NCBI GenBank assembly: GCA_963921275.4
Contig: OZ001293.3
Span: 4,512,001 to 4,576,000 of the forward strand
DNA length: 64,000 nucleotides
Direction of reading: 5' to 3'
Origin: an uncultured Hormoscilla sp.
Lineage (GTDB): Bacteria > Cyanobacteriota > Cyanobacteriia > Cyanobacteriales > Desertifilaceae
Shown: positions 1-64,000 of the stretch, one piece after another
How the letters are laid out: every line of letters starts with the position of its first letter
Numbering within the stretch: position 1 is the first letter of the stretch
Made by a program: the position numbers and the translations under genes
Notes under the pieces: model-generated
Database searches by the model: none
What the model was told of the DNA's origin: nothing
The model's input: the letters and a program-made list of their open reading frames with translations, nothing else

Positions 1-832
1 TTCTTTTCTTTTTGAGTTCTTTTTTCGCAAAGGTTTTAACATTATACTTGACGACTCTTTTAGTAAATCCTCTAATTGATAATCATTATAAGCTTTATCT
101 CCATAAACTATTGAATTTGATGGTAAGTCAAAGCCAAAAGATTGCAAAACTTTAACATCATTATAACTACCAAGATCTAGATAAAATTATATTGGCTTTC
201 CATTTTTGTTTACCAACATATGAACTCTTAATCCATAAAAATAACGTTTTTTACTGGCAATATACCCTCGATATTCTTCCTTGTTATAAATTTGGCATCT
301 ATCAATCCTAATATTATCACATACTGGCACCGGGAAACTATCAAGAATATATTCTTGACCCGGATTGAGCTCTTTAAATGTTTGAGCTATAACTTGGAAG
401 AAAAACATCCAAATTGGTTCCTCAATATTGTGTAATCGACGATTGAACCTACTTTTACTTAACAGATTTTTTATATACTTGTGTTGGACCATAAATTGAC
501 AAGAGCGATCGTGGTGTCCTCCGAAAAAATATGCAGCAACTAATCCGACTGTCATCACTTCGGCATTGTTCATTTTTACTTGTGGATCTTCTTTTATATT
601 TAACGCTTTTAGTAGCTCGTCACAAAGAACAAAAATTGTTGTAATCATATCTTCCATCATCTACATCCCCCAGCAATTAACTATTATTTTAGTACATTAT
701 AACCTATAAACAGCCAACCCGCCGTCTAGCACAAAAAAAATATAATTTTGTATCAAAAGCTACGAAATATCCCAAATATCTGTAAAGTCTAAGTGGGTAA
801 TTCATATTTTTTTAATAGGTCGCAACTTAGGT
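1..832 (-). mobile_element. IS982-family element, cut by the window edge; transposase has a nonsense codon at 187-189
   Basis: Near-identical to the intact copy at 8587-9598; TIR GGTCGCAACTTAGGT ends at 832; GAA->TAA ends the ORF (187..660) after ...NGKPI. Confidence 0.9.
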
Positions 833-1092
833 TAAATTAGGTAAATGTTAGTAAAGAGCGGTCTATATGGGTTGGTACTGTTATCCCCCGCGAACCTTCC
901 GGAGTTAAGCATTTATCTAGTCTGAGACTAACCATAAGGGGTTCCATTGCATGAGGAAAGGAACAAAGGGAGTAATCCTGAGTAATTCTACCCATGACAA
1001 GGGCTATCTACCCAGTAGCCGTGTGCGGCTCCAGTCGCATGCACGGTTCCTCAAGGGAGGGTCGGGAGGCGACAATAGGCTCGACCCCGACT
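833..1092 (+). mobile_element. 3' part of an ORF-less group II intron (DII extension to DVI), bounded on the left by IS982
   Basis: DV-like AGCCGTGTGCGG...CGCATGCACGGTTC (from 1017), DVI ending CTCGACCCCGAC(T); collinear with 56420-56674. Confidence 0.85.
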
Positions 1093-1120
1093 TCCTTAGT
1101 CTATGACTTTTTTAAGGCTA

Positions 1121-1993
1121 GGGTGTGTCATCAATCAAATTGCTTGACAGAAATAGATGGATACGGTATGGAGTCCTTATCCAGCAATAACAATCAAGAG
1201 GGCATGATATGAGACGCTATGGCTTGCGAGACGACCAGTGGGAACGGATCGAACACCTTTTACCTGGTAAAGAGGGTGACCCAGGCGCTACAGCCAAGAA
1301 CAATAGATTATTCGTGTTCTGCCGTGTTATATCGATATCGTGCTGGCATTCCCTGGCGGGATTTACCGGAGTGTTTTGGGGATTTTCGGGTTGTTCATAC
1401 CCGCCATACCCGTTGGTCTGAAAAGGGAGTTTGGAAGCAGGTATTCGATGTCTTGGCCTCAGACGCCGATAACGAATACGCCGCGATTGATGCCACCATC
1501 CTGCGTGCCCATCAACGAGCGTGCGGGTGCAAAAAAAAACACCCTCAGATACGTGCGAAACCCAAGCCATAGGCCGTAGTAAAGGGGGACTATCGACAAA
1601 GATTCATGCCACTTGCGATTGCCCAAGGCAATCCCACAGGATTTCATCTTACCCCTGGCCAAGCCCACGACGGGAAAGGCGCTGACGTGCTATTGGATAA
1701 AATCGGTGAGATTGGCGCGCTGCTTGCAGATAAAGCCTATGATGCGGAACAACGTGTGCTCGAGCGCCTGAAAGAGGCGGATTGGATGGCTGTCATTCCT
1801 CCAAAAAGTAACCGCACAGAACACAGAGAATACGATGAAGAAATGTACAAGTGGCGGCATCTAATTGAAAATCTATTCCAAAAACTCAAGCAATACAGGG
1901 CTCTGGCGACACGCTACGATAAAACGGCTCGCAATTTCTTGGGTGCCATCTACCTCGCGGCAGCTGTAATATGGCTTAATTGATGACACGCCC
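1121..1993 (+). mobile_element. IS5-family (IS427-like) element with a frameshifted transposase
   Basis: TIRs GGGTGTGTCATCAAT / ATTGATGACACGCCC, TA duplication; motifs [36 protein letters not shown] spread over several frames. Confidence 0.92.
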
Positions 1994-2001
1994 TAGTTTC
2001 T

Positions 2002-3387
2002 GGTCGGGGTCGAGCTGTCCCTCGCGGGACAATCCTCCCATTCGGAACCTGAAGAGCGACTTTCACCGCACACGGCTACTGGTTGGTAAACCCTTGTCAC
2101 GGGTAGGATTACTAGGGATTACTCCCGTTGTCCCTTGCCCTATGAAATATAGCCCCTTTATGGTCAGTCATGAACTAGTTGAGTACCTAACTCCGGAAGG
2201 TTTACGGGGGAGAACTAGAAAACCACTATGACCGTTCTTTACTAACAGGTGCCCGTATGGGGCCTCTAAATTTTTTACCCGGTTAGGATTTCAGTCCATC
2301 ATTACTACCTAGTGTTGCCACTGGTTAAGCACGTTTAGAGGGCTACTATCTCCTAGAGCTTTTTACCATATCCGTCCTACGTCTGCATATCCACAGGCAT
2401 TACCCCGGGCATTAGCTTCTTAGGACCTCCCTCCCCACGCGGGCATGCGCTAGGCGCTGCGCGCACGCTACGACGCACATCTGACTTGTCCATCTGGACA
2501 GCACCGCTCTTGTCCGGAACGTTCCCTGGTATCATTTCACGAGGCTTTTAGGTCTCCCCTATACACCGGCAGTCATTTCGGGTACGATATCAGTGACTTT
2601 CACCGCACACGGCTACTGGGTAGTTGGTCCTTGTCACTGGTAGGTAACTTCGGGATTACTCCCGTTGTCCCTCGTCTCATGAGATTTGGCCCCTTGAGCT
2701 TATCCATCTCTGACAGGTTTCCCCCGAGCTGTAGGCATATTTAGGGCTACTTTTACCCAAGACTTCCAACTATCACCGACCGACGTCTGCATATCCCAGG
2801 CGTTACTCCGGGCATTTGCTTCTTAGGCCATCTTTCCCATTCGCGGCTTGCGCTTCACATCTGACTGGTCCTTTAGGACAGTACACGAAGGGTTACTTCG
2901 TTCCCTGGTCTCATTTCACGATGCCTTTAGGCCCCTACTTTTCCCCGGCAGTTATTTGGGTACAATGTTAGCCAATTCCCTAACTAACACTAACTGCATT
3001 AACTTTTGTTCCAGCGCATTAAGCCTTATTTCGCTAGTTGGGTTTAACGAGGTTTACATAGGTTCGCTTGTTCTAGCCATGGACATCATCGAGCGCGAAG
3101 TTACCGGCTTAGGCTGCCAGCTATCCTACATTTAAGTCCTCGCTCAGTACCACGGTGATGTTACTCCGCAGCGCCGAGGACCGGTGTTACCCCCGTACCT
3201 GGGGAGGGGGAATTAAACCCCCATGATTACCAGAGTTCCTAGTTTCCTAGGCCAGCGTTCCGTATATGACTACGTTAGGCTGGAACTCATCGCACGGGAA
3301 TTTAACCCTCATGGCACCAAAGTTACCTGGCACATAAGACCAGGCCCGATTTTCACCATTACTGGTTTACATCAGAACGAGTCGCAC
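2002..3387 (-). mobile_element. ORF-less group II intron (outer intron of a twintron; internal deletion)
   Basis: Minus strand starts GTGCGACTCGTT at 3387 and ends DV/DVI ...GCTCGACCCCGAC(C) at 2003/2002; homologous to 55748-56674. Confidence 0.85.
2595..3295 (-). mobile_element. ORF-less group II intron (inner intron), truncated within DV
   Basis: Second GTGCG start at 3295; EBS1 GGGAAT (2980-2975) complements IBS1 ATTCCC immediately upstream; DV breaks after AGCCGTGTGCGGTGAAAGTC. Confidence 0.85.
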
Positions 3388-3550
3388 CATATGATTTACC
3401 CTGGATGGATATTCGCGCAAGCGTAAGAGTCATGATACAGAATTCTGATTACGTTTTTCCGCTAGGACATCGGTTAAGTATTATCATTGACCGGGTTTTT
3501 TGACTGACTCTCTAGGTGCTTTCGCGCCTGGGAAGCACTCTTCGTGCTTA

Positions 3551-4387
3551 CTACGAACGGGGCGATCGATCGTAACCGAGACTGATTTTACCAGGTTCTA
3601 GGTAAATTTCTGACCCTGGTGCCCCAGAAGTGGGGTTGAGGCGAACCCGCAGCTTTCCGCAAGCAGAAATTCCCGTGACCAGGCCCGGATGGCCATCTAC
3701 CAGGACTGGACGGGCCATGCTGGTGAGCAGTTGTTGGTAAGATGACAACAAATTCCCCATGGGTTGCAGTTGGGCCTGCTGGTATCCCCAGACTATTCCT
3801 TGCAAGGTCATAGCTGCTAGCTTTTCTAGGGATGTTACGAGTGGCCGTGGGTCTGAGGCCAGGAAGCTTTTGAGGTTGATACCGATTTCCGGTACAGGAT
3901 TTTCCCAGTTTATCCCCACCCCGACTACGACTTTGGTAATTTGGCCCCTCTGGACGCGGGTTTCGGTGAGTATGCCGCCCAGTTTGCGATCTTTGAGAAT
4001 AATATCATTGGGCCACTTCAGTTGCACGGGAATCCTGGGTTGGTCTGGATCTGAACTACTGGGAAGTTGGCGCCAGGTTGTGGCAATGCCCCAGGCACTG
4101 CTAATTGTTAGCAGTAGGGCATTCTGGGCGCCCATCTTGGGGGTGAGTGCTAGGGAGAGGTATAATCCACCGAGAGGCGATCGCCATTGGTGTCCGCGCT
4201 GTCCCCGACCTGCGGTTTGCTGGGCGGCGATGACGACTGTTCCTTCTGTTGCTCCTCGGTCAATTAGCTCCCACAGAACGCTGTTAGTCGAACTAACTGT
4301 ATCATAAATGTGGAGCACAAAGGGAAATGGGCATGTTGACTCTTGCTTGAGGGCGTTTTTTAAAAGATCGCGATCGATTCTCACCAT
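3551..4387 (-). CDS. birA: Biotin--[acetyl-CoA-carboxylase] ligase
   Basis: Motifs STN, QTAGRGQRG..W.S, LKWPND, RKLGGIL, GVGIN. Confidence 0.95.
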   Translation of the reverse strand: MVRIDRDLLKNALKQESTCPFPFVLHIYDTVSSTNSVLWELIDRGATEGTVVIAAQQTAGRGQRGHQWRSPLGGLYLSLALTPKMGAQNALLLTISSAWGIATTWRQLPSSSDPDQPRIPVQLKWPNDIILKDRKLGGILTETRVQRGQITKVVVGVGINWENPVPEIGINLKSFLASDPRPLVTSLEKLAAMTLQGIVWGYQQAQLQPMGNLLSSYQQLLTSMARPVLVDGHPGLVTGISACGKLRVRLNPTSGAPGSEIYLEPGKISLGYDRSPRS

Positions 4388-4485
4388 TACTCACCGAAAT
4401 AATTCTGTCTTAGATTAGCATGGCGCGATCGCCTTAAATTTCTTTTCTAATGCAATAATTTTGAATTTTGAATTTTGAATTGCTT

Positions 4486-5253
4486 ATGAATAGTTGGCAT
4501 TGGCAGACTGGGTCGGAATTATCTTACTTGACTTGCAGTCTTTTATCACCCTGGTCCCACGGTTTTTTTACCAGGCAGTTTTTTCCGCGTCCCCCGGTGG
4601 AGTTGGTGGAGGTGTTGCAACCTACTGCTGCTGTCTATCAGGCGAAACAGGTACATGGTAATGTGGTGGTTACGCCTGCGGAATTCATCAACCAGTCTTT
4701 ACCAGAGGCGGATGGAGTAATGACTGCAACTCACAATCAATCTGTATGGGTTTGTTCTGCTGATTGCGTTCCCGTGCTGATCGCTGATGCTCATACTGGT
4801 CAGGTGGCGGCGGTGCATGCGGGTTGGCGCGGTACTGCTGCTGAAATTATATCACGGGCGATCGCCCGTTTGCAAGCACGAGGTAGTCAATTGTCAGATT
4901 TGTGCTTTGCCATCGGGCCTGCGATCTCGGGCCCTGTCTACCAGGTTTCTGTGGAGGTTGCTGCCCAGGTGGGGGCTACGATCGCCCCTACTGGGGATGA
5001 TAATGCTATTTTAGAGTATTTGTTCGCTTTGCGCGATTCTCCTTTGTTTCCGGATCCGGAACCAGGACGGGTACGTTTGGATGTTCCCCGCGTGAATGCT
5101 ATCCAGTTGCAACAGTTGGGTGTGCAGGGGACTCAGGTGGCGATCGCCCCTCATTGCACTTACCAAGAACCCGAACATTTCTTTTCCTACCGCCGTAAAG
5201 ATATCAAAAAAGTGCAATGGTCTGGTATTGTTAGTTCGTCTAGGGGGAGATAA
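4486..5253 (+). CDS. pgeF: Peptidoglycan editing factor PgeF (YfiH, laccase-domain protein)
   Basis: HGFFTR, QVHG, ADCVPVL, HAGWRG, IGPAI, FFSYRR motifs. Confidence 0.92.
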   Translation: MNSWHWQTGSELSYLTCSLLSPWSHGFFTRQFFPRPPVELVEVLQPTAAVYQAKQVHGNVVVTPAEFINQSLPEADGVMTATHNQSVWVCSADCVPVLIADAHTGQVAAVHAGWRGTAAEIISRAIARLQARGSQLSDLCFAIGPAISGPVYQVSVEVAAQVGATIAPTGDDNAILEYLFALRDSPLFPDPEPGRVRLDVPRVNAIQLQQLGVQGTQVAIAPHCTYQEPEHFFSYRRKDIKKVQWSGIVSSSRGR

Positions 5254-5509
5254 TCGCTCTTCGTGATTACTACGAACGCTTATAGGAATGCCTTGACTCT
5301 GGCAATTGTGAAAATCGGGGGTTCTTTGATTACCGATAAGTCTCAACCTTTTACTTTGCACGATCGCAATTTATCTACGATTATTACCGAAATTGCTGCT
5401 ATTAAACAATTTCAACCTGACTTGCGATTGATTCTTATCAACGGTAATGGCTCTTTTGGACATGCTACCGCCCAAAAGTTTAGTACCGATCGTGGTTTTG
5501 CTGACGCAA

Positions 5510-6516
5510 CAGTATCACTTGACATGCGATCTAATATAATAATATAACTCAAGTTGCTACCTATTAAAAAAAAATGGATTACCCACTTAGAGATTTCCGA
5601 TATTTTTGGTAGGATACAGAAATATATTATTTTTATGCTATCAGTAGCCATCCCTGTTTATAGGTTATAATGTACTAAAATAACAGTTGATTGCGGTAGA
5701 TTATGGAAAATATGATTATAACAATTTTTGTTCTTGGCGATGAACTGCTAAAAGCACTCAATATCAAAGAAGATCCACAAGTAAAAATGAATAATGCGGA
5801 GGTGATGACAGTAGGATTAGTTGCTGCTTATTTTTTGGGAGGGCGATAGAGATCGTCAATTTATGGCAGAACATAACTAGATCAAAAATCTGTTAAGTAA
5901 AAGTAGGTTTAATCGTCGAAAACATAAGATTGATGAAACAATTGTATGGGAGTTTATTTCAAGCAATGGCTCAATCGTTCGCTAAATCCGGGGCAAGAAT
6001 ATATTATCGATAGTTTCCCTGTGCCAGGATGTGACAACATTAGGATCGATAGATGTAAAATTTATACAGAAGAAGAATATAGAGGATATATCGCCAGCAA
6101 AAAACGTTATTTTTATGGATTGAGAGTTCATATGTTAGTCAACAAAACTGGTAAACCAATAGAATTTTATTTTGCTCCTGGTAGTTGTAATGATGCGAAA
6201 AAATTGCTTTGCCATCAAAGGTTTATGGGGACAAAATTTATAACAATTATCAATTAGAAGATTTACTAAAAAAGTCAATGAATATAATGTTCAAACATTT
6301 GCGTAAAAAGAACGCGGGTTCAATATGTACAGAACGTAACTAGAAAACAAGTAGAAACATGCTTTAGTTGAATAACTAATTTGTTTCCTAAGTCCTGCTG
6401 TTACATCCAAAGGGTTCGAGTTAAAATTAATTCTATTTATCATAGCTTTTTGTGTTCAATTTTTATAGGTCGCAACTTAAGTTAATATATTATATCGCGC
6501 ATGTCAAGTGATACTG
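5510..6516. mobile_element. Palindromic MITE (about 64 bp when empty) carrying an IS982 insertion
   Basis: Arms CAGTATCACTTGACATG (5510-5526) and CATGTCAAGTGATACTG (6500-6516); an uninterrupted relative lies at 37912-37967. Confidence 0.8.
5547..6482 (+). mobile_element. Degraded IS982-family element
   Basis: TIRs ACTCAAGTTGCTACC / GGTCGCAACTTAAGT, 7-bp duplication TAATATA; fragmented transposase homologous to 8760..9584. Confidence 0.9.
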
Positions 6517-8586
6517 CGGGGTTCTGTTGCTTGCAAAAAGATACCGCCCAACTAAATCCCTTGCTGGTCGATCGCCTCAGCAAGCATTCCTGCTATTAGT
6601 TTTACTCCCGGAAATGTTTTTTGGACAGACGATAGCCAAGATTTTTATGGTAACATAGAAATCTTATAACATTGCTTGGTGCGAAATTTTGTCCAGGTTT
6701 TATATGTGGAGGCAATTATCGACTTGAAGTTAAACGGTACGACCATTTCTTCTGACGTTATCTTGCAGTTACTGGCAGCATATTTTGCTAACTATCCTGA
6801 TTTCACTATGCACAAGTTAGTCAATGCTGGCAAGGGGGGGTTTTAGATGATAAAGGACAAGTAATTCCGCAAATTACCGATTTTTCCGGAACGGTGGAAA
6901 ACTTTGCCCAAGTGCAAGGATATTTGTACAACCTACATTCCCCACGGATAAATATCGACGATAGCTTGACAAACAGCTTGTGATTTTACAAATTATTATA
7001 CAACCGATCCCTATAAATAGATATACGTCCTGTTTACTAAATTGTCAGAAGTCAGTACGGATTACAAAAGTAATATAATAGTAATCTAAGTGATAAATTA
7101 CGTATTACTTAGTATGTTACAAATTGTCGTGCGTAAAGTGGGGTACTTGACATTGGCAGATATTTCTGGCGGGATGGCAAAATGTGGGAGTTCTTAAAAT
7201 TGGCAAGGTTAAAGCAGCAAACGATCGTTATCGATAGGTCCATACCCGGGAATTTGCAGAATGTTTTTCGGAATGAAGAGTTTGTGGGGACTGTGTGCGA
7301 CAAAGGGTACGGCGAGTAGCACGGAGTACATCGGTGTTGTGAAGAGGCGATCGCTCTTCCGGGTTAGGCGATCGCCTAACCCGTATGGGGACGGACCTCT
7401 GGAGAGAAGTCACCCATCTAATTTCAAGCGCATTGACAAACCCAAGCACTAATCTTGATTTTCTCTTGATAATTTCTCGTTAATCGCGGTTGGCGGTATC
7501 GAAAAAATTTGACCCCAAGAGCCCCTGACGATCGGGGTCCTAAGGGAAGATGCAACTTTTTCTTAAGTCTATCGCATCCTTGATAAAACAGTATTAGTAG
7601 TCAGAATAACTGACAACTGACTGACCATTCAACCCTTGTGGAACTCATAGACACCCAAAATTGAGTGAGCAGCCCCCAATCCTTGTTGGAGGTTCCACTC
7701 TAGATCCCTTAGTAAAAAGGCCAGTTGGGGTTCGATTAAATTGGATCGCGGGTCATCGAGGTGGAATGCTGGTGCTTGTTGCACCCCATGGCGAATCCCG
7801 CGAATGGCTTGCTGCACGACTGGTCGATAACTAACCGGGGGTTCTGCCACTAACTTTGGGGGGTTCCGCCACTCAGCCAGGGCATCCATGCAAGCATAAA
7901 CCAAGGAATTCCAGGCATCTTGCAGGGTGTAGAAAAATCGGTTCAAGTGTAGCGTAGTCCCATGAGGTTTGTACTCGAAAATTAGCTGAGACAAGTCCGT
8001 GCGGCAATTAGTTTCGTGCAAAGAGTTGACCGCAGCGCGGATGGGAGGCGCGTCGGGATTGTATTCGCGAGTATCCATATGACGACCGACCAAAATGGAG
8101 CGATCGCACAGCCGTCGGCGGTAAACCTTCACCCCTTTGCTAGCAACTGTCTTGTTCACGAACCGGTCCAACTCTTCGCCACCCCAGTAGCGAATGGGAA
8201 ACCGCTCCACCTCAATCTCCTTACTAACGTTGGGACCATAGATATAAGACATCGAGTACATTTTTTGGGTTGACTCATTTTCCTGGGAGTTCTCCCAGTA
8301 GCAGGGCCATTCATAGGAATAGCGACCGAGGAAATCACCGACAAAAATTGCTCTTTCCCCCATATGGTCGCAAATATCGGACAGAACTTTAGCCAAGTTG
8401 GGGTCATTCAGGTGGGATAACGACGCATAAGAGGAAAAGTAGACGTCGTAAGCGAATTCTCCCGCTGGCAGTTGAAGTCCCTCATTGAGATCGGTCACCG
8501 CAAACTCAGCTTGGGGGTGGTTGCGGTGGAGATCTTTTGCCTTGTCAATCATCGCTGGACTGATATCCAAGCCTTTGTAACAACTA

Positions 8587-9598
8587 ACCTAAGTTGCGAC
8601 CTATTAAAAAAAATATGAATTACCCACTTAGACTTTACAGATATTTGGGATATTTCGTAGCTTTTGATACAAAATTATATTTTTTTTGTGCTATACGGCG
8701 GGTTGGCTGTTTATAGGTTATAATGTACTAAAATAATAGTTAATTGCTGGGGGATGTAGATGATGGAAGATATGATTACAACAATTTTTGTTCTTTGTGA
8801 CGAGCTACTAAAAGCGTTAAATATAAAAGAAGATCCACAAGTAAAAATGAACAATGCCGAAGTGATGACAGTCGGATTAGTTGCTGCATATTTTTTCGGA
8901 GGACACCACGATCACTCTTGTCAATTTATGGTCCAACACAAGTATATAAAAAATCTGTTAAGTAAAAGTAGGTTCAATCGTCGATTACACAATATTGAGG
9001 AACCAATTTGGATGTTTTTCTTCCAAGTTATAGCTCAAACATTTAAAGAGCTCAATCCGGGTCAAGAATATATTCTTGATAGTTTCCCGGTGCCAGTATG
9101 TGATAATATTAGGATTGATAGATGCCAAATTTATAACAAGGAAGAATATCGAGGGTATATTGCCAGTAAAAAACGTTATTTTTATGGATTAAGAGTTCAT
9201 ATGTTGGTAAACAAAAATGGAAAGCCAATAGAATTTTATCTAGATCCTGGTAGTTATAATGATGTTAAAGTTTTGCAATCTTTTGGCTTTGACTTACCAT
9301 CAAATTTAATAGTTTATGGAGATAAAGCTTATAATGATTATCAATTAGAGGATTTACTAAAAGAGTCGTCAAGTATAATGTTAAAACCTTTGCGAAAAAA
9401 GAACTCAAAAAGAAAAGAATATTCTTGTTTTGAATATATACAAAAAGTAACAAGAAAACAAGTTGAAACCTGTTTTAGTCGAATCACAAATTTGTTTCCC
9501 AAGTCAATTCATGCTGTTACATCTAAGGGATTAGAGTTAAAAATAATTCTCTTTATCATAGCTTTTTGTATCCAATTTTTATAGGTCGCAACTTGAGT
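8587..9598 (+). mobile_element. Intact IS982-family element
   Basis: TIRs ACCTAAGTTGCGACC / GGTCGCAACTTGAGT; 9-bp TSD TAACAACTA (8578-8586, 9599-9607). Confidence 0.95.
8760..9584 (+). CDS. IS982-family transposase
   Basis: 274 aa; DSFPVPVC, YFYGLRVH, YGDKAY, RKQVETCFS motifs. Confidence 0.93.
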   Translation: MMEDMITTIFVLCDELLKALNIKEDPQVKMNNAEVMTVGLVAAYFFGGHHDHSCQFMVQHKYIKNLLSKSRFNRRLHNIEEPIWMFFFQVIAQTFKELNPGQEYILDSFPVPVCDNIRIDRCQIYNKEEYRGYIASKKRYFYGLRVHMLVNKNGKPIEFYLDPGSYNDVKVLQSFGFDLPSNLIVYGDKAYNDYQLEDLLKESSSIMLKPLRKKNSKRKEYSCFEYIQKVTRKQVETCFSRITNLFPKSIHAVTSKGLELKIILFIIAFCIQFL

Positions 9599-10294
9599 TA
9601 ACAACTAATGTCTTGATAGTCCAGTACCTTCTCAATTTTGGTATCCAATGTAGCCTGGGTTTGAGGCAAGCTCGTAAGGATATTCAGACCTTCACCAGCA
9701 CCGCATCCGAGATCCAGCACGCGAATGCCAGTACCGGACTGTCGCTTGCTGGCAACCAAGGGACTGATAAAATGGCCGATCAAATTACGGCTAAAGCGAT
9801 CTTCCCAATGCCGCCTGACATTATCATGCTTCCCGAATAGACCAGCTGAATGCAGATCGTAGGCTCCAATAGCCACTGCCTTAGCGTAGTTTTTGAGAAC
9901 CTCTTGTTTCATATAGGGGGGGCCTTTATTGTTAATGTCTAACAGACCCAATATACTTGAATTGCTGGGAGCTACACAAGCATCCACCTACGGGTGTGGT
10001 CATGCCTTTGTCGATCGCTCAGACTCCACCAATAACCTGGTTTCGCAGGAGAAACCAGATTTCTGGTCCCACGCGACTACCTCCTCTACCAACTGGTGCA
10101 AGACCGCACCCTCCACCCACGTGCAAGGGTTTCTTAACGCGCTCATCTAGAATTGCTGTTGTCAATAACAAACCATAAAGCATAGTTATTATGCTAAAAC
10201 CCCTGCTTATTGACAATAGGCGCTTACCCTGGAATTCAATGACATATCTAGTTGCATTCTTATCTAACTATCCACCCGTTCACGTTCAATACAT

Positions 10295-11563
10295 CTAGCA
10301 AAAGTCTACCACTTCTGCCGGTCCCACTAAGGATATATAAGGGGCTGTAAAATACCGATTAGCCACTGCTTGGGCCGCTTCAGACGTTACACTAGCAATA
10401 TCTTCCTGAAACTGAATGTCAAATTCCACCCCTAGCCCCATAGTTTCGTACCAACCGAGAACTTGGGCGATCTGGGAATTTGTCTGTTTCCCTAAAGCGT
10501 ACTGTCCTAGCAGCTTGTTCTTGCAAGCTTGCAATTCCTTTGGAGTCAGTTCCACATTCCGTAGACGTTCCACTTCCGATTGTAAACTTCCCAGCGCGAT
10601 CGCGGTATTTCTCGGTGCCGTGCCCATATAAACCACAAAATTAGCAGTTTCCTGGCGGGTGGGGTACATAACCGAAACATCGTAAGCTAATCCTCGTTTT
10701 TCCCGCAATTCTACAAATAAGCGGCTCGAAAGTCCATTTCCCAAGTAGGTATTCAGCAATTTCAGGTGGGCGTAGTCCTGACTGTGAACTGAAGCTGCTA
10801 AATAGCCTATCATAATCACGGATTGTTGAGTTTCTTGAGCCGTAACGATCTGGTGAGGTTCTCCAGTAATAGCAATCTGAGTGGCCTCCGGTATGGACAT
10901 GTCCGGTGCCTGCCAATCTCCAAAGACATCTTTTACTAGGGCGATCGCATCATTTGGTGAGATTCGTCCTGAGATACTAATTACCATATTATCTGGGCGG
11001 AAGTAGGTAGAGTGAAACTCTTGCAGATCCTGGCGCTTCATGCTGCATACGCTTTCTTCCGTTCCCAGTGGTGACCTGCCATAGGGATGCTGCTGGTACA
11101 TCGCTTCCCGCAGGGCCTTAAAGGCCACAGCAAAGGGTTGTTCTTGCTGAGAACGAATCCCTTGCATGGTGATGCGTTTCTCCAGTTCCACTTCTGCTTC
11201 CGGAAAACTCGGCGATCGCAATATTTCCCCTACCAACGCCAAAATCTCCGCAAAATCTGCCGATACCGTCTGAAGACTCACCAAAAAATAATCTGCTGCG
11301 GCATCTGCCCCCACACTCGCACCCACCGATTCTACCTTTTCGGCAATTTCCAGGGAAGATAACTTAGGAGTACCCTTAGTCAGTCCTGACGATACCAAAT
11401 GTGCTAGTCCTGCTTTTCCTTCCTTGCCACTGCCCGCTCGTAGGAAAATCCGACTAGCAATGATATCAGCAGCTGGGTTTTCCACTACTAATATTACTAG
11501 GCCATTCTCCAGAACTGTACGATGAGTTTGGTAGCTTTGACGCCGCTTCACATTTAATTTCAC
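10295..11563 (-). CDS. M16-family peptidase (non-catalytic-type subunit)
   Basis: LENGL, GLAHLVSS (no HxxEH), SSRLFVELREKRGLAY. Confidence 0.9.
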   Translation of the reverse strand: MKLNVKRRQSYQTHRTVLENGLVILVVENPAADIIASRIFLRAGSGKEGKAGLAHLVSSGLTKGTPKLSSLEIAEKVESVGASVGADAAADYFLVSLQTVSADFAEILALVGEILRSPSFPEAEVELEKRITMQGIRSQQEQPFAVAFKALREAMYQQHPYGRSPLGTEESVCSMKRQDLQEFHSTYFRPDNMVISISGRISPNDAIALVKDVFGDWQAPDMSIPEATQIAITGEPHQIVTAQETQQSVIMIGYLAASVHSQDYAHLKLLNTYLGNGLSSRLFVELREKRGLAYDVSVMYPTRQETANFVVYMGTAPRNTAIALGSLQSEVERLRNVELTPKELQACKNKLLGQYALGKQTNSQIAQVLGWYETMGLGVEFDIQFQEDIASVTSEAAQAVANRYFTAPYISLVGPAEVVDFC

Positions 11564-11680
11564 ACAATCTTCCTTAATACTTTATAGCAACTCTATGAGT
11601 TTCCCAAGGAAACCCAACAGTCGAGCATGTTCAGATACTTATCTCTGTATTTTTTATTTAACAGTCTAATTACCTGTCGG

Positions 11681-11890
11681 ACAGGCGAGACGCCCCTCCT
11701 ACGGGAACTCCCACAGGCGAGACGCCCCTCCTACGGGAACTCCCACAGGCGAGACGCCCCTCCTACGGGAACTCCCACAGGCGAGACGCCCCTCCTACGG
11801 GAACTCCCACAGGCGAGACCCCTCCTACGTCTCCGACAGGCGAGACGCCCCTCCTACGCTGACTCCCACAGGCGAGACGCCCCTCCTACG
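11681..11890. repeat. Tandem repeat, 32-bp period, 7 copies of ACAGGCGAGACGCCCCTCCTAC
   Basis: Copies start at 11681, 11713, 11745, 11777, 11809, 11836 and 11868; linkers mostly identical (GGGAACTCCC). Confidence 0.9.
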
Positions 11891-11900
11891 CTTGACTATT

Positions 11901-13184
11901 TTACCACAGCGGTCTGAGGGTAGCGACCGCATATCTGTCAACGGAGAGATATTCCCTCGCCAAGCGCTGTAAATCTTCTGCTTGTAATGCTTGGATACTT
12001 GCCGGATAGGTGACTGATTGTTCGGCGGAGGCAATAGTGTTGTAGTATCCATAAAGACCAGCCAATTGTCCGGGGGTTTCCGTAGAAAAGGCATATTCAT
12101 TGCACAGTTGCCTCTTGCAGCGGGATATTTCCCAATCTGACACTGGTGTATTTTGTAACTCTACCACCTGTTCGCAAATCAGTCTTTCTACATATTCGAT
12201 ATATTGCGGTTCTAACCAGGCTGTAATCGTAAAGAGACTGGAGTCCCGTTGCAGGGAAAAGTCACTTAATATCCCTTGCACCAATTCTGACTCTTCCCGC
12301 AATTGGCGCACTAACCGGGAAGACCGACCCGCCGCTAACAGCACCGACAACAAGTCTAAACCGTGGGCATTTGACAACTTTTCTACTCCCGGTCCCGCCC
12401 AGGCCATCATCAGACGCGCTTGTTCCAACCGGGGCAAACTCAGGGAGCGACGCTCAATTTCCGCGATCGCAGGTGTTGATGATGCTAATCTGTAGAGGCG
12501 GTCTGCAATCGGACACTGCGATCGGGGACGAAAACCCTGGAAATTTTGGCTGACCAATTCTTTTGCCTTTTTCTGAGATATGCCTCCGACCACCACCACG
12601 GTCATATTTTCCGGTTGATAATAACACTGGTGGAAACGGTGCATCTGTGCGGGAGTCTGTTGCATCAGCTGCACCTGGGTACCCAGTACTGGCCTGCCGT
12701 AGGGATGTTGTGGATAGACCGTCTCCATCAAAGCTTGGAAACCCAACCAGTCGGGGTCGTCTTCTGATTGGCGAATTTCTTCCATCACCACTTCTCGTTC
12801 CCGGACAAACTCGCCGTCCGGGATAGCAGGATGCAGCAGCAACTCCGCCAGATAGGGGAGAGTTTCTTCTAAGTGCTCTACCGCAGCGATCATAAAATAA
12901 TGGGCAAAGTCATGGCTAGTTACAGCATTGCTGACTCCTCCCCGACGTTCGATCGCGCGATCGAACATGCCCGGGCCCACCCGCGCGGTACCCTTAAAAA
13001 TCATATGTTCTAGGAAGTGGGCCATCCCCGGGGCCTCAAGGGGGTCCACTGCCGCACCTGCCCGTACCCATACATCTACCACGGCAACTGGCGTTGCCGG
13101 AATTTCTTGATGGATAACAGTTAAGCCATTGTCCAGCTGGCAAATATTCGCTGGCAATCTGGAAATATCAAGCAATTGAGACAA
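11901..13184 (-). CDS. M16-family zinc peptidase (catalytic-type subunit)
   Basis: GMAHFLEHMIFKGT (HxxEH), HPYGRPVLG. Confidence 0.93.
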   Translation of the reverse strand: MSQLLDISRLPANICQLDNGLTVIHQEIPATPVAVVDVWVRAGAAVDPLEAPGMAHFLEHMIFKGTARVGPGMFDRAIERRGGVSNAVTSHDFAHYFMIAAVEHLEETLPYLAELLLHPAIPDGEFVREREVVMEEIRQSEDDPDWLGFQALMETVYPQHPYGRPVLGTQVQLMQQTPAQMHRFHQCYYQPENMTVVVVGGISQKKAKELVSQNFQGFRPRSQCPIADRLYRLASSTPAIAEIERRSLSLPRLEQARLMMAWAGPGVEKLSNAHGLDLLSVLLAAGRSSRLVRQLREESELVQGILSDFSLQRDSSLFTITAWLEPQYIEYVERLICEQVVELQNTPVSDWEISRCKRQLCNEYAFSTETPGQLAGLYGYYNTIASAEQSVTYPASIQALQAEDLQRLAREYLSVDRYAVATLRPLW

Positions 13185-13342
13185 TTTTTGACATAGCTAG
13201 TGATGATGTTCCTCATTCTAGCCTCCGATCTCCAGCCAATTTGCAACATTTAATACAGTTTGTTCCTATTTGATGGTTTATTATGTCGTCAATGCTGCTG
13301 CGGCGTAGCAAGTGCTTCGCCCCTGACGCCGTTTCTCACAAC

Positions 13343-13749
13343 TCACTGATTCCAAAACTCTAGGTCTTTAAACGCAGCCAAGTCTCGGTAATTTATTGTC
13401 CATACTGGACAGCGGTAGCGTCGGGCAGTTAAGATCACTGTGGCATCTTCTAAACTACCACCCCAATTTGAAAAAGTTCTGACTAACGTTTGTAGTTCTT
13501 CTAGTTCCAATTGACCAATAGGGACTAGGTTAAAGCTCTCTAGCATCATATCAAGTGTACTTTGAGCTGTGCTTGGGTTTACTCTTTGTAATAGCCATTT
13601 GTAGACCTCGAAGACAATGGGAATGGGAACAATATGGCAGTTTTTCCTTGCTGTAACTGGTTAACAGCCGCTACACATTCGTTATGTTGCGGATCTTTAG
13701 CATAAAAGAAGCTAATGAGGGGACCCGCGTCAACCACCAGTTTTTTCAA
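13343..13749 (-). pseudogene. PIN-domain (VapC-like) toxin, frameshifted
   Basis: N-terminal KKLVVDAGPLI...DPQH; C-terminal SLEDA...VWTINYRD in a different frame. Confidence 0.75.
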
Positions 13750-13950
13750 TTAATTTGCTCCTAGAACTTGATTTTCGGGCGCTTCCTTAACCAGTCCTGC
13801 TAAGGATATCAATCTTGAAAGATATTTAAATTCTGGTTCGAGCGGTATTGCCGACTTCAGCAAGCGGCATAATTCCTCACTCGAATGATACTTGAGATAC
13901 TTATCCAGTAGGTCAACTAACTCCTCGGGCAGCTCAATAGTTCGTTTCAT
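13750..13950 (-). CDS. Small putative antitoxin
   Basis: 66 aa with RHH-like start MKRTIELPEEL; abuts the PIN gene. Confidence 0.6.
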   Translation of the reverse strand: MKRTIELPEELVDLLDKYLKYHSSEELCRLLKSAIPLEPEFKYLSRLISLAGLVKEAPENQVLGAN

Positions 13951-14094
13951 AACACAAGTGATCTAATGCTACACGTTTATTATACACCAATGCGCCCGTT
14001 CGCGTGGCAATCCTTAACTCCTGGAAACTGCCTCCTATGGCCCGGCCACGCACGGGCGTGGCCAAATTTGATTTACCCCTTACCCATGCTGTTT

Positions 14095-15045
14095 TTATCC
14101 TAGGGCTTCTGCACCACCCACAACTTCCAGAATTTCTTGGGTAATTGCAGCTTGTCGCGCTTTGTTGTAAGACAGCGTCAGGGTTTTGATCAACTCACTG
14201 GCGTTATCGCTGGCATTGTTCATCGCCGTCATCCGCGCCGCTAACTCACTTGCCGCTGATTCTTGGAGCGATCGCAACAACTGATTATTCAGGTACAGTG
14301 GTAAAAGAGCTTGCAGAATTTGTACCGGATCCTGCTCGAATATCATCTCACGCGGCATACTTTCGGGAGTGGCACGGATGACCTTTTCCCGCGTCACCTT
14401 AAAATCACCCCCACTGCTCGTCAGTCGGAATATTTCATCATCTTGAGCTTCCAAACCTTGCGGGTCCAAGGGCATCAGGGTTTGCACTACCGGTCGCGAG
14501 CTAATTAAAGACACAAATTTGCTATAGATCAACTCCACCTTATCCACTGATTCTGAGAGGAACAACGATAGCAGTTCGTCAGCAATCATCGAAGCTTCCG
14601 CTGATGTCGGAATCTGCTCTAGACCGTTGTACGTTGCATCGATCGGTTGATTCCGGCGTTGGAAATATTGGATCGCTTTGCGACCTACCAGGACATATTT
14701 ATAATCGCGACCTTCCGCCTTGATTTCCTTGGCCCGATTTTCTGCCCTCTTGATCACGTTATTATTGTATGCTCCGCACAGGCCCCGATCGCCCGACACC
14801 ACCAGCAGTCCCACTGTTTTCACCGGTCGCTTTTTCAGCAGGGGTAGGTCCACATCTTCAAACTTCAGGCGACCCTGAAGCCGATACAGCACCTGGGCCA
14901 ACCGGTCTGCAAATGGACGAGTTGCTATTACCTGTTCCTGGGCTCTACGTACTTTTGCTGCTGCGACCAAACGCATCGCTTCGGTAATTTTTTTCGTGTT
15001 CTTTACCGACCAGATTCTGTCTCTAATTGCTTTAAGATTTGCCAT
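14095..15045 (-). CDS. atpG: ATP synthase F1 gamma subunit (cyanobacterial atpC)
   Basis: [32 protein letters not shown]. Confidence 0.98.
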
Positions 15046-15147
15046 ATTTCCTACTCTTCCCTTTGCTTACCCTAGTTACTAATTGCTAATTGCTAATTTT
15101 TAGCCGTAGGGTGGGCACTGCCCACCTTACTTGCCCGATCGTCTATC

Positions 15148-15200
15148 ACAACTGACCACTTACAACTGACCACTTACAACTGACCACTTACAACTGACCA
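15148..15200. repeat. 14-bp short tandem repeat ACAACTGACCACTT (about 4 copies)
   Basis: Direct reading; lies between atpA and atpG next to a GTAGGGTGGGCACTGCCCACCTTAC hairpin repeat. Confidence 0.8.
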
Positions 15201-15214
15201 GCAACAATTTACAA

Positions 15215-16732
15215 TTAAGCTGATACCAAGAACGTCTTCTTGTATTCTGCGATCGCCTCTTTCAAGATGCCTTCAGCTTCATCTGTCAGCTTCTTATCCG
15301 AACGGATAATTTCTGCAAACTTCGGCTTGTTATTTGTCAGATAAGAACGCAGTCCCTGGGCAAAACTGGCTACTTTTTCTGTCGCTATATCATCCAGATA
15401 GCCATTCAGACCCGCATAGACTATCGCCACCTGTTCGTACACGTTTAGCGGTGAATTTTGCGGCTGTTTCAGCAGTTCCTGCAATCGTTGACCCCGGGAC
15501 AGTTGGTCCTGAGTCGCTTTATCCAAATCTGAAGCAAACTGAGCAAAGGCCCGCAAATCGTCGTACTGCGCCAACTCCAGCTTCAACTTCCCTGCCACCT
15601 GTTTCATGGCTTTTATCTGTGCCGCAGAACCTACCCGCGACACCGAAATACCCGCGTTAATTGCCGGTCGCTGACCCGAGTTGAACAGGTCAGAAGACAG
15701 GAATATCTGTCCATCCGTAATCGAAATCACATTCGTGGGAATATAGGCCGACACGTCACCAGCCTGAGTTTCAATAATCGGCAGTGCTGTCATGCTACCG
15801 CCACCCAGTTTGTCATTCAGTTTAGCTGCCCGTTCTAGCAAGCGCGAGTGGATATAGAACACATCTCCCGGATAAGCTTCCCGACCCGGGGGACGCCGCA
15901 GCAGCAGTGACATCTGGCGATAGGCTTGGGCTTGCTTGGAGAGGTCATCGTAGATCGTCAGGGTCGCCTTGCCATTGTACATGAAGTATTCCGCTATGGT
16001 CGCCCCCGCGTAAGGAGCCAGGTATTGCAGCGTCGCTGGATCGCTAGCATTGGCCGCCACCACGATCGTGTAGTCCATTGCCCCTTTTTCCTCCAGGGTT
16101 GCCACTACCTGGGCCACCGTGGAAGCCTTTTGACCGATCGCCACGTACACGCAGATCACATCTTCTTCTTTTTGATTGATGATCGTGTCGATCGCCACCG
16201 TTGTTTTGCCTGTTTGTCTGTCACCAATGATCAGTTCCCGCTGACCCCGTCCGATCGGAATCATCGCGTCTATAGCAGTGATTCCCGTTTGCATCGGTTC
16301 GTAAACCGACCGACGGGCCACAATTCCCGGTGCTGGCGATTCTAGCAGGCGGCTTTCTGTCGTGTTGATTTCCCCTTTTCCATCTATTGGTTGTCCCAAG
16401 GAGTTCACCACCCGCCCCAGCATCGCCTCTCCCACTGGCACCTGAGCAATTTTGCCTGTAGAAGTCACCGAACTGCCTTCTTGGATGTCGCGGCCTTCAC
16501 CCATCAGCACCGCACCCACATTATCTTCTTCCAGGTTCAAGGCGATGCCTATTGTCCCATCTTCAAACTCTAGCAATTCCGCCGCCATTGCCTTTTCCAG
16601 ACCGTATATCCGGGCAATGCCGTCACCTACTTGCAACACTGTCCCCACATTTTGGGCTTTTACCTGTTGATCGTACTGCTCGATTTGTTGCCGAATGATG
16701 CTGCTGATTTCGTCAGGTCTGATTGCTACCAT
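15215..16732 (-). CDS. atpA: ATP synthase F1 alpha subunit
   Basis: [23 protein letters not shown]. Confidence 0.99.
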
Positions 16733-16795
16733 ATCTTTTCTCTGTTTTCAATCGTCAATTTGCTTCCGTTTCCCTTATTTTCTTCTGGGCCGCGC

Positions 16796-17356
16796 TCAAC
16801 TTGCCGCATTCAGGGATATGCCAATTCTTCGCAGCTGTCCCCGCAGACTTGCATCTATTACCTGAGAGCCTACTTTTATTATCACCCCTCCGATTATTTC
16901 TGGATCGATTTTGCTTTCCAGTTCTACTGCTGCTGCACCTGTCATCCCCTTTACCCGATCGATCGCTGCTTGTTTTTGTGCTTCTGTCAGTTCCACTGTC
17001 GAGGTCACTTCTGCCAACACCGTTTGGTTTAGCTTCCGCAATATTGCCTGATACTGCTTGCAAATACCTTCTAGGAACTGGATCCGACGCCTGTCTACTA
17101 GCAGCATTAAAAAGTTGAGCGTATAGGGGTGCATCCGATCGCCTCCCACCTGCCGCAGCACGGCTTTCTTTGCCTCTGGTTTAATCAAGGGATTAGCTAT
17201 CAACTGACTTAACTCTGGAGAACTTGACAGCATCTCCAGTATATCTCGCACGTCCTCTCCCAATCTTTCTGTCAAGTTTTGCCCTTGCGCTAGAGACATC
17301 AGTCCCTCTGCATAAGGCTCCACTATTTCACCGATCACCATCCCGCCTTTCATCAC
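16796..17356 (-). CDS. atpH: ATP synthase F1 delta subunit (cyanobacterial atpD)
   Basis: EPYAEGL, IIGGVIIKVGSQVIDAS; operon position. Confidence 0.96.
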   Translation of the reverse strand: MMKGGMVIGEIVEPYAEGLMSLAQGQNLTERLGEDVRDILEMLSSSPELSQLIANPLIKPEAKKAVLRQVGGDRMHPYTLNFLMLLVDRRRIQFLEGICKQYQAILRKLNQTVLAEVTSTVELTEAQKQAAIDRVKGMTGAAAVELESKIDPEIIGGVIIKVGSQVIDASLRGQLRRIGISLNAAS

Positions 17357-17883
17357 TAACCTCCCAGCATTGCGATGCTACGGTCAATTAACTGTTGTTG
17401 AGCGCCAGCGTCTACAGATTCTTTCAGCCTCGACTCCGATCGTGACAGCGCCATTTCTACTACTCGCCGTCGCAGTTGGGCGATCGCCCGTTTTTTTTCC
17501 AAATTCAAATCCTGCACTGCCTCTTCTCGCAAGCGTTCTATCTCCTTCTCTGACTTAGCCAAGATTTCTTGTTTTGCCGACTCTGCTCTTTTCTCCGCCT
17601 CTTTTTTGATCTTTTCTGCCTCAGCTTGGGCCGCCGCCAACTTTTGCTGCTGATCTGCTAGGACTGCCGCCGCCTCTTTCTGTCTTGCTTCTACTTCTTT
17701 TATTGTCGAGGCTATTTCCGAGCTTCTCGTTTTCAGGGTTTCCCCTAACACCTTACTGCCCAAATAGTACAAAATCCAAATTACAATTGCCAGGTTAATC
17801 AGGTTAGTTTCTAAAATGTTAAAGTTCAATCCGAAACCACCTTCATGACTAGCTTCTGTTGCTAGCAATAAAACTTTCTCCAT
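17356..17883 (-). CDS. atpF: ATP synthase F0 subunit b
   Basis: FGLNFNILETNLINL followed by a coiled coil. Confidence 0.96.
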   Translation of the reverse strand: MEKVLLLATEASHEGGFGLNFNILETNLINLAIVIWILYYLGSKVLGETLKTRSSEIASTIKEVEARQKEAAAVLADQQQKLAAAQAEAEKIKKEAEKRAESAKQEILAKSEKEIERLREEAVQDLNLEKKRAIAQLRRRVVEMALSRSESRLKESVDAGAQQQLIDRSIAMLGG

Positions 17884-17927
17884 TTTCTTTTCCTATCCCA
17901 TCAACATTTTACCTCGAACCTCCCTAA

Positions 17928-18359
17928 CTATCTTACCAGTTCTGGTCCCAATATTTTTTCCAGAATCTGGCGACTGAGGCCATCCACCTGTTGTTCTAGC
18001 TGTTGCATTGCCTCTTGCTTTTGCTGCTCTATTTCTTTGGCCGCCTCTTCTCGCCTTGCTTGAGCTTCTTTGAGCGCCTCGGCTATTTGACTTGAGGTTA
18101 TTTTCTGGACTTCCGCCTGGGCCGATGCCACTATTTCTTGAGACTGTCTAATGCTAGTCGCCAGCTCTTTTTCATATTGTTGAGCTAATTCTTCCGCTTT
18201 CGCCAACCTCTCTTTCGCTCCTCGTTCATTTTTTCTAATGTACTCCGAGCGTTCTTCTATTGCCTTAGTCAGTGGCTTGTAAAAAACTGCGTTTAATACT
18301 ACTGCCAGGATCAAAAACTGTACTGCCATCACTGGCAGGGTTGCATCAAAATCAAACAT
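17928..18359 (-). CDS. atpF2: ATP synthase F0 subunit b' (cyanobacterial atpG)
   Basis: [15 protein letters not shown]...FYKPL. Confidence 0.95.
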
Positions 18360-18466
18360 TTCCGTCCCCTTGCTGACGCCTCACCTATTCTTCTCCATTT
18401 TTACCCACTTCTCGGACGTAAGCATTCAGCTGCTGGCCGCTGAATGCTGAATGCTTACCTCACTTT

Positions 18467-18751
<285 letters not shown>

Positions 18752-18795
18752 TTATTTTACTCCCATGGGAGTCATTGAGATGCAAGCTTTTTTCT

Positions 18796-19542
18796 TCAAT
18801 GTCCTTCCCCTTCAGTTTCCATCGCCTCATGAATGTAGGCGGCTGCCAAGGTGGCGAACACTAGAGCTTGAATTGCGCTAGTAAATAGGCCTAGCAGCAT
18901 TAATGGTAGAGGCACGAACAGGGGAACCAGTAATACTAGCACCGCCACCACCAGTTCGTCTGCGAGGATATTACCAAATAGACGGAAGCTGAGGGACAGG
19001 GGCTTAGTAAAATCTTCCAAAATTTTGATCGGCAATAGGATCGGTATGGGCTGGACATAGTTAGCAAAGTAACCCAGGCCCTTCTTGCGAAAACCTGCGT
19101 ATAAATATGCCAGAGATGTCAGCAACGCCAGGGCCACCGTCGTATTGATATCGTTTGTCGGAGCCGCCAGTTCCCCCTCTGGCAAATGGATCAGTCTCCA
19201 GGGCATCAACGCCCCCGACCAATTTGACACGAAGATGAACAAAAATAAAGTACCTATAAATGGCACCCAGGGGCGATATTCTTTTTCCCCCAGTTGGTTT
19301 TTTGCCAGGTCCCGAACGAATTCCAGAGCATATTCCATGAAATTTTGCATTCCTGCAGGCACTCTCTGGATATTGCGAGTAGCTAGCACTGAGGCTATTA
19401 CCAACAGGGCGATTACAAACCATGAAGTCAGCAATACCTGGCCGTGGACTTTCAGATTCCCAATTTCCCAGTATAAATGCTCGCCGACTTCTATTTTTGC
19501 GAGATGCAGGCTATTGGCAAAAAGCAGATTTAGCGTTTCCAT
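18796..19542 (-). CDS. atpB: ATP synthase F0 subunit a (cyanobacterial atpI)
   Basis: [22 protein letters not shown]. Confidence 0.98.
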
Positions 19543-19595
19543 TCTTCCGTGAGTCTCTAAGCTCCGATTGGCAGGATTCCTTCACCTAAAGTTTG

Positions 19596-20012
19596 TCAGC
19601 TTTTAACGATATCACCAAACATGTAAAAGATGATGGCGGCTTTATAGGTCAGAAATCCCAGAAATATGGGGATTATCTGCAACTGGTCTAATTGGGAGGC
19701 GAGGATTATCACCCCCATTAGCACAGCCAGTCGCTCCTTGCTGATGCGATTTTTCGATCGTCCCAGCTGCTCTACGTTTCTGGCCAACATCTTTAAGTAA
19801 ACCACACCCGTGCCTGCCCCGATTAAATAATTTAGGGCAATGTCAAGGGAGTAGACCATCCAGACACTGATAAATATCACCCCTGTCACGGCCAGAGTCA
19901 CCATCAACAGGTTCTGTTGCAGCCGGTGGTACTCCAGCATAGAGGTGTTTGGTTCGGGTAGGACAGAACCCCCAAGGCGATTCTCTGTGGTTTCCCGGTC
20001 AGAGTCGTTCAC
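19596..20012 (-). CDS. atpI: ATP synthase protein I (Atp1)
   Basis: Four hydrophobic segments, GFLTYK motif, first gene of the operon. Confidence 0.9.
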
Positions 20013-20125
20013 TTCTACTTGGCCCCTTATGCAGTTATGATTGACGTTAGTTTACAAACCATCTGAAATCATATCATGTATGGCAAGCACTTATAAAGAA
20101 AAAGTTAAGCAAATTTTTGCACAAG

Positions 20126-21307
20126 TCAGGCTGTCTGTAGCAGCAGCAACTGTTGGCTGTGGAGTCTGCGCACTGCCGGTAGTCCCAAGTTCACTTCTGC
20201 CAAGACTTCTGTTACTGTTCGGGTGCCGTCACAAGCTAGCAGAAAGGCGAACTCCCCCTCTGCTAGCGTCACTGGCTGGTAGTCATGATTCAGGAAAGAC
20301 TGACTCGGCCATCCATGCATACAAGGGTTTACTTCCCCTATGGCCCCTAATAGCCGTTTGTCTGGGGACCAGTCGGGTTTGGCTAGGGGCGGACGGCCTA
20401 GGAAGAACTCGTAATGGGTGATTTCTGGATCTAGCAGTTCTATTAACCGGTATCTGGCCCGATCGCCCAACTGTGATGCCCGGGCCATTAATTCTGGGGA
20501 CTTGCCCACCAGTCGTTCGATATTCCAGTATTGGGGGTTGGAGAAACCGATGAACTCTAACCCCGAGGCATCAATCAGTTCAAACAGGGTATTGATGTTA
20601 TAGTCAATTTCCTGGGGATGGACGTACATGTCGGCGAAGCACTCGTCCTGATGGTTTTCCAGGGACCAGCTCTGTTTGTCTTGCTTGACAATTCTGTTGT
20701 TTTCTGGTAAAGCGGCAAACAGTTGCCGACCGATCTGGACCCCATCCCGGTAGTCCCCCTGGCGATCGCCTTGCAGGAGGGAGATGGCCTGTTGCATGAG
20801 GCGAATTTCCCAACGTCCCAGTTCGGCATAGACGAATATATGCATGATACCACCAGTAGCCAATTTAGCAGCCAGTGCTTGGATGCCTCGGATGGGGTCC
20901 GGTAGGTGATGCAGGACGCCGACACAGTTAATCAGATCGAATTTACCAGGGAGTTGGTCGAGATTGTAGAGGCTGAGGTGATGAAATTCCGCCCGGTCGG
21001 CACCCGATCGCTGACAGCGTTCCTTGGCCAGGGCCAAAGCTTGTCCGCTGAGATCGATGCCAATGATAGATGCTTGGGGGTTGAGGTGAACCAGATATTC
21101 CGTACTCACGCCAGTGCCGCAACCAGCATCGAGGATGCGGATATCTTGCTTTTGGGGTATTTGCCCGGTGCAAAAGTGATGTGCAGTTAACCAGTTCCAG
21201 CGCCAGTTGTACCCTGGAGGAGGTTCGTCTAGCAATGGGTCCGGCGGAAAAGGATAGGTGTCGTAGAGTTTCGCCACGGAGTCGGCGATCGCCTGGTTGT
21301 CTGACAT
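20126..21307 (-). CDS. Class I SAM-dependent methyltransferase
   Basis: ILDAGCGTG, INCVGVLHH, FADMYVHPQE. Confidence 0.9.
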   Translation of the reverse strand: MSDNQAIADSVAKLYDTYPFPPDPLLDEPPPGYNWRWNWLTAHHFCTGQIPQKQDIRILDAGCGTGVSTEYLVHLNPQASIIGIDLSGQALALAKERCQRSGADRAEFHHLSLYNLDQLPGKFDLINCVGVLHHLPDPIRGIQALAAKLATGGIMHIFVYAELGRWEIRLMQQAISLLQGDRQGDYRDGVQIGRQLFAALPENNRIVKQDKQSWSLENHQDECFADMYVHPQEIDYNINTLFELIDASGLEFIGFSNPQYWNIERLVGKSPELMARASQLGDRARYRLIELLDPEITHYEFFLGRPPLAKPDWSPDKRLLGAIGEVNPCMHGWPSQSFLNHDYQPVTLAEGEFAFLLACDGTRTVTEVLAEVNLGLPAVRRLHSQQLLLLQTA

Positions 21308-22029
21308 GGACTGTATGCTTTGCCCACTGGGAATCTAAGATGGTCCGGTGGATGCTGTCCACCAGGGTTTATTGTACTGCGATCGCTGCCCGCCACTTTG
21401 CAAAAACGAGAAAAGATGCTATATCTTTCACTACAAGCATTATAAGCACCTCTGTACCTCGTTTCCAGGCGATCGCCTGGAAACGAGTTCTCTTGTAGGT
21501 GGCGATCGAGATGTCAGGATTTTGCTAGGAATGATCGAGCTATGTCTGCTACCAACAACACCAACAATACTTTGCGTCTGTACCAATACCTCTCGGTGCG
21601 GTGCGATGCTAACCGCGTTTCGGTGGAGACTGTTTTCTGGATGTGACCGGTGCTTAAAGAAGGTTTTTCCGGTTATTTACGTATAGGTATGTTCTTGACC
21701 CATTTTAGGGGCTCGTGGGTGGCTCGTGGGTGGCTCGTGGTCGGATCATGGTGGGCTTTAAAGGGATGCTTGGGAGCGGGAGCTTTATGCAGTATTGGGT
21801 AATTTTTTTTGTCGATCGCTATCGGGGCGATCTTTGCTTCTAGTACAGCCGGTGATTTATGAGGCTTTGGTTCGGTGCCGGTCTGTTCTGAGAATCTGAT
21901 TGCTTAATGACCGGCGATTGGCCTCAAGTACGGGTAAAACAATTGCCCAACTTCATTGCCATGCAAGGGCTGTAAAATAAGTGGCAAGGTTGCCGATCGC
22001 CCTTTACTCAATCCACAGGAGACTTCATC

Positions 22030-22300
22030 ATGGGCCGTAAGTTCGCCGAAATTGCTTTCACCCCCTCCGTCAAAGCCATTCAGGAACGGATGGACTCGCG
22101 GGAGTCCTATCAACGATTTGAAGAAGGAGATTTGGGCAACGATCTCCTCACGCCCCAACTGATAGAATTCATTGCCGAACGGGAAAGTTTCTACATCGGT
22201 AGCAACAATGCTAATGGCTGGCCTTACATTCAATTTCGCGGTGCCAAACCGGGTTTTCTCAAGGTTCTCGATGAACAAACCCTGGGTTTTGCTGATTTTG
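22030..22300 (+). pseudogene. Pyridoxamine 5'-phosphate oxidase-family protein, truncated and fused to an unrelated gene tail
   Basis: IAFTPSVKAIQE...GWPYIQFRG..GFLKVLD..LGFADF, after which similarity ends. Confidence 0.75.
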
Positions 22301-22455
22301 AAGTGAAGCTTATATGGTTGAGTTATTTGGTGGGTGGGTTAAGGCAGAAGTGGGAAGTGATTTCGTTCCTGCTGCCGAGAACGAACCCGGTGCCTTTATG
22401 GAAACTATTGGCGTGGAAACTGTTTATCCCCACCAGTTGAAATTAGCGAAAACTA

Positions 22456-22662
22456 ATGCGTTATGCAGTTGTGATTGAAAAAGCAGCAGGTAACTATTCG
22501 GCTTACGTTCCTGACTTACCCGGATGCGTGGCCACAGGCTCAACGATCGAGGAAACTCAACAGCATATTCAAGAGGCGATCGCTTTTCATTTGGACGGTT
22601 TAAAAGAAGAGGGTTTTCCCATTCCCGAACCGACAGCGATCTGCGAGTATGTGGAAGCGTAA
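22456..22662 (+). CDS. HicB-family antitoxin
   Basis: YSAYVPDLPGCVATG.T.EE...EAIAFHL; no adjacent hicA seen. Confidence 0.88.
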   Translation: MRYAVVIEKAAGNYSAYVPDLPGCVATGSTIEETQQHIQEAIAFHLDGLKEEGFPIPEPTAICEYVEA

Positions 22663-22704
22663 GTAAACCTGCCTTTAACCCCTAAACCCCTAACCGAGAG
22701 GTAT

Positions 22705-22901
22705 TGGCTCGGGTGCGGCTCGGGTGCGGCTCGGGTGTGGCTCGGGTGCGGCTCGGGTGTGGCTCGGGTGCGGCTCGGGTGCGGCTCGGGTGTGGCTCGG
22801 GTGCGGCTCGGGTGTGGCTCGGGTGCGGCTCAACCTCGGCTCAACCTCGGCTCAACCTCGGCTCAACCTCGGCTCGACCTCGGCTCAACCTCGGCTCGGG
22901 T
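22705..22901. repeat. 11-bp tandem repeats: GGCTCGGGTG(C/T) about 11 copies, then GGCTCAACCTC about 6 copies
   Basis: Direct reading; a related short run lies at about 21710-21740. Confidence 0.9.
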
Positions 22902-22953
22902 ATGGCTACTGGCGTGTAAGCAATTTCGCTGAGGGCTGTTGCTTTGCGATCGC

Positions 22954-23220
22954 CTAAGATCTGGGATGGCTGCGAACGTGGTAGTCTTCTCCGATAACTT
23001 CCAGAATGTCACCGGGATGAAGTAAAGGATAGATGCTGTGTCGCTTTTCCCACACGCCTCTTCCCGTGCCTGGGTCCGGACAGGTGATGCGGTAGGTATT
23101 CGCTAGCACTCGCTCTACTTGGCAATTCGGTGGTAGAATCAGAGAAATGAGGGTGCAGGTGGTATCGCTGTCGATCATGTTCGGATTCTGAGAACAAAAG
23201 ATGATAAAGCAGTAGGGCAC
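22954..23220 (-). CDS. Hypothetical protein
   Basis: Open frame divergent from the kinase gene; likely start MIDSD at 23178. Confidence 0.5.
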   Translation of the reverse strand: MPYCFIIFCSQNPNMIDSDTTCTLISLILPPNCQVERVLANTYRITCPDPGTGRGVWEKRHSIYPLLHPGDILEVIGEDYHVRSHPRS

Positions 23221-23337
23221 CTTCCATCGCCCACCACCAGTAACTTCCTGTTGGGGCAGGTTGAGATGAGCACTTGCCCATTACTAATCTAAAGGCAAAG
23301 CCTTTCATATAGGATAAAGTATGCCAGCAGACTTGCC

Positions 23338-24618
23338 ATGAGTTACTGTATCAACCCCCAATTGCCCCAATCCTCAAAACTCTGACAACCAGCTATTTGG
23401 CGCTGCTTGCGGTTCGGAATTACTCCTAGAAGGACAATATCGCATCCTGGGCAAACTAGGCGGCGGTGGTTTTGGCACTACCTATGAGGTAGATGACCCG
23501 AAACAACTGCCGGTATAAAGGAGAGACCTAAAAGCCTCGCGAAATGATACTAGGGAACGAAGTAACCCCTCGTGAGCTGTCCAGTAGGACCAGTCAGATG
23601 TGAAGCGTAAGCCACGAGTGGGAAAGATGGCCCGAGAAGCTAATGCCTGGGCGGTGTCTGGAGCATGCCGTGTCCTTCAGGACAAGAGCCCGGTGTCTGG
23701 AGCGTACCGATGGCGCTACGCTGGGCGCGCAGCGCATGTCCTTCAGGACAAGAGTACGCTCCAGACACCGGAGCGGAAGACGCCGGGTAATGCCCATGGA
23801 TACGCTGACGCGGGTCGGAGATATCAGGAAGCTACTGGTTGAAAGTAACCCTAAAAGGTTATAAACCATGCACAATTAGTGACATAGGGATAAATAACTG
23901 GTAAAACGAGCGAGTAAATGGTGATCCCTTAAGGTTTCTCGGCTGCACCAATCACCAACCAGGGAAGGGGCCAAATTGCAAGTAGTAAGGGCCAACGGTG
24001 AGCAATCCCTAGTAAGCCTATCCATGACAACGGACCTGGTACCCAGTAGCCGGATGCGGTGAAAATCGCACGTCCGGTTCGGAATGGGAGGGTTGGGAAG
24101 CGATTTCCAGCTCGACCCCGACTGGAACGGCAAAGGTTTTGAAAGTCCTGCATCTGAACGAACCCAAAGCTATCTCCCTATTTCAGCAAGAAGCAAAGGT
24201 ATTAGAACAGTTGCATCATTCAGGGATTCCCAAGGTTGACCCTGATGGCTATTTTACCTTTGTTCCCAGAAGCAGCCAAGAGCCCCTGCACTGCTTAGTC
24301 ATGGAAAAAATTGAGGGAGAAGATTTGCAGAATTGGCTAGAAAAACGAGGACGCCCTATCAGTCAAAAGTTAGCACTCAAATGGCTGACTCAGCTAGTAG
24401 AGATTCTCGATGAGGTACATCAGAAGCATTTTTTCCATCGGGATATCAAACCGCCCAATATCATGCTGCGCCCCAGCGGACAACTAGCATTGATTGATTT
24501 CGGCACGGTTAAAGAAATCACGGCTATCTACATGGCAAATGTGAATGCAGGACAGCCAGGTACTGTTGTTTATTCTAGGGGTTATGCGCCAACGGAGCAA
24601 GAAAACGGTCATACATTG
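23338..24618 (+). pseudogene. Hanks-type Ser/Thr protein kinase, disrupted by a frameshift, an intron remnant and IS4
   Basis: MSYCINP start, LGGGGFGTTYEV, KVLKVL, HRDIKPPN, LIDFG, GYAPTEQ. Confidence 0.9.
23498..24123 (+). mobile_element. 5'-truncated ORF-less group II intron with nested small repeats (about 23653-23785)
   Basis: Canonical DV AGCCGGATGCGGTGAAAATCGCACGTCCGGTTC; DVI ends CTCGACCCCGAC(T); the kinase resumes at GGA ACG GCA AAG. Confidence 0.85.
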
Positions 24619-26067
24619 CTTACCACCCCTCAGTTTTCCAGCGAGCCCATAGAGGGGGGACCGGGAGTCCATGACGAATCACTCGAATAATCAGACGAAG
24701 TCCAGTGGTAAACAAAGAACACCAAGAACGGAAGCGTTTTGAAGGAGACTTGGGTAAAGGCGTCTCATCACTCATACCAGCAGATGTAGACCAATACATC
24801 GCTAGTGCCATAACCAAAATCAAACGTTCAATACGATCTGCATGCTCAAGTTGAGTTTCAGTAATGCCAAAACCTCTGGTTTTGAAATCCGAAAACATGG
24901 GTTCAATTCCCCAACGAATCCCATAATCTCGTGTTTTGTATTCGGAGGCAGGACAATCCAGAGCTACGATCCAAGGTTCGTCATAGCCAGGGTCTTGAAG
25001 TATACCAATATTAGTTTTTACTTCTTTCTCGTTAAAGCAAGCTCCATTCGAGATTTTTACTCCCAGTGCTGCGGCATCTCTACCAGTAATTTCTCCTCCT
25101 TGGTGTTGGAAAATCAGGTTACCCTTCAGGCGAATCCGGTAACTCCATTGATGATTTTGACACCATTCTACCATCGATGGCGTGCCATAGAATCTGTCAG
25201 CCATCAACAAGATGGAAAAATCTTCAGACAGCATCTGGTATACTTTTTCTAGTAATTGCTTTTCCTCTGAGAACCCTATAGCTCCCTTGGTTTTTTTTAC
25301 ATACCATAGCAATGGCAAAGACCTCCCCCCCATACTGACACTCACCATCAGCACTTCAAAGCCATTTCCCACTTTGCTTTGATCCAATATTAGGAGCAAC
25401 TGCTCTCCATAAGCGGTCATGTTCTCACACAACTCTCTTCCGTAAGAAGCCATTACCAAAGTAACGTCCACTTCGTCACTTGCGAGAAATCTGCTGATAT
25501 ATTGATAGCGTTTTTCATTGTGCTTGATGGGACGGGGTAGTGTGGCGGCCAAGACCATTAGATTGGCAGTTCTCTCTGACAACATGCAACTGACCAAATT
25601 TGCCAAACCTAGTCGCCTAGGTTTACTTAAGCCTGTATCTCGCTGTTCGATATCTGCTAAGATATCGGAGCAAATTTTCGGAATTCCGCCTGATTCCATG
25701 TTGTCAATAAAACTGTGTTTTTTTTCGTTGGGCTCTCCTGCGTTTATCGTAGTAAATGTATCACAAAATACAAATATAGCGGGACAAAAAGGCTGAAACC
25801 CTTGATTTTGTGTGAATATAAGTTTGACTTATCACCCAAAAGGCCGGAGACCCTTCGTTGTCTATTAACGCACGTGGATAACTAGTATTTTTGCTGAGTC
25901 CCCAATTGGGAGATGCTCTCCGTTTTTCTGACTAGACAAATATTTCCATGTATTAATGATCGATCCATAAAAACTCTTTGGAATCAACAATCCATCTCAT
26001 CCCCTAATTGTGCAACGGCTTTTTTTGTACTCTTGGGAATCATAGCAGAATTTTGAGGGGTGGTAAG
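24619..26067 (-). mobile_element. IS4-family element
   Basis: TIRs CTTACCACCCCTCA / TGAGGGGTGGTAAG; flanks do not match, consistent with an adjacent deletion. Confidence 0.8.
24620..25699 (-). CDS. IS4-family DDE transposase
   Basis: LILDQS, LMADRFYG, YGIRWGIEPMFSDFK (YREK-type motif). Confidence 0.9.
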   Translation of the reverse strand: MESGGIPKICSDILADIEQRDTGLSKPRRLGLANLVSCMLSERTANLMVLAATLPRPIKHNEKRYQYISRFLASDEVDVTLVMASYGRELCENMTAYGEQLLLILDQSKVGNGFEVLMVSVSMGGRSLPLLWYVKKTKGAIGFSEEKQLLEKVYQMLSEDFSILLMADRFYGTPSMVEWCQNHQWSYRIRLKGNLIFQHQGGEITGRDAAALGVKISNGACFNEKEVKTNIGILQDPGYDEPWIVALDCPASEYKTRDYGIRWGIEPMFSDFKTRGFGITETQLEHADRIERLILVMALAMYWSTSAGMSDETPLPKSPSKRFRSWCSLFTTGLRLIIRVIRHGLPVPPLWARWKTEGW

Positions 26068-26424
26068 GACAGACTCCCTAAAGCCTTGACATATTCCCAC
26101 TCATATGGTAAGTAGACGCAGGCGGGGACAGCGGCGGCCTAACAACCCCCAGCGATCGCCGGTACAAGGTCGTCAGTGCTAGAGAAATGTAACAAAACTT
26201 ATAGTTTTCTCAGATACCGACAGAGGTAGCCTAAGATAAACATCGTTACGCTTTTTAATAAACGGCGTGGTCAACCCAGATTAATCTAGATCCTGAGTTC
26301 GATCGGGGCCACAGGCAGTCGGTCGCGGTGAAGAGCGAGCAGCTGGCGCTAGGAGGTAGAAATAGGGTTGCCCAGTGGCACGCTTAACTCAGATAAAGAG
26401 CAAAAATTAGAAGGGAGCTGATGA

Positions 26425-29697
<3,273 letters not shown>

Positions 29698-29988
29698 GAT
29701 CGCCGGCTATCCAGGCAGTTCAGGGGTAAGATAAAGGCCCCTGAACCGCTACACAGCTCCTGCCGGGGGAAGCAAAATGAGGGGAAATATTAAATATTGT
29801 GAAGAAGAGATTGAAAATGTAACCGAGATGCAGCAAAATAAAAGCTGAGTTAGTTGCGGCGCAGGAAATCCAACTGAGGTCGCTCCAGCAGGCCCAAAAG
29901 AAACAACTGAGTATAAACTCTCTCTCAGCCTTGGCTTGCGCCAAGTGAAGACCGATTTGGTTACATTAATTATTGGAGGAATCCACGC

Positions 29989-30474
29989 ATGAGTATAGTC
30001 ACGAAATCAATCGTGAATGCAGATGCCGAGGCTCGTTACCTCAGCCCAGGCGAACTAGAACAGATCAAAAGCTTTGTCGGTTCGGGCGAACAGCGTCTGC
30101 GGATCGCTCAAGTTTTGACAGACTCCCGCGAACGGATCGTTAAGGAAGCAGGAGACCAACTGTTCCAAAAGCGTCCAGATGTGGTTTCTCCCGGTGGAAA
30201 TGCCTATGGAGAAGAAATGACCGCTACCTGTCTGCGGGACATGGACTACTATCTGCGTCTGATCACCTACGGAATTGTAGCAGGCGATGTCACCCCGATC
30301 GAAGAAATCGGTCTAGTGGGTGCCAAAGAAATGTACAAGTCTCTGGGAACTTCCCTGGATGCGTTGGCGGAAAGCGTCCGCTGCATGAAGGGTGTCGCCG
30401 TCGGGATGATGTCTGGTGACGACGCTGCGGAAGCAGGCTCCTACTTTGACTACGTGATCGGTGGTCTGCAATAG
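29989..30474 (+). CDS. apcA: Allophycocyanin alpha subunit
   Basis: [26 protein letters not shown]. Confidence 0.99.
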
Positions 30475-30567
30475 GACTGCAATAGGAGATATTCCTTTCC
30501 TTCGGACGACGCACAGAAGCGTCAACAGAAAGTTCGCAAATTTAGGTAACTTCAAAGAAGCAAAACA

Positions 30568-31053
30568 ATGCAAGACGCAATTACCGCTGTAATCAATTCC
30601 TCTGATGTCCAAGGTAAGTACCTGGACATTGCCGCCCTCGACAAGCTGAAAGGCTACTTCCAAACGGGTGGATTGCGCGTGCGCGCAGCAACAGCTATTA
30701 GCGCTAATGCAGCCGCGATTGTCAGGGACGCTGTGGCCAAATCCCTGCTATACTCTGACAGCACCCGTCCGGGTGGCAACATGTACACCACCCGTCGCTA
30801 TGCTGCTTGCATTCGCGACTTAGACTACTTCCTGCGCTACGCCACCTACGCCATGTTGGCAGGAGATCCTTCCATCCTGGATGAGCGCGTGCTCAACGGC
30901 TTGAAGGAAACCTACAACTCCTTGGGCGTGCCCATTGGCAATACAGTGCAAGCCATTCAAGCGATGAAAGACGTCACGGCTGGCCTGGTGGGCCTAGATG
31001 CCGGTAAGGAAATGGGCGTCTATTTTGACTATATCTGCTCTGGCTTGAGCTAG
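30568..31053 (+). CDS. apcB: Allophycocyanin beta subunit
   Basis: [19 protein letters not shown]. Confidence 0.99.
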
Positions 31054-31083
31054 GAATTTTTCCGGCTGCCTGGCCACTCATTG

Positions 31084-31172
31084 AGTCTGGGAAGTCGAAA
31101 GTGAGTCCTAGCCCGTTACTAGCCTAGGGAATGGGTTGGATCGGTCTAGGATTGACTCTTGACTCCCAGACT
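31084..31172 (+). terminator. Long stem-loop between apcB and apcC (terminator or RNA-stability element)
   Basis: AGTCTGGGAAGTC...GACTCCCAGACT outer arms with an inner AGTCCTAG/CTAGGATT stem. Confidence 0.6.
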
Positions 31173-31241
31173 TTAAGATGTAAAATTTAATAAGTTCTAT
31201 AGATTTAAGCTTGAGAGCAAGTACTCAGGAGAAATAGACCC

Positions 31242-31445
31242 ATGCGGATGTTTAAGATTACAGCCTGCGTTCCCAGCCTAACTCGGATTCGCACCCAGCG
31301 GGAACTGCAAAACACATACTTTACCAAGCTAGTCGCCTACGACAACTGGTTTCAGGAGCAGCAGCGGATCATGAAAATGGGTGGCAAAATTGTCAAAGTG
31401 CAACTGGCGACTGGTAAAGTAGGAGCTAACGCAGGGCTGATGTAA
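31242..31445 (+). CDS. apcC: Phycobilisome core linker ApcC
   Basis: MRMFKITACVPS.TRIRTQRELQNTYFTK. Confidence 0.98.
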   Translation: MRMFKITACVPSLTRIRTQRELQNTYFTKLVAYDNWFQEQQRIMKMGGKIVKVQLATGKVGANAGLM

Positions 31446-31810
31446 ACGAAGCTCTTTGATTATACTGCGAAGGTTAGGAACTGCGCTTATTTTAGCAGCC
31501 AATATGTCATTGCGAGGGGGGAGATAATTGAGAGATCCTTGTGCAGTAGGAGTAAAACCCCTCGAAGCAATCTCGGCGCGTTGGGTAGGAGATTGCTAGC
31601 GCTCCTGCCGTCGCACGCTTACGCTGCTGCGCTAACGGGAGAGTCTGATAGTAGGGCATACTACAGTTACTGCTTTGGGATCCCCCCTCGCAATGATGCC
31701 TTCTTCTCCATTTTGCGCTCGTCGATCCTTTTCAAAGTGTATCAGCAGATTCAGCAGGGCAAAAGCAGGAAATCTTCCTTTACTTTTGCCTTTTTAAGTT
31801 TTAAGTTTTA

Positions 31811-33019
31811 TTGATAATGCTAGGTCGCTTAACCCATTTTTTCAATCCCTCGGCAGAGGAATGGGCAATGGAAGCCCGACTGCTGCGGTGGCTGACATTC
31901 CTGTGGCTGCTGGTGGGGTTGGGGGTGTTGTTTTCAGCATCTTATTCTGTAGGCGATGCCGACTATGGGGATGGGCTGTACTATTTTAAGCGACAATTGC
32001 TGTGGGCAGGATTTGGCTTGGTGGGATTCAACCTAACAGTCAACACGCCTTTGCGGTATCTATTGAAAATAGCTCAGTGGTTGGTGTTTTTGGAACTAGG
32101 GTTAATCGGGGCCACCATAATCCCAGGATTGGGCACGACAATCAATGGTGCGACGCGCTGGCTATTTTTTGGTTCTTTTCCCCTGCAACCTTCGGAGTTG
32201 ATTAAACCATTCTTGGTGCTGCAAGGTGCCAAGGTGTTTGGTAACTGGGAACAGCTGACTGCAAAGGCTCGCTGGCGGTGGCTAGGGGTTTTTGCGGCGA
32301 TCCTGGTAGGCATTTTGCTTCAGCCTAACCTGAGTACGGCGGCTTTCTGCGGCATGACCCTATTTTTAGTGGCTACAGCAGCTGGCTTGCCTTATGTTTA
32401 TCTGGCAGCAACTGCTAGTGGTGGTTTGCTGTTAGGGACGATCAGTATTAGCTTCAATGAGTATCAGTGGCGTCGGATCATGTCTTTTTTGAATCCCTGG
32501 GCAGACCCCAAGCAGGACGGCTATCAGTTGATTCAAAGTCTGCTGGCGATCGGTTCTGGTGGCACTTGGGGGACTGGCTATGGACTGTCTCAGCAAAAGT
32601 TATTTTATTTGCCCATTCAGCACACGGATTTTATTTTTGCTGTCTATGCTGAAGAGTTTGGCTTGATTGGCAGTTGCCTGCTATTACTAATGCTGGCTGC
32701 CTATGCTACCCTGGGATTGATGGTGGCCCTGAAGGCTAGCCCCAAGCTCCATCAGCTAGTGGCCATAGGGGCGACGGTGTTGCTCGTGGGGCAGTCTCTG
32801 TTAAATATTGGTGTTGCTACTGGTGTACTGCCGACTACAGGGTTGCCTTTGCCGATGTTTAGCTATGGTGGCAATTCCATGATTGCGAGTTTGCTGGCAG
32901 CTGGGTTGCTGATTTGCGTGGCCCGGGAAAGTTCTGAGGCTGAGGCGGTCCCGATCTATCGCACTGGCTTCCAGGGGCGATCGCCTTCTGGCCGCAAGTT
33001 TACCTCAGGTCGAAGATGA
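31811..33019 (+). CDS. ftsW: FtsW/RodA SEDS protein
   Basis: QPSELIK, QPNLST, HTDFIFAV, PTTGLPLP; follows apcC. Confidence 0.9.
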   Translation: MIMLGRLTHFFNPSAEEWAMEARLLRWLTFLWLLVGLGVLFSASYSVGDADYGDGLYYFKRQLLWAGFGLVGFNLTVNTPLRYLLKIAQWLVFLELGLIGATIIPGLGTTINGATRWLFFGSFPLQPSELIKPFLVLQGAKVFGNWEQLTAKARWRWLGVFAAILVGILLQPNLSTAAFCGMTLFLVATAAGLPYVYLAATASGGLLLGTISISFNEYQWRRIMSFLNPWADPKQDGYQLIQSLLAIGSGGTWGTGYGLSQQKLFYLPIQHTDFIFAVYAEEFGLIGSCLLLLMLAAYATLGLMVALKASPKLHQLVAIGATVLLVGQSLLNIGVATGVLPTTGLPLPMFSYGGNSMIASLLAAGLLICVARESSEAEAVPIYRTGFQGRSPSGRKFTSGRR

Positions 33020-33300
33020 AAGCCGCAAAACTGGGAAAATACTTGACATTAACAGAGCTTTGTATTTGCACTTATACTTATCAGCAAGTTAGCCGATCGC
33101 ATTAATCCGTTTCTGCAAAACCTAGAAGAAACAATTTCCGCACTTCAGGACTTAAACAAGTTTATCATAGATGGGGCGATAGACTATTTTGGCAGAGAGA
33201 GGTTTGAACTGACATAAGGTTTTTACTCTCAGGACTTAAAAAAGTATCTGGAAAGGAAAGATCCAGCAACAGGATTAAAAAATGGTCGGGTAGCGCCTGA
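33016..33300 (+). pseudogene. Hypothetical protein remnant
   Basis: MKAAKLGKYLTL...IDYFGRERFELT*GFYS with a frameshift and a stop. Confidence 0.5.
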
Positions 33301-33359
33301 TAATGAATTGAAAATGTACGGATAAAAATGTTACGCACATTCAAAGCTGTACTGAAGTG

Positions 33360-33777
33360 AAATCAAGAATTTTTCCAGATAAAAAGTCAAAAAAGTAGAC
33401 CTTGTCTGATAATTTTTAACCGCTTTAATGAAAGATCCTTACTTATTTGAGTGTAAGATAAATAGTGAGGTAGTCATATCATGTATAGATAATTTTTGCT
33501 CGACGCTAGAGAAAAAACAGGTGATGGATAATAGATTTATTCCTACGAGTAATGCAGCAAAGAATAAACAAGAATAATGGGAAAAAGCTTTGACAATCTT
33601 CTATTTATCCACCTATTCTCTGGAATTAAATATCATTTAAATTTTGTGGCGCTTTATTAAATATGAGTGGCTAAATATTGATGCATATGAGAGTTGGAAA
33701 AGTTTGGTTAAAGCGGTGGAAGATGTGCTTCGAGACGTTGGAAAAAAATATAAAATTAATTTTGCCTAACTACTTAT
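33360..33777 (+). mobile_element. IS630-family transposase 3' remnant
   Basis: AT-rich; VMDN...YLSTYSLELNI..LWRFIKYEWL...YKINFA* followed by CTACTTA. Confidence 0.75.
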
Positions 33778-34971
33778 TGCAACAGGTGCAAGATATGAGT
33801 TCAAACTCACACCCTGCACCATTTTAAACTAGAGGCTGAGCCTCAATAACTCGTTCTCAGGGGTCGCCGGTGGGAACGACTGAGGGTAATTTTAGGCGAT
33901 CGCCTGCCCACGACGGCAGGGTTCCGAACCAGGTTCCCGCCAATATACCACCATCCAAAGTGGCAAATTACGAGCCATGAATGAAACAAGCCAGAAATAC
34001 TGACTACCCGTCCATCTCCAGGGCGATCGCTGATTATAACTCTGCTGCTGGCTCGGCATATTCAGATCCAAGGTAGCGCCTCCCAGATCCAACAGCAATA
34101 GTATTCATCCGCGATCGCGCTACCAGCAGCAGTTGTTGCCAAAGAGCGATCGCCTATGTTAAAATAGTTAAATCTTAGATATTGCACCTGTCGCAATAAC
34201 CAGTCTCTGGTTGCCAACTTTCTTCATAAGGCTTGAGCGTCGGTTTTAACCTAATGCTACTAAGAAATCAATTTTTATGGCAATTTTGAGCAAATTCTGG
34301 TATGATCATGAGCATTATTACCTAAAAAACGCTCATACCTATGCCAGTAAATGATTTCAGCCAGAACACTTGACATTGGTAGGCTACCTATGATCTAGTA
34401 TAGGTAACAGAACGTTTGGAATCAACCATTATGAGATGCGATCGCGATCCAGCTTGGCCTCGACGACAAGCTACAACAGTCAAAGTATTGGCTGAAGAGA
34501 TATTGCCAATTTTTGATGAAATATTCTCACGGTTATTAAAAAATGGGTAAAAAACTCCAAATTCCGGCTCTACTGGCGAGTATTAACCCCATTAATAATT
34601 TTATGGGGATTAATATATCAACCTTTAAACCGCGATCGCACATGTGATGCTGTAATAAGTCATTTGCATACAGGCGCAGTTTAGACAAAGAAGAAACTCA
34701 CCCATTTCCCCTCTCGCGTCGATTAAAATCATCAAGTACATCTAGTGCAAGGGCGATTGCGACTGCCACATATATAGCAATTATAAATCATTCGTGAAAG
34801 TTGAGAAACCAAGTTTATGGGCATTTGTGAACTCACAAATGCGGAAGATGGCCGTCCGGAGAAATTTCCAGGGTCGGCGAGGTTTTAAGGAGAGGATTTA
34901 GGGTATAGTGTAAATAGTCAAGTGACATAGTACCAGATCGCCCACGAGTGACCAGAAAAGCCCGATGGCCA

Positions 34972-35463
34972 ATGGAGCGTTTAGCAACAAAGATAGAAGC
35001 CATACTATACCTAAAGGGAAAAGCACTGTTGATCGCCGAGATCGCCAACTTAGCCAAATGCGACAAGGGTCAGGCAAAAGCAGGGATGAAAGAACTAATG
35101 GCAGACTATGCCAGTCGAGACAGCGCCTTGGAAGTGGTAGAGACCCCAACAGGATACTCTCTGCAGCTGCGATCGGACTTTCAGGAGATCGCCTACAACC
35201 TACTGCCAGCAGAATTGGGAGTCGGAGCCTTGCGGACATTAGCGGCGATCGCCCTAAGTGATAAGATCTTACAAAGCGAGTTAGTGGAGTTGCGAGGCAG
35301 CGGCGCCTATCAGCACGTCGGCCAACTGGTAGAAATAGGGTTAGTGAAGCGACAGCGGCAAGCAAATGGGCGATCGTACTCCCTGCAGGTAACCAACAAA
35401 TTTCATCAATATTTCCAGATCGAGCAACTCCCGACCCTTACTGGTGAGGGAGTGAAGGGGTGA
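34972..35463 (+). CDS. scpB: SMC-Scp complex subunit ScpB
   Basis: KIEAILY, ALRTLAAIAL, QSELVELRGSGAYQH. Confidence 0.93.
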   Translation: MERLATKIEAILYLKGKALLIAEIANLAKCDKGQAKAGMKELMADYASRDSALEVVETPTGYSLQLRSDFQEIAYNLLPAELGVGALRTLAAIALSDKILQSELVELRGSGAYQHVGQLVEIGLVKRQRQANGRSYSLQVTNKFHQYFQIEQLPTLTGEGVKG

Positions 35464-35576
35464 AGGTACGTGAATACAATTAACCTCCTTGGCAGGTTCA
35501 ATTCTCGATTTTCAATTCACTTCCCCAGATTAATGATATAATACAATAGTAGGCCAATCAGGTATTTACAAGTTTC

Positions 35577-35915
35577 ATGGTTTTTCCGCTTGAGGAATCA
35601 GAATTTTTCCCTGAATCTGCAACACAAGATCAAGGCAACGGCAACGATTTGCTGAAATACCTCAAAAAACAGGATTCTGATGTTTTAGCCCGAGTTGCCA
35701 AGTATATCACACCAGAAGTAAAATATCTCATCTCCCAGAAGGTTCACCCCCTGGTCGGAACCTTACCCTCGGAAAACTTTAACATGCAGATTGTCACTGA
35801 AAGGGAAAATCTCGCCAGTCTGCTGGCTTCTGCCATGATGAGCGGTTATTTCTTACGCCAGATGGAACAGCGGATGCAGCTAGATAGGAGCCTAGAAAAA
35901 GATCCTCCCCTGTAA
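35577..35915 (+). CDS. DUF760-like conserved cyanobacterial protein
   Basis: ENLASLLASAMMSGYFLRQMEQR. Confidence 0.75.
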   Translation: MVFPLEESEFFPESATQDQGNGNDLLKYLKKQDSDVLARVAKYITPEVKYLISQKVHPLVGTLPSENFNMQIVTERENLASLLASAMMSGYFLRQMEQRMQLDRSLEKDPPL

Positions 35916-35944
35916 AATGGGGTGGTCGGCGATCGCATGAACCA

Positions 35945-37114
35945 TCAATCTTCATTCTGTCTGAGGGCAGCAGGTCGCACCGGAATCGAGAGGATCTTAC
36001 CATTGCGGTTGACTTGCACCCTCAATAGTTCTCCGACAACGCTAGCTTCTACCAGATCCTGAACTTCTGTGGCAGACTGGACGGGGGTACGATCGATTTT
36101 GACAATCACATCACCAGGAAGCAGACCAGCTTTAGCAGCAGGTGAATCTGAGAAGACTTTGACAATCAAAACCCCTTCGTCAGAGGTAATCTTTAGCTGG
36201 CCGTATGAATTAAATTTAGCACTGACAGCAGGGGAAAGCTTGGCCATTTGAATACCCAAAAAGGGATGCCAAACCTCACCGTGAGCAAATAGCTGTGCGG
36301 CAATGCGCTGGGCCGTTTCGATCGGGATAGCAAAACCCAAACCTTGAGCATTGGCACGAATAGCTGTATTCATGCCAATAACTTCACCCCGAGCGTTCAG
36401 GAGGGGGCCGCCGGAGTTACCTGGATTAATAGCCACATCGGTTTGGATAAACCGGACTCTTTGATCAGATACGCCCACTTGGGAACTGGAACGACCGGTA
36501 GCGCTGATAATCCCGGCAGTCACCGTATTGTCCAAACCCAGAGGATTCCCGATCGCGATCGCCCATTGTCCGGGCACCAGGTCAGCGGAACTGCCCAGCT
36601 GCACCGTCGGCAGATCGGACGCCGCAATTTTCACTACGGCCACATCCGTGACTGGGTCTATGCCCAGCACCTCACCTGCAAAGTGGCGACCGTCCTTGAG
36701 GGTGACATCTACCACCTCCGAACCTGCCACAACATGAGCATTAGTGATAATATTACCATCTCTACTGAGGAGAAAACCCGAACCCGTGCCCCGGGCCAAT
36801 CTTTCTCGTCTCGGAAACCGATCGCCAAAAAACCGCATCAGGGGAGCAGGCATTGTCTCCAGCACAGAGGAGACCACTTGGCGAGTGGCATCAATGCGCA
36901 CTACAGCCGGTCCAGTTTTGGATACCGCCTCAGCAATAAAATTAGGATGAGAATGGCCGCGAAAGGCCGGCTGAGGCAGGGCTAAAGGTTGCAGAACCAC
37001 CGACGGGCGATCGGGAGTTTTGGGGAACATATAGCGACTGCCTAACAATCCCGCACCCCCGCCAATTGTCAGCAAACTCAGATAAATCGTCAATTGCTTG
37101 AAAGATAAACTCAT
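35945..37114 (-). CDS. HtrA/DegP (HhoA/HhoB-type) serine protease with PDZ domain
   Basis: TNAHVV, DVAVVK, AINPGNSGGPL, C-terminal PDZ. Confidence 0.95.
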   Translation of the reverse strand: MSLSFKQLTIYLSLLTIGGGAGLLGSRYMFPKTPDRPSVVLQPLALPQPAFRGHSHPNFIAEAVSKTGPAVVRIDATRQVVSSVLETMPAPLMRFFGDRFPRRERLARGTGSGFLLSRDGNIITNAHVVAGSEVVDVTLKDGRHFAGEVLGIDPVTDVAVVKIAASDLPTVQLGSSADLVPGQWAIAIGNPLGLDNTVTAGIISATGRSSSQVGVSDQRVRFIQTDVAINPGNSGGPLLNARGEVIGMNTAIRANAQGLGFAIPIETAQRIAAQLFAHGEVWHPFLGIQMAKLSPAVSAKFNSYGQLKITSDEGVLIVKVFSDSPAAKAGLLPGDVIVKIDRTPVQSATEVQDLVEASVVGELLRVQVNRNGKILSIPVRPAALRQNED

Positions 37115-37574
37115 ATTGCCTTGCCCACCACCGTCAGTTGTCCGTTGTCCGTGAAAGAATTTTGAATTGGGAATTTTGAATGCTGGATATGCTTCAAACT
37201 ATATTAATGATTATATTAGCAACAATAGTCCGGACAGTTTTGAGAAGAATTTTTATAATTCACTATTGTTAATATCCAGTCATCGTCATACATATGTATG
37301 ACGACAGCCAGTTGAAAAGGGAGTTGGTCCGAAAGCTATCCACCCTGTAGAGTGTTATAGTAAACCAAATCTAAGAAGCACTCCTGGGATAGTCGAGTCG
37401 AGTCTTCTCGCCTCACTGCTGGAAACAGCAGGCCATTTCTACAAACCCCCCTTGCCAGTTTCTTGACCATTGATAACCACCATTTTCGTGGCCATTAGGC
37501 ATTGTCAACTACACTCTCCGTCGGTACAGCCACTTGTCAACCTAGCGCATGGCGCAGCCATGCGTACCTATCGC

Positions 37575-38323
37575 CGATGTCTCCTGTGTGCCGTATGGAC
37601 CCTGGGACAAGAGCACCGGCAGAGATATCGAAAAGTAAGAAGTACATCGGACCACAGAAAAGAAGGGGACGCCGATGTCTCCTGTGTGCCGTATGGACCC
37701 TGGGACAAGAGCAAGGAGCAGAGATATCTTCGTCGCGCTATACGCTACGCTGGTAAGGTAGATAAAACCTTCCCCAGTCGCTTTCAGTTCCTTAAGACCC
37801 GCATTGGACGGCGTCCAGCAGGAGACAGCGGTGGTGTGGTCTGTGAGTCTCCGATGTCTCCTGTGTGCTGAGTCCCCTGGGACAAGAGCAAGGAGCAGAG
37901 ATATCGAAAGCCAGTATCACTTGACATGGGTGATAATATGTTAGATAACCCATGTCAAGTGATACTGTCGGCGCATTCGGTTGGTCTATTTGCTTCATAT
38001 GCACAATGGCAAGGGCGGTTATGTGGTGCAAGTTCGATGGCTGACCTGGATATTGACAAAAAGATCCGATCGCATTTCGGCGGAGGCGCCCTTGTTCCAG
38101 ATTGAATTCATTTTCCGCTCCGGGGCGTCAGTTTACTGGGCTTGCCCATTGTCAGGCACCCTCACGACTAAGCAGGAATTCCCATGTCGATGTCTCCTGT
38201 GTGCCGTATGTCCCCGGGCCCGAAGACAAGAGCTCTGGCATAGATATCGAAAATGTTAGTCTCGATGTCTCCTGTGTGCCGTATGTCCCCGGGCCCGGGG
38301 ACAAGAGTTCTGGCAGAGATATC
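37575..38323 (+). repeat. Cluster of five 53-60-bp dispersed repeats CGATGTCTCCTGTGTGC...GACAAGAG...AGATATC
   Basis: Copies at about 37575, 37673, 37852, 38188 and 38263; same orientation, unequal spacing. Confidence 0.85.
37912..37967. mobile_element. 56-bp palindromic MITE
   Basis: 20-bp perfect arms CAGTATCACTTGACATGGGT / ACCCATGTCAAGTGATACTG. Confidence 0.75.
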
Positions 38324-38717
38324 TTCTGGGCCGGTCCGGAAAGCCAAAACAGCCAGACAACAGTCAAGGGCCAGCAACCTGTGTCCCAAGACATGCATGG
38401 GACGATAGTATCTCATGCATGTCTTGGGACACAACCACTCCGTTGAGTTTCAAATCTTGCCGACTATAAACGCGCTTCTGAGAGCATATGCATGAACTTA
38501 TTTATTTCCTTGTTTGAGCCAACGAAAGATTAAATCTCACAAAGATGTCTCCCCACCAGTTGTGCTTTTAGCGCTCCCAGGAGACATCGAACGAACTACC
38601 AGAACCTGCTTGCCTACGGGGCCATAGCCTTCTAATTTTGTCCGGAGTATTGTACTGAGCTGATATGCTTAATCCTAGATCTCTGAGCTGCTGGATTGAC
38701 CTGTTTTAATCCTTTTT

Positions 38718-39467
38718 GTGATGTCACGAACGTTAACCACTTCCCTGCAAGAGCAACAACATCCTCTGATGCGCCAGCTAGCTGCATGTCTGGAGGGCGT
38801 CTGGCGCAGTCACCTGAACCTGAGTCCTGGGTACCTGCCGGATGAGTTGGGCTATGTGGAGGGACGCTTGGAGGGGGAGAAGCTGGCGATCGAAAATCGC
38901 TGCTATCAAACCCCCCAGTTCCGCAAGATCCACCTGGAGTTGGCGAAGGTGGGCCAGACCCTGGATATCTTGCACTGCGTCATGTTTCCCCGCCCTAATT
39001 ACAATCTACCCATGTTTGGCTGCGACTTGGTGGGGGCCCGGGGACAAATTAGTGCGGCAATCGCCGACTTGTCTCCTGTCAGTCCCAACCGCACTTTGCC
39101 CGACGCCTATCGCGAGGCCCTGGACGCCACCCCTAAACCTGAATTTTCCCAACCCCGTCAACTTCCGCCCTGGGGAGAGATATTCTCGGAGTTTTGCTTG
39201 TTTATCCGACCCGCAGACTCCCAGGAAGAGGCCCTGTTTCTCCAGCGGGTGGAGACCTTTGTGGATATTCATTGCCGTCAAGCGGTGATCGCCCAGCCAG
39301 TGGAACCGTCGCAACAGAGTGAAATCCTCGCTGGTCAGCGCTATTATTGCACTCAGCAGCAGCAGAATGATAAGACTCGTCGGGTGCTGGAAAAGGCTTT
39401 TGGTTCGGAATGGACCGATCGCTACATGACTTCAGTGCTATTTGACTATGTTGAAGATCTGGCCTAG
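38718..39467 (+). CDS. pcyA: Phycocyanobilin:ferredoxin oxidoreductase
   Basis: [40 protein letters not shown]. Confidence 0.96.
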
Positions 39468-39577
39468 CTGCTGGGATGGTGAAGGGCGAACAATTACCAA
39501 TTCCAAATTGACAGTTGAAGATCTGGCCTAGCTGCTGGGATGGTGAAGGGCGAACAATTACCAATTCCAAATTGACA
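39450..39577 (+). repeat. 64-bp tandem duplication covering the pcyA 3' end
   Basis: GTTGAAGATCTGGCCTAG...CCAAATTGACA occurs twice. Confidence 0.85.
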
Positions 39578-39683
39578 ACTGACAACTGACAATTGACAAT
39601 CGTTAACAACCTATAACACTTGTAAATTAGCAATTGGCAATGAATAATAATTGAACTGCTGTTTTCAGGGAGAACATCACATA

Positions 39684-40052
39684 ATGGACGATATGTTTTT
39701 GAATATGCTTAGCTTCCTGTTTGAGACGACAGAATTTATCCAGTCAGAAGAAGAGGAGGAGATACCAGAACGAGACATAATTTGTCTGCAGATATAAAAC
39801 ATGATTAAGAAGCTAGAGAAAGAACAAAAAGTTACAGAAGATATCAGAGTAGAAGTAGAAGCATTGAAGTCAAAGCTGCCCGTTATTGAAAAGTGGGATG
39901 AAGATGATGAAGTTTATTATTATGAAGATGATGAGGATGAAGATGACGAAGGGGATGAAGATGATGAAGAGTATTCAGAAGAATATGAGTCCGATGAAGA
40001 TTTAGATGATGAGGATGATTTAGATGATGAGGATGAAGATGAAGATGAGTAA
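39684..40052 (+). pseudogene. Highly acidic (D/E-rich) hypothetical protein with an in-frame TAA near 39795
   Basis: Upstream ATG frame stops one codon before the 39801 ORF; poly-D/E tail. Confidence 0.45.
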
Positions 40053-40301
40053 GTTCTAGGGGAAGATGATGAAGATTAGAATGAGTACGATGAGTATTAC
40101 TAGGTCAACAGTTGATTAAAAAGACAAGAGTATTCATACTTTAGAGTTCCTTTGTATGCTTCACAAGGATTAGAATGAGTAGGATGAGTATTACTAGGTC
40201 AATAGTTGATTAAAAAGACAAAAAAATTCATACTTTACAGTCATAAAGAGCAAAAGTTCTCTACTCTATCAACGGTCTGCATGACCGCACCTATGGGACA
40301 A

Positions 40302-40525
40302 GTCACCCTTACTATGTGGCATATCACCCTTACTATGTGGCATATCACCCTTACTATGTGGCATATCACCCTTACTATGTGGCATATCACCCTTACTATG
40401 TGGCATATCACCCTTACTATGTGGCATGTCACCCTTACTATGTGGCATGTCACCCTTACTATGTAGCATGTTACCCTTACCATGTAGCATGTTACCCTTA
40501 CCTTTGACATGTAACGCTTACTATG
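40302..40525. repeat. 21-bp tandem repeat TCACCCTTACTATGTGGCAT(A/G), about 10 copies
   Basis: Direct reading; degenerates toward the 3' end. Confidence 0.9.
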
Positions 40526-40844
40526 TGACCAAGTCGGCTACGAATTCCGAAGCACTAGGATAGCTTGCGGAAGTTTACTCGCAGTCCATCGCGAGGATGG
40601 AGAGTCGGCACCGCATCCAGGGTAAGATTTTGTTTAGGGCATCCTGTCCGGGCTCTTCTTGCCGATGTCGCGCCACTTGTTCGATAGGATCTAAGTATAT
40701 AGGCAAAATTATTTTGATATTTTTTACAGCCGTAAATTTTCAATAATTTAGATTGCTGAAATCTTTATGGGGTAAGGCTTTCAACTATAATTTTACTGCT
40801 CGATCGCCTATGCCACAAATATAAAAATAATTTTGCACAATTAC

Positions 40845-41145
40845 TTAGCAATTGGTTCCGTGCCCGCAATGCCTTACCATAGGTTGTCCAACTCCAGCGC
40901 AGTGGCAGGGCGAATAAACCAGCCGTCAGTTCAGTAAACCATTGGGAAAGACGCCCTGTCATCTCTCCGGGTTTATTACCCATTAGCAAGGTGCTGGCAA
41001 TTTCAAAGGTCAGTTGTTTGAGTTCCCCAAACCAGGTAAAGCTACCCATACTTTCCCATTTTTCCAGATAGCTGAGGGTAATGTCTTTCATTATAGTCAG
41101 GTAATTTGCTAAAGCTGGACCGTGAAAAGCGGGCATTAGCAGCTT
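40845..41145 (-). pseudogene. Cytochrome P450 (CYP120-like) internal fragment
   Basis: LLMPAFHG.AL..Y...ELKQLTFEIA...TTYGKALRARNQLL; cut by an IS630-like end (GCACAATTACTTAG) and by repeats. Confidence 0.7.
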
Positions 41146-41290
41146 CTGGTGTCTCCTGGGTAGTGCGAGTACGATGTCTCCCGGGTAGTGCGACTAGCCC
41201 TCCGGGGAGAGATTGAGTTTCCAGGAGACGCCAGGTAGACCAAAGCTGCCTGGAGGTAAAGGTTTTTCTCTTTTTGTCATGTCGCGAGTG

Positions 41291-42082
41291 CTATTCGTGC
41301 AATTTGACAGCGGTTCTGATTATCTGTCCTGCTAACATGGCCGCCCCGAAACCATTATCTATATTAACCACGCCAATGCCAGCAGCGCAAGAATTGAGCA
41401 TTGCCAACAGGGCAGCTAAACCTTTAAAACTAGCACCGTAACCTACACTGGTAGGCACGGCAATCACGGGACAATCTGCCAAACCCCCGACTACACTGGG
41501 CAAGGCCCCTTCCATTCCTGCTGCTACGATTAACACATTAGCAGCATCAATAACTTGGCGGTTACTCAACAGGCGATGGATGCCAGAAACCCCCACATCC
41601 CAGAGGCGCTGCACTTGAAAACCGCCCAGTTCCGCTGTTACTGCTGCTTCTTCTGCTACGGGTAAATCTGCTGTTCCTGCTGATAATATCCCTATTTTAC
41701 CCGGATGCTGCACTTGAGGCGTCCCTAGAGCACATATTCTAGCAGTCTGGTAATAGCGTAAGTCAGGTACTTTTGATTGTACTTCAGCATAGACATCTGG
41801 TTCGATCCGCGTTGCCATCACTACAGCCGTGCGATTTTTCGGACCGTCCGCGGGCCGATCGCGCATCACCTTGATAATCTCAGCAATTTGTGCTGGAGTT
41901 TTCCCTAGTCCCCAGATTACTTCTGGAAAACCCGTTCTCAAACTGCGATGATGGTCGATGCGGGCAAAATCTCCCACCGGTTCAAAGTCAAAATGCTTAA
42001 GCCGATCTAAAGCGTCACCTGGGGTTACTTGACCAGCTGCGACTGATTCTAACAGAGTTCGTAAGGCTTCAGGTTGAGTCAC
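41291..42082 (-). CDS. larB: Nickel-pincer cofactor biosynthesis protein LarB (CpmA) with an 8-aa repeat insertion
   Basis: DHHRSLRTGFPEVIWG, AGTADLPVAEEA, GMEGALPS, VNIDNGFGAA. Confidence 0.93.
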   Translation of the reverse strand: MTQPEALRTLLESVAAGQVTPGDALDRLKHFDFEPVGDFARIDHHRSLRTGFPEVIWGLGKTPAQIAEIIKVMRDRPADGPKNRTAVVMATRIEPDVYAEVQSKVPDLRYYQTARICALGTPQVQHPGKIGILSAGTADLPVAEEAAVTAELGGFQVQRLWDVGVSGIHRLLSNRQVIDAANVLIVAAGMEGALPSVVGGLADCPVIAVPTSVGYGASFKGLAALLAMLNSCAAGIGVVNIDNGFGAAMLAGQIIRTAVKLHE

Positions 42083-42369
42083 GAGATTGTTAATTGTTAA
42101 TGGTTAATATAAATACTCACTTCGCACTTCACCCGCCGGGGGTTCACCAGGGGTTAAAACCCCCGGCAACCCGCGTCATAATGCGGTAGCTAGTTCATGT
42201 AGGGTGGGCAGTGCCCACCTTACTGTAGCATGGGATTAGCGGGCGATCGGGCACTGCCATCCGATCCACCTCAAACAGCTTTTCAGGTAAAATAGTAGCA
42301 CAGTGGTTTGACTCCAAACTGCATACAACTTACATTTGGCACCAGAAGTCCTGATAGAGGTAAATTGTC

Positions 42370-43764
42370 ATGAACCAACAGACGATCGAGGTAGTAGTAC
42401 TCGGGAATGCACAAGGGCCGCCCACCAGGACTACCACTCCACCACGCAAGCCAAAGTGGCATGATACAATTAATTACATAGGAAATCCCGATAGTTTCTG
42501 TCGCCAAAATCGGGAAAAATATGGTCCCTGCTTCAAAACAGCGCTACGGTCTTTGTGGGGTCTGCTAAAGCAATTCAAATGGCTTTTAATGGGGACATGA
42601 AGTATACAGAGATTGACTTGCCACTTACGACAATGGACATGTTTGGTCCCTACAGCCTGTTTCAGCGTCCTGATTTACATCGCCAGCGCAAAACTGCTCT
42701 GGGACCGGGTCTGACTAGTCGCGCCCTTGATGGATATACGCCCCAGATCGATGAGACGATCTGGCGTGGCCTCCAGGACTGGAGGTCCCCCGGTAGCATA
42801 GCACTCTACCCGACAGTGGAGAAGATCTGTTTTGACGTGCTTGTCCCTCTGTTGCTGGGAGTCACCTGGAATCACTCTGATCGGGCGACCTTCGAGGGTC
42901 TACCCGTTTCCTCGAAGGCGGAACTAAAGGCTTTGTATAAGACATATTTTGATGGCTTCTATGGCTTGTTGAAGTGGATGTCTCGTTTCACAGCATATGG
43001 TCGGGGACTCAAGGCGCGGGCGGCGCTGATCGACTTTATGAGGGCTGTGATTCGCAGGCGGCGGGTAGAAGGGCCCAATTAATCCTGCTGCGGTATTTCT
43101 GTCGATGATGCTAGCTGGCCAGCAGGAAAATCCAGATGGGGTTTTTAGTGATGACCTGATAGAGAGTTAATGCTTACTACGGTTATGGGCGTCACACTAC
43201 AACATTTCCGTACTGATATGTTCTCTGATCTACTAGCTGGGGGGACACCCACAGGTGGTGCAGCGGCTGCTCGAAGAGCAAGCAGTGGTGATGGGTATAC
43301 AGAGCAATGTCAACAGGTTTGAACCGGAGCATTTGAAGCAGATGCTTTTTCTAGAGGCGACTATCAAGGAGATACTGCGCACCCTACCTCCGAGCTCAAG
43401 TGCTAATCGTCGGCTCATTAAGTCTGTGGTGTTGGATGGGGTGCTATACGAGAAGGGCTGGGTTCTGATTGCCGAGCCACGGATTGCTAACATGATGGCA
43501 GAACATTTTCACAAACCGGAGCTATTCGATCCAGATTGTTTCGGACCAGAGCGTGGCGAGGGAAAGATGTATCAGTTCATTGCCTTTGGCGGTGGCGTCC
43601 ACGCCTGTCTGGGAGCCCAGATGACGATGGTAGTCACTAAGCTGTTCGCCTCTCATTTGCTGCGCCTGTTTGACTGGAAACTGACGGGGGAGGCCAAGTT
43701 CGTGCAGTTTCCCCTCAGGAAGATTAAGGATGATTACCAAATTGATATTGTACGCCGAGTGTAG
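42370..43764 (+). pseudogene. Cytochrome P450, frameshifted and with internal stops
   Basis: KYGPCFKT, EATIKEILR (ExxR), FGGGVHACLG heme motif; breaks at about 42545, 43080, 43168 and 43233. Confidence 0.9.
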
Positions 43765-43888
43765 AGAGCATTCAAGAATTAAGATAGAAGCTAGAAACCG
43801 GGTTTCTACTGTCGCGAGCAACGAGAATTCAATGCTTCGACCAGAGAAACCAGGTTATCAGTACCGACGCTCTAGGAATTCCACATCC

Positions 43889-45664
43889 CTAATCAATTTT
43901 CACTTCATAGATATTCCAGAGTCCCCAACTAGGCAGTCCCGAGTATTTTAACCCCGTGACCCGATCGCGCACTGCCATCATCGTCACTTCATTCACCAAG
44001 AATATCAGAGGTAGTTGCTCCTGGACGAGCTGCTGAAACTCCGCATATATCTTTTTGCGCTTTTGTTCGTCTAACTCCCGAGCCCCTTTGACAAACAGTC
44101 GGTCTATTTCCCGTTCCCAGTCGGAAACTTGCCAAGCTTGAATGGATGTTTCTCCTGGTTGCGGTCCTTGATTGAACAGATGGGAACCGCCGCTGCTGGT
44201 CCAAAGATTGGCGCCATTGTGCGGTTCTACCCCACCCGTAAAACCGATTATATGAGCTTCCCAATCCCTGGTATTGGTCAACTTGCTGACTAGGATGTTG
44301 AAGGCGATCGGGCGAAAATCCACCTGTATGCCTATTTTACCCAAATCTTGCTTGACCTGCACCCCGATCGCCTCGCGAATTTTATTTCCTGCATTTGTCA
44401 GCAGGATAAAGCACACCTGATTTCCCTGGCTATCCAACAGTAACTCTTGTTTGTCATACTGGAATCCTGCCGATCGCAGCAACTCTTGCGCCTTTTGCAG
44501 ATTGTATTCATAAACCTGTAACCCCGCTTCGGGAGAGAGAAAGTAAGGACTTTGCACGGAAACGGGAGAGTTTTCCCGGACCCCTATGCCGCGAAAGATG
44601 TTATTTACCATCCGCTGGCGATCGAGTGCATAAGCAACGGCCTGTCTAAATTCTTTGCTATGAAACCAGCGCGACTTAACGGGGTCTACAAAGGGTTCTC
44701 CCCTTTCATTTTTAGCTTGATTAAGATTGAACGCCATAAAGGTCGTACTCGAGGATGGTCCGCCAATCTTAATCGTAAACTTGCCTTGCTTTTCCTCGCG
44801 CTTGAGCAAAGAGAAATATTCCGGACGCAGGGGACGGGAATCTCCCATAATATCTAATGTCCCCGATCGAAATTGCAGCAGTTGGGTTTCCGTAGATTCT
44901 ACCACTTGCCAGACAATCCGGTCAATGTAGGGAAGTTGATTGCCCTTTGCATCTTGACCCCAGTAATAAGGATTGCGGGTAAAGATTACTCGTTCGCTTG
45001 GATTATAACTTTCTATTTTGTAAGGACCGTTGACTACAATCTCTGATGGTTTCGTACCCGTATGCCAAGTGGAAGTAAACTGCGGATTTCCTTCCCCATC
45101 CAGAGAAAGCACTGATTTTTGTAGCACATGTGCTGGTAAAATGCTCACTCCAGTCGCTCTCAAGAAGGGCGCAAAGGGTTCGGGAAGGGTAAATTCCACC
45201 AGGCGAGGATCGCCCAGTTTTCTGACTGTAGGAAATGAGCGCTTTTCCCCTATGCGCCCTATGCGCAAGGGCTCTTTAGCATCCGTAGGAATGTCCGGGT
45301 TAAAGACCACCTGTTTGTAGGTAAAGACAACATCATCCGCTGTCAGGGGTTGACCATCTGACCATTTTAATCCTTTTCTGAGGGTAAAAACAACCCGTTT
45401 ACGATCTGGGGATATTTCCCAAGATTCTGCTAAGGCGGGTTCTATTTTTCCCGTGATGCCATTTTCCTTAGTCAACCCCTCAAAGGTGAAGAGGAAAACA
45501 TTCGGAAATTCCTGATTCAATGCCGGGTTAAAGGTTTTGGGGTCCCCCAGGGTAGCAAGCACCAGTTGGGATTTTCTAGGTATTTCCCGTGGAGTGCAGC
45601 TGACGATACTCAGCTGGGTAATCACGATTAAAGCGATCGCGCCTATAATTTTTTTTATCCCCAT
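43889..45664 (-). CDS. ABC transporter substrate-binding protein (family 5, peptide/nickel)
   Basis: Lipoprotein Cys, DPKTFN, PALAESW, KWSDG.PLTADDV. Confidence 0.92.
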   Translation of the reverse strand: MGIKKIIGAIALIVITQLSIVSCTPREIPRKSQLVLATLGDPKTFNPALNQEFPNVFLFTFEGLTKENGITGKIEPALAESWEISPDRKRVVFTLRKGLKWSDGQPLTADDVVFTYKQVVFNPDIPTDAKEPLRIGRIGEKRSFPTVRKLGDPRLVEFTLPEPFAPFLRATGVSILPAHVLQKSVLSLDGEGNPQFTSTWHTGTKPSEIVVNGPYKIESYNPSERVIFTRNPYYWGQDAKGNQLPYIDRIVWQVVESTETQLLQFRSGTLDIMGDSRPLRPEYFSLLKREEKQGKFTIKIGGPSSSTTFMAFNLNQAKNERGEPFVDPVKSRWFHSKEFRQAVAYALDRQRMVNNIFRGIGVRENSPVSVQSPYFLSPEAGLQVYEYNLQKAQELLRSAGFQYDKQELLLDSQGNQVCFILLTNAGNKIREAIGVQVKQDLGKIGIQVDFRPIAFNILVSKLTNTRDWEAHIIGFTGGVEPHNGANLWTSSGGSHLFNQGPQPGETSIQAWQVSDWEREIDRLFVKGARELDEQKRKKIYAEFQQLVQEQLPLIFLVNEVTMMAVRDRVTGLKYSGLPSWGLWNIYEVKID

Positions 45665-45718
45665 TCTCTATTCTCCATTCTCCCTCATTCCCTGGATCCC
45701 GCCTGGGAACGTCATTCC

Positions 45719-47509
45719 CTATTCTACAATTTGCAGTTCGTGAATGTTCCAGAATGCACCCCCAAGGGCGGAGTATTTGATTGGTTGAACGCGAGCGCGC
45801 ACGGCAGTCATGGCCAAAGGATTAACCAGATAGATAAAGGGCAGATTTTCCTGAGCGATCCGTTGAGTTTTGGCATAAATTTCCTTGCGCTTTGCTTCAT
45901 CCAGTTCCCCAGCACCTTTAATATAAAGCCGTTCGATTTCCAATTCCCAGTCAGAAACAGTCCAACCATCTATAGGAGGTTGACCCTCTTGGGGGCCCAT
46001 ATTAAAAGTATGCAACCCACCTTCAGTTAACCAGAGATTTGCTTCCGCATTCGGTTCCACGCCACCGCCACCAATAGCGCCAATGTAACTGTCCCAGTTT
46101 CGCTGACTGTAAACTTTGTCTATGAGAGTATTAAAACTGATGGCTGTGAAGTCTACCTGCATGCCAATTTTACCCAAATCTTGCTGAATTTGCACCCCGC
46201 TCGCCTCCCGGAGTTTATTGCCAGCATTAGTCATTACTGTAAAGCGGACCCGATTTCCCTGGGCATCAAACAACTCTCCTTTCTGATTATACTTAAATCC
46301 TGCCGATCGCAGCAACTCCTTAGCTTTTTGAGGGTCATAGTCATAAACCTTCAGACCTTGTTCGGCACCAATATAGTAAGGACTTTGCTTGTAAATGGGG
46401 GAAATTTGCGGTTCTCCCAGTCCCCGGTAGACATTGTTAATCATTTTCTGGCGATCGATCCCGTAAGCAACCGCCTGTCGGAATTCTTTGGTATTAAACC
46501 AGCGGGACTTCATTAGGTCTACAAAGGGTTCGCCTTTTTGATTTCTTGCTTGATTGAGATTGAACACCAAAAATGTCGTAGTCAGGGTCGGGCCGCCGAG
46601 ATAGATAGTAAACTTGCCTCTATCTTCTTCTTGCTTCAGCAGAGAGAAATATTCGGGGGAGACGCTGAGGGAGTCCAACCCGCCAGAACGAAATTGCAGA
46701 AAGGAGTTATCTGTTGATTCGACAATTTCCCAGGCCACTCGCTCGATGTAAGGCTGAGAATTGCCCTCCTCGTCCTGACGCCAGAAATAGGGGTTACGGC
46801 GAAAAGTCACTCGTTGACTGGGAACATAGCTCTCCAGAGTATAGGGTCCATTGCAGATAATTTTAGCAGGATCGGTATCCGTTCCCCAGGTAGAGAGAAA
46901 CTTCGGGTTTCCCTGAGAATCATAACTGTATACTGATGCTCGCAAAGCATGGGCGGGTAAAATCGGCACCCCCGTGTTGCGCAAAAACGGAGCAAAAGGT
47001 TGAAGGACAGTAAATTCTACCCGCCTGTTATCCAATTTTCTCACAGTCGGGAGCGCCCGTTCTTCACCAATTTTGAGAATGTCTCTGATATCCGTGGGAA
47101 TTTTTTCGTTTAAGTAGATATCATTGTAGGTAAAAACTACATCATCTACGGTCAGAGGCTCTCCATCCGACCATTTCAGTCCCGATCGCAGGGTAAAAAC
47201 AATCCGCTGATTATCTTCCGAGATTTCCCAAGATTCCGCTAAAGCAGGTTCAATTTCCCCCGTGATGCCATTTTGACCGACTAACCCTTCGTAAATCAGC
47301 CCAAAAACATTTGGTGCGCCTTGACTGAGGACATAGTTAAAGCTATTGGGGTCGCTCAGAATGCTCTGCACCAAACGGGGTGTTTGAGCAGCTGCGGTTG
47401 TGAAGTAGGTCGGGTTGCAACCGCTAAGGGCGATCGCCGTTATCAATGCCAGAATAACCGTAAGTAAAGAACGCAATTTTTTAAACATCATAGTCAAGTA
47501 TATCGTCAT
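45719..47509 (-). CDS. ABC transporter substrate-binding protein (family 5), tandem paralog
   Basis: LSGC lipobox; same motifs as the downstream paralog. Confidence 0.92.
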   Translation of the reverse strand: MTIYLTMMFKKLRSLLTVILALITAIALSGCNPTYFTTAAAQTPRLVQSILSDPNSFNYVLSQGAPNVFGLIYEGLVGQNGITGEIEPALAESWEISEDNQRIVFTLRSGLKWSDGEPLTVDDVVFTYNDIYLNEKIPTDIRDILKIGEERALPTVRKLDNRRVEFTVLQPFAPFLRNTGVPILPAHALRASVYSYDSQGNPKFLSTWGTDTDPAKIICNGPYTLESYVPSQRVTFRRNPYFWRQDEEGNSQPYIERVAWEIVESTDNSFLQFRSGGLDSLSVSPEYFSLLKQEEDRGKFTIYLGGPTLTTTFLVFNLNQARNQKGEPFVDLMKSRWFNTKEFRQAVAYGIDRQKMINNVYRGLGEPQISPIYKQSPYYIGAEQGLKVYDYDPQKAKELLRSAGFKYNQKGELFDAQGNRVRFTVMTNAGNKLREASGVQIQQDLGKIGMQVDFTAISFNTLIDKVYSQRNWDSYIGAIGGGGVEPNAEANLWLTEGGLHTFNMGPQEGQPPIDGWTVSDWELEIERLYIKGAGELDEAKRKEIYAKTQRIAQENLPFIYLVNPLAMTAVRARVQPIKYSALGGAFWNIHELQIVE

Positions 47510-47634
47510 CTAAGTTTGAGATTGTAGCCAACCCAGGAAATCTTGAGTCCGACTGAAATAATGACTCACTCCCGCCTGACGCAAGGCTTCTCGAACTTTC
47601 GGCGTACCTGTGTCCCTCGGGAGCGCTACTCGCA

Positions 47635-48163
47635 CTACCCGAGGGACACAGCAAAATCATTAACATTGCCACTCAGGAACACATTCACTTCGGTAGGGCG
47701 ATTGCGGGCGTGTCCCAATATACAGTGTAAAATCAAGTTGTCTGTACGGTCTTGAATGATAGTTTGACTCACGCTTGACTGTAGCATCTCGCTAGTTAAG
47801 GCTATTAGCTCTACTTGACTTGCTATCTGGTTAAATGCTTGAAATAGATGCGCCTCAGTTTCTCCAATTAGCATCTGATTATCATCGCGAACCAGTCGTA
47901 AATGGAAGAGGATAGACTGGGCCGCAGGCGAGATCCGATTTCGCTGTGCCCGGCTGTGCCCGGTTGATTTGAAGATCCAGTTCTTGCTCAAAAATTTTCC
48001 GAGACTTTTCCTCCTGTTCTAACACCGATAAAGCTTCCAGACAGCAAATGCATGGAATTGCTATCTGGACTGACTCTGGAGGGTTTTGCAGTAGAGTCAA
48101 TGCTTCGGGGTCGCGTCCTGTGGCAATGCTCATCAGGAAGTTAGTTTCTATGTAGAATATCAA
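47635..48163 (-). pseudogene. PIN-like protein, copy 2, frameshifted by a 10-bp duplication
   Basis: LIFYIETNF...CLEAL...TDNLIL...FLSGN..DF; GCTGTGCCCG duplicated near 47943-47962. Confidence 0.7.
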
Positions 48164-48722
48164 TTCTAATCTCCACATCTGATTTTGTCTGTCCACTGGA
48201 GAGCAGCGGTAATAAACCGATCGCTTCCATTTGTTCTGTTGCTGGAGGTATTTCTGACTTCCAGCGATAGGCCAAGTCATCCAGCCACGATTCTACTTTT
48301 CCCACAAGGTAGCTAGCATTCAAGTAGTAGGGCGACTTCTCCTTGTTGCCAATTTCCGGGTCATAACGACAAAGCACGTCTACTACTTTCAGCGTGCAAA
48401 TTGGTTCGTACAGATTTGCACTGTCTATAGCATATATCTGAATCTATTCTTTGTCAACCATCATCCCAAAGGGAATTACCCCTTGAGCTGCTTTCATGTA
48501 GCCAATGAACTCCTCTTTGTCCAGTTGCGTTATCTCTCTCCCTTGGGATTTAATTAACATGACGATTCTCTCCTCAGAGTCGATCTCCACGCTTTGAAAG
48601 ACCCGGCGCAGGGCGATTTCCCATTGAGGCGATCGCCCCTCTATCCCATTTGACGTGCTTGTTGCAGGGAGAACAATACGGAATTTAGTTCGCCTCGCCG
48701 CTTCATAATAAGTTTCAATCAT
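48141..48722 (-). pseudogene. Hypothetical protein, copy 2, with an internal stop at 48444
   Basis: Paralog of 49140..49703. Confidence 0.75.
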
Positions 48723-48739
48723 CTTCTCTCCTCATTGTT

Positions 48740-49162
48740 GATGGGCAGAATTAAATTATCCGTACTATCCGTAATAATAGTTTGGCTCCTGCTTAACCGT
48801 AGCATCTCAGTATTTAGCGCAATTAACTCAGCCTTTGTCTCAATCATGCTTTGGGCTTCAAACAAACTCGACTCTACATCCTAGCGCCTCATTCTCCGTG
48901 CCATCCTGTCGTAAGTGGAACAATAGAGACCGTGAGGTGAAATCAGATTTCGCTGTGCCTGGTTTATTTGAACGTTGAGCTGTTGCTCGAAACTTTTGCG
49001 AGACTTTTTATCCTGTTCTAATACTGATAATGCTTCCAAGCAGCAAATGCCCGGAATCGCTATTTGCACCGATGCTGGTGGGTTTGCCAGCAGAGTCGCT
49101 GCTTCCAGGTCACGTCCTGTAGCAATGCTAATCAGGAAGTTAGTTTCTATGTAGAATATCAA
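48740..49162 (-). pseudogene. PIN-like protein, copy 1, frameshifted and truncated
   Basis: LIFYIETNFLISIATGRD; paralog of 47635..48163. Confidence 0.7.
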
Positions 49163-49703
49163 TTCTAATCTCCACGTCTGTTCTTGTTGTACCACCTTCT
49201 AGCAACGGCAACAAGCCGATCGCTGCCATTTCTTTTGATGCCGGAGGGATTTCCGACTTCCAATTATATGCCAAGTCATCCAGCCATGATTCTGCCCCAC
49301 TCAGACCATAGGGGGACTTCTGCCTTTTGCCAATTTCTGGATCGTAACTGCTTAGCACATCTACCACTTTTACCGTGCAAATTGGTTCGTACACATTGGC
49401 ACTGTCTATAGCATAAATATGCATATCCTCGGAGTCAATCATCATTCCAAAGGGAATTACACCTTGAGATGCTTTCAGGTAGCCAATGAAATTCTCTATG
49501 TCCAGCAGGGTTATCTCTCTAACTTGGGCTTGTATTAACATGACGATTCTCTCCTCTGAGTCGATCTCCACGCTTTGAAAGACCCGGCGCAGGGCTATTT
49601 CCCATTGAGGCGATCGCCTCTCTGTCCCATTTGACGTGCTGGTTGCAGGGAGAACAATACGGAATTTCGTTCGCCTCGCCGCTTCATAATAAGTTTCAAT
49701 CAT
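49140..49703 (-). CDS. Hypothetical protein (about 187 aa) overlapping the PIN-like gene start
   Basis: Intact ORF; AGGAG-like RBS before ATG ATT GAA; duplicated downstream. Confidence 0.75.
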   Translation of the reverse strand: MIETYYEAARRTKFRIVLPATSTSNGTERRSPQWEIALRRVFQSVEIDSEERIVMLIQAQVREITLLDIENFIGYLKASQGVIPFGMMIDSEDMHIYAIDSANVYEPICTVKVVDVLSSYDPEIGKRQKSPYGLSGAESWLDDLAYNWKSEIPPASKEMAAIGLLPLLEGGTTRTDVEIRIDILHRN

Positions 49704-50029
49704 TTTCTCTCCTAATTGCTGATAGTAATATTCTATCATATTCTGTTAGGTTTGATGTCGCTGATTCCAGGTGACGTATTGTAGCAATGTAGAATATCAA
49801 TTCTCAATGGCTTCGATCGGATTAGATATGTTTTTTTCAACATTGATGACCGATGATAATAATGTCTGAAAATTTGTGTTTTTCAAACAAATAACATATT
49901 TAAAATAATTACAATTGACGTTCATTTAATTTTAATTTTGAACAGGATTTATTATTATCTATGCTAGCTAAGAGTTGTGCGTATGCTTAGCAAAAGATAC
50001 ATGAGCTAAAAAAATTGTCCTGTACTGAG

Positions 50030-50160
50030 ACCGCTGCTACTTGGGGAAATAACCAGCTATGGGGCACTGCTTCTACCTGAATGATGTTTTTTGGCAGTTC
50101 ATACGCCTCCAAACCTCCCCAACGTTTGGCTATTATCCCCCGCTGACCGCACTTTACGGG
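50030..50160 (-). pseudogene. Glycosyltransferase (GT1 / sterol glucosyltransferase-like) fragment
   Basis: VPHSWLFPQVAAV motif. Confidence 0.6.
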
Positions 50161-50269
50161 TGTGGTCATGCATTTGTTGGCAACCGATCCCCCCCAGCCC
50201 CCCTTAAAAAGGCTATGCCTTACTCACATATTTCTTAACATTTGTCAGGGAGTGGAGGAGGGCTTTCAA

Positions 50270-51000
50270 GGGTATGTTTTTAAGATTCATCCAGGATCAG
50301 GGTCAAACTCGGGGTACAAACCGCCTGTTGGTAGAGGTAAGCCCTTAATCACTGCTGCCAGCATAATCAGAAATCCCCGTGCTCTTTCAGCTCAACAAGC
50401 GAGTTGGATTCGAGGTATAGGTTTGGCCAAAGGGATTCAAAGGTTTTTGTGGTTCAAGGCTGAGATTGCTTCCTGGCTCAGGGGCGTCAAGCGCTAAACT
50501 GCTTGGCATAATTTGAGAATCTGCCTTTCCCCCCACACTGACCAACCATAAAGTGGCTACGGCAATGGCTAACCAAAGCCGTTCGGCTCGGGAGGGGTCG
50601 GTCCGGAATGGTGTGATGCCACCCAAAACCACCGCCCTTGAAATCCTTGAACAGACATTCTATCCAACTACCCATGGCATACCAATAAATGTTAGCCTCG
50701 TCGGGAGTTAAATCTGTCAAAATCAACCACGGCTCGCTGTAGCCGGAATCCCATTGGGCTAAAAGAGTACAGTCCAAGGAATGGGTTTTGAGACAGGTGA
50801 CCAGACCCGCCCAACTTTGTCCAACTTCTGTAATCAGTTTCTTCAGTGGCCAAAAATCACTTTCTGCTTGTAGACGATATTGACCTTGATCGTTAATGCG
50901 CTATTTAGGATGCCATTGCAGAGCAGTAATCGCTTCATACATCCACTTGGCATACAACCCTCTATCTGTGGTGACAATCACAAACCAATCATCTCTTACC
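50270..51000 (-). mobile_element. IS4-family transposase remnant
   Basis: DRGLYAKW, EPWLILTDL, WIECLFKDFK.GG..W, RAERLWLAIAVA; several frameshifts. Confidence 0.8.
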
Positions 51001-51054
51001 CCAGCGAGAGAGAACTTCAAACAGCGCACAAACATGAGGTTTCCAACTGCCAAG

Positions 51055-51205
51055 ATTAGGGGTCTCCCTGGGAATCGCTTCCCAACCCTCCCGTTCGGAA
51101 CCGGACTTGCGACTTTCACCGCATCCGGCTACTGGGTAGTAGGCCCTTGTCATTGGTAGGATTACTGGGGATTACTCCCGTTGTCCCTTATCTCATACAA
51201 TTTGG
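51055..51205 (-). mobile_element. Group II intron 3' fragment (DIII-DVI)
   Basis: Canonical DV AGCCGGATGCGGTGAAAGTCGCAAGTCCGGTTC; ends GACCCCTAAT. Confidence 0.8.
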
Positions 51206-51357
51206 TGCCCATCATCCCGTCCGAAGTGCAACGCCAACTAATTATAGCGTTTGTCAGATAGATGCGATCCGCTCTGCGATCTATCTGAATACGGGTGTGG
51301 TCAAAACCAGTTGGTAAAGAAAAGGTAAAATTATGACGATTTCACTGGTTGATAAAC

Positions 51358-52870
51358 GGTTCCCGCCCGGATTTGTATTATAAATAATTACAGGTAACAC
51401 TAATTTTTTGTATTACATGCACTACCAATATAATACGACGAAAAGGCGGGAGCCTCCCACTTTGGCAATGAGTATAAATACTCGTGATTTCTGTCCTATA
51501 CATTTGTGCAAATTTCCTTCCGTTGGGAGATGGCGGCGCTGAGTCCTTGCAGGGTAAGGCTTTGCTCTCATCGACCAGTTGCACAACTCCCGCAGCGGCA
51601 AGCTAAGCGAGAAAAAAAGTTATTCTGGTAATATGGAAAAAATATCCACGGTAGAGCAGGCTACATGACCCCAGAAGAAAATCAAAAACTTAAATACCAT
51701 CTCAAAGAATTATCAAAACTCCTCTATGCAGACACAAGAGCATCTTCAAGACTTTGAAAGCAGAGAAAATGGTAGTCAGAAGCATTTACTTAATACAGTT
51801 GGACCAGAAATAGGAATTTTTTTTTGCTGATGGTGAGCCGGAGAAACCGGGCCGCAAGAGGCAAGTCCCGGACCATGTGAGTGGCGAGATTACAAAGCGG
51901 TCAGCCTACATGGGGAGGTGTGTGGAGCTTACTTTCAGGATAATGTTGCCCTCGTGGAGTGGGTTAAGCAACAGCCCTTCACGGCTTTGGGAGATGGTCA
52001 CTCTGGGCATTTGGAACATTATTGCCCAATTGCTGCTAGCTCATGGCAAACGTGAAGTTCTTGATTGGTATCATTTGGTAGAGAATATCTATAAAATTGG
52101 CGGTTCCAAGAAGCGTTTGAGGCAAATAAAATCATCTCTGTGGCGAGGCTTTATTGATGAAGCCTTAGAGTTGTTAGCTACTTGTAAAGGACCGCAAGTA
52201 CAGAACTTGCGCACTTATCTAACTAAACATCAATCTAGGATTGTCAACTACGACATTTATTAATCTTTGGGAATTCCGATTGGTTCTGGAGAGGTTGAGT
52301 CTACGGTCAAACGCATTGCCTCTCGTCTCAAGCTCTCTGGGGCACAATGGCGAAGGGAAGTCAGTTAACCAAATGCTTCGCTTACGCTGTGCTTATCTTA
52401 ATGGCGTACCCTAAGTACAATTACTTAGGGTAAAACTGGGATGCTCCAAAAAGGCTCCCGCCCGGATTTGTATTACAAATAATTACAAGTAACACAAAAT
52501 TTTAGGATTACGTGCGCTACAATGTAATCGGTCAGAACGGCTTCCGCCCGAATTTGAATTACAAAAATTATATGTAGTATATTTTAGGATTACGTGCGCT
52601 ACAATGTAATCGGTCAGAACGGCTCCCGCCCGGATTTGCATTACAAATAATTACAGGTAACACATATTTTAGGATTACGTGCGCTACAATGTAATCGGTC
52701 AGAAAGGCTCCCGCCCGGATTTGTATTATAAATAATTACAGGTAATACGAAGTTTTAGGATTACGTGCGCTACGATGTAATCGGTCAGAAAAGCTCCCGC
52801 CCGGATTTGTATTATAAATAATTACAGGTAATACGAAGTTTTAGTATTACGTGCGCTACGATGTAATCGA
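51358..52870. repeat. About 82-86-bp tandem array (6 units) split by ISKra4 after unit 1
   Basis: Units start GGCTCCCGCCCGGATTTG (or a variant) at about 51358, 52453, 52539, 52621, 52706 and 52792. Confidence 0.88.
51449..52447 (+). mobile_element. Degraded ISKra4-family element
   Basis: TIR-like GGAGCCTCCCACTTT / AAACTGGGATGCTCC; GDGH..IWN, EVLDWYHL.EN, IGSGEVES, LRCAYLN. Confidence 0.85.
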
Positions 52871-52919
52871 TCAGCGTCGATCACGTAGCGAAGCGTGTGC
52901 GCGCAGCGCAATCCTTTTG

Positions 52920-53167
52920 GCCAGGATATTAGAATAACGTCCCTGAAAGTAGGGCGGAGTCGGGGGGTCGATCGGGAAGTCGATCCCTAAAGTCGGCTCT
53001 AACGGCTGCACGAATGTCGTGACCCGAAGCTGGTTGCCCGGATCCGAGAGGCTGTCCCCAAACACGTAAAGCTTACTGAAACTTTCCGGTGCGTCGGAGA
53101 TCGGCAACATCTCTTCGGAGAGGTCATTTTCTGTGACTGGCATAGTTCTGATCATATTTTTCAGCAC
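52920..53167 (-). pseudogene. SGNH/GDSL hydrolase N-terminal fragment
   Basis: LYVFGDSLSDPGN...PPYFQGRYSN, then truncated. Confidence 0.75.
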
Positions 53168-53249
53168 AAATCCTAGTTTTTTAGATTCGATGGCGGCGAT
53201 CGCCCCGGTATCTTTATGCTAATATTAGCATAAACCATAACCTAAGATA

Positions 53250-53717
53250 ATGGCTACTAACAAAATCAAGATTGCTAAAGACAAGGCTGATTTAGTGAAA
53301 GCCTTACTAGACGAGAGCGAGACCACCGGACCATTCCAGACCTATGCTGATGTGATGGCCTTTGCCGCCGCCTTGGGGGCCAAGCGGAAAAAGCGATCGC
53401 CCCTGGGAGCAGTTGCAAAAAAAGAACCGGGCCCGATCGGACTGGAAATATTTGCCTCCAGAGGATATGATGTGATGATGAAATTACTGGCGATCGTGGA
53501 AACCTAAGACCCCAAAATCCTCTCTTCATGCGACCCAAAATATGAGTCACAACGCATCCAAATATTTGAAGAATATGCCAATGGCGGACTAGAAGTATTG
53601 CGAGAAGAATTGCGGGGTGTAGTAGATTATACCGAACAACTTTTATTGATTATGCAAGCTGAACGGGATAAACCACAGCAGTCAGAACAGGAATTCGATT
53701 TAAGCAGATTTCTTTAG
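53250..53717 (+). pseudogene. DNA phosphorothioation (dnd)-associated protein 4-like, single in-frame TAA at 53505
   Basis: IAKDKADLVKAL...FQTYADVMAFAAALG; the frame continues IFEEYANGGL...FDLSRFL*. Confidence 0.75.
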
Positions 53718-53809
53718 GCTGGCGAATAGTGAGCGGTGCCCACCCGACAGCTTCCGATTACCCACATTGTTATTGTGATATAATCGGATATTAACCCGCC
53801 TGGGAGGAA

Positions 53810-54994
53810 GTGAAAGTTGAGGAGGAGTCTATATTTGTGAATATCGGTCAATGGCTGGGCTTTTTCAGTTTAGTTTTATCCCTATATATTCTCTGGGAAA
53901 TTAGACATATTATTTTGCTGGTATTTACAGCCGTAGTATTAGCAACAGCATTAAATCGTGGCGTGCAGCGGTTACAGAGATATACTCCTTTGAGCCGTAA
54001 CATGGCAGTTATCTTGATGATGATCTGTACCCTACTGTTTTTCGTGCTGTTTTTTTGGCTAGTTGTGCCACCCTTTATCGAGCAAATTCAAAGCTTGATC
54101 GACCTATTACCTAACGGGTTGAAACGCATTGGCATCCTGCTGGATGAATTGAGTCGTAACCGCCCGGAGTGGATGCCAGAACCGCCAGACCTTTCCAATT
54201 TAATCCAAGAATTACAGCCCTTTGTCACTCAGCTGCTGGGGAACTTTTATGCTTTTTTCTCCAATTCCCTGATTGCGGTAGGTCAACTGTTGCTAGTGAT
54301 TGTGCTGACAATTATGATGTCGATCAATCCCCAGGCATACAGAAAGATATTTGTGCGGCTGTTTCCTTCCTTCTATCGCCGCCGGGTAGATTATATTCTC
54401 TCTGAATGTGAAGAGGCGTTGGGAAACTGGTTTGGAGGCATTGTCATCAATTCGCTGTTTGTTGCTACTACCTGTGGCATCGGTTTGTGGTTATTAGGAG
54501 TAAAGTTAGTGCTAGCTCATGCTCTCTTAGCTGGGTTATTCAACTTTATTCCTAATTTTGGACCCACCTTAAGTGTGATCTCCCCGCTGACAGTCGCCCT
54601 TTTGGACAAGAATCCTCTGGGAAAGGCAGGTGCTGTATTGATTCTGTATGTGGTGATTCAGAATATTGAGAGCTACTGGCTGAGTCCTACTGTCATGCAG
54701 AAAAAGGTTTCCCTACTCCCTGCTGTAACCCTGTTAGCTCAAATCACATTTACCGCCTTTTTCGGTCCCCTAGGGTTGATCTTAGCATTGCCCCTAGCTG
54801 TTGTTGCTCAAACCTGGCTCAGAGAAGTATTGATCGAAGATATTCTCGACAATTGGACTGGTGACCAGGATGCAACCCCTTCGACCGAAAGCGATTTTCC
54901 CAGTGAAACTGATACCCCGATCGCCGATTACCCTCAGGATCCACCTATTCCCAGTCCCGAGAGACAACCTAACCAAGCTAATGCTGAGTCGTAG
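53810..54994 (+). CDS. AI-2E family transporter
   Basis: Multiple TM helices, NFIPNFGP, QNIESYWLSP, GLILALPL. Confidence 0.88.
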   Translation: MKVEEESIFVNIGQWLGFFSLVLSLYILWEIRHIILLVFTAVVLATALNRGVQRLQRYTPLSRNMAVILMMICTLLFFVLFFWLVVPPFIEQIQSLIDLLPNGLKRIGILLDELSRNRPEWMPEPPDLSNLIQELQPFVTQLLGNFYAFFSNSLIAVGQLLLVIVLTIMMSINPQAYRKIFVRLFPSFYRRRVDYILSECEEALGNWFGGIVINSLFVATTCGIGLWLLGVKLVLAHALLAGLFNFIPNFGPTLSVISPLTVALLDKNPLGKAGAVLILYVVIQNIESYWLSPTVMQKKVSLLPAVTLLAQITFTAFFGPLGLILALPLAVVAQTWLREVLIEDILDNWTGDQDATPSTESDFPSETDTPIADYPQDPPIPSPERQPNQANAES

Positions 54995-55198
54995 TCAGTT
55001 GTTAGTTGTTAGTTGTCAGTCAGTTGTTAGTTGTCAGTTGTTAGTTGTCAGTTGTCAAGCTAATAGCTTGATAGCTGATAACTGATGCCCCGATCGCAGT
55101 CTGTGAACAAACATGTTTGGGAGAATAAAATGCAGATTATATGTGAATAGTTGGGGCATGATTATCAGAAATACAAATTACTTGAATAGGAACTACTT

Positions 55199-57493
55199 GG
55201 GTACATCTCAGTTAGGCGATGAGTAATTATACTTAGTGCTTGTATCCCTCAAAACGGTACATAATTTAGGCACTGTTGACCACCCTTGACCCATGAACTC
55301 CCAAAAGCAGGCTGAACTCCAGCAACATCTTGACGCGATTGCCGCGATTCTCTACCAGGAAGCCGACCCCACTGAACTCACCACCCTTGAAGGCATTGAG
55401 AAAAACGTTCGTGCGCTTGCCCAAGAACACGTCTGGCCTCAACTAGGAATTTTTTTATCAACACGGCGACTTCCCGCCGCACCGGAAAACAGCGCACCCT
55501 GACCAGTATCCTGGGCAAACTAACCCTCACCACTGCTCAAGCCCAACAACTGCAAGTTAAACCGGGAACTCGTTGGAGTCCGTATGTGGAAAAATGTTGT
55601 TGGGTCGTCAGTGCCAATGCCTCTTACCAGAGAGCCGATTTTTCGGGCCGTCCGCGGACCGTAAAAGATCTCGCGATGCTGACTGGGGTGAGCATCTCCC
55701 ACAGTACGCTCCAACGCTTTGTTCAACGAGAGGACTGGTCTGAGGTAGTGCGATTCGTTCCGGCATAAGCCAGTAGGTGAAAGTCGGGTCTGGCTCTATC
55801 AGCCAGATAACTCTGGTTATCATGGGGGTTAAATTCCCCTTCCCCAGGTACGGGGGTCGAGGGTACTACCGGTCGGAGGTGCTGCGGAGTCACATCACCG
55901 TGGTGTGGAGCGAGGACTTAAATGTAGGATAACTGGCAGCCTAAGCCGGTGACGCCGCTAGGAAAGATGTTAATGGTTAGAACAAGCGAACCTATGTAAA
56001 CCTCGTTAACCAGAACCAGCGGAAGAAGGCTTATGCGCTTGCCCAAAAAGGGAAATGGTAGTTAGTATTAGCTCTTGCCTCTGGCTAATAACGTACTCAA
56101 AGAACTCTCGGGGTATAGTAGGAACCTAAAAGCATCGCGAAATGATACCAGGGAACGGAGTAACCTCTCGTGAGCTGTCCCCATTTGGACAAGTTAGATG
56201 TAAAGCGCAAGCCACGAAGAGGAAGGATGTCCTAAGAAGCCAACGCCCGGGGTAATGCTTGTGGATATGCAGACGTAGGACGGATATGGTAAGACACCCT
56301 TGGGAAAAGTAACCTTAATGTCACAGAACTAGGAAGAAATTCCAAAAGTACGAATCTTGGATTCAAATCTTAGCCAGGTAAAGTTCAGAGCCCCTACGAA
56401 AAGCGGAAAGCAGAATGGGGAAGATGTTAGTAAAGAGCGGCGAGTATGGTTTGCTGAACTATCCTCCGCGAACCTTCCGGAGCTAAGTACTTAAACGGTC
56501 CAATAGGATTGACCATAAGGGGTAAAATTTCAAAGGGTAAGGGACAACGGGGGTAACCCCCAGTAATCCTACTGATGACAGCAGCTTACCAACCAGTAGC
56601 CGTGTGCGGTAAAAGTCGCTCTTCAGGTTTCGCTCTTGGAGGGTTGGTACGTGAGTACCAGCTCGACCCCGACCAAGATAGCTGAACCGATTCAGGAGCT
56701 CAGCTTGGATGGCGGCATGATTCGCCTTCGTACCGATTTTTCGGGCCGTCCGCGGACCGTGGAGGGTCAACCTGGTGAGTGGCGAGAATACAAAGCCTTA
56801 AATGTCCATGAGCAAGGCAGTGTGGCTTTCTTCAAGGATAATCAAGGGCTGCTTGAGTGGGTGAATGCCCAGCCCCTCGGGGCGCAGTTCACCGGTCTCG
56901 GAGATGGTCATGATGGGGTGTGGAACATTTTCAGTGGTATCGGGACACCAGAACAACGTATCGAAGTGCTCGATTGGTATCACCTAATGGAAAATGCCAA
57001 TAAGGTGCAAGGGACACCGGCTCAATCCGATTTTTCGGGCCGTCCGCGGACCGTGCAGATCCGATTTTTCGGGCCGTCCGCGGACCGTGCACTCCTGTGG
57101 CGAGGGGAGACCCAGAGGGCGATTAGTTATCTGCGCCAACAGCAATGTCGGGGAGCCACAGGGTTGATCAACTACTTGAAGCACCATCAGACGCGCATCA
57201 TTGACTACCAGACTAGCCCTCCTGGCGTCGGGCCGCTGCGCGAACGGGCAGGCAGCTCGGCACTCGATTGGCTCTGGTCGGGTTGAGTCCCTGGTGAAAC
57301 AAATTGGGTTAAGGGTGAAATTACCGGGGGCACAATGGCGAGCCGAGAATGTGCCGATTTTTCGGGCCGTCCGCAGACCGTAGGTGTTGAAGCATCGCTG
57401 TGCCTACCTGAATGGCGCATTAGTTGCCTAATCAGACTCAGTAAATCCACTTGTGCTGAGTAAATATACTCATCGCCTAACTGAGATGCACCC
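55199..57493 (+). mobile_element. ISKra4-family element containing a group II intron and six small repeat insertions
   Basis: 25-bp TIRs GGGTACATCTCAGTTAGGCGATGAG / CTCATCGCCTAACTGAGATGCACCC; 8-bp TSD AACTACTT; DGG, GDGHDGVWN, LDWYHL, IGSG.VES motifs. Confidence 0.93.
55748..56674 (+). mobile_element. Full-length ORF-less group IIB intron (about 927 nt)
   Basis: GTGCG start; EBS1 TGCCTC (56076-56081) pairs with IBS1 GAGGTA; DV and DVI present; removal restores EDWSEV-KIAEPIQE. Confidence 0.9.
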
Positions 57494-57896
57494 AACTACT
57501 TAGTGCGATCGCCTTTTGTCGGACAGACAGCAAATTTCCGATAAGTTCATTCCCTGATGATTACCTGGTATTTTTCGGGAACTGAGGCTAGGGAAATTCC
57601 CTGGGAGCATCCCAGATTTGCAGATGTATTAGAATTTGAGCCAATGTAGTACGATATGGGCTTTAAAATAACTACTTCCCGGAGAACTACTTCCCGGAGA
57701 ACCCGAGAATTTGTACTTTTATGCAAAAGTGAGATGCGCCCATTCCTATCCCCCAGCTGAAGGACGATCGTCCCAAAGGAATAATTTGCTTGCTCTTGAC
57801 AAATCATCCTGGTATTTACTATAATATTGTGTCAATCTCTAAGATATGGCTGAAAAAAGCCGGATAGGTCGCAGCTAATGGACTAGGAAATGTCAA

Positions 57897-59370
57897 ATGG
57901 GTATAGTATATAACATATTTTTCAAAGATAGTTTTTCTGTCAGAGGGCTGACAGGGACGGTTCAAAGGTCAGCCATCTCACAGGACTGCCAGTACACCGA
58001 ACAAGAGTCGCAACTCAGTTTAGAATCAACCCTGGGGGAATTGACACTTTACCAAGCAGAGATCGACTGCCAGCGCCCCGGCGCAGAGGTGACCCAGATC
58101 TTTGAAGCCAACCCCACGCTACCGGGTATCATTGTGACAGAGTCTGGTGAATTTGTGGGGATGATTTCCCGCAGGCGCTTCTTTGAACGCATGAGTCGTC
58201 CTTACAGCTTGGAGTTATTTTCCAAACGACCCCTGCTGACTTTCTACCAATTTGCTGAGAGTGAAATTTTAATGCTCTCACGGTCCACCTCAATTGTAGC
58301 AGCGGTGCAGCAGTCCTTAGCCCGCGAGCCCGAATTGATCTACGAACCGATCTTCGTGCAGCTAGAAACTGGGCCAACAGGCTATTGGACATGCATGATT
58401 TACTCTTGGCCCAGTCTGAAATTCATCAACTCACAACCCAAGCACTGCAACAATCAGAAGCCCAATTAACAGAAAAAGCCCAGCAACTAGAGGAGACTCT
58501 ATCTAAACTGAAAAAGACCCAAGTACAGCTGATTCAGACCGAAAAAATGTCCAGTCTAGGACAAATGGTTGCTGGCATTGCCCATGAAATCAACAACCCC
58601 GTCAGTTTCATTACTGGCAATCTGACTCACGTCAAAGGATACATGCAATACTTGTTACGCTTGCTCAAGCTTTACTGGCATCACTATCAGCAGCCCGTAC
58701 CTGAAATCCAGTCAGAAGTAGAAGCATCAGACCTGGATTTCCTCATGTCAGACCTACCACAAGTCCTGCAATCAATGCAATCCGGCGCAGACCGCATTCG
58801 TCAGATTGTCTTATCCCTGCAGAATTTTTCCCGCCTCGACGAAGCTGACTTGAAATCAGTTTATATTCACACCGGGCTAGAAAGTACATTGCTGATTTTG
58901 CAAAACCGACTGCAAAATCACAAGCTTCGCTGGAAATCTTCGGTAATTACCATTTACAAAGATTATGGTAACCTACCACAGGTAGAATGCTACCCCGGTC
59001 AGCTGAATCAGGTGTTTCTGAATCTGCTCAATAATGCGATCGATGCCTTAGAAATGAGAAAACCCTCCATCCATGAGATTCACATCGCCACCCAAGTATT
59101 AAACAGCAATTCTGTCGCAATCCGCATTGCCGACGATGGGTTAGGGATGACAGAGGAAGTATAAAAGAAGCTGTTTGACCCCTTCTTTACTACCAAGCCA
59201 CCAGGCAAAGGTACGGGTTTAGGATTGTCAGTTAGCTATCAGATAGTCGTCGAAAAACATGGCGGTCAATTGCAGTTTATCTCCTAGCCCGGTCAGGGAA
59301 CAGAATTTGTAATTTCCATTCCCATACGCCAGAAGTATCCTACATCCACCAATCTCAAATGCTGTGCTTG
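57897..59370 (+). pseudogene. Sensor histidine kinase with a CBS-like N-terminus; frameshift near 58375, stops at 59162 and 59285
   Basis: [49 protein letters not shown]. Confidence 0.9.
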
Positions 59371-59375
59371 AAATT

Positions 59376-60290
59376 TTATACTAGAGAGACTGGGTAGATC
59401 CAGTCTGGGTAATTAGGAGCGCGATTTTCCATAATCGCCGTCAGTTTTTCTCGCAGTTTTTCCGTAATCGGTTTACTTGCGGGCAATTGATAATTTTCAA
59501 TCCGTTTTACTGGAGTAATCTTGGCAGCTGTCCCGCAGAGAAACACCTCGTCCGCAATCAAGAGTTCCGACTTATCCACCGGGCGTTCTGTGACTTTCAT
59601 CCCCAGGTCCGTCGCCATCTTAATAATACTATCTCTTGTGATTCCTTCCAGGATATCCTGTTCAAACCCAGGGGTAATCAGTGAGTCATTTATCACCAGA
59701 AAGATATTCATTCCCGTCGCTTCACAGACCTTTCCTTGAGAATTGATTAAAATCGCTTCATCAAAGCTAGACTCAAAAGCTTCCGTCTTAGCCAGAGAAG
59801 AGGTAATATAGGCTGCACTCAGCTTACCTCGGAGGGGAAAACTGCGGTCTTCTTGTCGATACCAAGAACTAATGCGACAGCTGACTCCCTCGGGGGACAA
59901 ATAATCTCCCAACTCCAACCCATAAACAAAAAAGTCTTTCTCAATCTTATGCAGTCTGGGAGAAATTCCCAAGCCTGACGTGTAGATGAAGGGTCGAATA
60001 TAGAAAGATTTTGTCGGCTGATTTTTCTTGACAAAATCAAGGATAACTGATTTAATTTTATCCGCTGGCAAGTCGTAGTGCAATAATTTAGCACTATTAC
60101 TTAACCTTTGGCAATGGCGGTCTAATCTGAACAGCAGTATTTGCTGCGGCTTTTGCGGATCTATTATCCCGCGCATCCCACCAAAGGCTCCAGTTCCATA
60201 ATGCAACCCATGGGTGGCAATGGAAATCTTAGCCTCAGCAAAAGGAACAAATTGGTTCTGAAAGTACGCAACTGGTAAAAAATTCTCCAT
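59376..60290 (-). CDS. ilvE: Branched-chain amino acid transaminase
   Basis: LHYGTGAFGGMRG, ILEGITRDS, EVFLCGTAA. Confidence 0.93.
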   Translation of the reverse strand: MENFLPVAYFQNQFVPFAEAKISIATHGLHYGTGAFGGMRGIIDPQKPQQILLFRLDRHCQRLSNSAKLLHYDLPADKIKSVILDFVKKNQPTKSFYIRPFIYTSGLGISPRLHKIEKDFFVYGLELGDYLSPEGVSCRISSWYRQEDRSFPLRGKLSAAYITSSLAKTEAFESSFDEAILINSQGKVCEATGMNIFLVINDSLITPGFEQDILEGITRDSIIKMATDLGMKVTERPVDKSELLIADEVFLCGTAAKITPVKRIENYQLPASKPITEKLREKLTAIMENRAPNYPDWIYPVSLV

Positions 60291-60302
60291 GTCTGTTATT
60301 AG

Positions 60303-60725
60303 TTATTTTTGGCAAACCCATTTCCACAAGGGGTGAGTTGGACCCTGCTGGCGAATGCGGCAAACTCCCGTTTCCAGACGCTTTTGGTACTGGGGCGGCA
60401 TTCCCAGCAGGATGTTACGGCTTTGCCAGACTAGGACTGCTGTGGTCGTGGCAACACAAAAACCCAGACCAAGAGCTGGCACCAGGTTGTAAGACATGCC
60501 GTAGCGCACTGCTGCCCAAGTAAAATGCGATCGCAACAGGTCAATCTCCGATCGCAAACTCCAGAGACTCAGGGAACCGACAGGGAGCCATAGCAACCCG
60601 ATCGCCAACCACCTGAGAGCAACTGTCAGGTGGTGTAACCTTTGGACTTGCGCCTTAAAGATAGCATCCGTTGTCAGGGATGAAGTCTCTTTTGCAGTTT
60701 CCATCTGTTTATAGTTATGCCTCAT
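60303..60725 (-). CDS. Conserved hypothetical membrane protein
   Basis: Two TM segments; in the secF-ilvE gene run; start uncertain. Confidence 0.7.
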
Positions 60726-61704
60726 CAGAAGAGGCTAGTCCATCGGGTTGTTCGTCAGTAACCGCTGATGCCAATATAGCTTGACCCGTGCGTTCTCGCC
60801 ACCAAGCTAGCAGGGTACTAGCGATGAAGATACTAGAATAGGCACCTGAGATAAAGCCAACTATCAGGGCGAGGGCAAAGTATTTCAAGGTTTCGCCGCC
60901 GAACAGGAAGATGGACAATAATGGCAGTAGGGTAGTTAAGGTGGTATTGATAGACCGAGTCAGAGTTTGATTGACTGCATCATCTACCACTTGGTCGATG
61001 TGCTGGTCTGGGTGGAGTTTGATCGTCTCCCGCACCCGATCGTAGATCACGACAGTATCGTTAACGGAGAAGCCGATAATCGTCAGCAGGGCCACGACGA
61101 ACAAGCTATCCACTTCTAATCCCAGCACTAGACCCAACATAGAGAATACGCCTAGGGTAACAAAGACATCGTGGAACAGGGCCGCGAAGGCAAAAAAGGC
61201 GTAGTCTAGTTGGAATCTCCAAGTCAGGTAAAATGTAATGCCTCCGAAGGCGACTAGCAGGGCTAACAGACCAGAGGTAAACAGCTGTCGTCCTAGGGTC
61301 GGACCGACGGTGTCGATCTGGGTCTTTTGCGGGTCAAACTCCCCGATCTCCTCCTCTAGGGCTGTTTGCAGTTGGGTGCGTTCGGAAACATCTAAATCTT
61401 TGGTTCTAATGCTCAGGGCGTTACCTCGTTCGCCGACTATTTGGATGCTGCTATTGGCCAAACCCTGAGTTGCCATCACCCCTCGCACTGCGGCCAGGTC
61501 AATGGCCCGATCGCAGTTATTGGGTTGAGAACAGTCCCGTTCCAGTTGTAGCCTAGTACCGCCGACAAAATCCAGACTGGGACGCAGAGGTGCGCCGATG
61601 TCCGGTCGCGTCCAAGAAATGCCCATGGCCACCATCCCGGCCAGGACGATCGCCGCCGAAATTGACCACCAGAGCCCGCGTTGTTTGATAATCTTTAATC
61701 TCAT
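60715..61704 (-). CDS. secF: Protein translocase subunit SecF
   Basis: [29 protein letters not shown]. Confidence 0.97.
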
Positions 61705-63116
61705 AACGTTGCTCCTGATTGGGATTTCGCGGACAATTGCAGATTAGGACAGAACAGTTCTGGCTTGCGCAACCCAGGAAATTGCAATACATAGAGCATC
61801 AGGGTCCGACTACAGGTGAGGGCAGTAAACATACTCACCACCACCCCCAGTCCCAGAGTCAGAGCAAAACCTCTGACCAGACCTGAACCCAACCAGAATA
61901 ATGCTATACAAGAAATCAAGGTAGTCACGTTGCCATCTAAAATGCTGGAGAAGGCCCGATAGAAACCAGATTCTACTCCACGATATAAGCTCTTGCCGCT
62001 GCGCAGTTCTTCACGAGTGCGCTCGAAAATCAACACGTTGGCATCAACTGCCATGCCGATACTCAGGATAAAACCGGCTATTCCGGGCAAGGTTAAGGTA
62101 ACACCCAATAGCTTGAAGGCGGCAAAGGTCAGCAGGGCGTAGACAATTAATGCTACATCTGCAATCAGACCGGGCAGGCGGTAGTAGGCCACCATGAAGA
62201 TTAACACTGCCACCAGACCTGCGATCGCGGCCTTAATGCTGCTAGAAATACTATCTCGTCCCAGAGTAGCACCTACAGTCCGGTTTTGCACCACTTCTAC
62301 GGGGACGGGTAAAGCGCCACCTCGCAGCTGTACTGCCAAGTCATTGGCTGATTCGACGGTAAAATTCCCAGTAATCGAGGCACTGCCCCCGATGATCCCT
62401 GTTTCGGCAAATTCTACTCCTACCGTCGGCGCACTGATCAGCCTGTCGTCCAGGAAAATGCCAATGCTGCGACCCGTACCCGCCAGGTTTTTGGTAATTT
62501 CTGCAAACTTATCGCCCCCGGCGCTATCGAAGCGAATAATAATTTCCCAGCTGCTGCCACCCTGACGGGGTTGGGTGAAAGCATCCTCCAGGTTGTTGCC
62601 AGTTAAACCGATGCGCTCAAACAAAGGTGCGATCGCCTCATTGGCGCTGTCGATCGCCGCCTGATTTTGGACGATCGCCTTAGCATCATCGCTAGGTCTG
62701 AGATCGAGCTGTTGTAATTCTAATATCCTGAGGATCTGGTATTGAGCGGCAAACTCATCTTCACTTCCCTGCTTCTGCTGGCGAAATTCTAGCTGGGCCG
62801 TACCACCCAAGACTCGTTCTGCTTGTGCCGGGTCATTCACCCCTGGCAGTTGTACTAATAGTTGTTCATTTCCTACTGTTTGCACCACAGACTCGGAAAC
62901 TCCCAGGGCATTCACCCGTCCTTCCACGACGCGCTGTACCGCTTCCAGGACTTGCGGAGTTATTTCCGTCACCTCGTCGGTCGTCTTAACTTGGAGGGTT
63001 AGTTGAGCGCCCCCCCTCAGATCCAATCCCAGTCTGGTTTCAAACTGCACCAATACCGTAATGGCGGCAACTACCAGCACCAGAATCAGAGCCAATATTG
63101 AACGTTGTTTTCGCAT
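61701..63116 (-). CDS. secD: Protein translocase subunit SecD
   Basis: [21 protein letters not shown]; start MRKQR at 63116. Confidence 0.97.
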
Positions 63117-63176
63117 ACTACCACTTGTCTGCAATAAAAGATATGATATCCCGTCTAGAGTAATGTTCGTAGTAAT

Positions 63177-63235
63177 GTTCGTAGTAAGCACTAAAGTGCT
63201 TCCCGAGCGCAAGCACTTTAGTGCTTACTACGAAC
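63177..63235. repeat. Palindromic REP-like repeat GTTCGTAGTAAGCAC...GTGCTTACTACGAAC
   Basis: Perfect inverted arms; half copies at about 3533-3558 (supplying the birA stop) and 5255-5277. Confidence 0.75.
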
Positions 63236-63245
63236 TATCGCCAAC

Positions 63246-64000
63246 TCAAATCTGTAAAGTCGCCATTTTCTGTACCACTTCCACGATTTGCAGGGGTTGG
63301 ACGATCGTCAAGTTTTCCAGGGTGCCATTATAAGGGGTAGGGATATCCTGGGAAGAAAGCCGCAGCACTGGCGCATCCAGTTCGTCAAACAACCGTTCAT
63401 TAATGGAGGCGATCAATTCTGCGCCAATGCCACCAGTTTTCAGGCATTCTTCGACGATAATCACCCGATGGGTTTTGTGCACAGAAGCGCCAATAGTTTC
63501 AAAGTCTAGGGGTTTGAGAGACAATAGGTCAATCACCTCTGGGTCTAAACCCTCTTGTTCCAGGGTTTTCATGGCTTGCAGGACATGGTGGCGCATCCGA
63601 GAGTAAGTCAGAATAGTCACATCGGAGCCAGTGCGGACCACTTCCGCTTTATCCAGGGGTAGCAGATATTCCTGTTGTGGCAGGTGTTCTTTCAAGTTGT
63701 AAAGCAGGACATGCTCGAAGAAGAGTACGGGGTTATCGTCGCGAATGGCTGATTTTAGCAGTCCTTTAGCATTGTAGGGGGTGGAGCAGGCCACGATTTT
63801 CAGACCCGGGACTGCTTGGAAATATGCTTCCAGTCGCTGGGAATGTTCCGCACCCAGTTGCCGCCCGACGCCACCGGGACCCCGAATCACCATGGGAATT
63901 TTGAAATTTCCGCCTGATGTATAGCGCAGCATGCCTGCATTATTGGAGATTTGGTTGAAGGCCAGGAGCAAAAAGCCCATATTCATACCTTCGATGATCG
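63246..64000 (-). CDS. pdhB: Pyruvate dehydrogenase E1 beta subunit (5' end outside the window)
   Basis: [33 protein letters not shown]. Confidence 0.96.

Follow-up and report, generated by a model that had tools for sequence, protein, structure and literature searches.

The closest described system to the introns reported here is that of Thermosynechococcus elongatus, with ORF-less (TeI3) and RT-encoding (TeI4) group IIB introns (Mohr, Ghanem & Lambowitz 2010, PMC2882425). In the part of that study drawn on here, ORF-less introns are mobilized by the IEPs of other introns, and six EBS families, twintrons and IS insertions are described. In Trichodesmium erythraeum, 10 of 17 spliced introns have no ORF and splicing occurs in vivo, according to the relevant section of that report (Pfreundt & Hess 2015, PMC4649490). 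The family in the window analyzed here (a 64,000-nt stretch from an uncultured Hormoscilla sp.) closely parallels that of T. elongatus, and the loop-rewriting pattern presented below has already been described there (PMC2882425). In both, the host is a cyanobacterium, there are more ORF-less than RT-encoding copies, flank-matched EBS1/EBS2 define the lineages, twintrons occur and some copies lie in IS elements. Unlike T. elongatus, Hormoscilla is not known as a thermophile, and its window copies are all decayed. As in T. erythraeum, sense-oriented ORF-less introns thought to depend on a maturase in trans lie in protein genes, together with a twintron (PMC4649490). Splicing is documented in T. 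erythraeum, whereas the window copies look dead; EBS diversification is not the point of the Trichodesmium work, as far as its cited section goes.

BLAST and nhmmer searches of the whole window, the latter with a profile built from five full-length relatives, located the family at just six places, the same ones at which the original prediction had put six related copies or fragments. The matches covered 835 to 1091 or 1092 (+), 2003 or 2002 to 3387 (−), 23497 or 23498 to 24122 or 24123 (+), 51057 to 51206 (−) and 55748 to 56673 or 56674 (+). They represent a family of small, ORF-less mobile group II introns, and all six copies are broken or worn. Identity among the window copies was only 69–84% (BLAST), so there is no sign of recent movement within the window. 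The relatives used for comparison came from at least 24 Hormoscilla loci, none of which overlaps the window.

The sole full-length ORF-less intron in the window (c6; 55748–56674, +; 927 nt, nhmmer profile 1–908) starts with GTGCG and ends in ...GACCCCGACC. It lies in sense orientation in an ISKra4-family transposase pseudogene; its flanks match NF033572 (profile 53–159 and 181–369), and the reading frame continues across the junction once the intron is removed. The target site in the 5′ exon (55735–55747, +) consists of IBS2 (CTGGT, 55735–55739) and IBS1 (GAGGTA, 55742–55747). EBS1 (TGCCTC, 56076–56081, +), in the 11-nt loop of the Id3 hairpin (56068–56088), formed six of six pairs with IBS1, one of them G-U, and the stem of this hairpin (helix 18) showed covariation in 7/8 pairs. 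EBS2 (ACCAG, 56009–56013, +), in an internal loop 3′ of a conserved CGTTA, paired with IBS2 at 5/5 positions. Domain V (DV; 56598–56631, +) had a variant 3′ strand (TCTTCAGG), with three of eight lower-helix pairs broken. The domain V/VI region (56595–56673) scored 12.7 bits against Rfam Intron_gpII (RF00029; gathering score, 40 bits), and the DV folding energy was −5.9 kcal/mol vs. −16.4 kcal/mol in the 5′-truncated copy c3 (RNAfold).

Targeting loops were kept in two window copies alone, c6 and the inner intron of a twintron (B, described below). EBS1 differed between the two and fitted each copy's own 5′ flank, as had been predicted, and the same applied to EBS2: each copy formed 11/11 pairs with its own flank, and the best foreign-flank score was 8 for c6 and 6 for B. 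In a set of 14 lineages, of which the window provided 2 and Hormoscilla genome bins 12, EBS1 scored 5.64/6 and EBS2 4.14/5 on own flanks, vs. 2.48 and 1.97, respectively, on foreign flanks. None of 100,000 flank permutations reached the own-flank total. EBS/IBS matches tabulated in this way were far above chance, which disposes of the possibility, raised with the prediction, that they are no better than chance. The own flank scored above every other in 13 of the 14 lineages; position −1 was paired at 19 of 21 sites, and the L020 lineage showed 1/5 pairs at the fixed EBS2 register. At least 14 lineages carried 14 different EBS1/EBS2 pairs matching their insertion sites. Both target-recognition loops are rewritten from lineage to lineage, which supports the proposed EBS diversification. 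The number of EBS lineages (at least 14 in 24 loci plus the window) differs from the six families given for T. elongatus in the cited part of that work (PMC2882425).

The 5′ GUGYG hallmark was present as GTGCG at 55748 (c6), 3295 (B) and 3387 (the outer twintron intron, A), as well as at all 21 aligned 5′ ends; c3, the 3′ fragments c1 and c5, and twintron piece C have no 5′ end. The reading frame was restored solely when the intron was taken from GTGCG to one base beyond ...GACCCCGAC. This was found in all four copies located in protein genes, and the intron ends originally proposed were right to the base. Group II introns commonly end in AY, with a bulged branch-point A 7–8 nt upstream. Here the 3′ end was ...GACC or ...GACU instead of the AY usually given, as established from frame restoration (4/4) and from comparison with the RT-intron sequence that is uninterrupted in L020. 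This puts the presumed branch A (CTCG-A-CCCC) at −9, not 7–8 nt upstream. Covariance-model matches, the lack of which had been named as evidence against the family, reached the Intron_gpII gathering score at two places in the window (24045–24122 and 51068–51133). C was unreported at E ≤ 1 in the Rfam covariance-model search, and B has half a DV. Relatives in the loci scored 44–48 bits for DV/DVI, and the Rfam D1–D4 models gave sub-threshold matches alone (E = 0.36 and E = 0.028). The DV lower helix covaried among copies (CCGGAU/GUCCGG, CCGUGU/GCACGG, CCGUAU/GUACGG and CCGGGU/GCCCGG).

A conserved multi-helix fold of domains I–III was supported by covariation. In the consensus of 122 pairs from 13 lineages, 96.3% of cells were paired vs. 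85.1% in shuffles, and compensatory changes occurred in 70 pairs vs. 31.5 in shuffles (reached in 0/500) and 13–16 with slid partners. The description of DIV as very short in all copies was true of some: DIV measures ∼10 nt in B and ∼91 nt in c3, but ∼270 nt in c6. Two DIV length classes were observed, with profile positions 568–752 present in c6, GM7, L020, L019 and L017 and absent from B, c3, L007, L013 and L014. These two classes and the lack of a DIV remnant do not agree with derivation by a single ORF deletion leaving DIV remnants, and the two classes are unlike the one shared deletion reported in the cited part of the T. elongatus study (PMC2882425).

Of the two nested copies predicted at 2002–3387 (−), the nesting was confirmed, but the actual structure was a decayed twintron in three pieces: the 5′ end of outer intron A, inner intron B and the 3′ part of A. 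The first piece (A5′; 3296–3387, −; nhmmer profile 1–93 and alignment) comprises the first 92 nt of A (GTGCGACTCG...TTAAATTCCC). Its final 13 nt are the IBS2/IBS1 of B, and the 5′ flank proper to B lies inside A, not at 3388. Inner intron B (2595–3295, −; nhmmer profile 1–588 and 742–855) starts with GTGCGATGAG and is broken off mid-DV at about 2595. Its EBS1 (GGGAAT, 2980→2975, −) pairs with ATTCCC (3301→3296) and its EBS2 (AACCC, 3044→3040, −) with GGGTT, which together give the 11/11 pairs with flank 3308→3296. The third piece (C; 2002–2594, −; nhmmer profile 331–908, variant DV at 2046–2077) starts within the 3′ strand of the EBS1 hairpin (profile 331) and reaches the intron 3′ end; A5′ and C both resemble the L017 lineage. 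The conserved domain I hairpin of the family itself (GGGTTAAATTCCC) would have been one new target, through which B entered A, and the twintron would afterwards have lost ∼290 nt by deletion at the B|C junction. Methanosarcina reportedly contains nested ORF-less and RT-encoding introns that home into intron ORFs. Homing into related introns is the feature shared with B in A and with the arrangements in L008 and L015; the host there is archaeal and homing is said to be into intron ORFs, whereas B targets a domain I hairpin. The insertion into an RT-encoding intron in L015 lies at the J2/3–DIII region, unlike the insertion between the first two ATGs noted for T. elongatus in the cited part of that study (PMC2882425).

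Copy c3 (23498–24123, +; profile 343 to the end) occupies a Ser/Thr kinase gene in sense orientation, flanked by GGGGFGTTYEVDD and GTAKVLKVL, and the Pkinase profile match (30–160) begins directly after it. Profile positions 1–342 are missing, and with them the 5′ splice site and most of domain I, including both EBS loops; the loss of the loops follows from 343 being the first matched position. DV is intact (24048–24081), and DV/DVI (24045–24122) gave the best Intron_gpII score in the window (50.1 bits). A gap in the profile match corresponds to a palindromic insert of 131 nt in DIII (23652–23782, +; −70.3 kcal/mol), which has a relative at L016:4306–4358 and is a secondary insertion foreign to the intron. 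At the c3 junction, the exact 5′ exon end is joined to profile position 343. Most simply, c3 would have entered the kinase gene already 5′-truncated, after incomplete cDNA synthesis (abortive reverse transcription), with a 2-nt microhomology joint. Of the two 3′ fragments, c1 (835–1092, +; nhmmer profile 652–908) has a replaced DV tetraloop and a DV/DVI score of 29.9 bits (1014–1091), and an IS copy that ends at 835 cuts off its 5′ side; this IS end matches 8585 and L011. Fragment c5 (51057–51206, −; nhmmer profile 758–907) has an intact DV and scored 43.1 bits for DV/DVI (51068–51133), with a diverged DVI and 3′ end (GGAGACCCCTAA in place of CTCGACCCCGAC).

As predicted, no window copy contained an RT ORF (tblastn); the longest sense ORF was 51 aa wholly inside c6 and 52 aa in 2002–3387. 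No RT was found in the window by tblastn with a Hormoscilla intron RT (best E = 3.4), and no RT ORF remnant was detectable in the window copies, unlike the N- and C-terminal remnants in the cited part of the T. elongatus work (PMC2882425). An intron without such a gene would have to obtain its RT/maturase in trans from another intron. Among the loci listed, related Hormoscilla bins contained IIB introns that encode an RT and whose ribozyme is collinear. Locus L020 contains an intact 608-aa RT (RVT_N + RVT_1 + GIIM + HNH) in an intron of 2406 nt, and one gene harbors both this intron and, 260 nt upstream of it, an ORF-less copy. The ribozyme of the RT-encoding intron aligns collinearly with the ORF-less profile (E = 1e-23), and the closest solved relative of its RT is that of the T.el4h maturase of T. 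elongatus (6ME0_C, E = 7e-114), a further likeness to the T. elongatus system as partly surveyed here (PMC2882425). The other two of the three RT genes among the loci listed are broken, by a frameshift (L012) and a truncation (L015). The only shared sequence ahead of DV is a short CCATGACAAGG stretch. The L020 RT-encoding intron has only short collinear motifs in common with the ORF-less family and is therefore not its immediate parent, and none of the RT-encoding introns among the loci listed was close enough for a direct parent. The proposed search for an RT-encoding relative thus succeeded for a relative but not for a parent, and the merely distant similarity differs from what the cited part of the T. 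elongatus study describes (PMC2882425).

Very near copies were found outside the window. Bin GM7CHS1pb contained seven ORF-less copies at seven sites with a common GATAAA-like IBS1; four were identical, one had 1 substitution and two were 969 and 966 nt long vs. 970 nt. GUM202 contained two copies with two differences. With seven nearly identical copies at separate sites of a single genome, purely vertical inheritance is excluded, and this weighs directly on the view that no group II RT is needed, in which the family moves by reverse splicing into RNA or DNA with cDNA from an unrelated cellular RT, or was only inherited vertically and diverged in place. That view gains from the damage to two of the three RT genes in relatives among the loci listed, and from the failure to find a closely related RT-encoding intron (loci listed) or an ORF remnant (window). 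We nevertheless consider it very unlikely, because at a distance of 260 nt from one ORF-less copy there is an intact RT/maturase/HNH gene whose intron has a collinear ribozyme, and because trans mobilization by such IEPs has been shown experimentally in T. elongatus, in the part of that work cited (PMC2882425). It is extremely improbable that the copies spread as DNA (segmental duplication, IS transposition or ectopic recombination) with incidental loop/flank matches. Passive carriage of c6 inside an ISKra4 transposase gene is conceivable, IS ends bound c1, and the B|C junction is best explained as a DNA deletion. Furthermore, the damaged DV variant of c6 was common to three diverged copies (c6, C at 2046–2077 and L016:341), which suggests DNA-level sequence exchange and counts against retromobility, since a dead DV should not spread in this manner. 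However, the copies have no flanking sequence in common, and their flanks differ as far as GTGCG on one side and from ...GACC onward on the other. DNA-level spread is largely refuted by the co-variation of EBS1/EBS2 with the 5′ flank across the 14 lineages. The precise, frame-restoring boundaries in 4/4 genic copies support spread at the RNA level.

There is little chance that copies in the window, c6 and c3 at least, continue to be spliced from host transcripts with a maturase in trans. For c6, the full length, intact 5′ GTGCG, flank-fitting EBS loops and frame-restoring ends would allow it, as would, for c3, its top DV/DVI score among the window copies and its in-frame position in the kinase gene. 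Yet the DV of c6 falls well below the 40-bit threshold with its lower helix damaged, and c3, with its DIII insert, has neither a 5′ splice site nor EBS loops. Both host genes are also broken: the transposase profile is matched in fragments with stop codons upstream, and a transposase ORF on the opposite strand (24620–25699) lies at the kinase 3′ end. Twintron decay, the loss of most of domain I in c3 and the damaged domain V of c6 make all window copies look like relics, inactive at present, so that "spread" within the window refers to a past event.

As a whole, the initial observation was confirmed and its interpretation was supported. The family very probably consists of ORF-less group IIB introns with loop-guided targeting and an RT/maturase supplied in trans. 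The intron RNA would act as a ribozyme that recognizes a DNA site through two short loops pairing with the 13 nt that precede the insertion point, EBS1 (6 nt, Id3 hairpin loop) and EBS2 (5 nt, domain I internal loop). It would then reverse-splice into the site and be copied into DNA by an RT/maturase with an HNH nuclease domain, and loop mutations would have founded new lineages with new targets. The 5′ and 3′ truncations of fragmented bacterial group II introns have been ascribed to incomplete reverse transcription or IS insertion (Dai & Zimmerly 2002, via the cited section of Tourasse & Kolsto 2008, PMC2504315). Copy c3 fits the former and c1 the latter, and the window gives one clean example of each route, with otherwise no substantive difference from that partial account (PMC2504315). 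The window would be a graveyard of the family, with one full-length copy, a twintron, a 5′-truncated copy and two 3′ fragments, of which c1 is cut by an IS.

The family of ORF-less group II introns was recovered at six places in the window and nowhere else, both by BLAST with each element and with a profile that was derived from five full-length relatives and run over the whole window in nhmmer, and these are exactly the places given in the original prediction. The Rfam model Intron_gpII, which covers domains V-VI (threshold, 40 bits), matched at 24045-24122 (50.1 bits) and 51068-51133 (43.1 bits) when the window was scanned with Rfam covariance models; two further matches, at 1014-1091 (29.9 bits) and 56595-56673 (12.7 bits), were below threshold. 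A search for an RT was negative across the window (a 608-aa Hormoscilla intron RT as tblastn query gave E = 3.4 at best), and the longest sense-strand ORFs lying wholly within the elements were 51-52 aa, in agreement with the predicted absence of an RT ORF from these copies. The window is of cyanobacterial origin, with phycobilisome genes of the apcE/apcA/apcB type, numerous fragments of IS transposases, and an ATP synthase operon. The observation of an ORF-less intron family is thus confirmed. Completeness and a canonical domain V (DV) do not occur together in any window copy, and the elements in the window are relics; taken alone, the finding is an ordinary one, of relics of an already known type of element. 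Relatives were sampled by scanning genome contigs with a DNA pattern for intron DV, which returned at least 24 loci. Among the matches listed, all loci came from Hormoscilla sp. genome bins and none overlapped the window.

The introns began with GTGCG. A 3′ end at ...GAC / ...GACCCCGAC, assumed first, was rejected, because the reading frames required one further base in all four genic copies: c6 in the window (ISKra4 transposase) and those at loci L004 (solute symporter), L012 (metallophosphatase), and L020 (PAM68-like gene). In each, the last upstream codon is complete, and one base has to be skipped before the downstream frame can be read. Likewise, the flanks of an insertion at locus L015 agreed with the uninterrupted sequence of the RT-encoding intron of L020 only when the 3′ boundary was placed one base later. 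With this boundary the intron terminus is ...GACC (or ...GACT), and the predicted intron ends are exact to the base. The usual 3′ terminus of group II introns is AY, from which the family departs. An intron start one base before GTGCG was also rejected, since this base varied among identical copies and paired with EBS1 at 19 of 21 sites.

The full-length copy, c6 (55748-56674, + strand), has inserted in the sense direction into a transposase gene of the ISKra4 family, and the two exon pieces align to positions 53-159 and 181-369 of profile NF033572. The 3′ strand of its DV reads TCTTCAGG, not AAGCACGG; this variant breaks three of eight lower-helix pairs and lowers the Intron_gpII score to 12.7 bits. 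Neither the window nor the loci contained a paralogue of the c6 target with the site still empty. A dispersed repeat of ~28 nt, with core TTTTCGGGCCGTCCGCGGACCG, was repeatedly inserted in ISKra4 transposase fragments, apparently in frame (DFSGRPRTV). It occurred at 55635-55662, 56733-56760, 57027-57058, 57061-57089, and 57351-57382, as a single copy near 41.8 kb (41832-41857), and in the Hormoscilla loci L020 (4852-4883) and L008 (2502-2527, 2592-2617).

The two nested copies predicted at 2002-3387 (−) are a decayed twintron in three pieces, with intron B inside an outer intron A. The outer intron begins with piece A5′ (3387 to 3296), its first 92 nt. B (3295 to 2595) has its own GTGCG start and almost no DIV, and stops in the middle of DV; piece C (2594 to 2002) belongs to an intron like that of locus L017 and runs from the 3′ strand of the EBS1 hairpin to the 3′ end. 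The GTGCG of B begins directly after the sequence paired by the EBS loops of B, and this target is a family-conserved hairpin, at which no further nested insertion was found in the at least 24 loci listed. Because A5′ is also L017-like, its sequence and that of C most simply represent the two ends of a single outer intron, and a later deletion of ~290 nt would have removed the 3′ end of B together with positions 94-330 of A. The first profile positions of copy c3 (343) and C (331) raised the possibility that the EBS1 hairpin is a hot spot for truncation. This was rejected, since the starts of 3′ fragments in the loci are scattered (366 to 806) and a deletion inside the twintron explains C better.

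Copy c3 (23498-24123, + strand), which begins at profile position 343, therefore has no 5′ splice site and neither EBS loop. It is located in a Ser/Thr kinase gene between GGGGFGTTYEVDD and GTAKVLKVL; the exon frame is preserved, and the 5′ junction shows a 2-nt AC overlap. The frame and the junction suggest that its 5′ end may have arisen by abortive cDNA synthesis following reverse splicing; one account attributes intron fragments partly to incomplete reverse transcription (PMC2504315). The DIII of c3 contains a GC-rich, near-perfect palindrome of 131 nt (23652-23782; −70 kcal/mol) with internal GTCCTTCAGGACAAGAG repeats. This insert looks MITE-like and has a relative at L016:4306-4358. The kinase gene has an early stop at 24690, and an opposite-strand transposase ORF (24620-25699) lies at its 3′ end; even apart from the intron, the kinase gene is a pseudogene. 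A tRNA-like reading of GGGTTCAATTCCCC at 24899 was discarded, as ARAGORN reported no tRNA gene in the window. A cytochrome P450 ORF that spans only profile positions 297-438 (43255-43764) and histidine-kinase pieces divided between two ORFs (57897-59164) also point to gene decay in the genome.

The two remaining copies are 3′ fragments: c5 (51057-51206, − strand), with a diverged DVI, and c1 (835-1092, + strand), cut at 835 by the end of an IS. The latter IS carries a DDE_Tnp_1_3 transposase, is present in two copies (233-835 and 8585-9600), and is ~92% identical to a locus of the bin GUM202 (L011:3295-3711, 5125-5732). This identity indicates that the window comes from a relative of the Hormoscilla bins sampled. 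An IS4/5-type element at 1119-1995, with DUF4096 and DDE_Tnp_1 ORFs and terminal inverted repeats TAGGGYGTGTCATCAAT, separates two convergent intron 3′ ends; prior to its insertion, c1 and intron A stood tail to tail, ~35 nt apart.

RNAalifold was applied to an alignment of 13 lineages (first 600 nt) and returned 122 pairs, 70 of them with compensatory changes. In the control run, 96.3% of cells were paired (85.1% in shuffles), and the 70 covarying pairs compared with 31.5 in shuffles, none of 500 shuffles being as high; the number dropped to 13-16 when partners were slid by 1-3 columns. Domain I was defined from this covariation because the Rfam D1-D4 models gave sub-threshold matches only (E = 0.36 at 3104-3222; E = 0.028 in L017). 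In c6, domain I closes at approximately position 410 of the element and is followed by DII, a hairpin with a variable tip, then by DIII, a DIV of ~270 nt, DV (56598-56631), and DVI. DIV is ~91 nt long in c3. The lower helix of DV covaries among copies (GGAU/GUCC, GUGU/GCAC, GUAU/GUAC, GGGU/GCCC).

EBS1 is formed by 6 nt within an 11-nt hairpin loop, the stem of which covaries in seven of eight pairs (helix 18), and EBS2 by 5 nt in an internal loop after a conserved CGTNA; the corresponding IBS1 and IBS2 occupy positions −6 to −1 and −13 to −9. A variable hairpin loop at ~56180-56195, considered as EBS1, proved to be the DII tip, without complementarity to the flanks. The prediction that the two copies with an intact Id3 loop carry different EBS1 sequences, each matching its own 5′ flank, was borne out; over EBS1 and EBS2, 11 of 11 positions paired in both c6 (EBS1 TGCCTC, flank GAGGTA; EBS2 ACCAG, flank CTGGT) and B (EBS1 GGGAAT, flank ATTCCC; EBS2 AACCC, flank GGGTT). 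The tabulation was extended to 14 lineages and 21 sites, excluding the interrupted copies L009 and L008b, which lack the EBS1 region; over its first 300 nt, L008b is identical to L013. Mean pairing with the own flank was 5.64/6 for EBS1 and 4.14/5 for EBS2, against 2.48/6 and 1.97/5 with the flanks of other lineages, and none of 100,000 flank permutations reached the observed totals. The best score fell on the own flank in 13 of 14 lineages, the exception being site L020, where IBS2 is offset by one base. At least 14 retargeted lineages were present in a sample of only ~200 kb, several in ordinary conserved genes (PAM68-like gene, solute symporter, metallophosphatase, kinase).

Actual movement of the family is evidenced by near-identical copies at different sites. 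In the bin GM7CHS1pb, one 970-nt intron occurred in seven copies at seven different sites, all with a GATAAA-like IBS1; four copies were identical, one had one substitution, and two were of other lengths (969 and 966 nt). Two copies in GUM202 differed at 2 positions.

Group II-type RT genes adjoined ORF-less copies at three loci. That of L020 is an intact 608-aa ORF with RVT_N, RVT_1, GIIM, and HNH domains (TIGR04416, 350.9 bits), and its nearest solved relative is the T.el4h maturase RT of T. elongatus (6ME0_C, E = 7e-114). The RT gene of L012 is frameshifted, and the RT-intron of L015 contains both an ORF-less insertion and a truncated ORF. The L020 RT-intron (2406 nt) starts with GTGTG, and its EBS1 loop AATTCT pairs with its own flank AGAATT. 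An ORF-less copy lies 260 nt upstream of it in the PAM68-like gene that hosts both. This gene (L020:281-3871, −) holds two sense introns, the ORF-less one being 924 nt long, and removal of both restores the frames. The ribozyme of the RT-intron is collinear with the ORF-less profile over positions 1-521 (E = 1e-23) and in DV. As a direct parent of the family it was rejected: BLAST similarity is confined to short motifs, which makes it a class relative. Locus L022, a candidate RT-intron with ORF-less-type DV, was also rejected, as the alignment resolves it into the 3′ end of an RT-intron and, directly next to it, a distinct ORF-less fragment that is truncated. Overall, the evidence supports the original interpretation, a non-autonomous family spread by EBS diversification with an RT encoded elsewhere, as far as the history of the family is concerned.

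Three diverged copies from two genomes (c6, 56598-56631; 2046-2077, −; L016:341, −) carry one and the same change of several bases in the DV 3′ strand, with the helix broken; in c6, the DV-DVI linker has a second CGCTCTT after the variant DV. Spread by retromobility is not expected of a dead DV, and the shared variant may stem from gene conversion or have some function.

Several further arrangements were observed in the loci. At L008:3152-4946 (the L018 region), a full-length ORF-less intron on the opposite strand interrupts another ORF-less intron at profile position 319, forming an antisense twintron. The intron copy at L009 (~4917-5235, −) is interrupted by a 16-nt tandem array (GGAGACTTTCGTTTCC) followed by GC-rich palindromes. 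Isolated single 24-nt matches to the Rfam model CRISPR-DR28 (36.6 bits; threshold, 35) were located near introns at L012:3785-3808 and L017:2440-2463.

The published account of T. elongatus describes 28 introns, 17 of them ORF-less and derived from one ORF deletion, twintrons and insertions into IS elements, and experimental mobilization of ORF-less introns by the IEPs of other introns (Mohr et al. 2010, PMC2882425). Ten ORF-less introns are reported among 17 spliced in vivo in Trichodesmium (PMC4649490), and a survey records the highest intron numbers in cyanobacteria, Arthrospira platensis having 101, as well as expansions among obligate symbionts (PMC8919778). Compared with that of T. elongatus, the Hormoscilla family has many more EBS lineages in a small sample, falls into two DIV length classes, and retains no ORF remnants that could be detected; its 3′ end is offset by one base, and three diverged copies share a damaged DV variant. 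No literature naming Hormoscilla with group II introns, or Hormoscilla spongeliae with an intron, was found among the article texts searched. It is conceivable, and in our judgment rather unlikely, that Hormoscilla-like hosts harbor one of the most target-diversified bacterial radiations of ORF-less introns, that a few shared RT/maturases serve as their common splicing apparatus, and that the ...ACC 3′ end and the shared helix-breaking DV might mark a step toward dependence on trans factors.

Multiplication of ORF-less group II introns through altered guide loops, in dependence on a shared protein, is the favored model for the origin of spliceosomal introns and of a common splicing machinery. 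To our knowledge, only a few bacterial cases have been worked out, above all T. elongatus. The window and its Hormoscilla relatives represent an additional independent family with many lineages, displaying clear co-variation of guide loop and target, twintrons, insertions in ordinary genes, and all stages of decay. The family provides natural EBS/target pairs for the study of IIB targeting rules, and gene calls in such genomes will be broken by unannotated introns.
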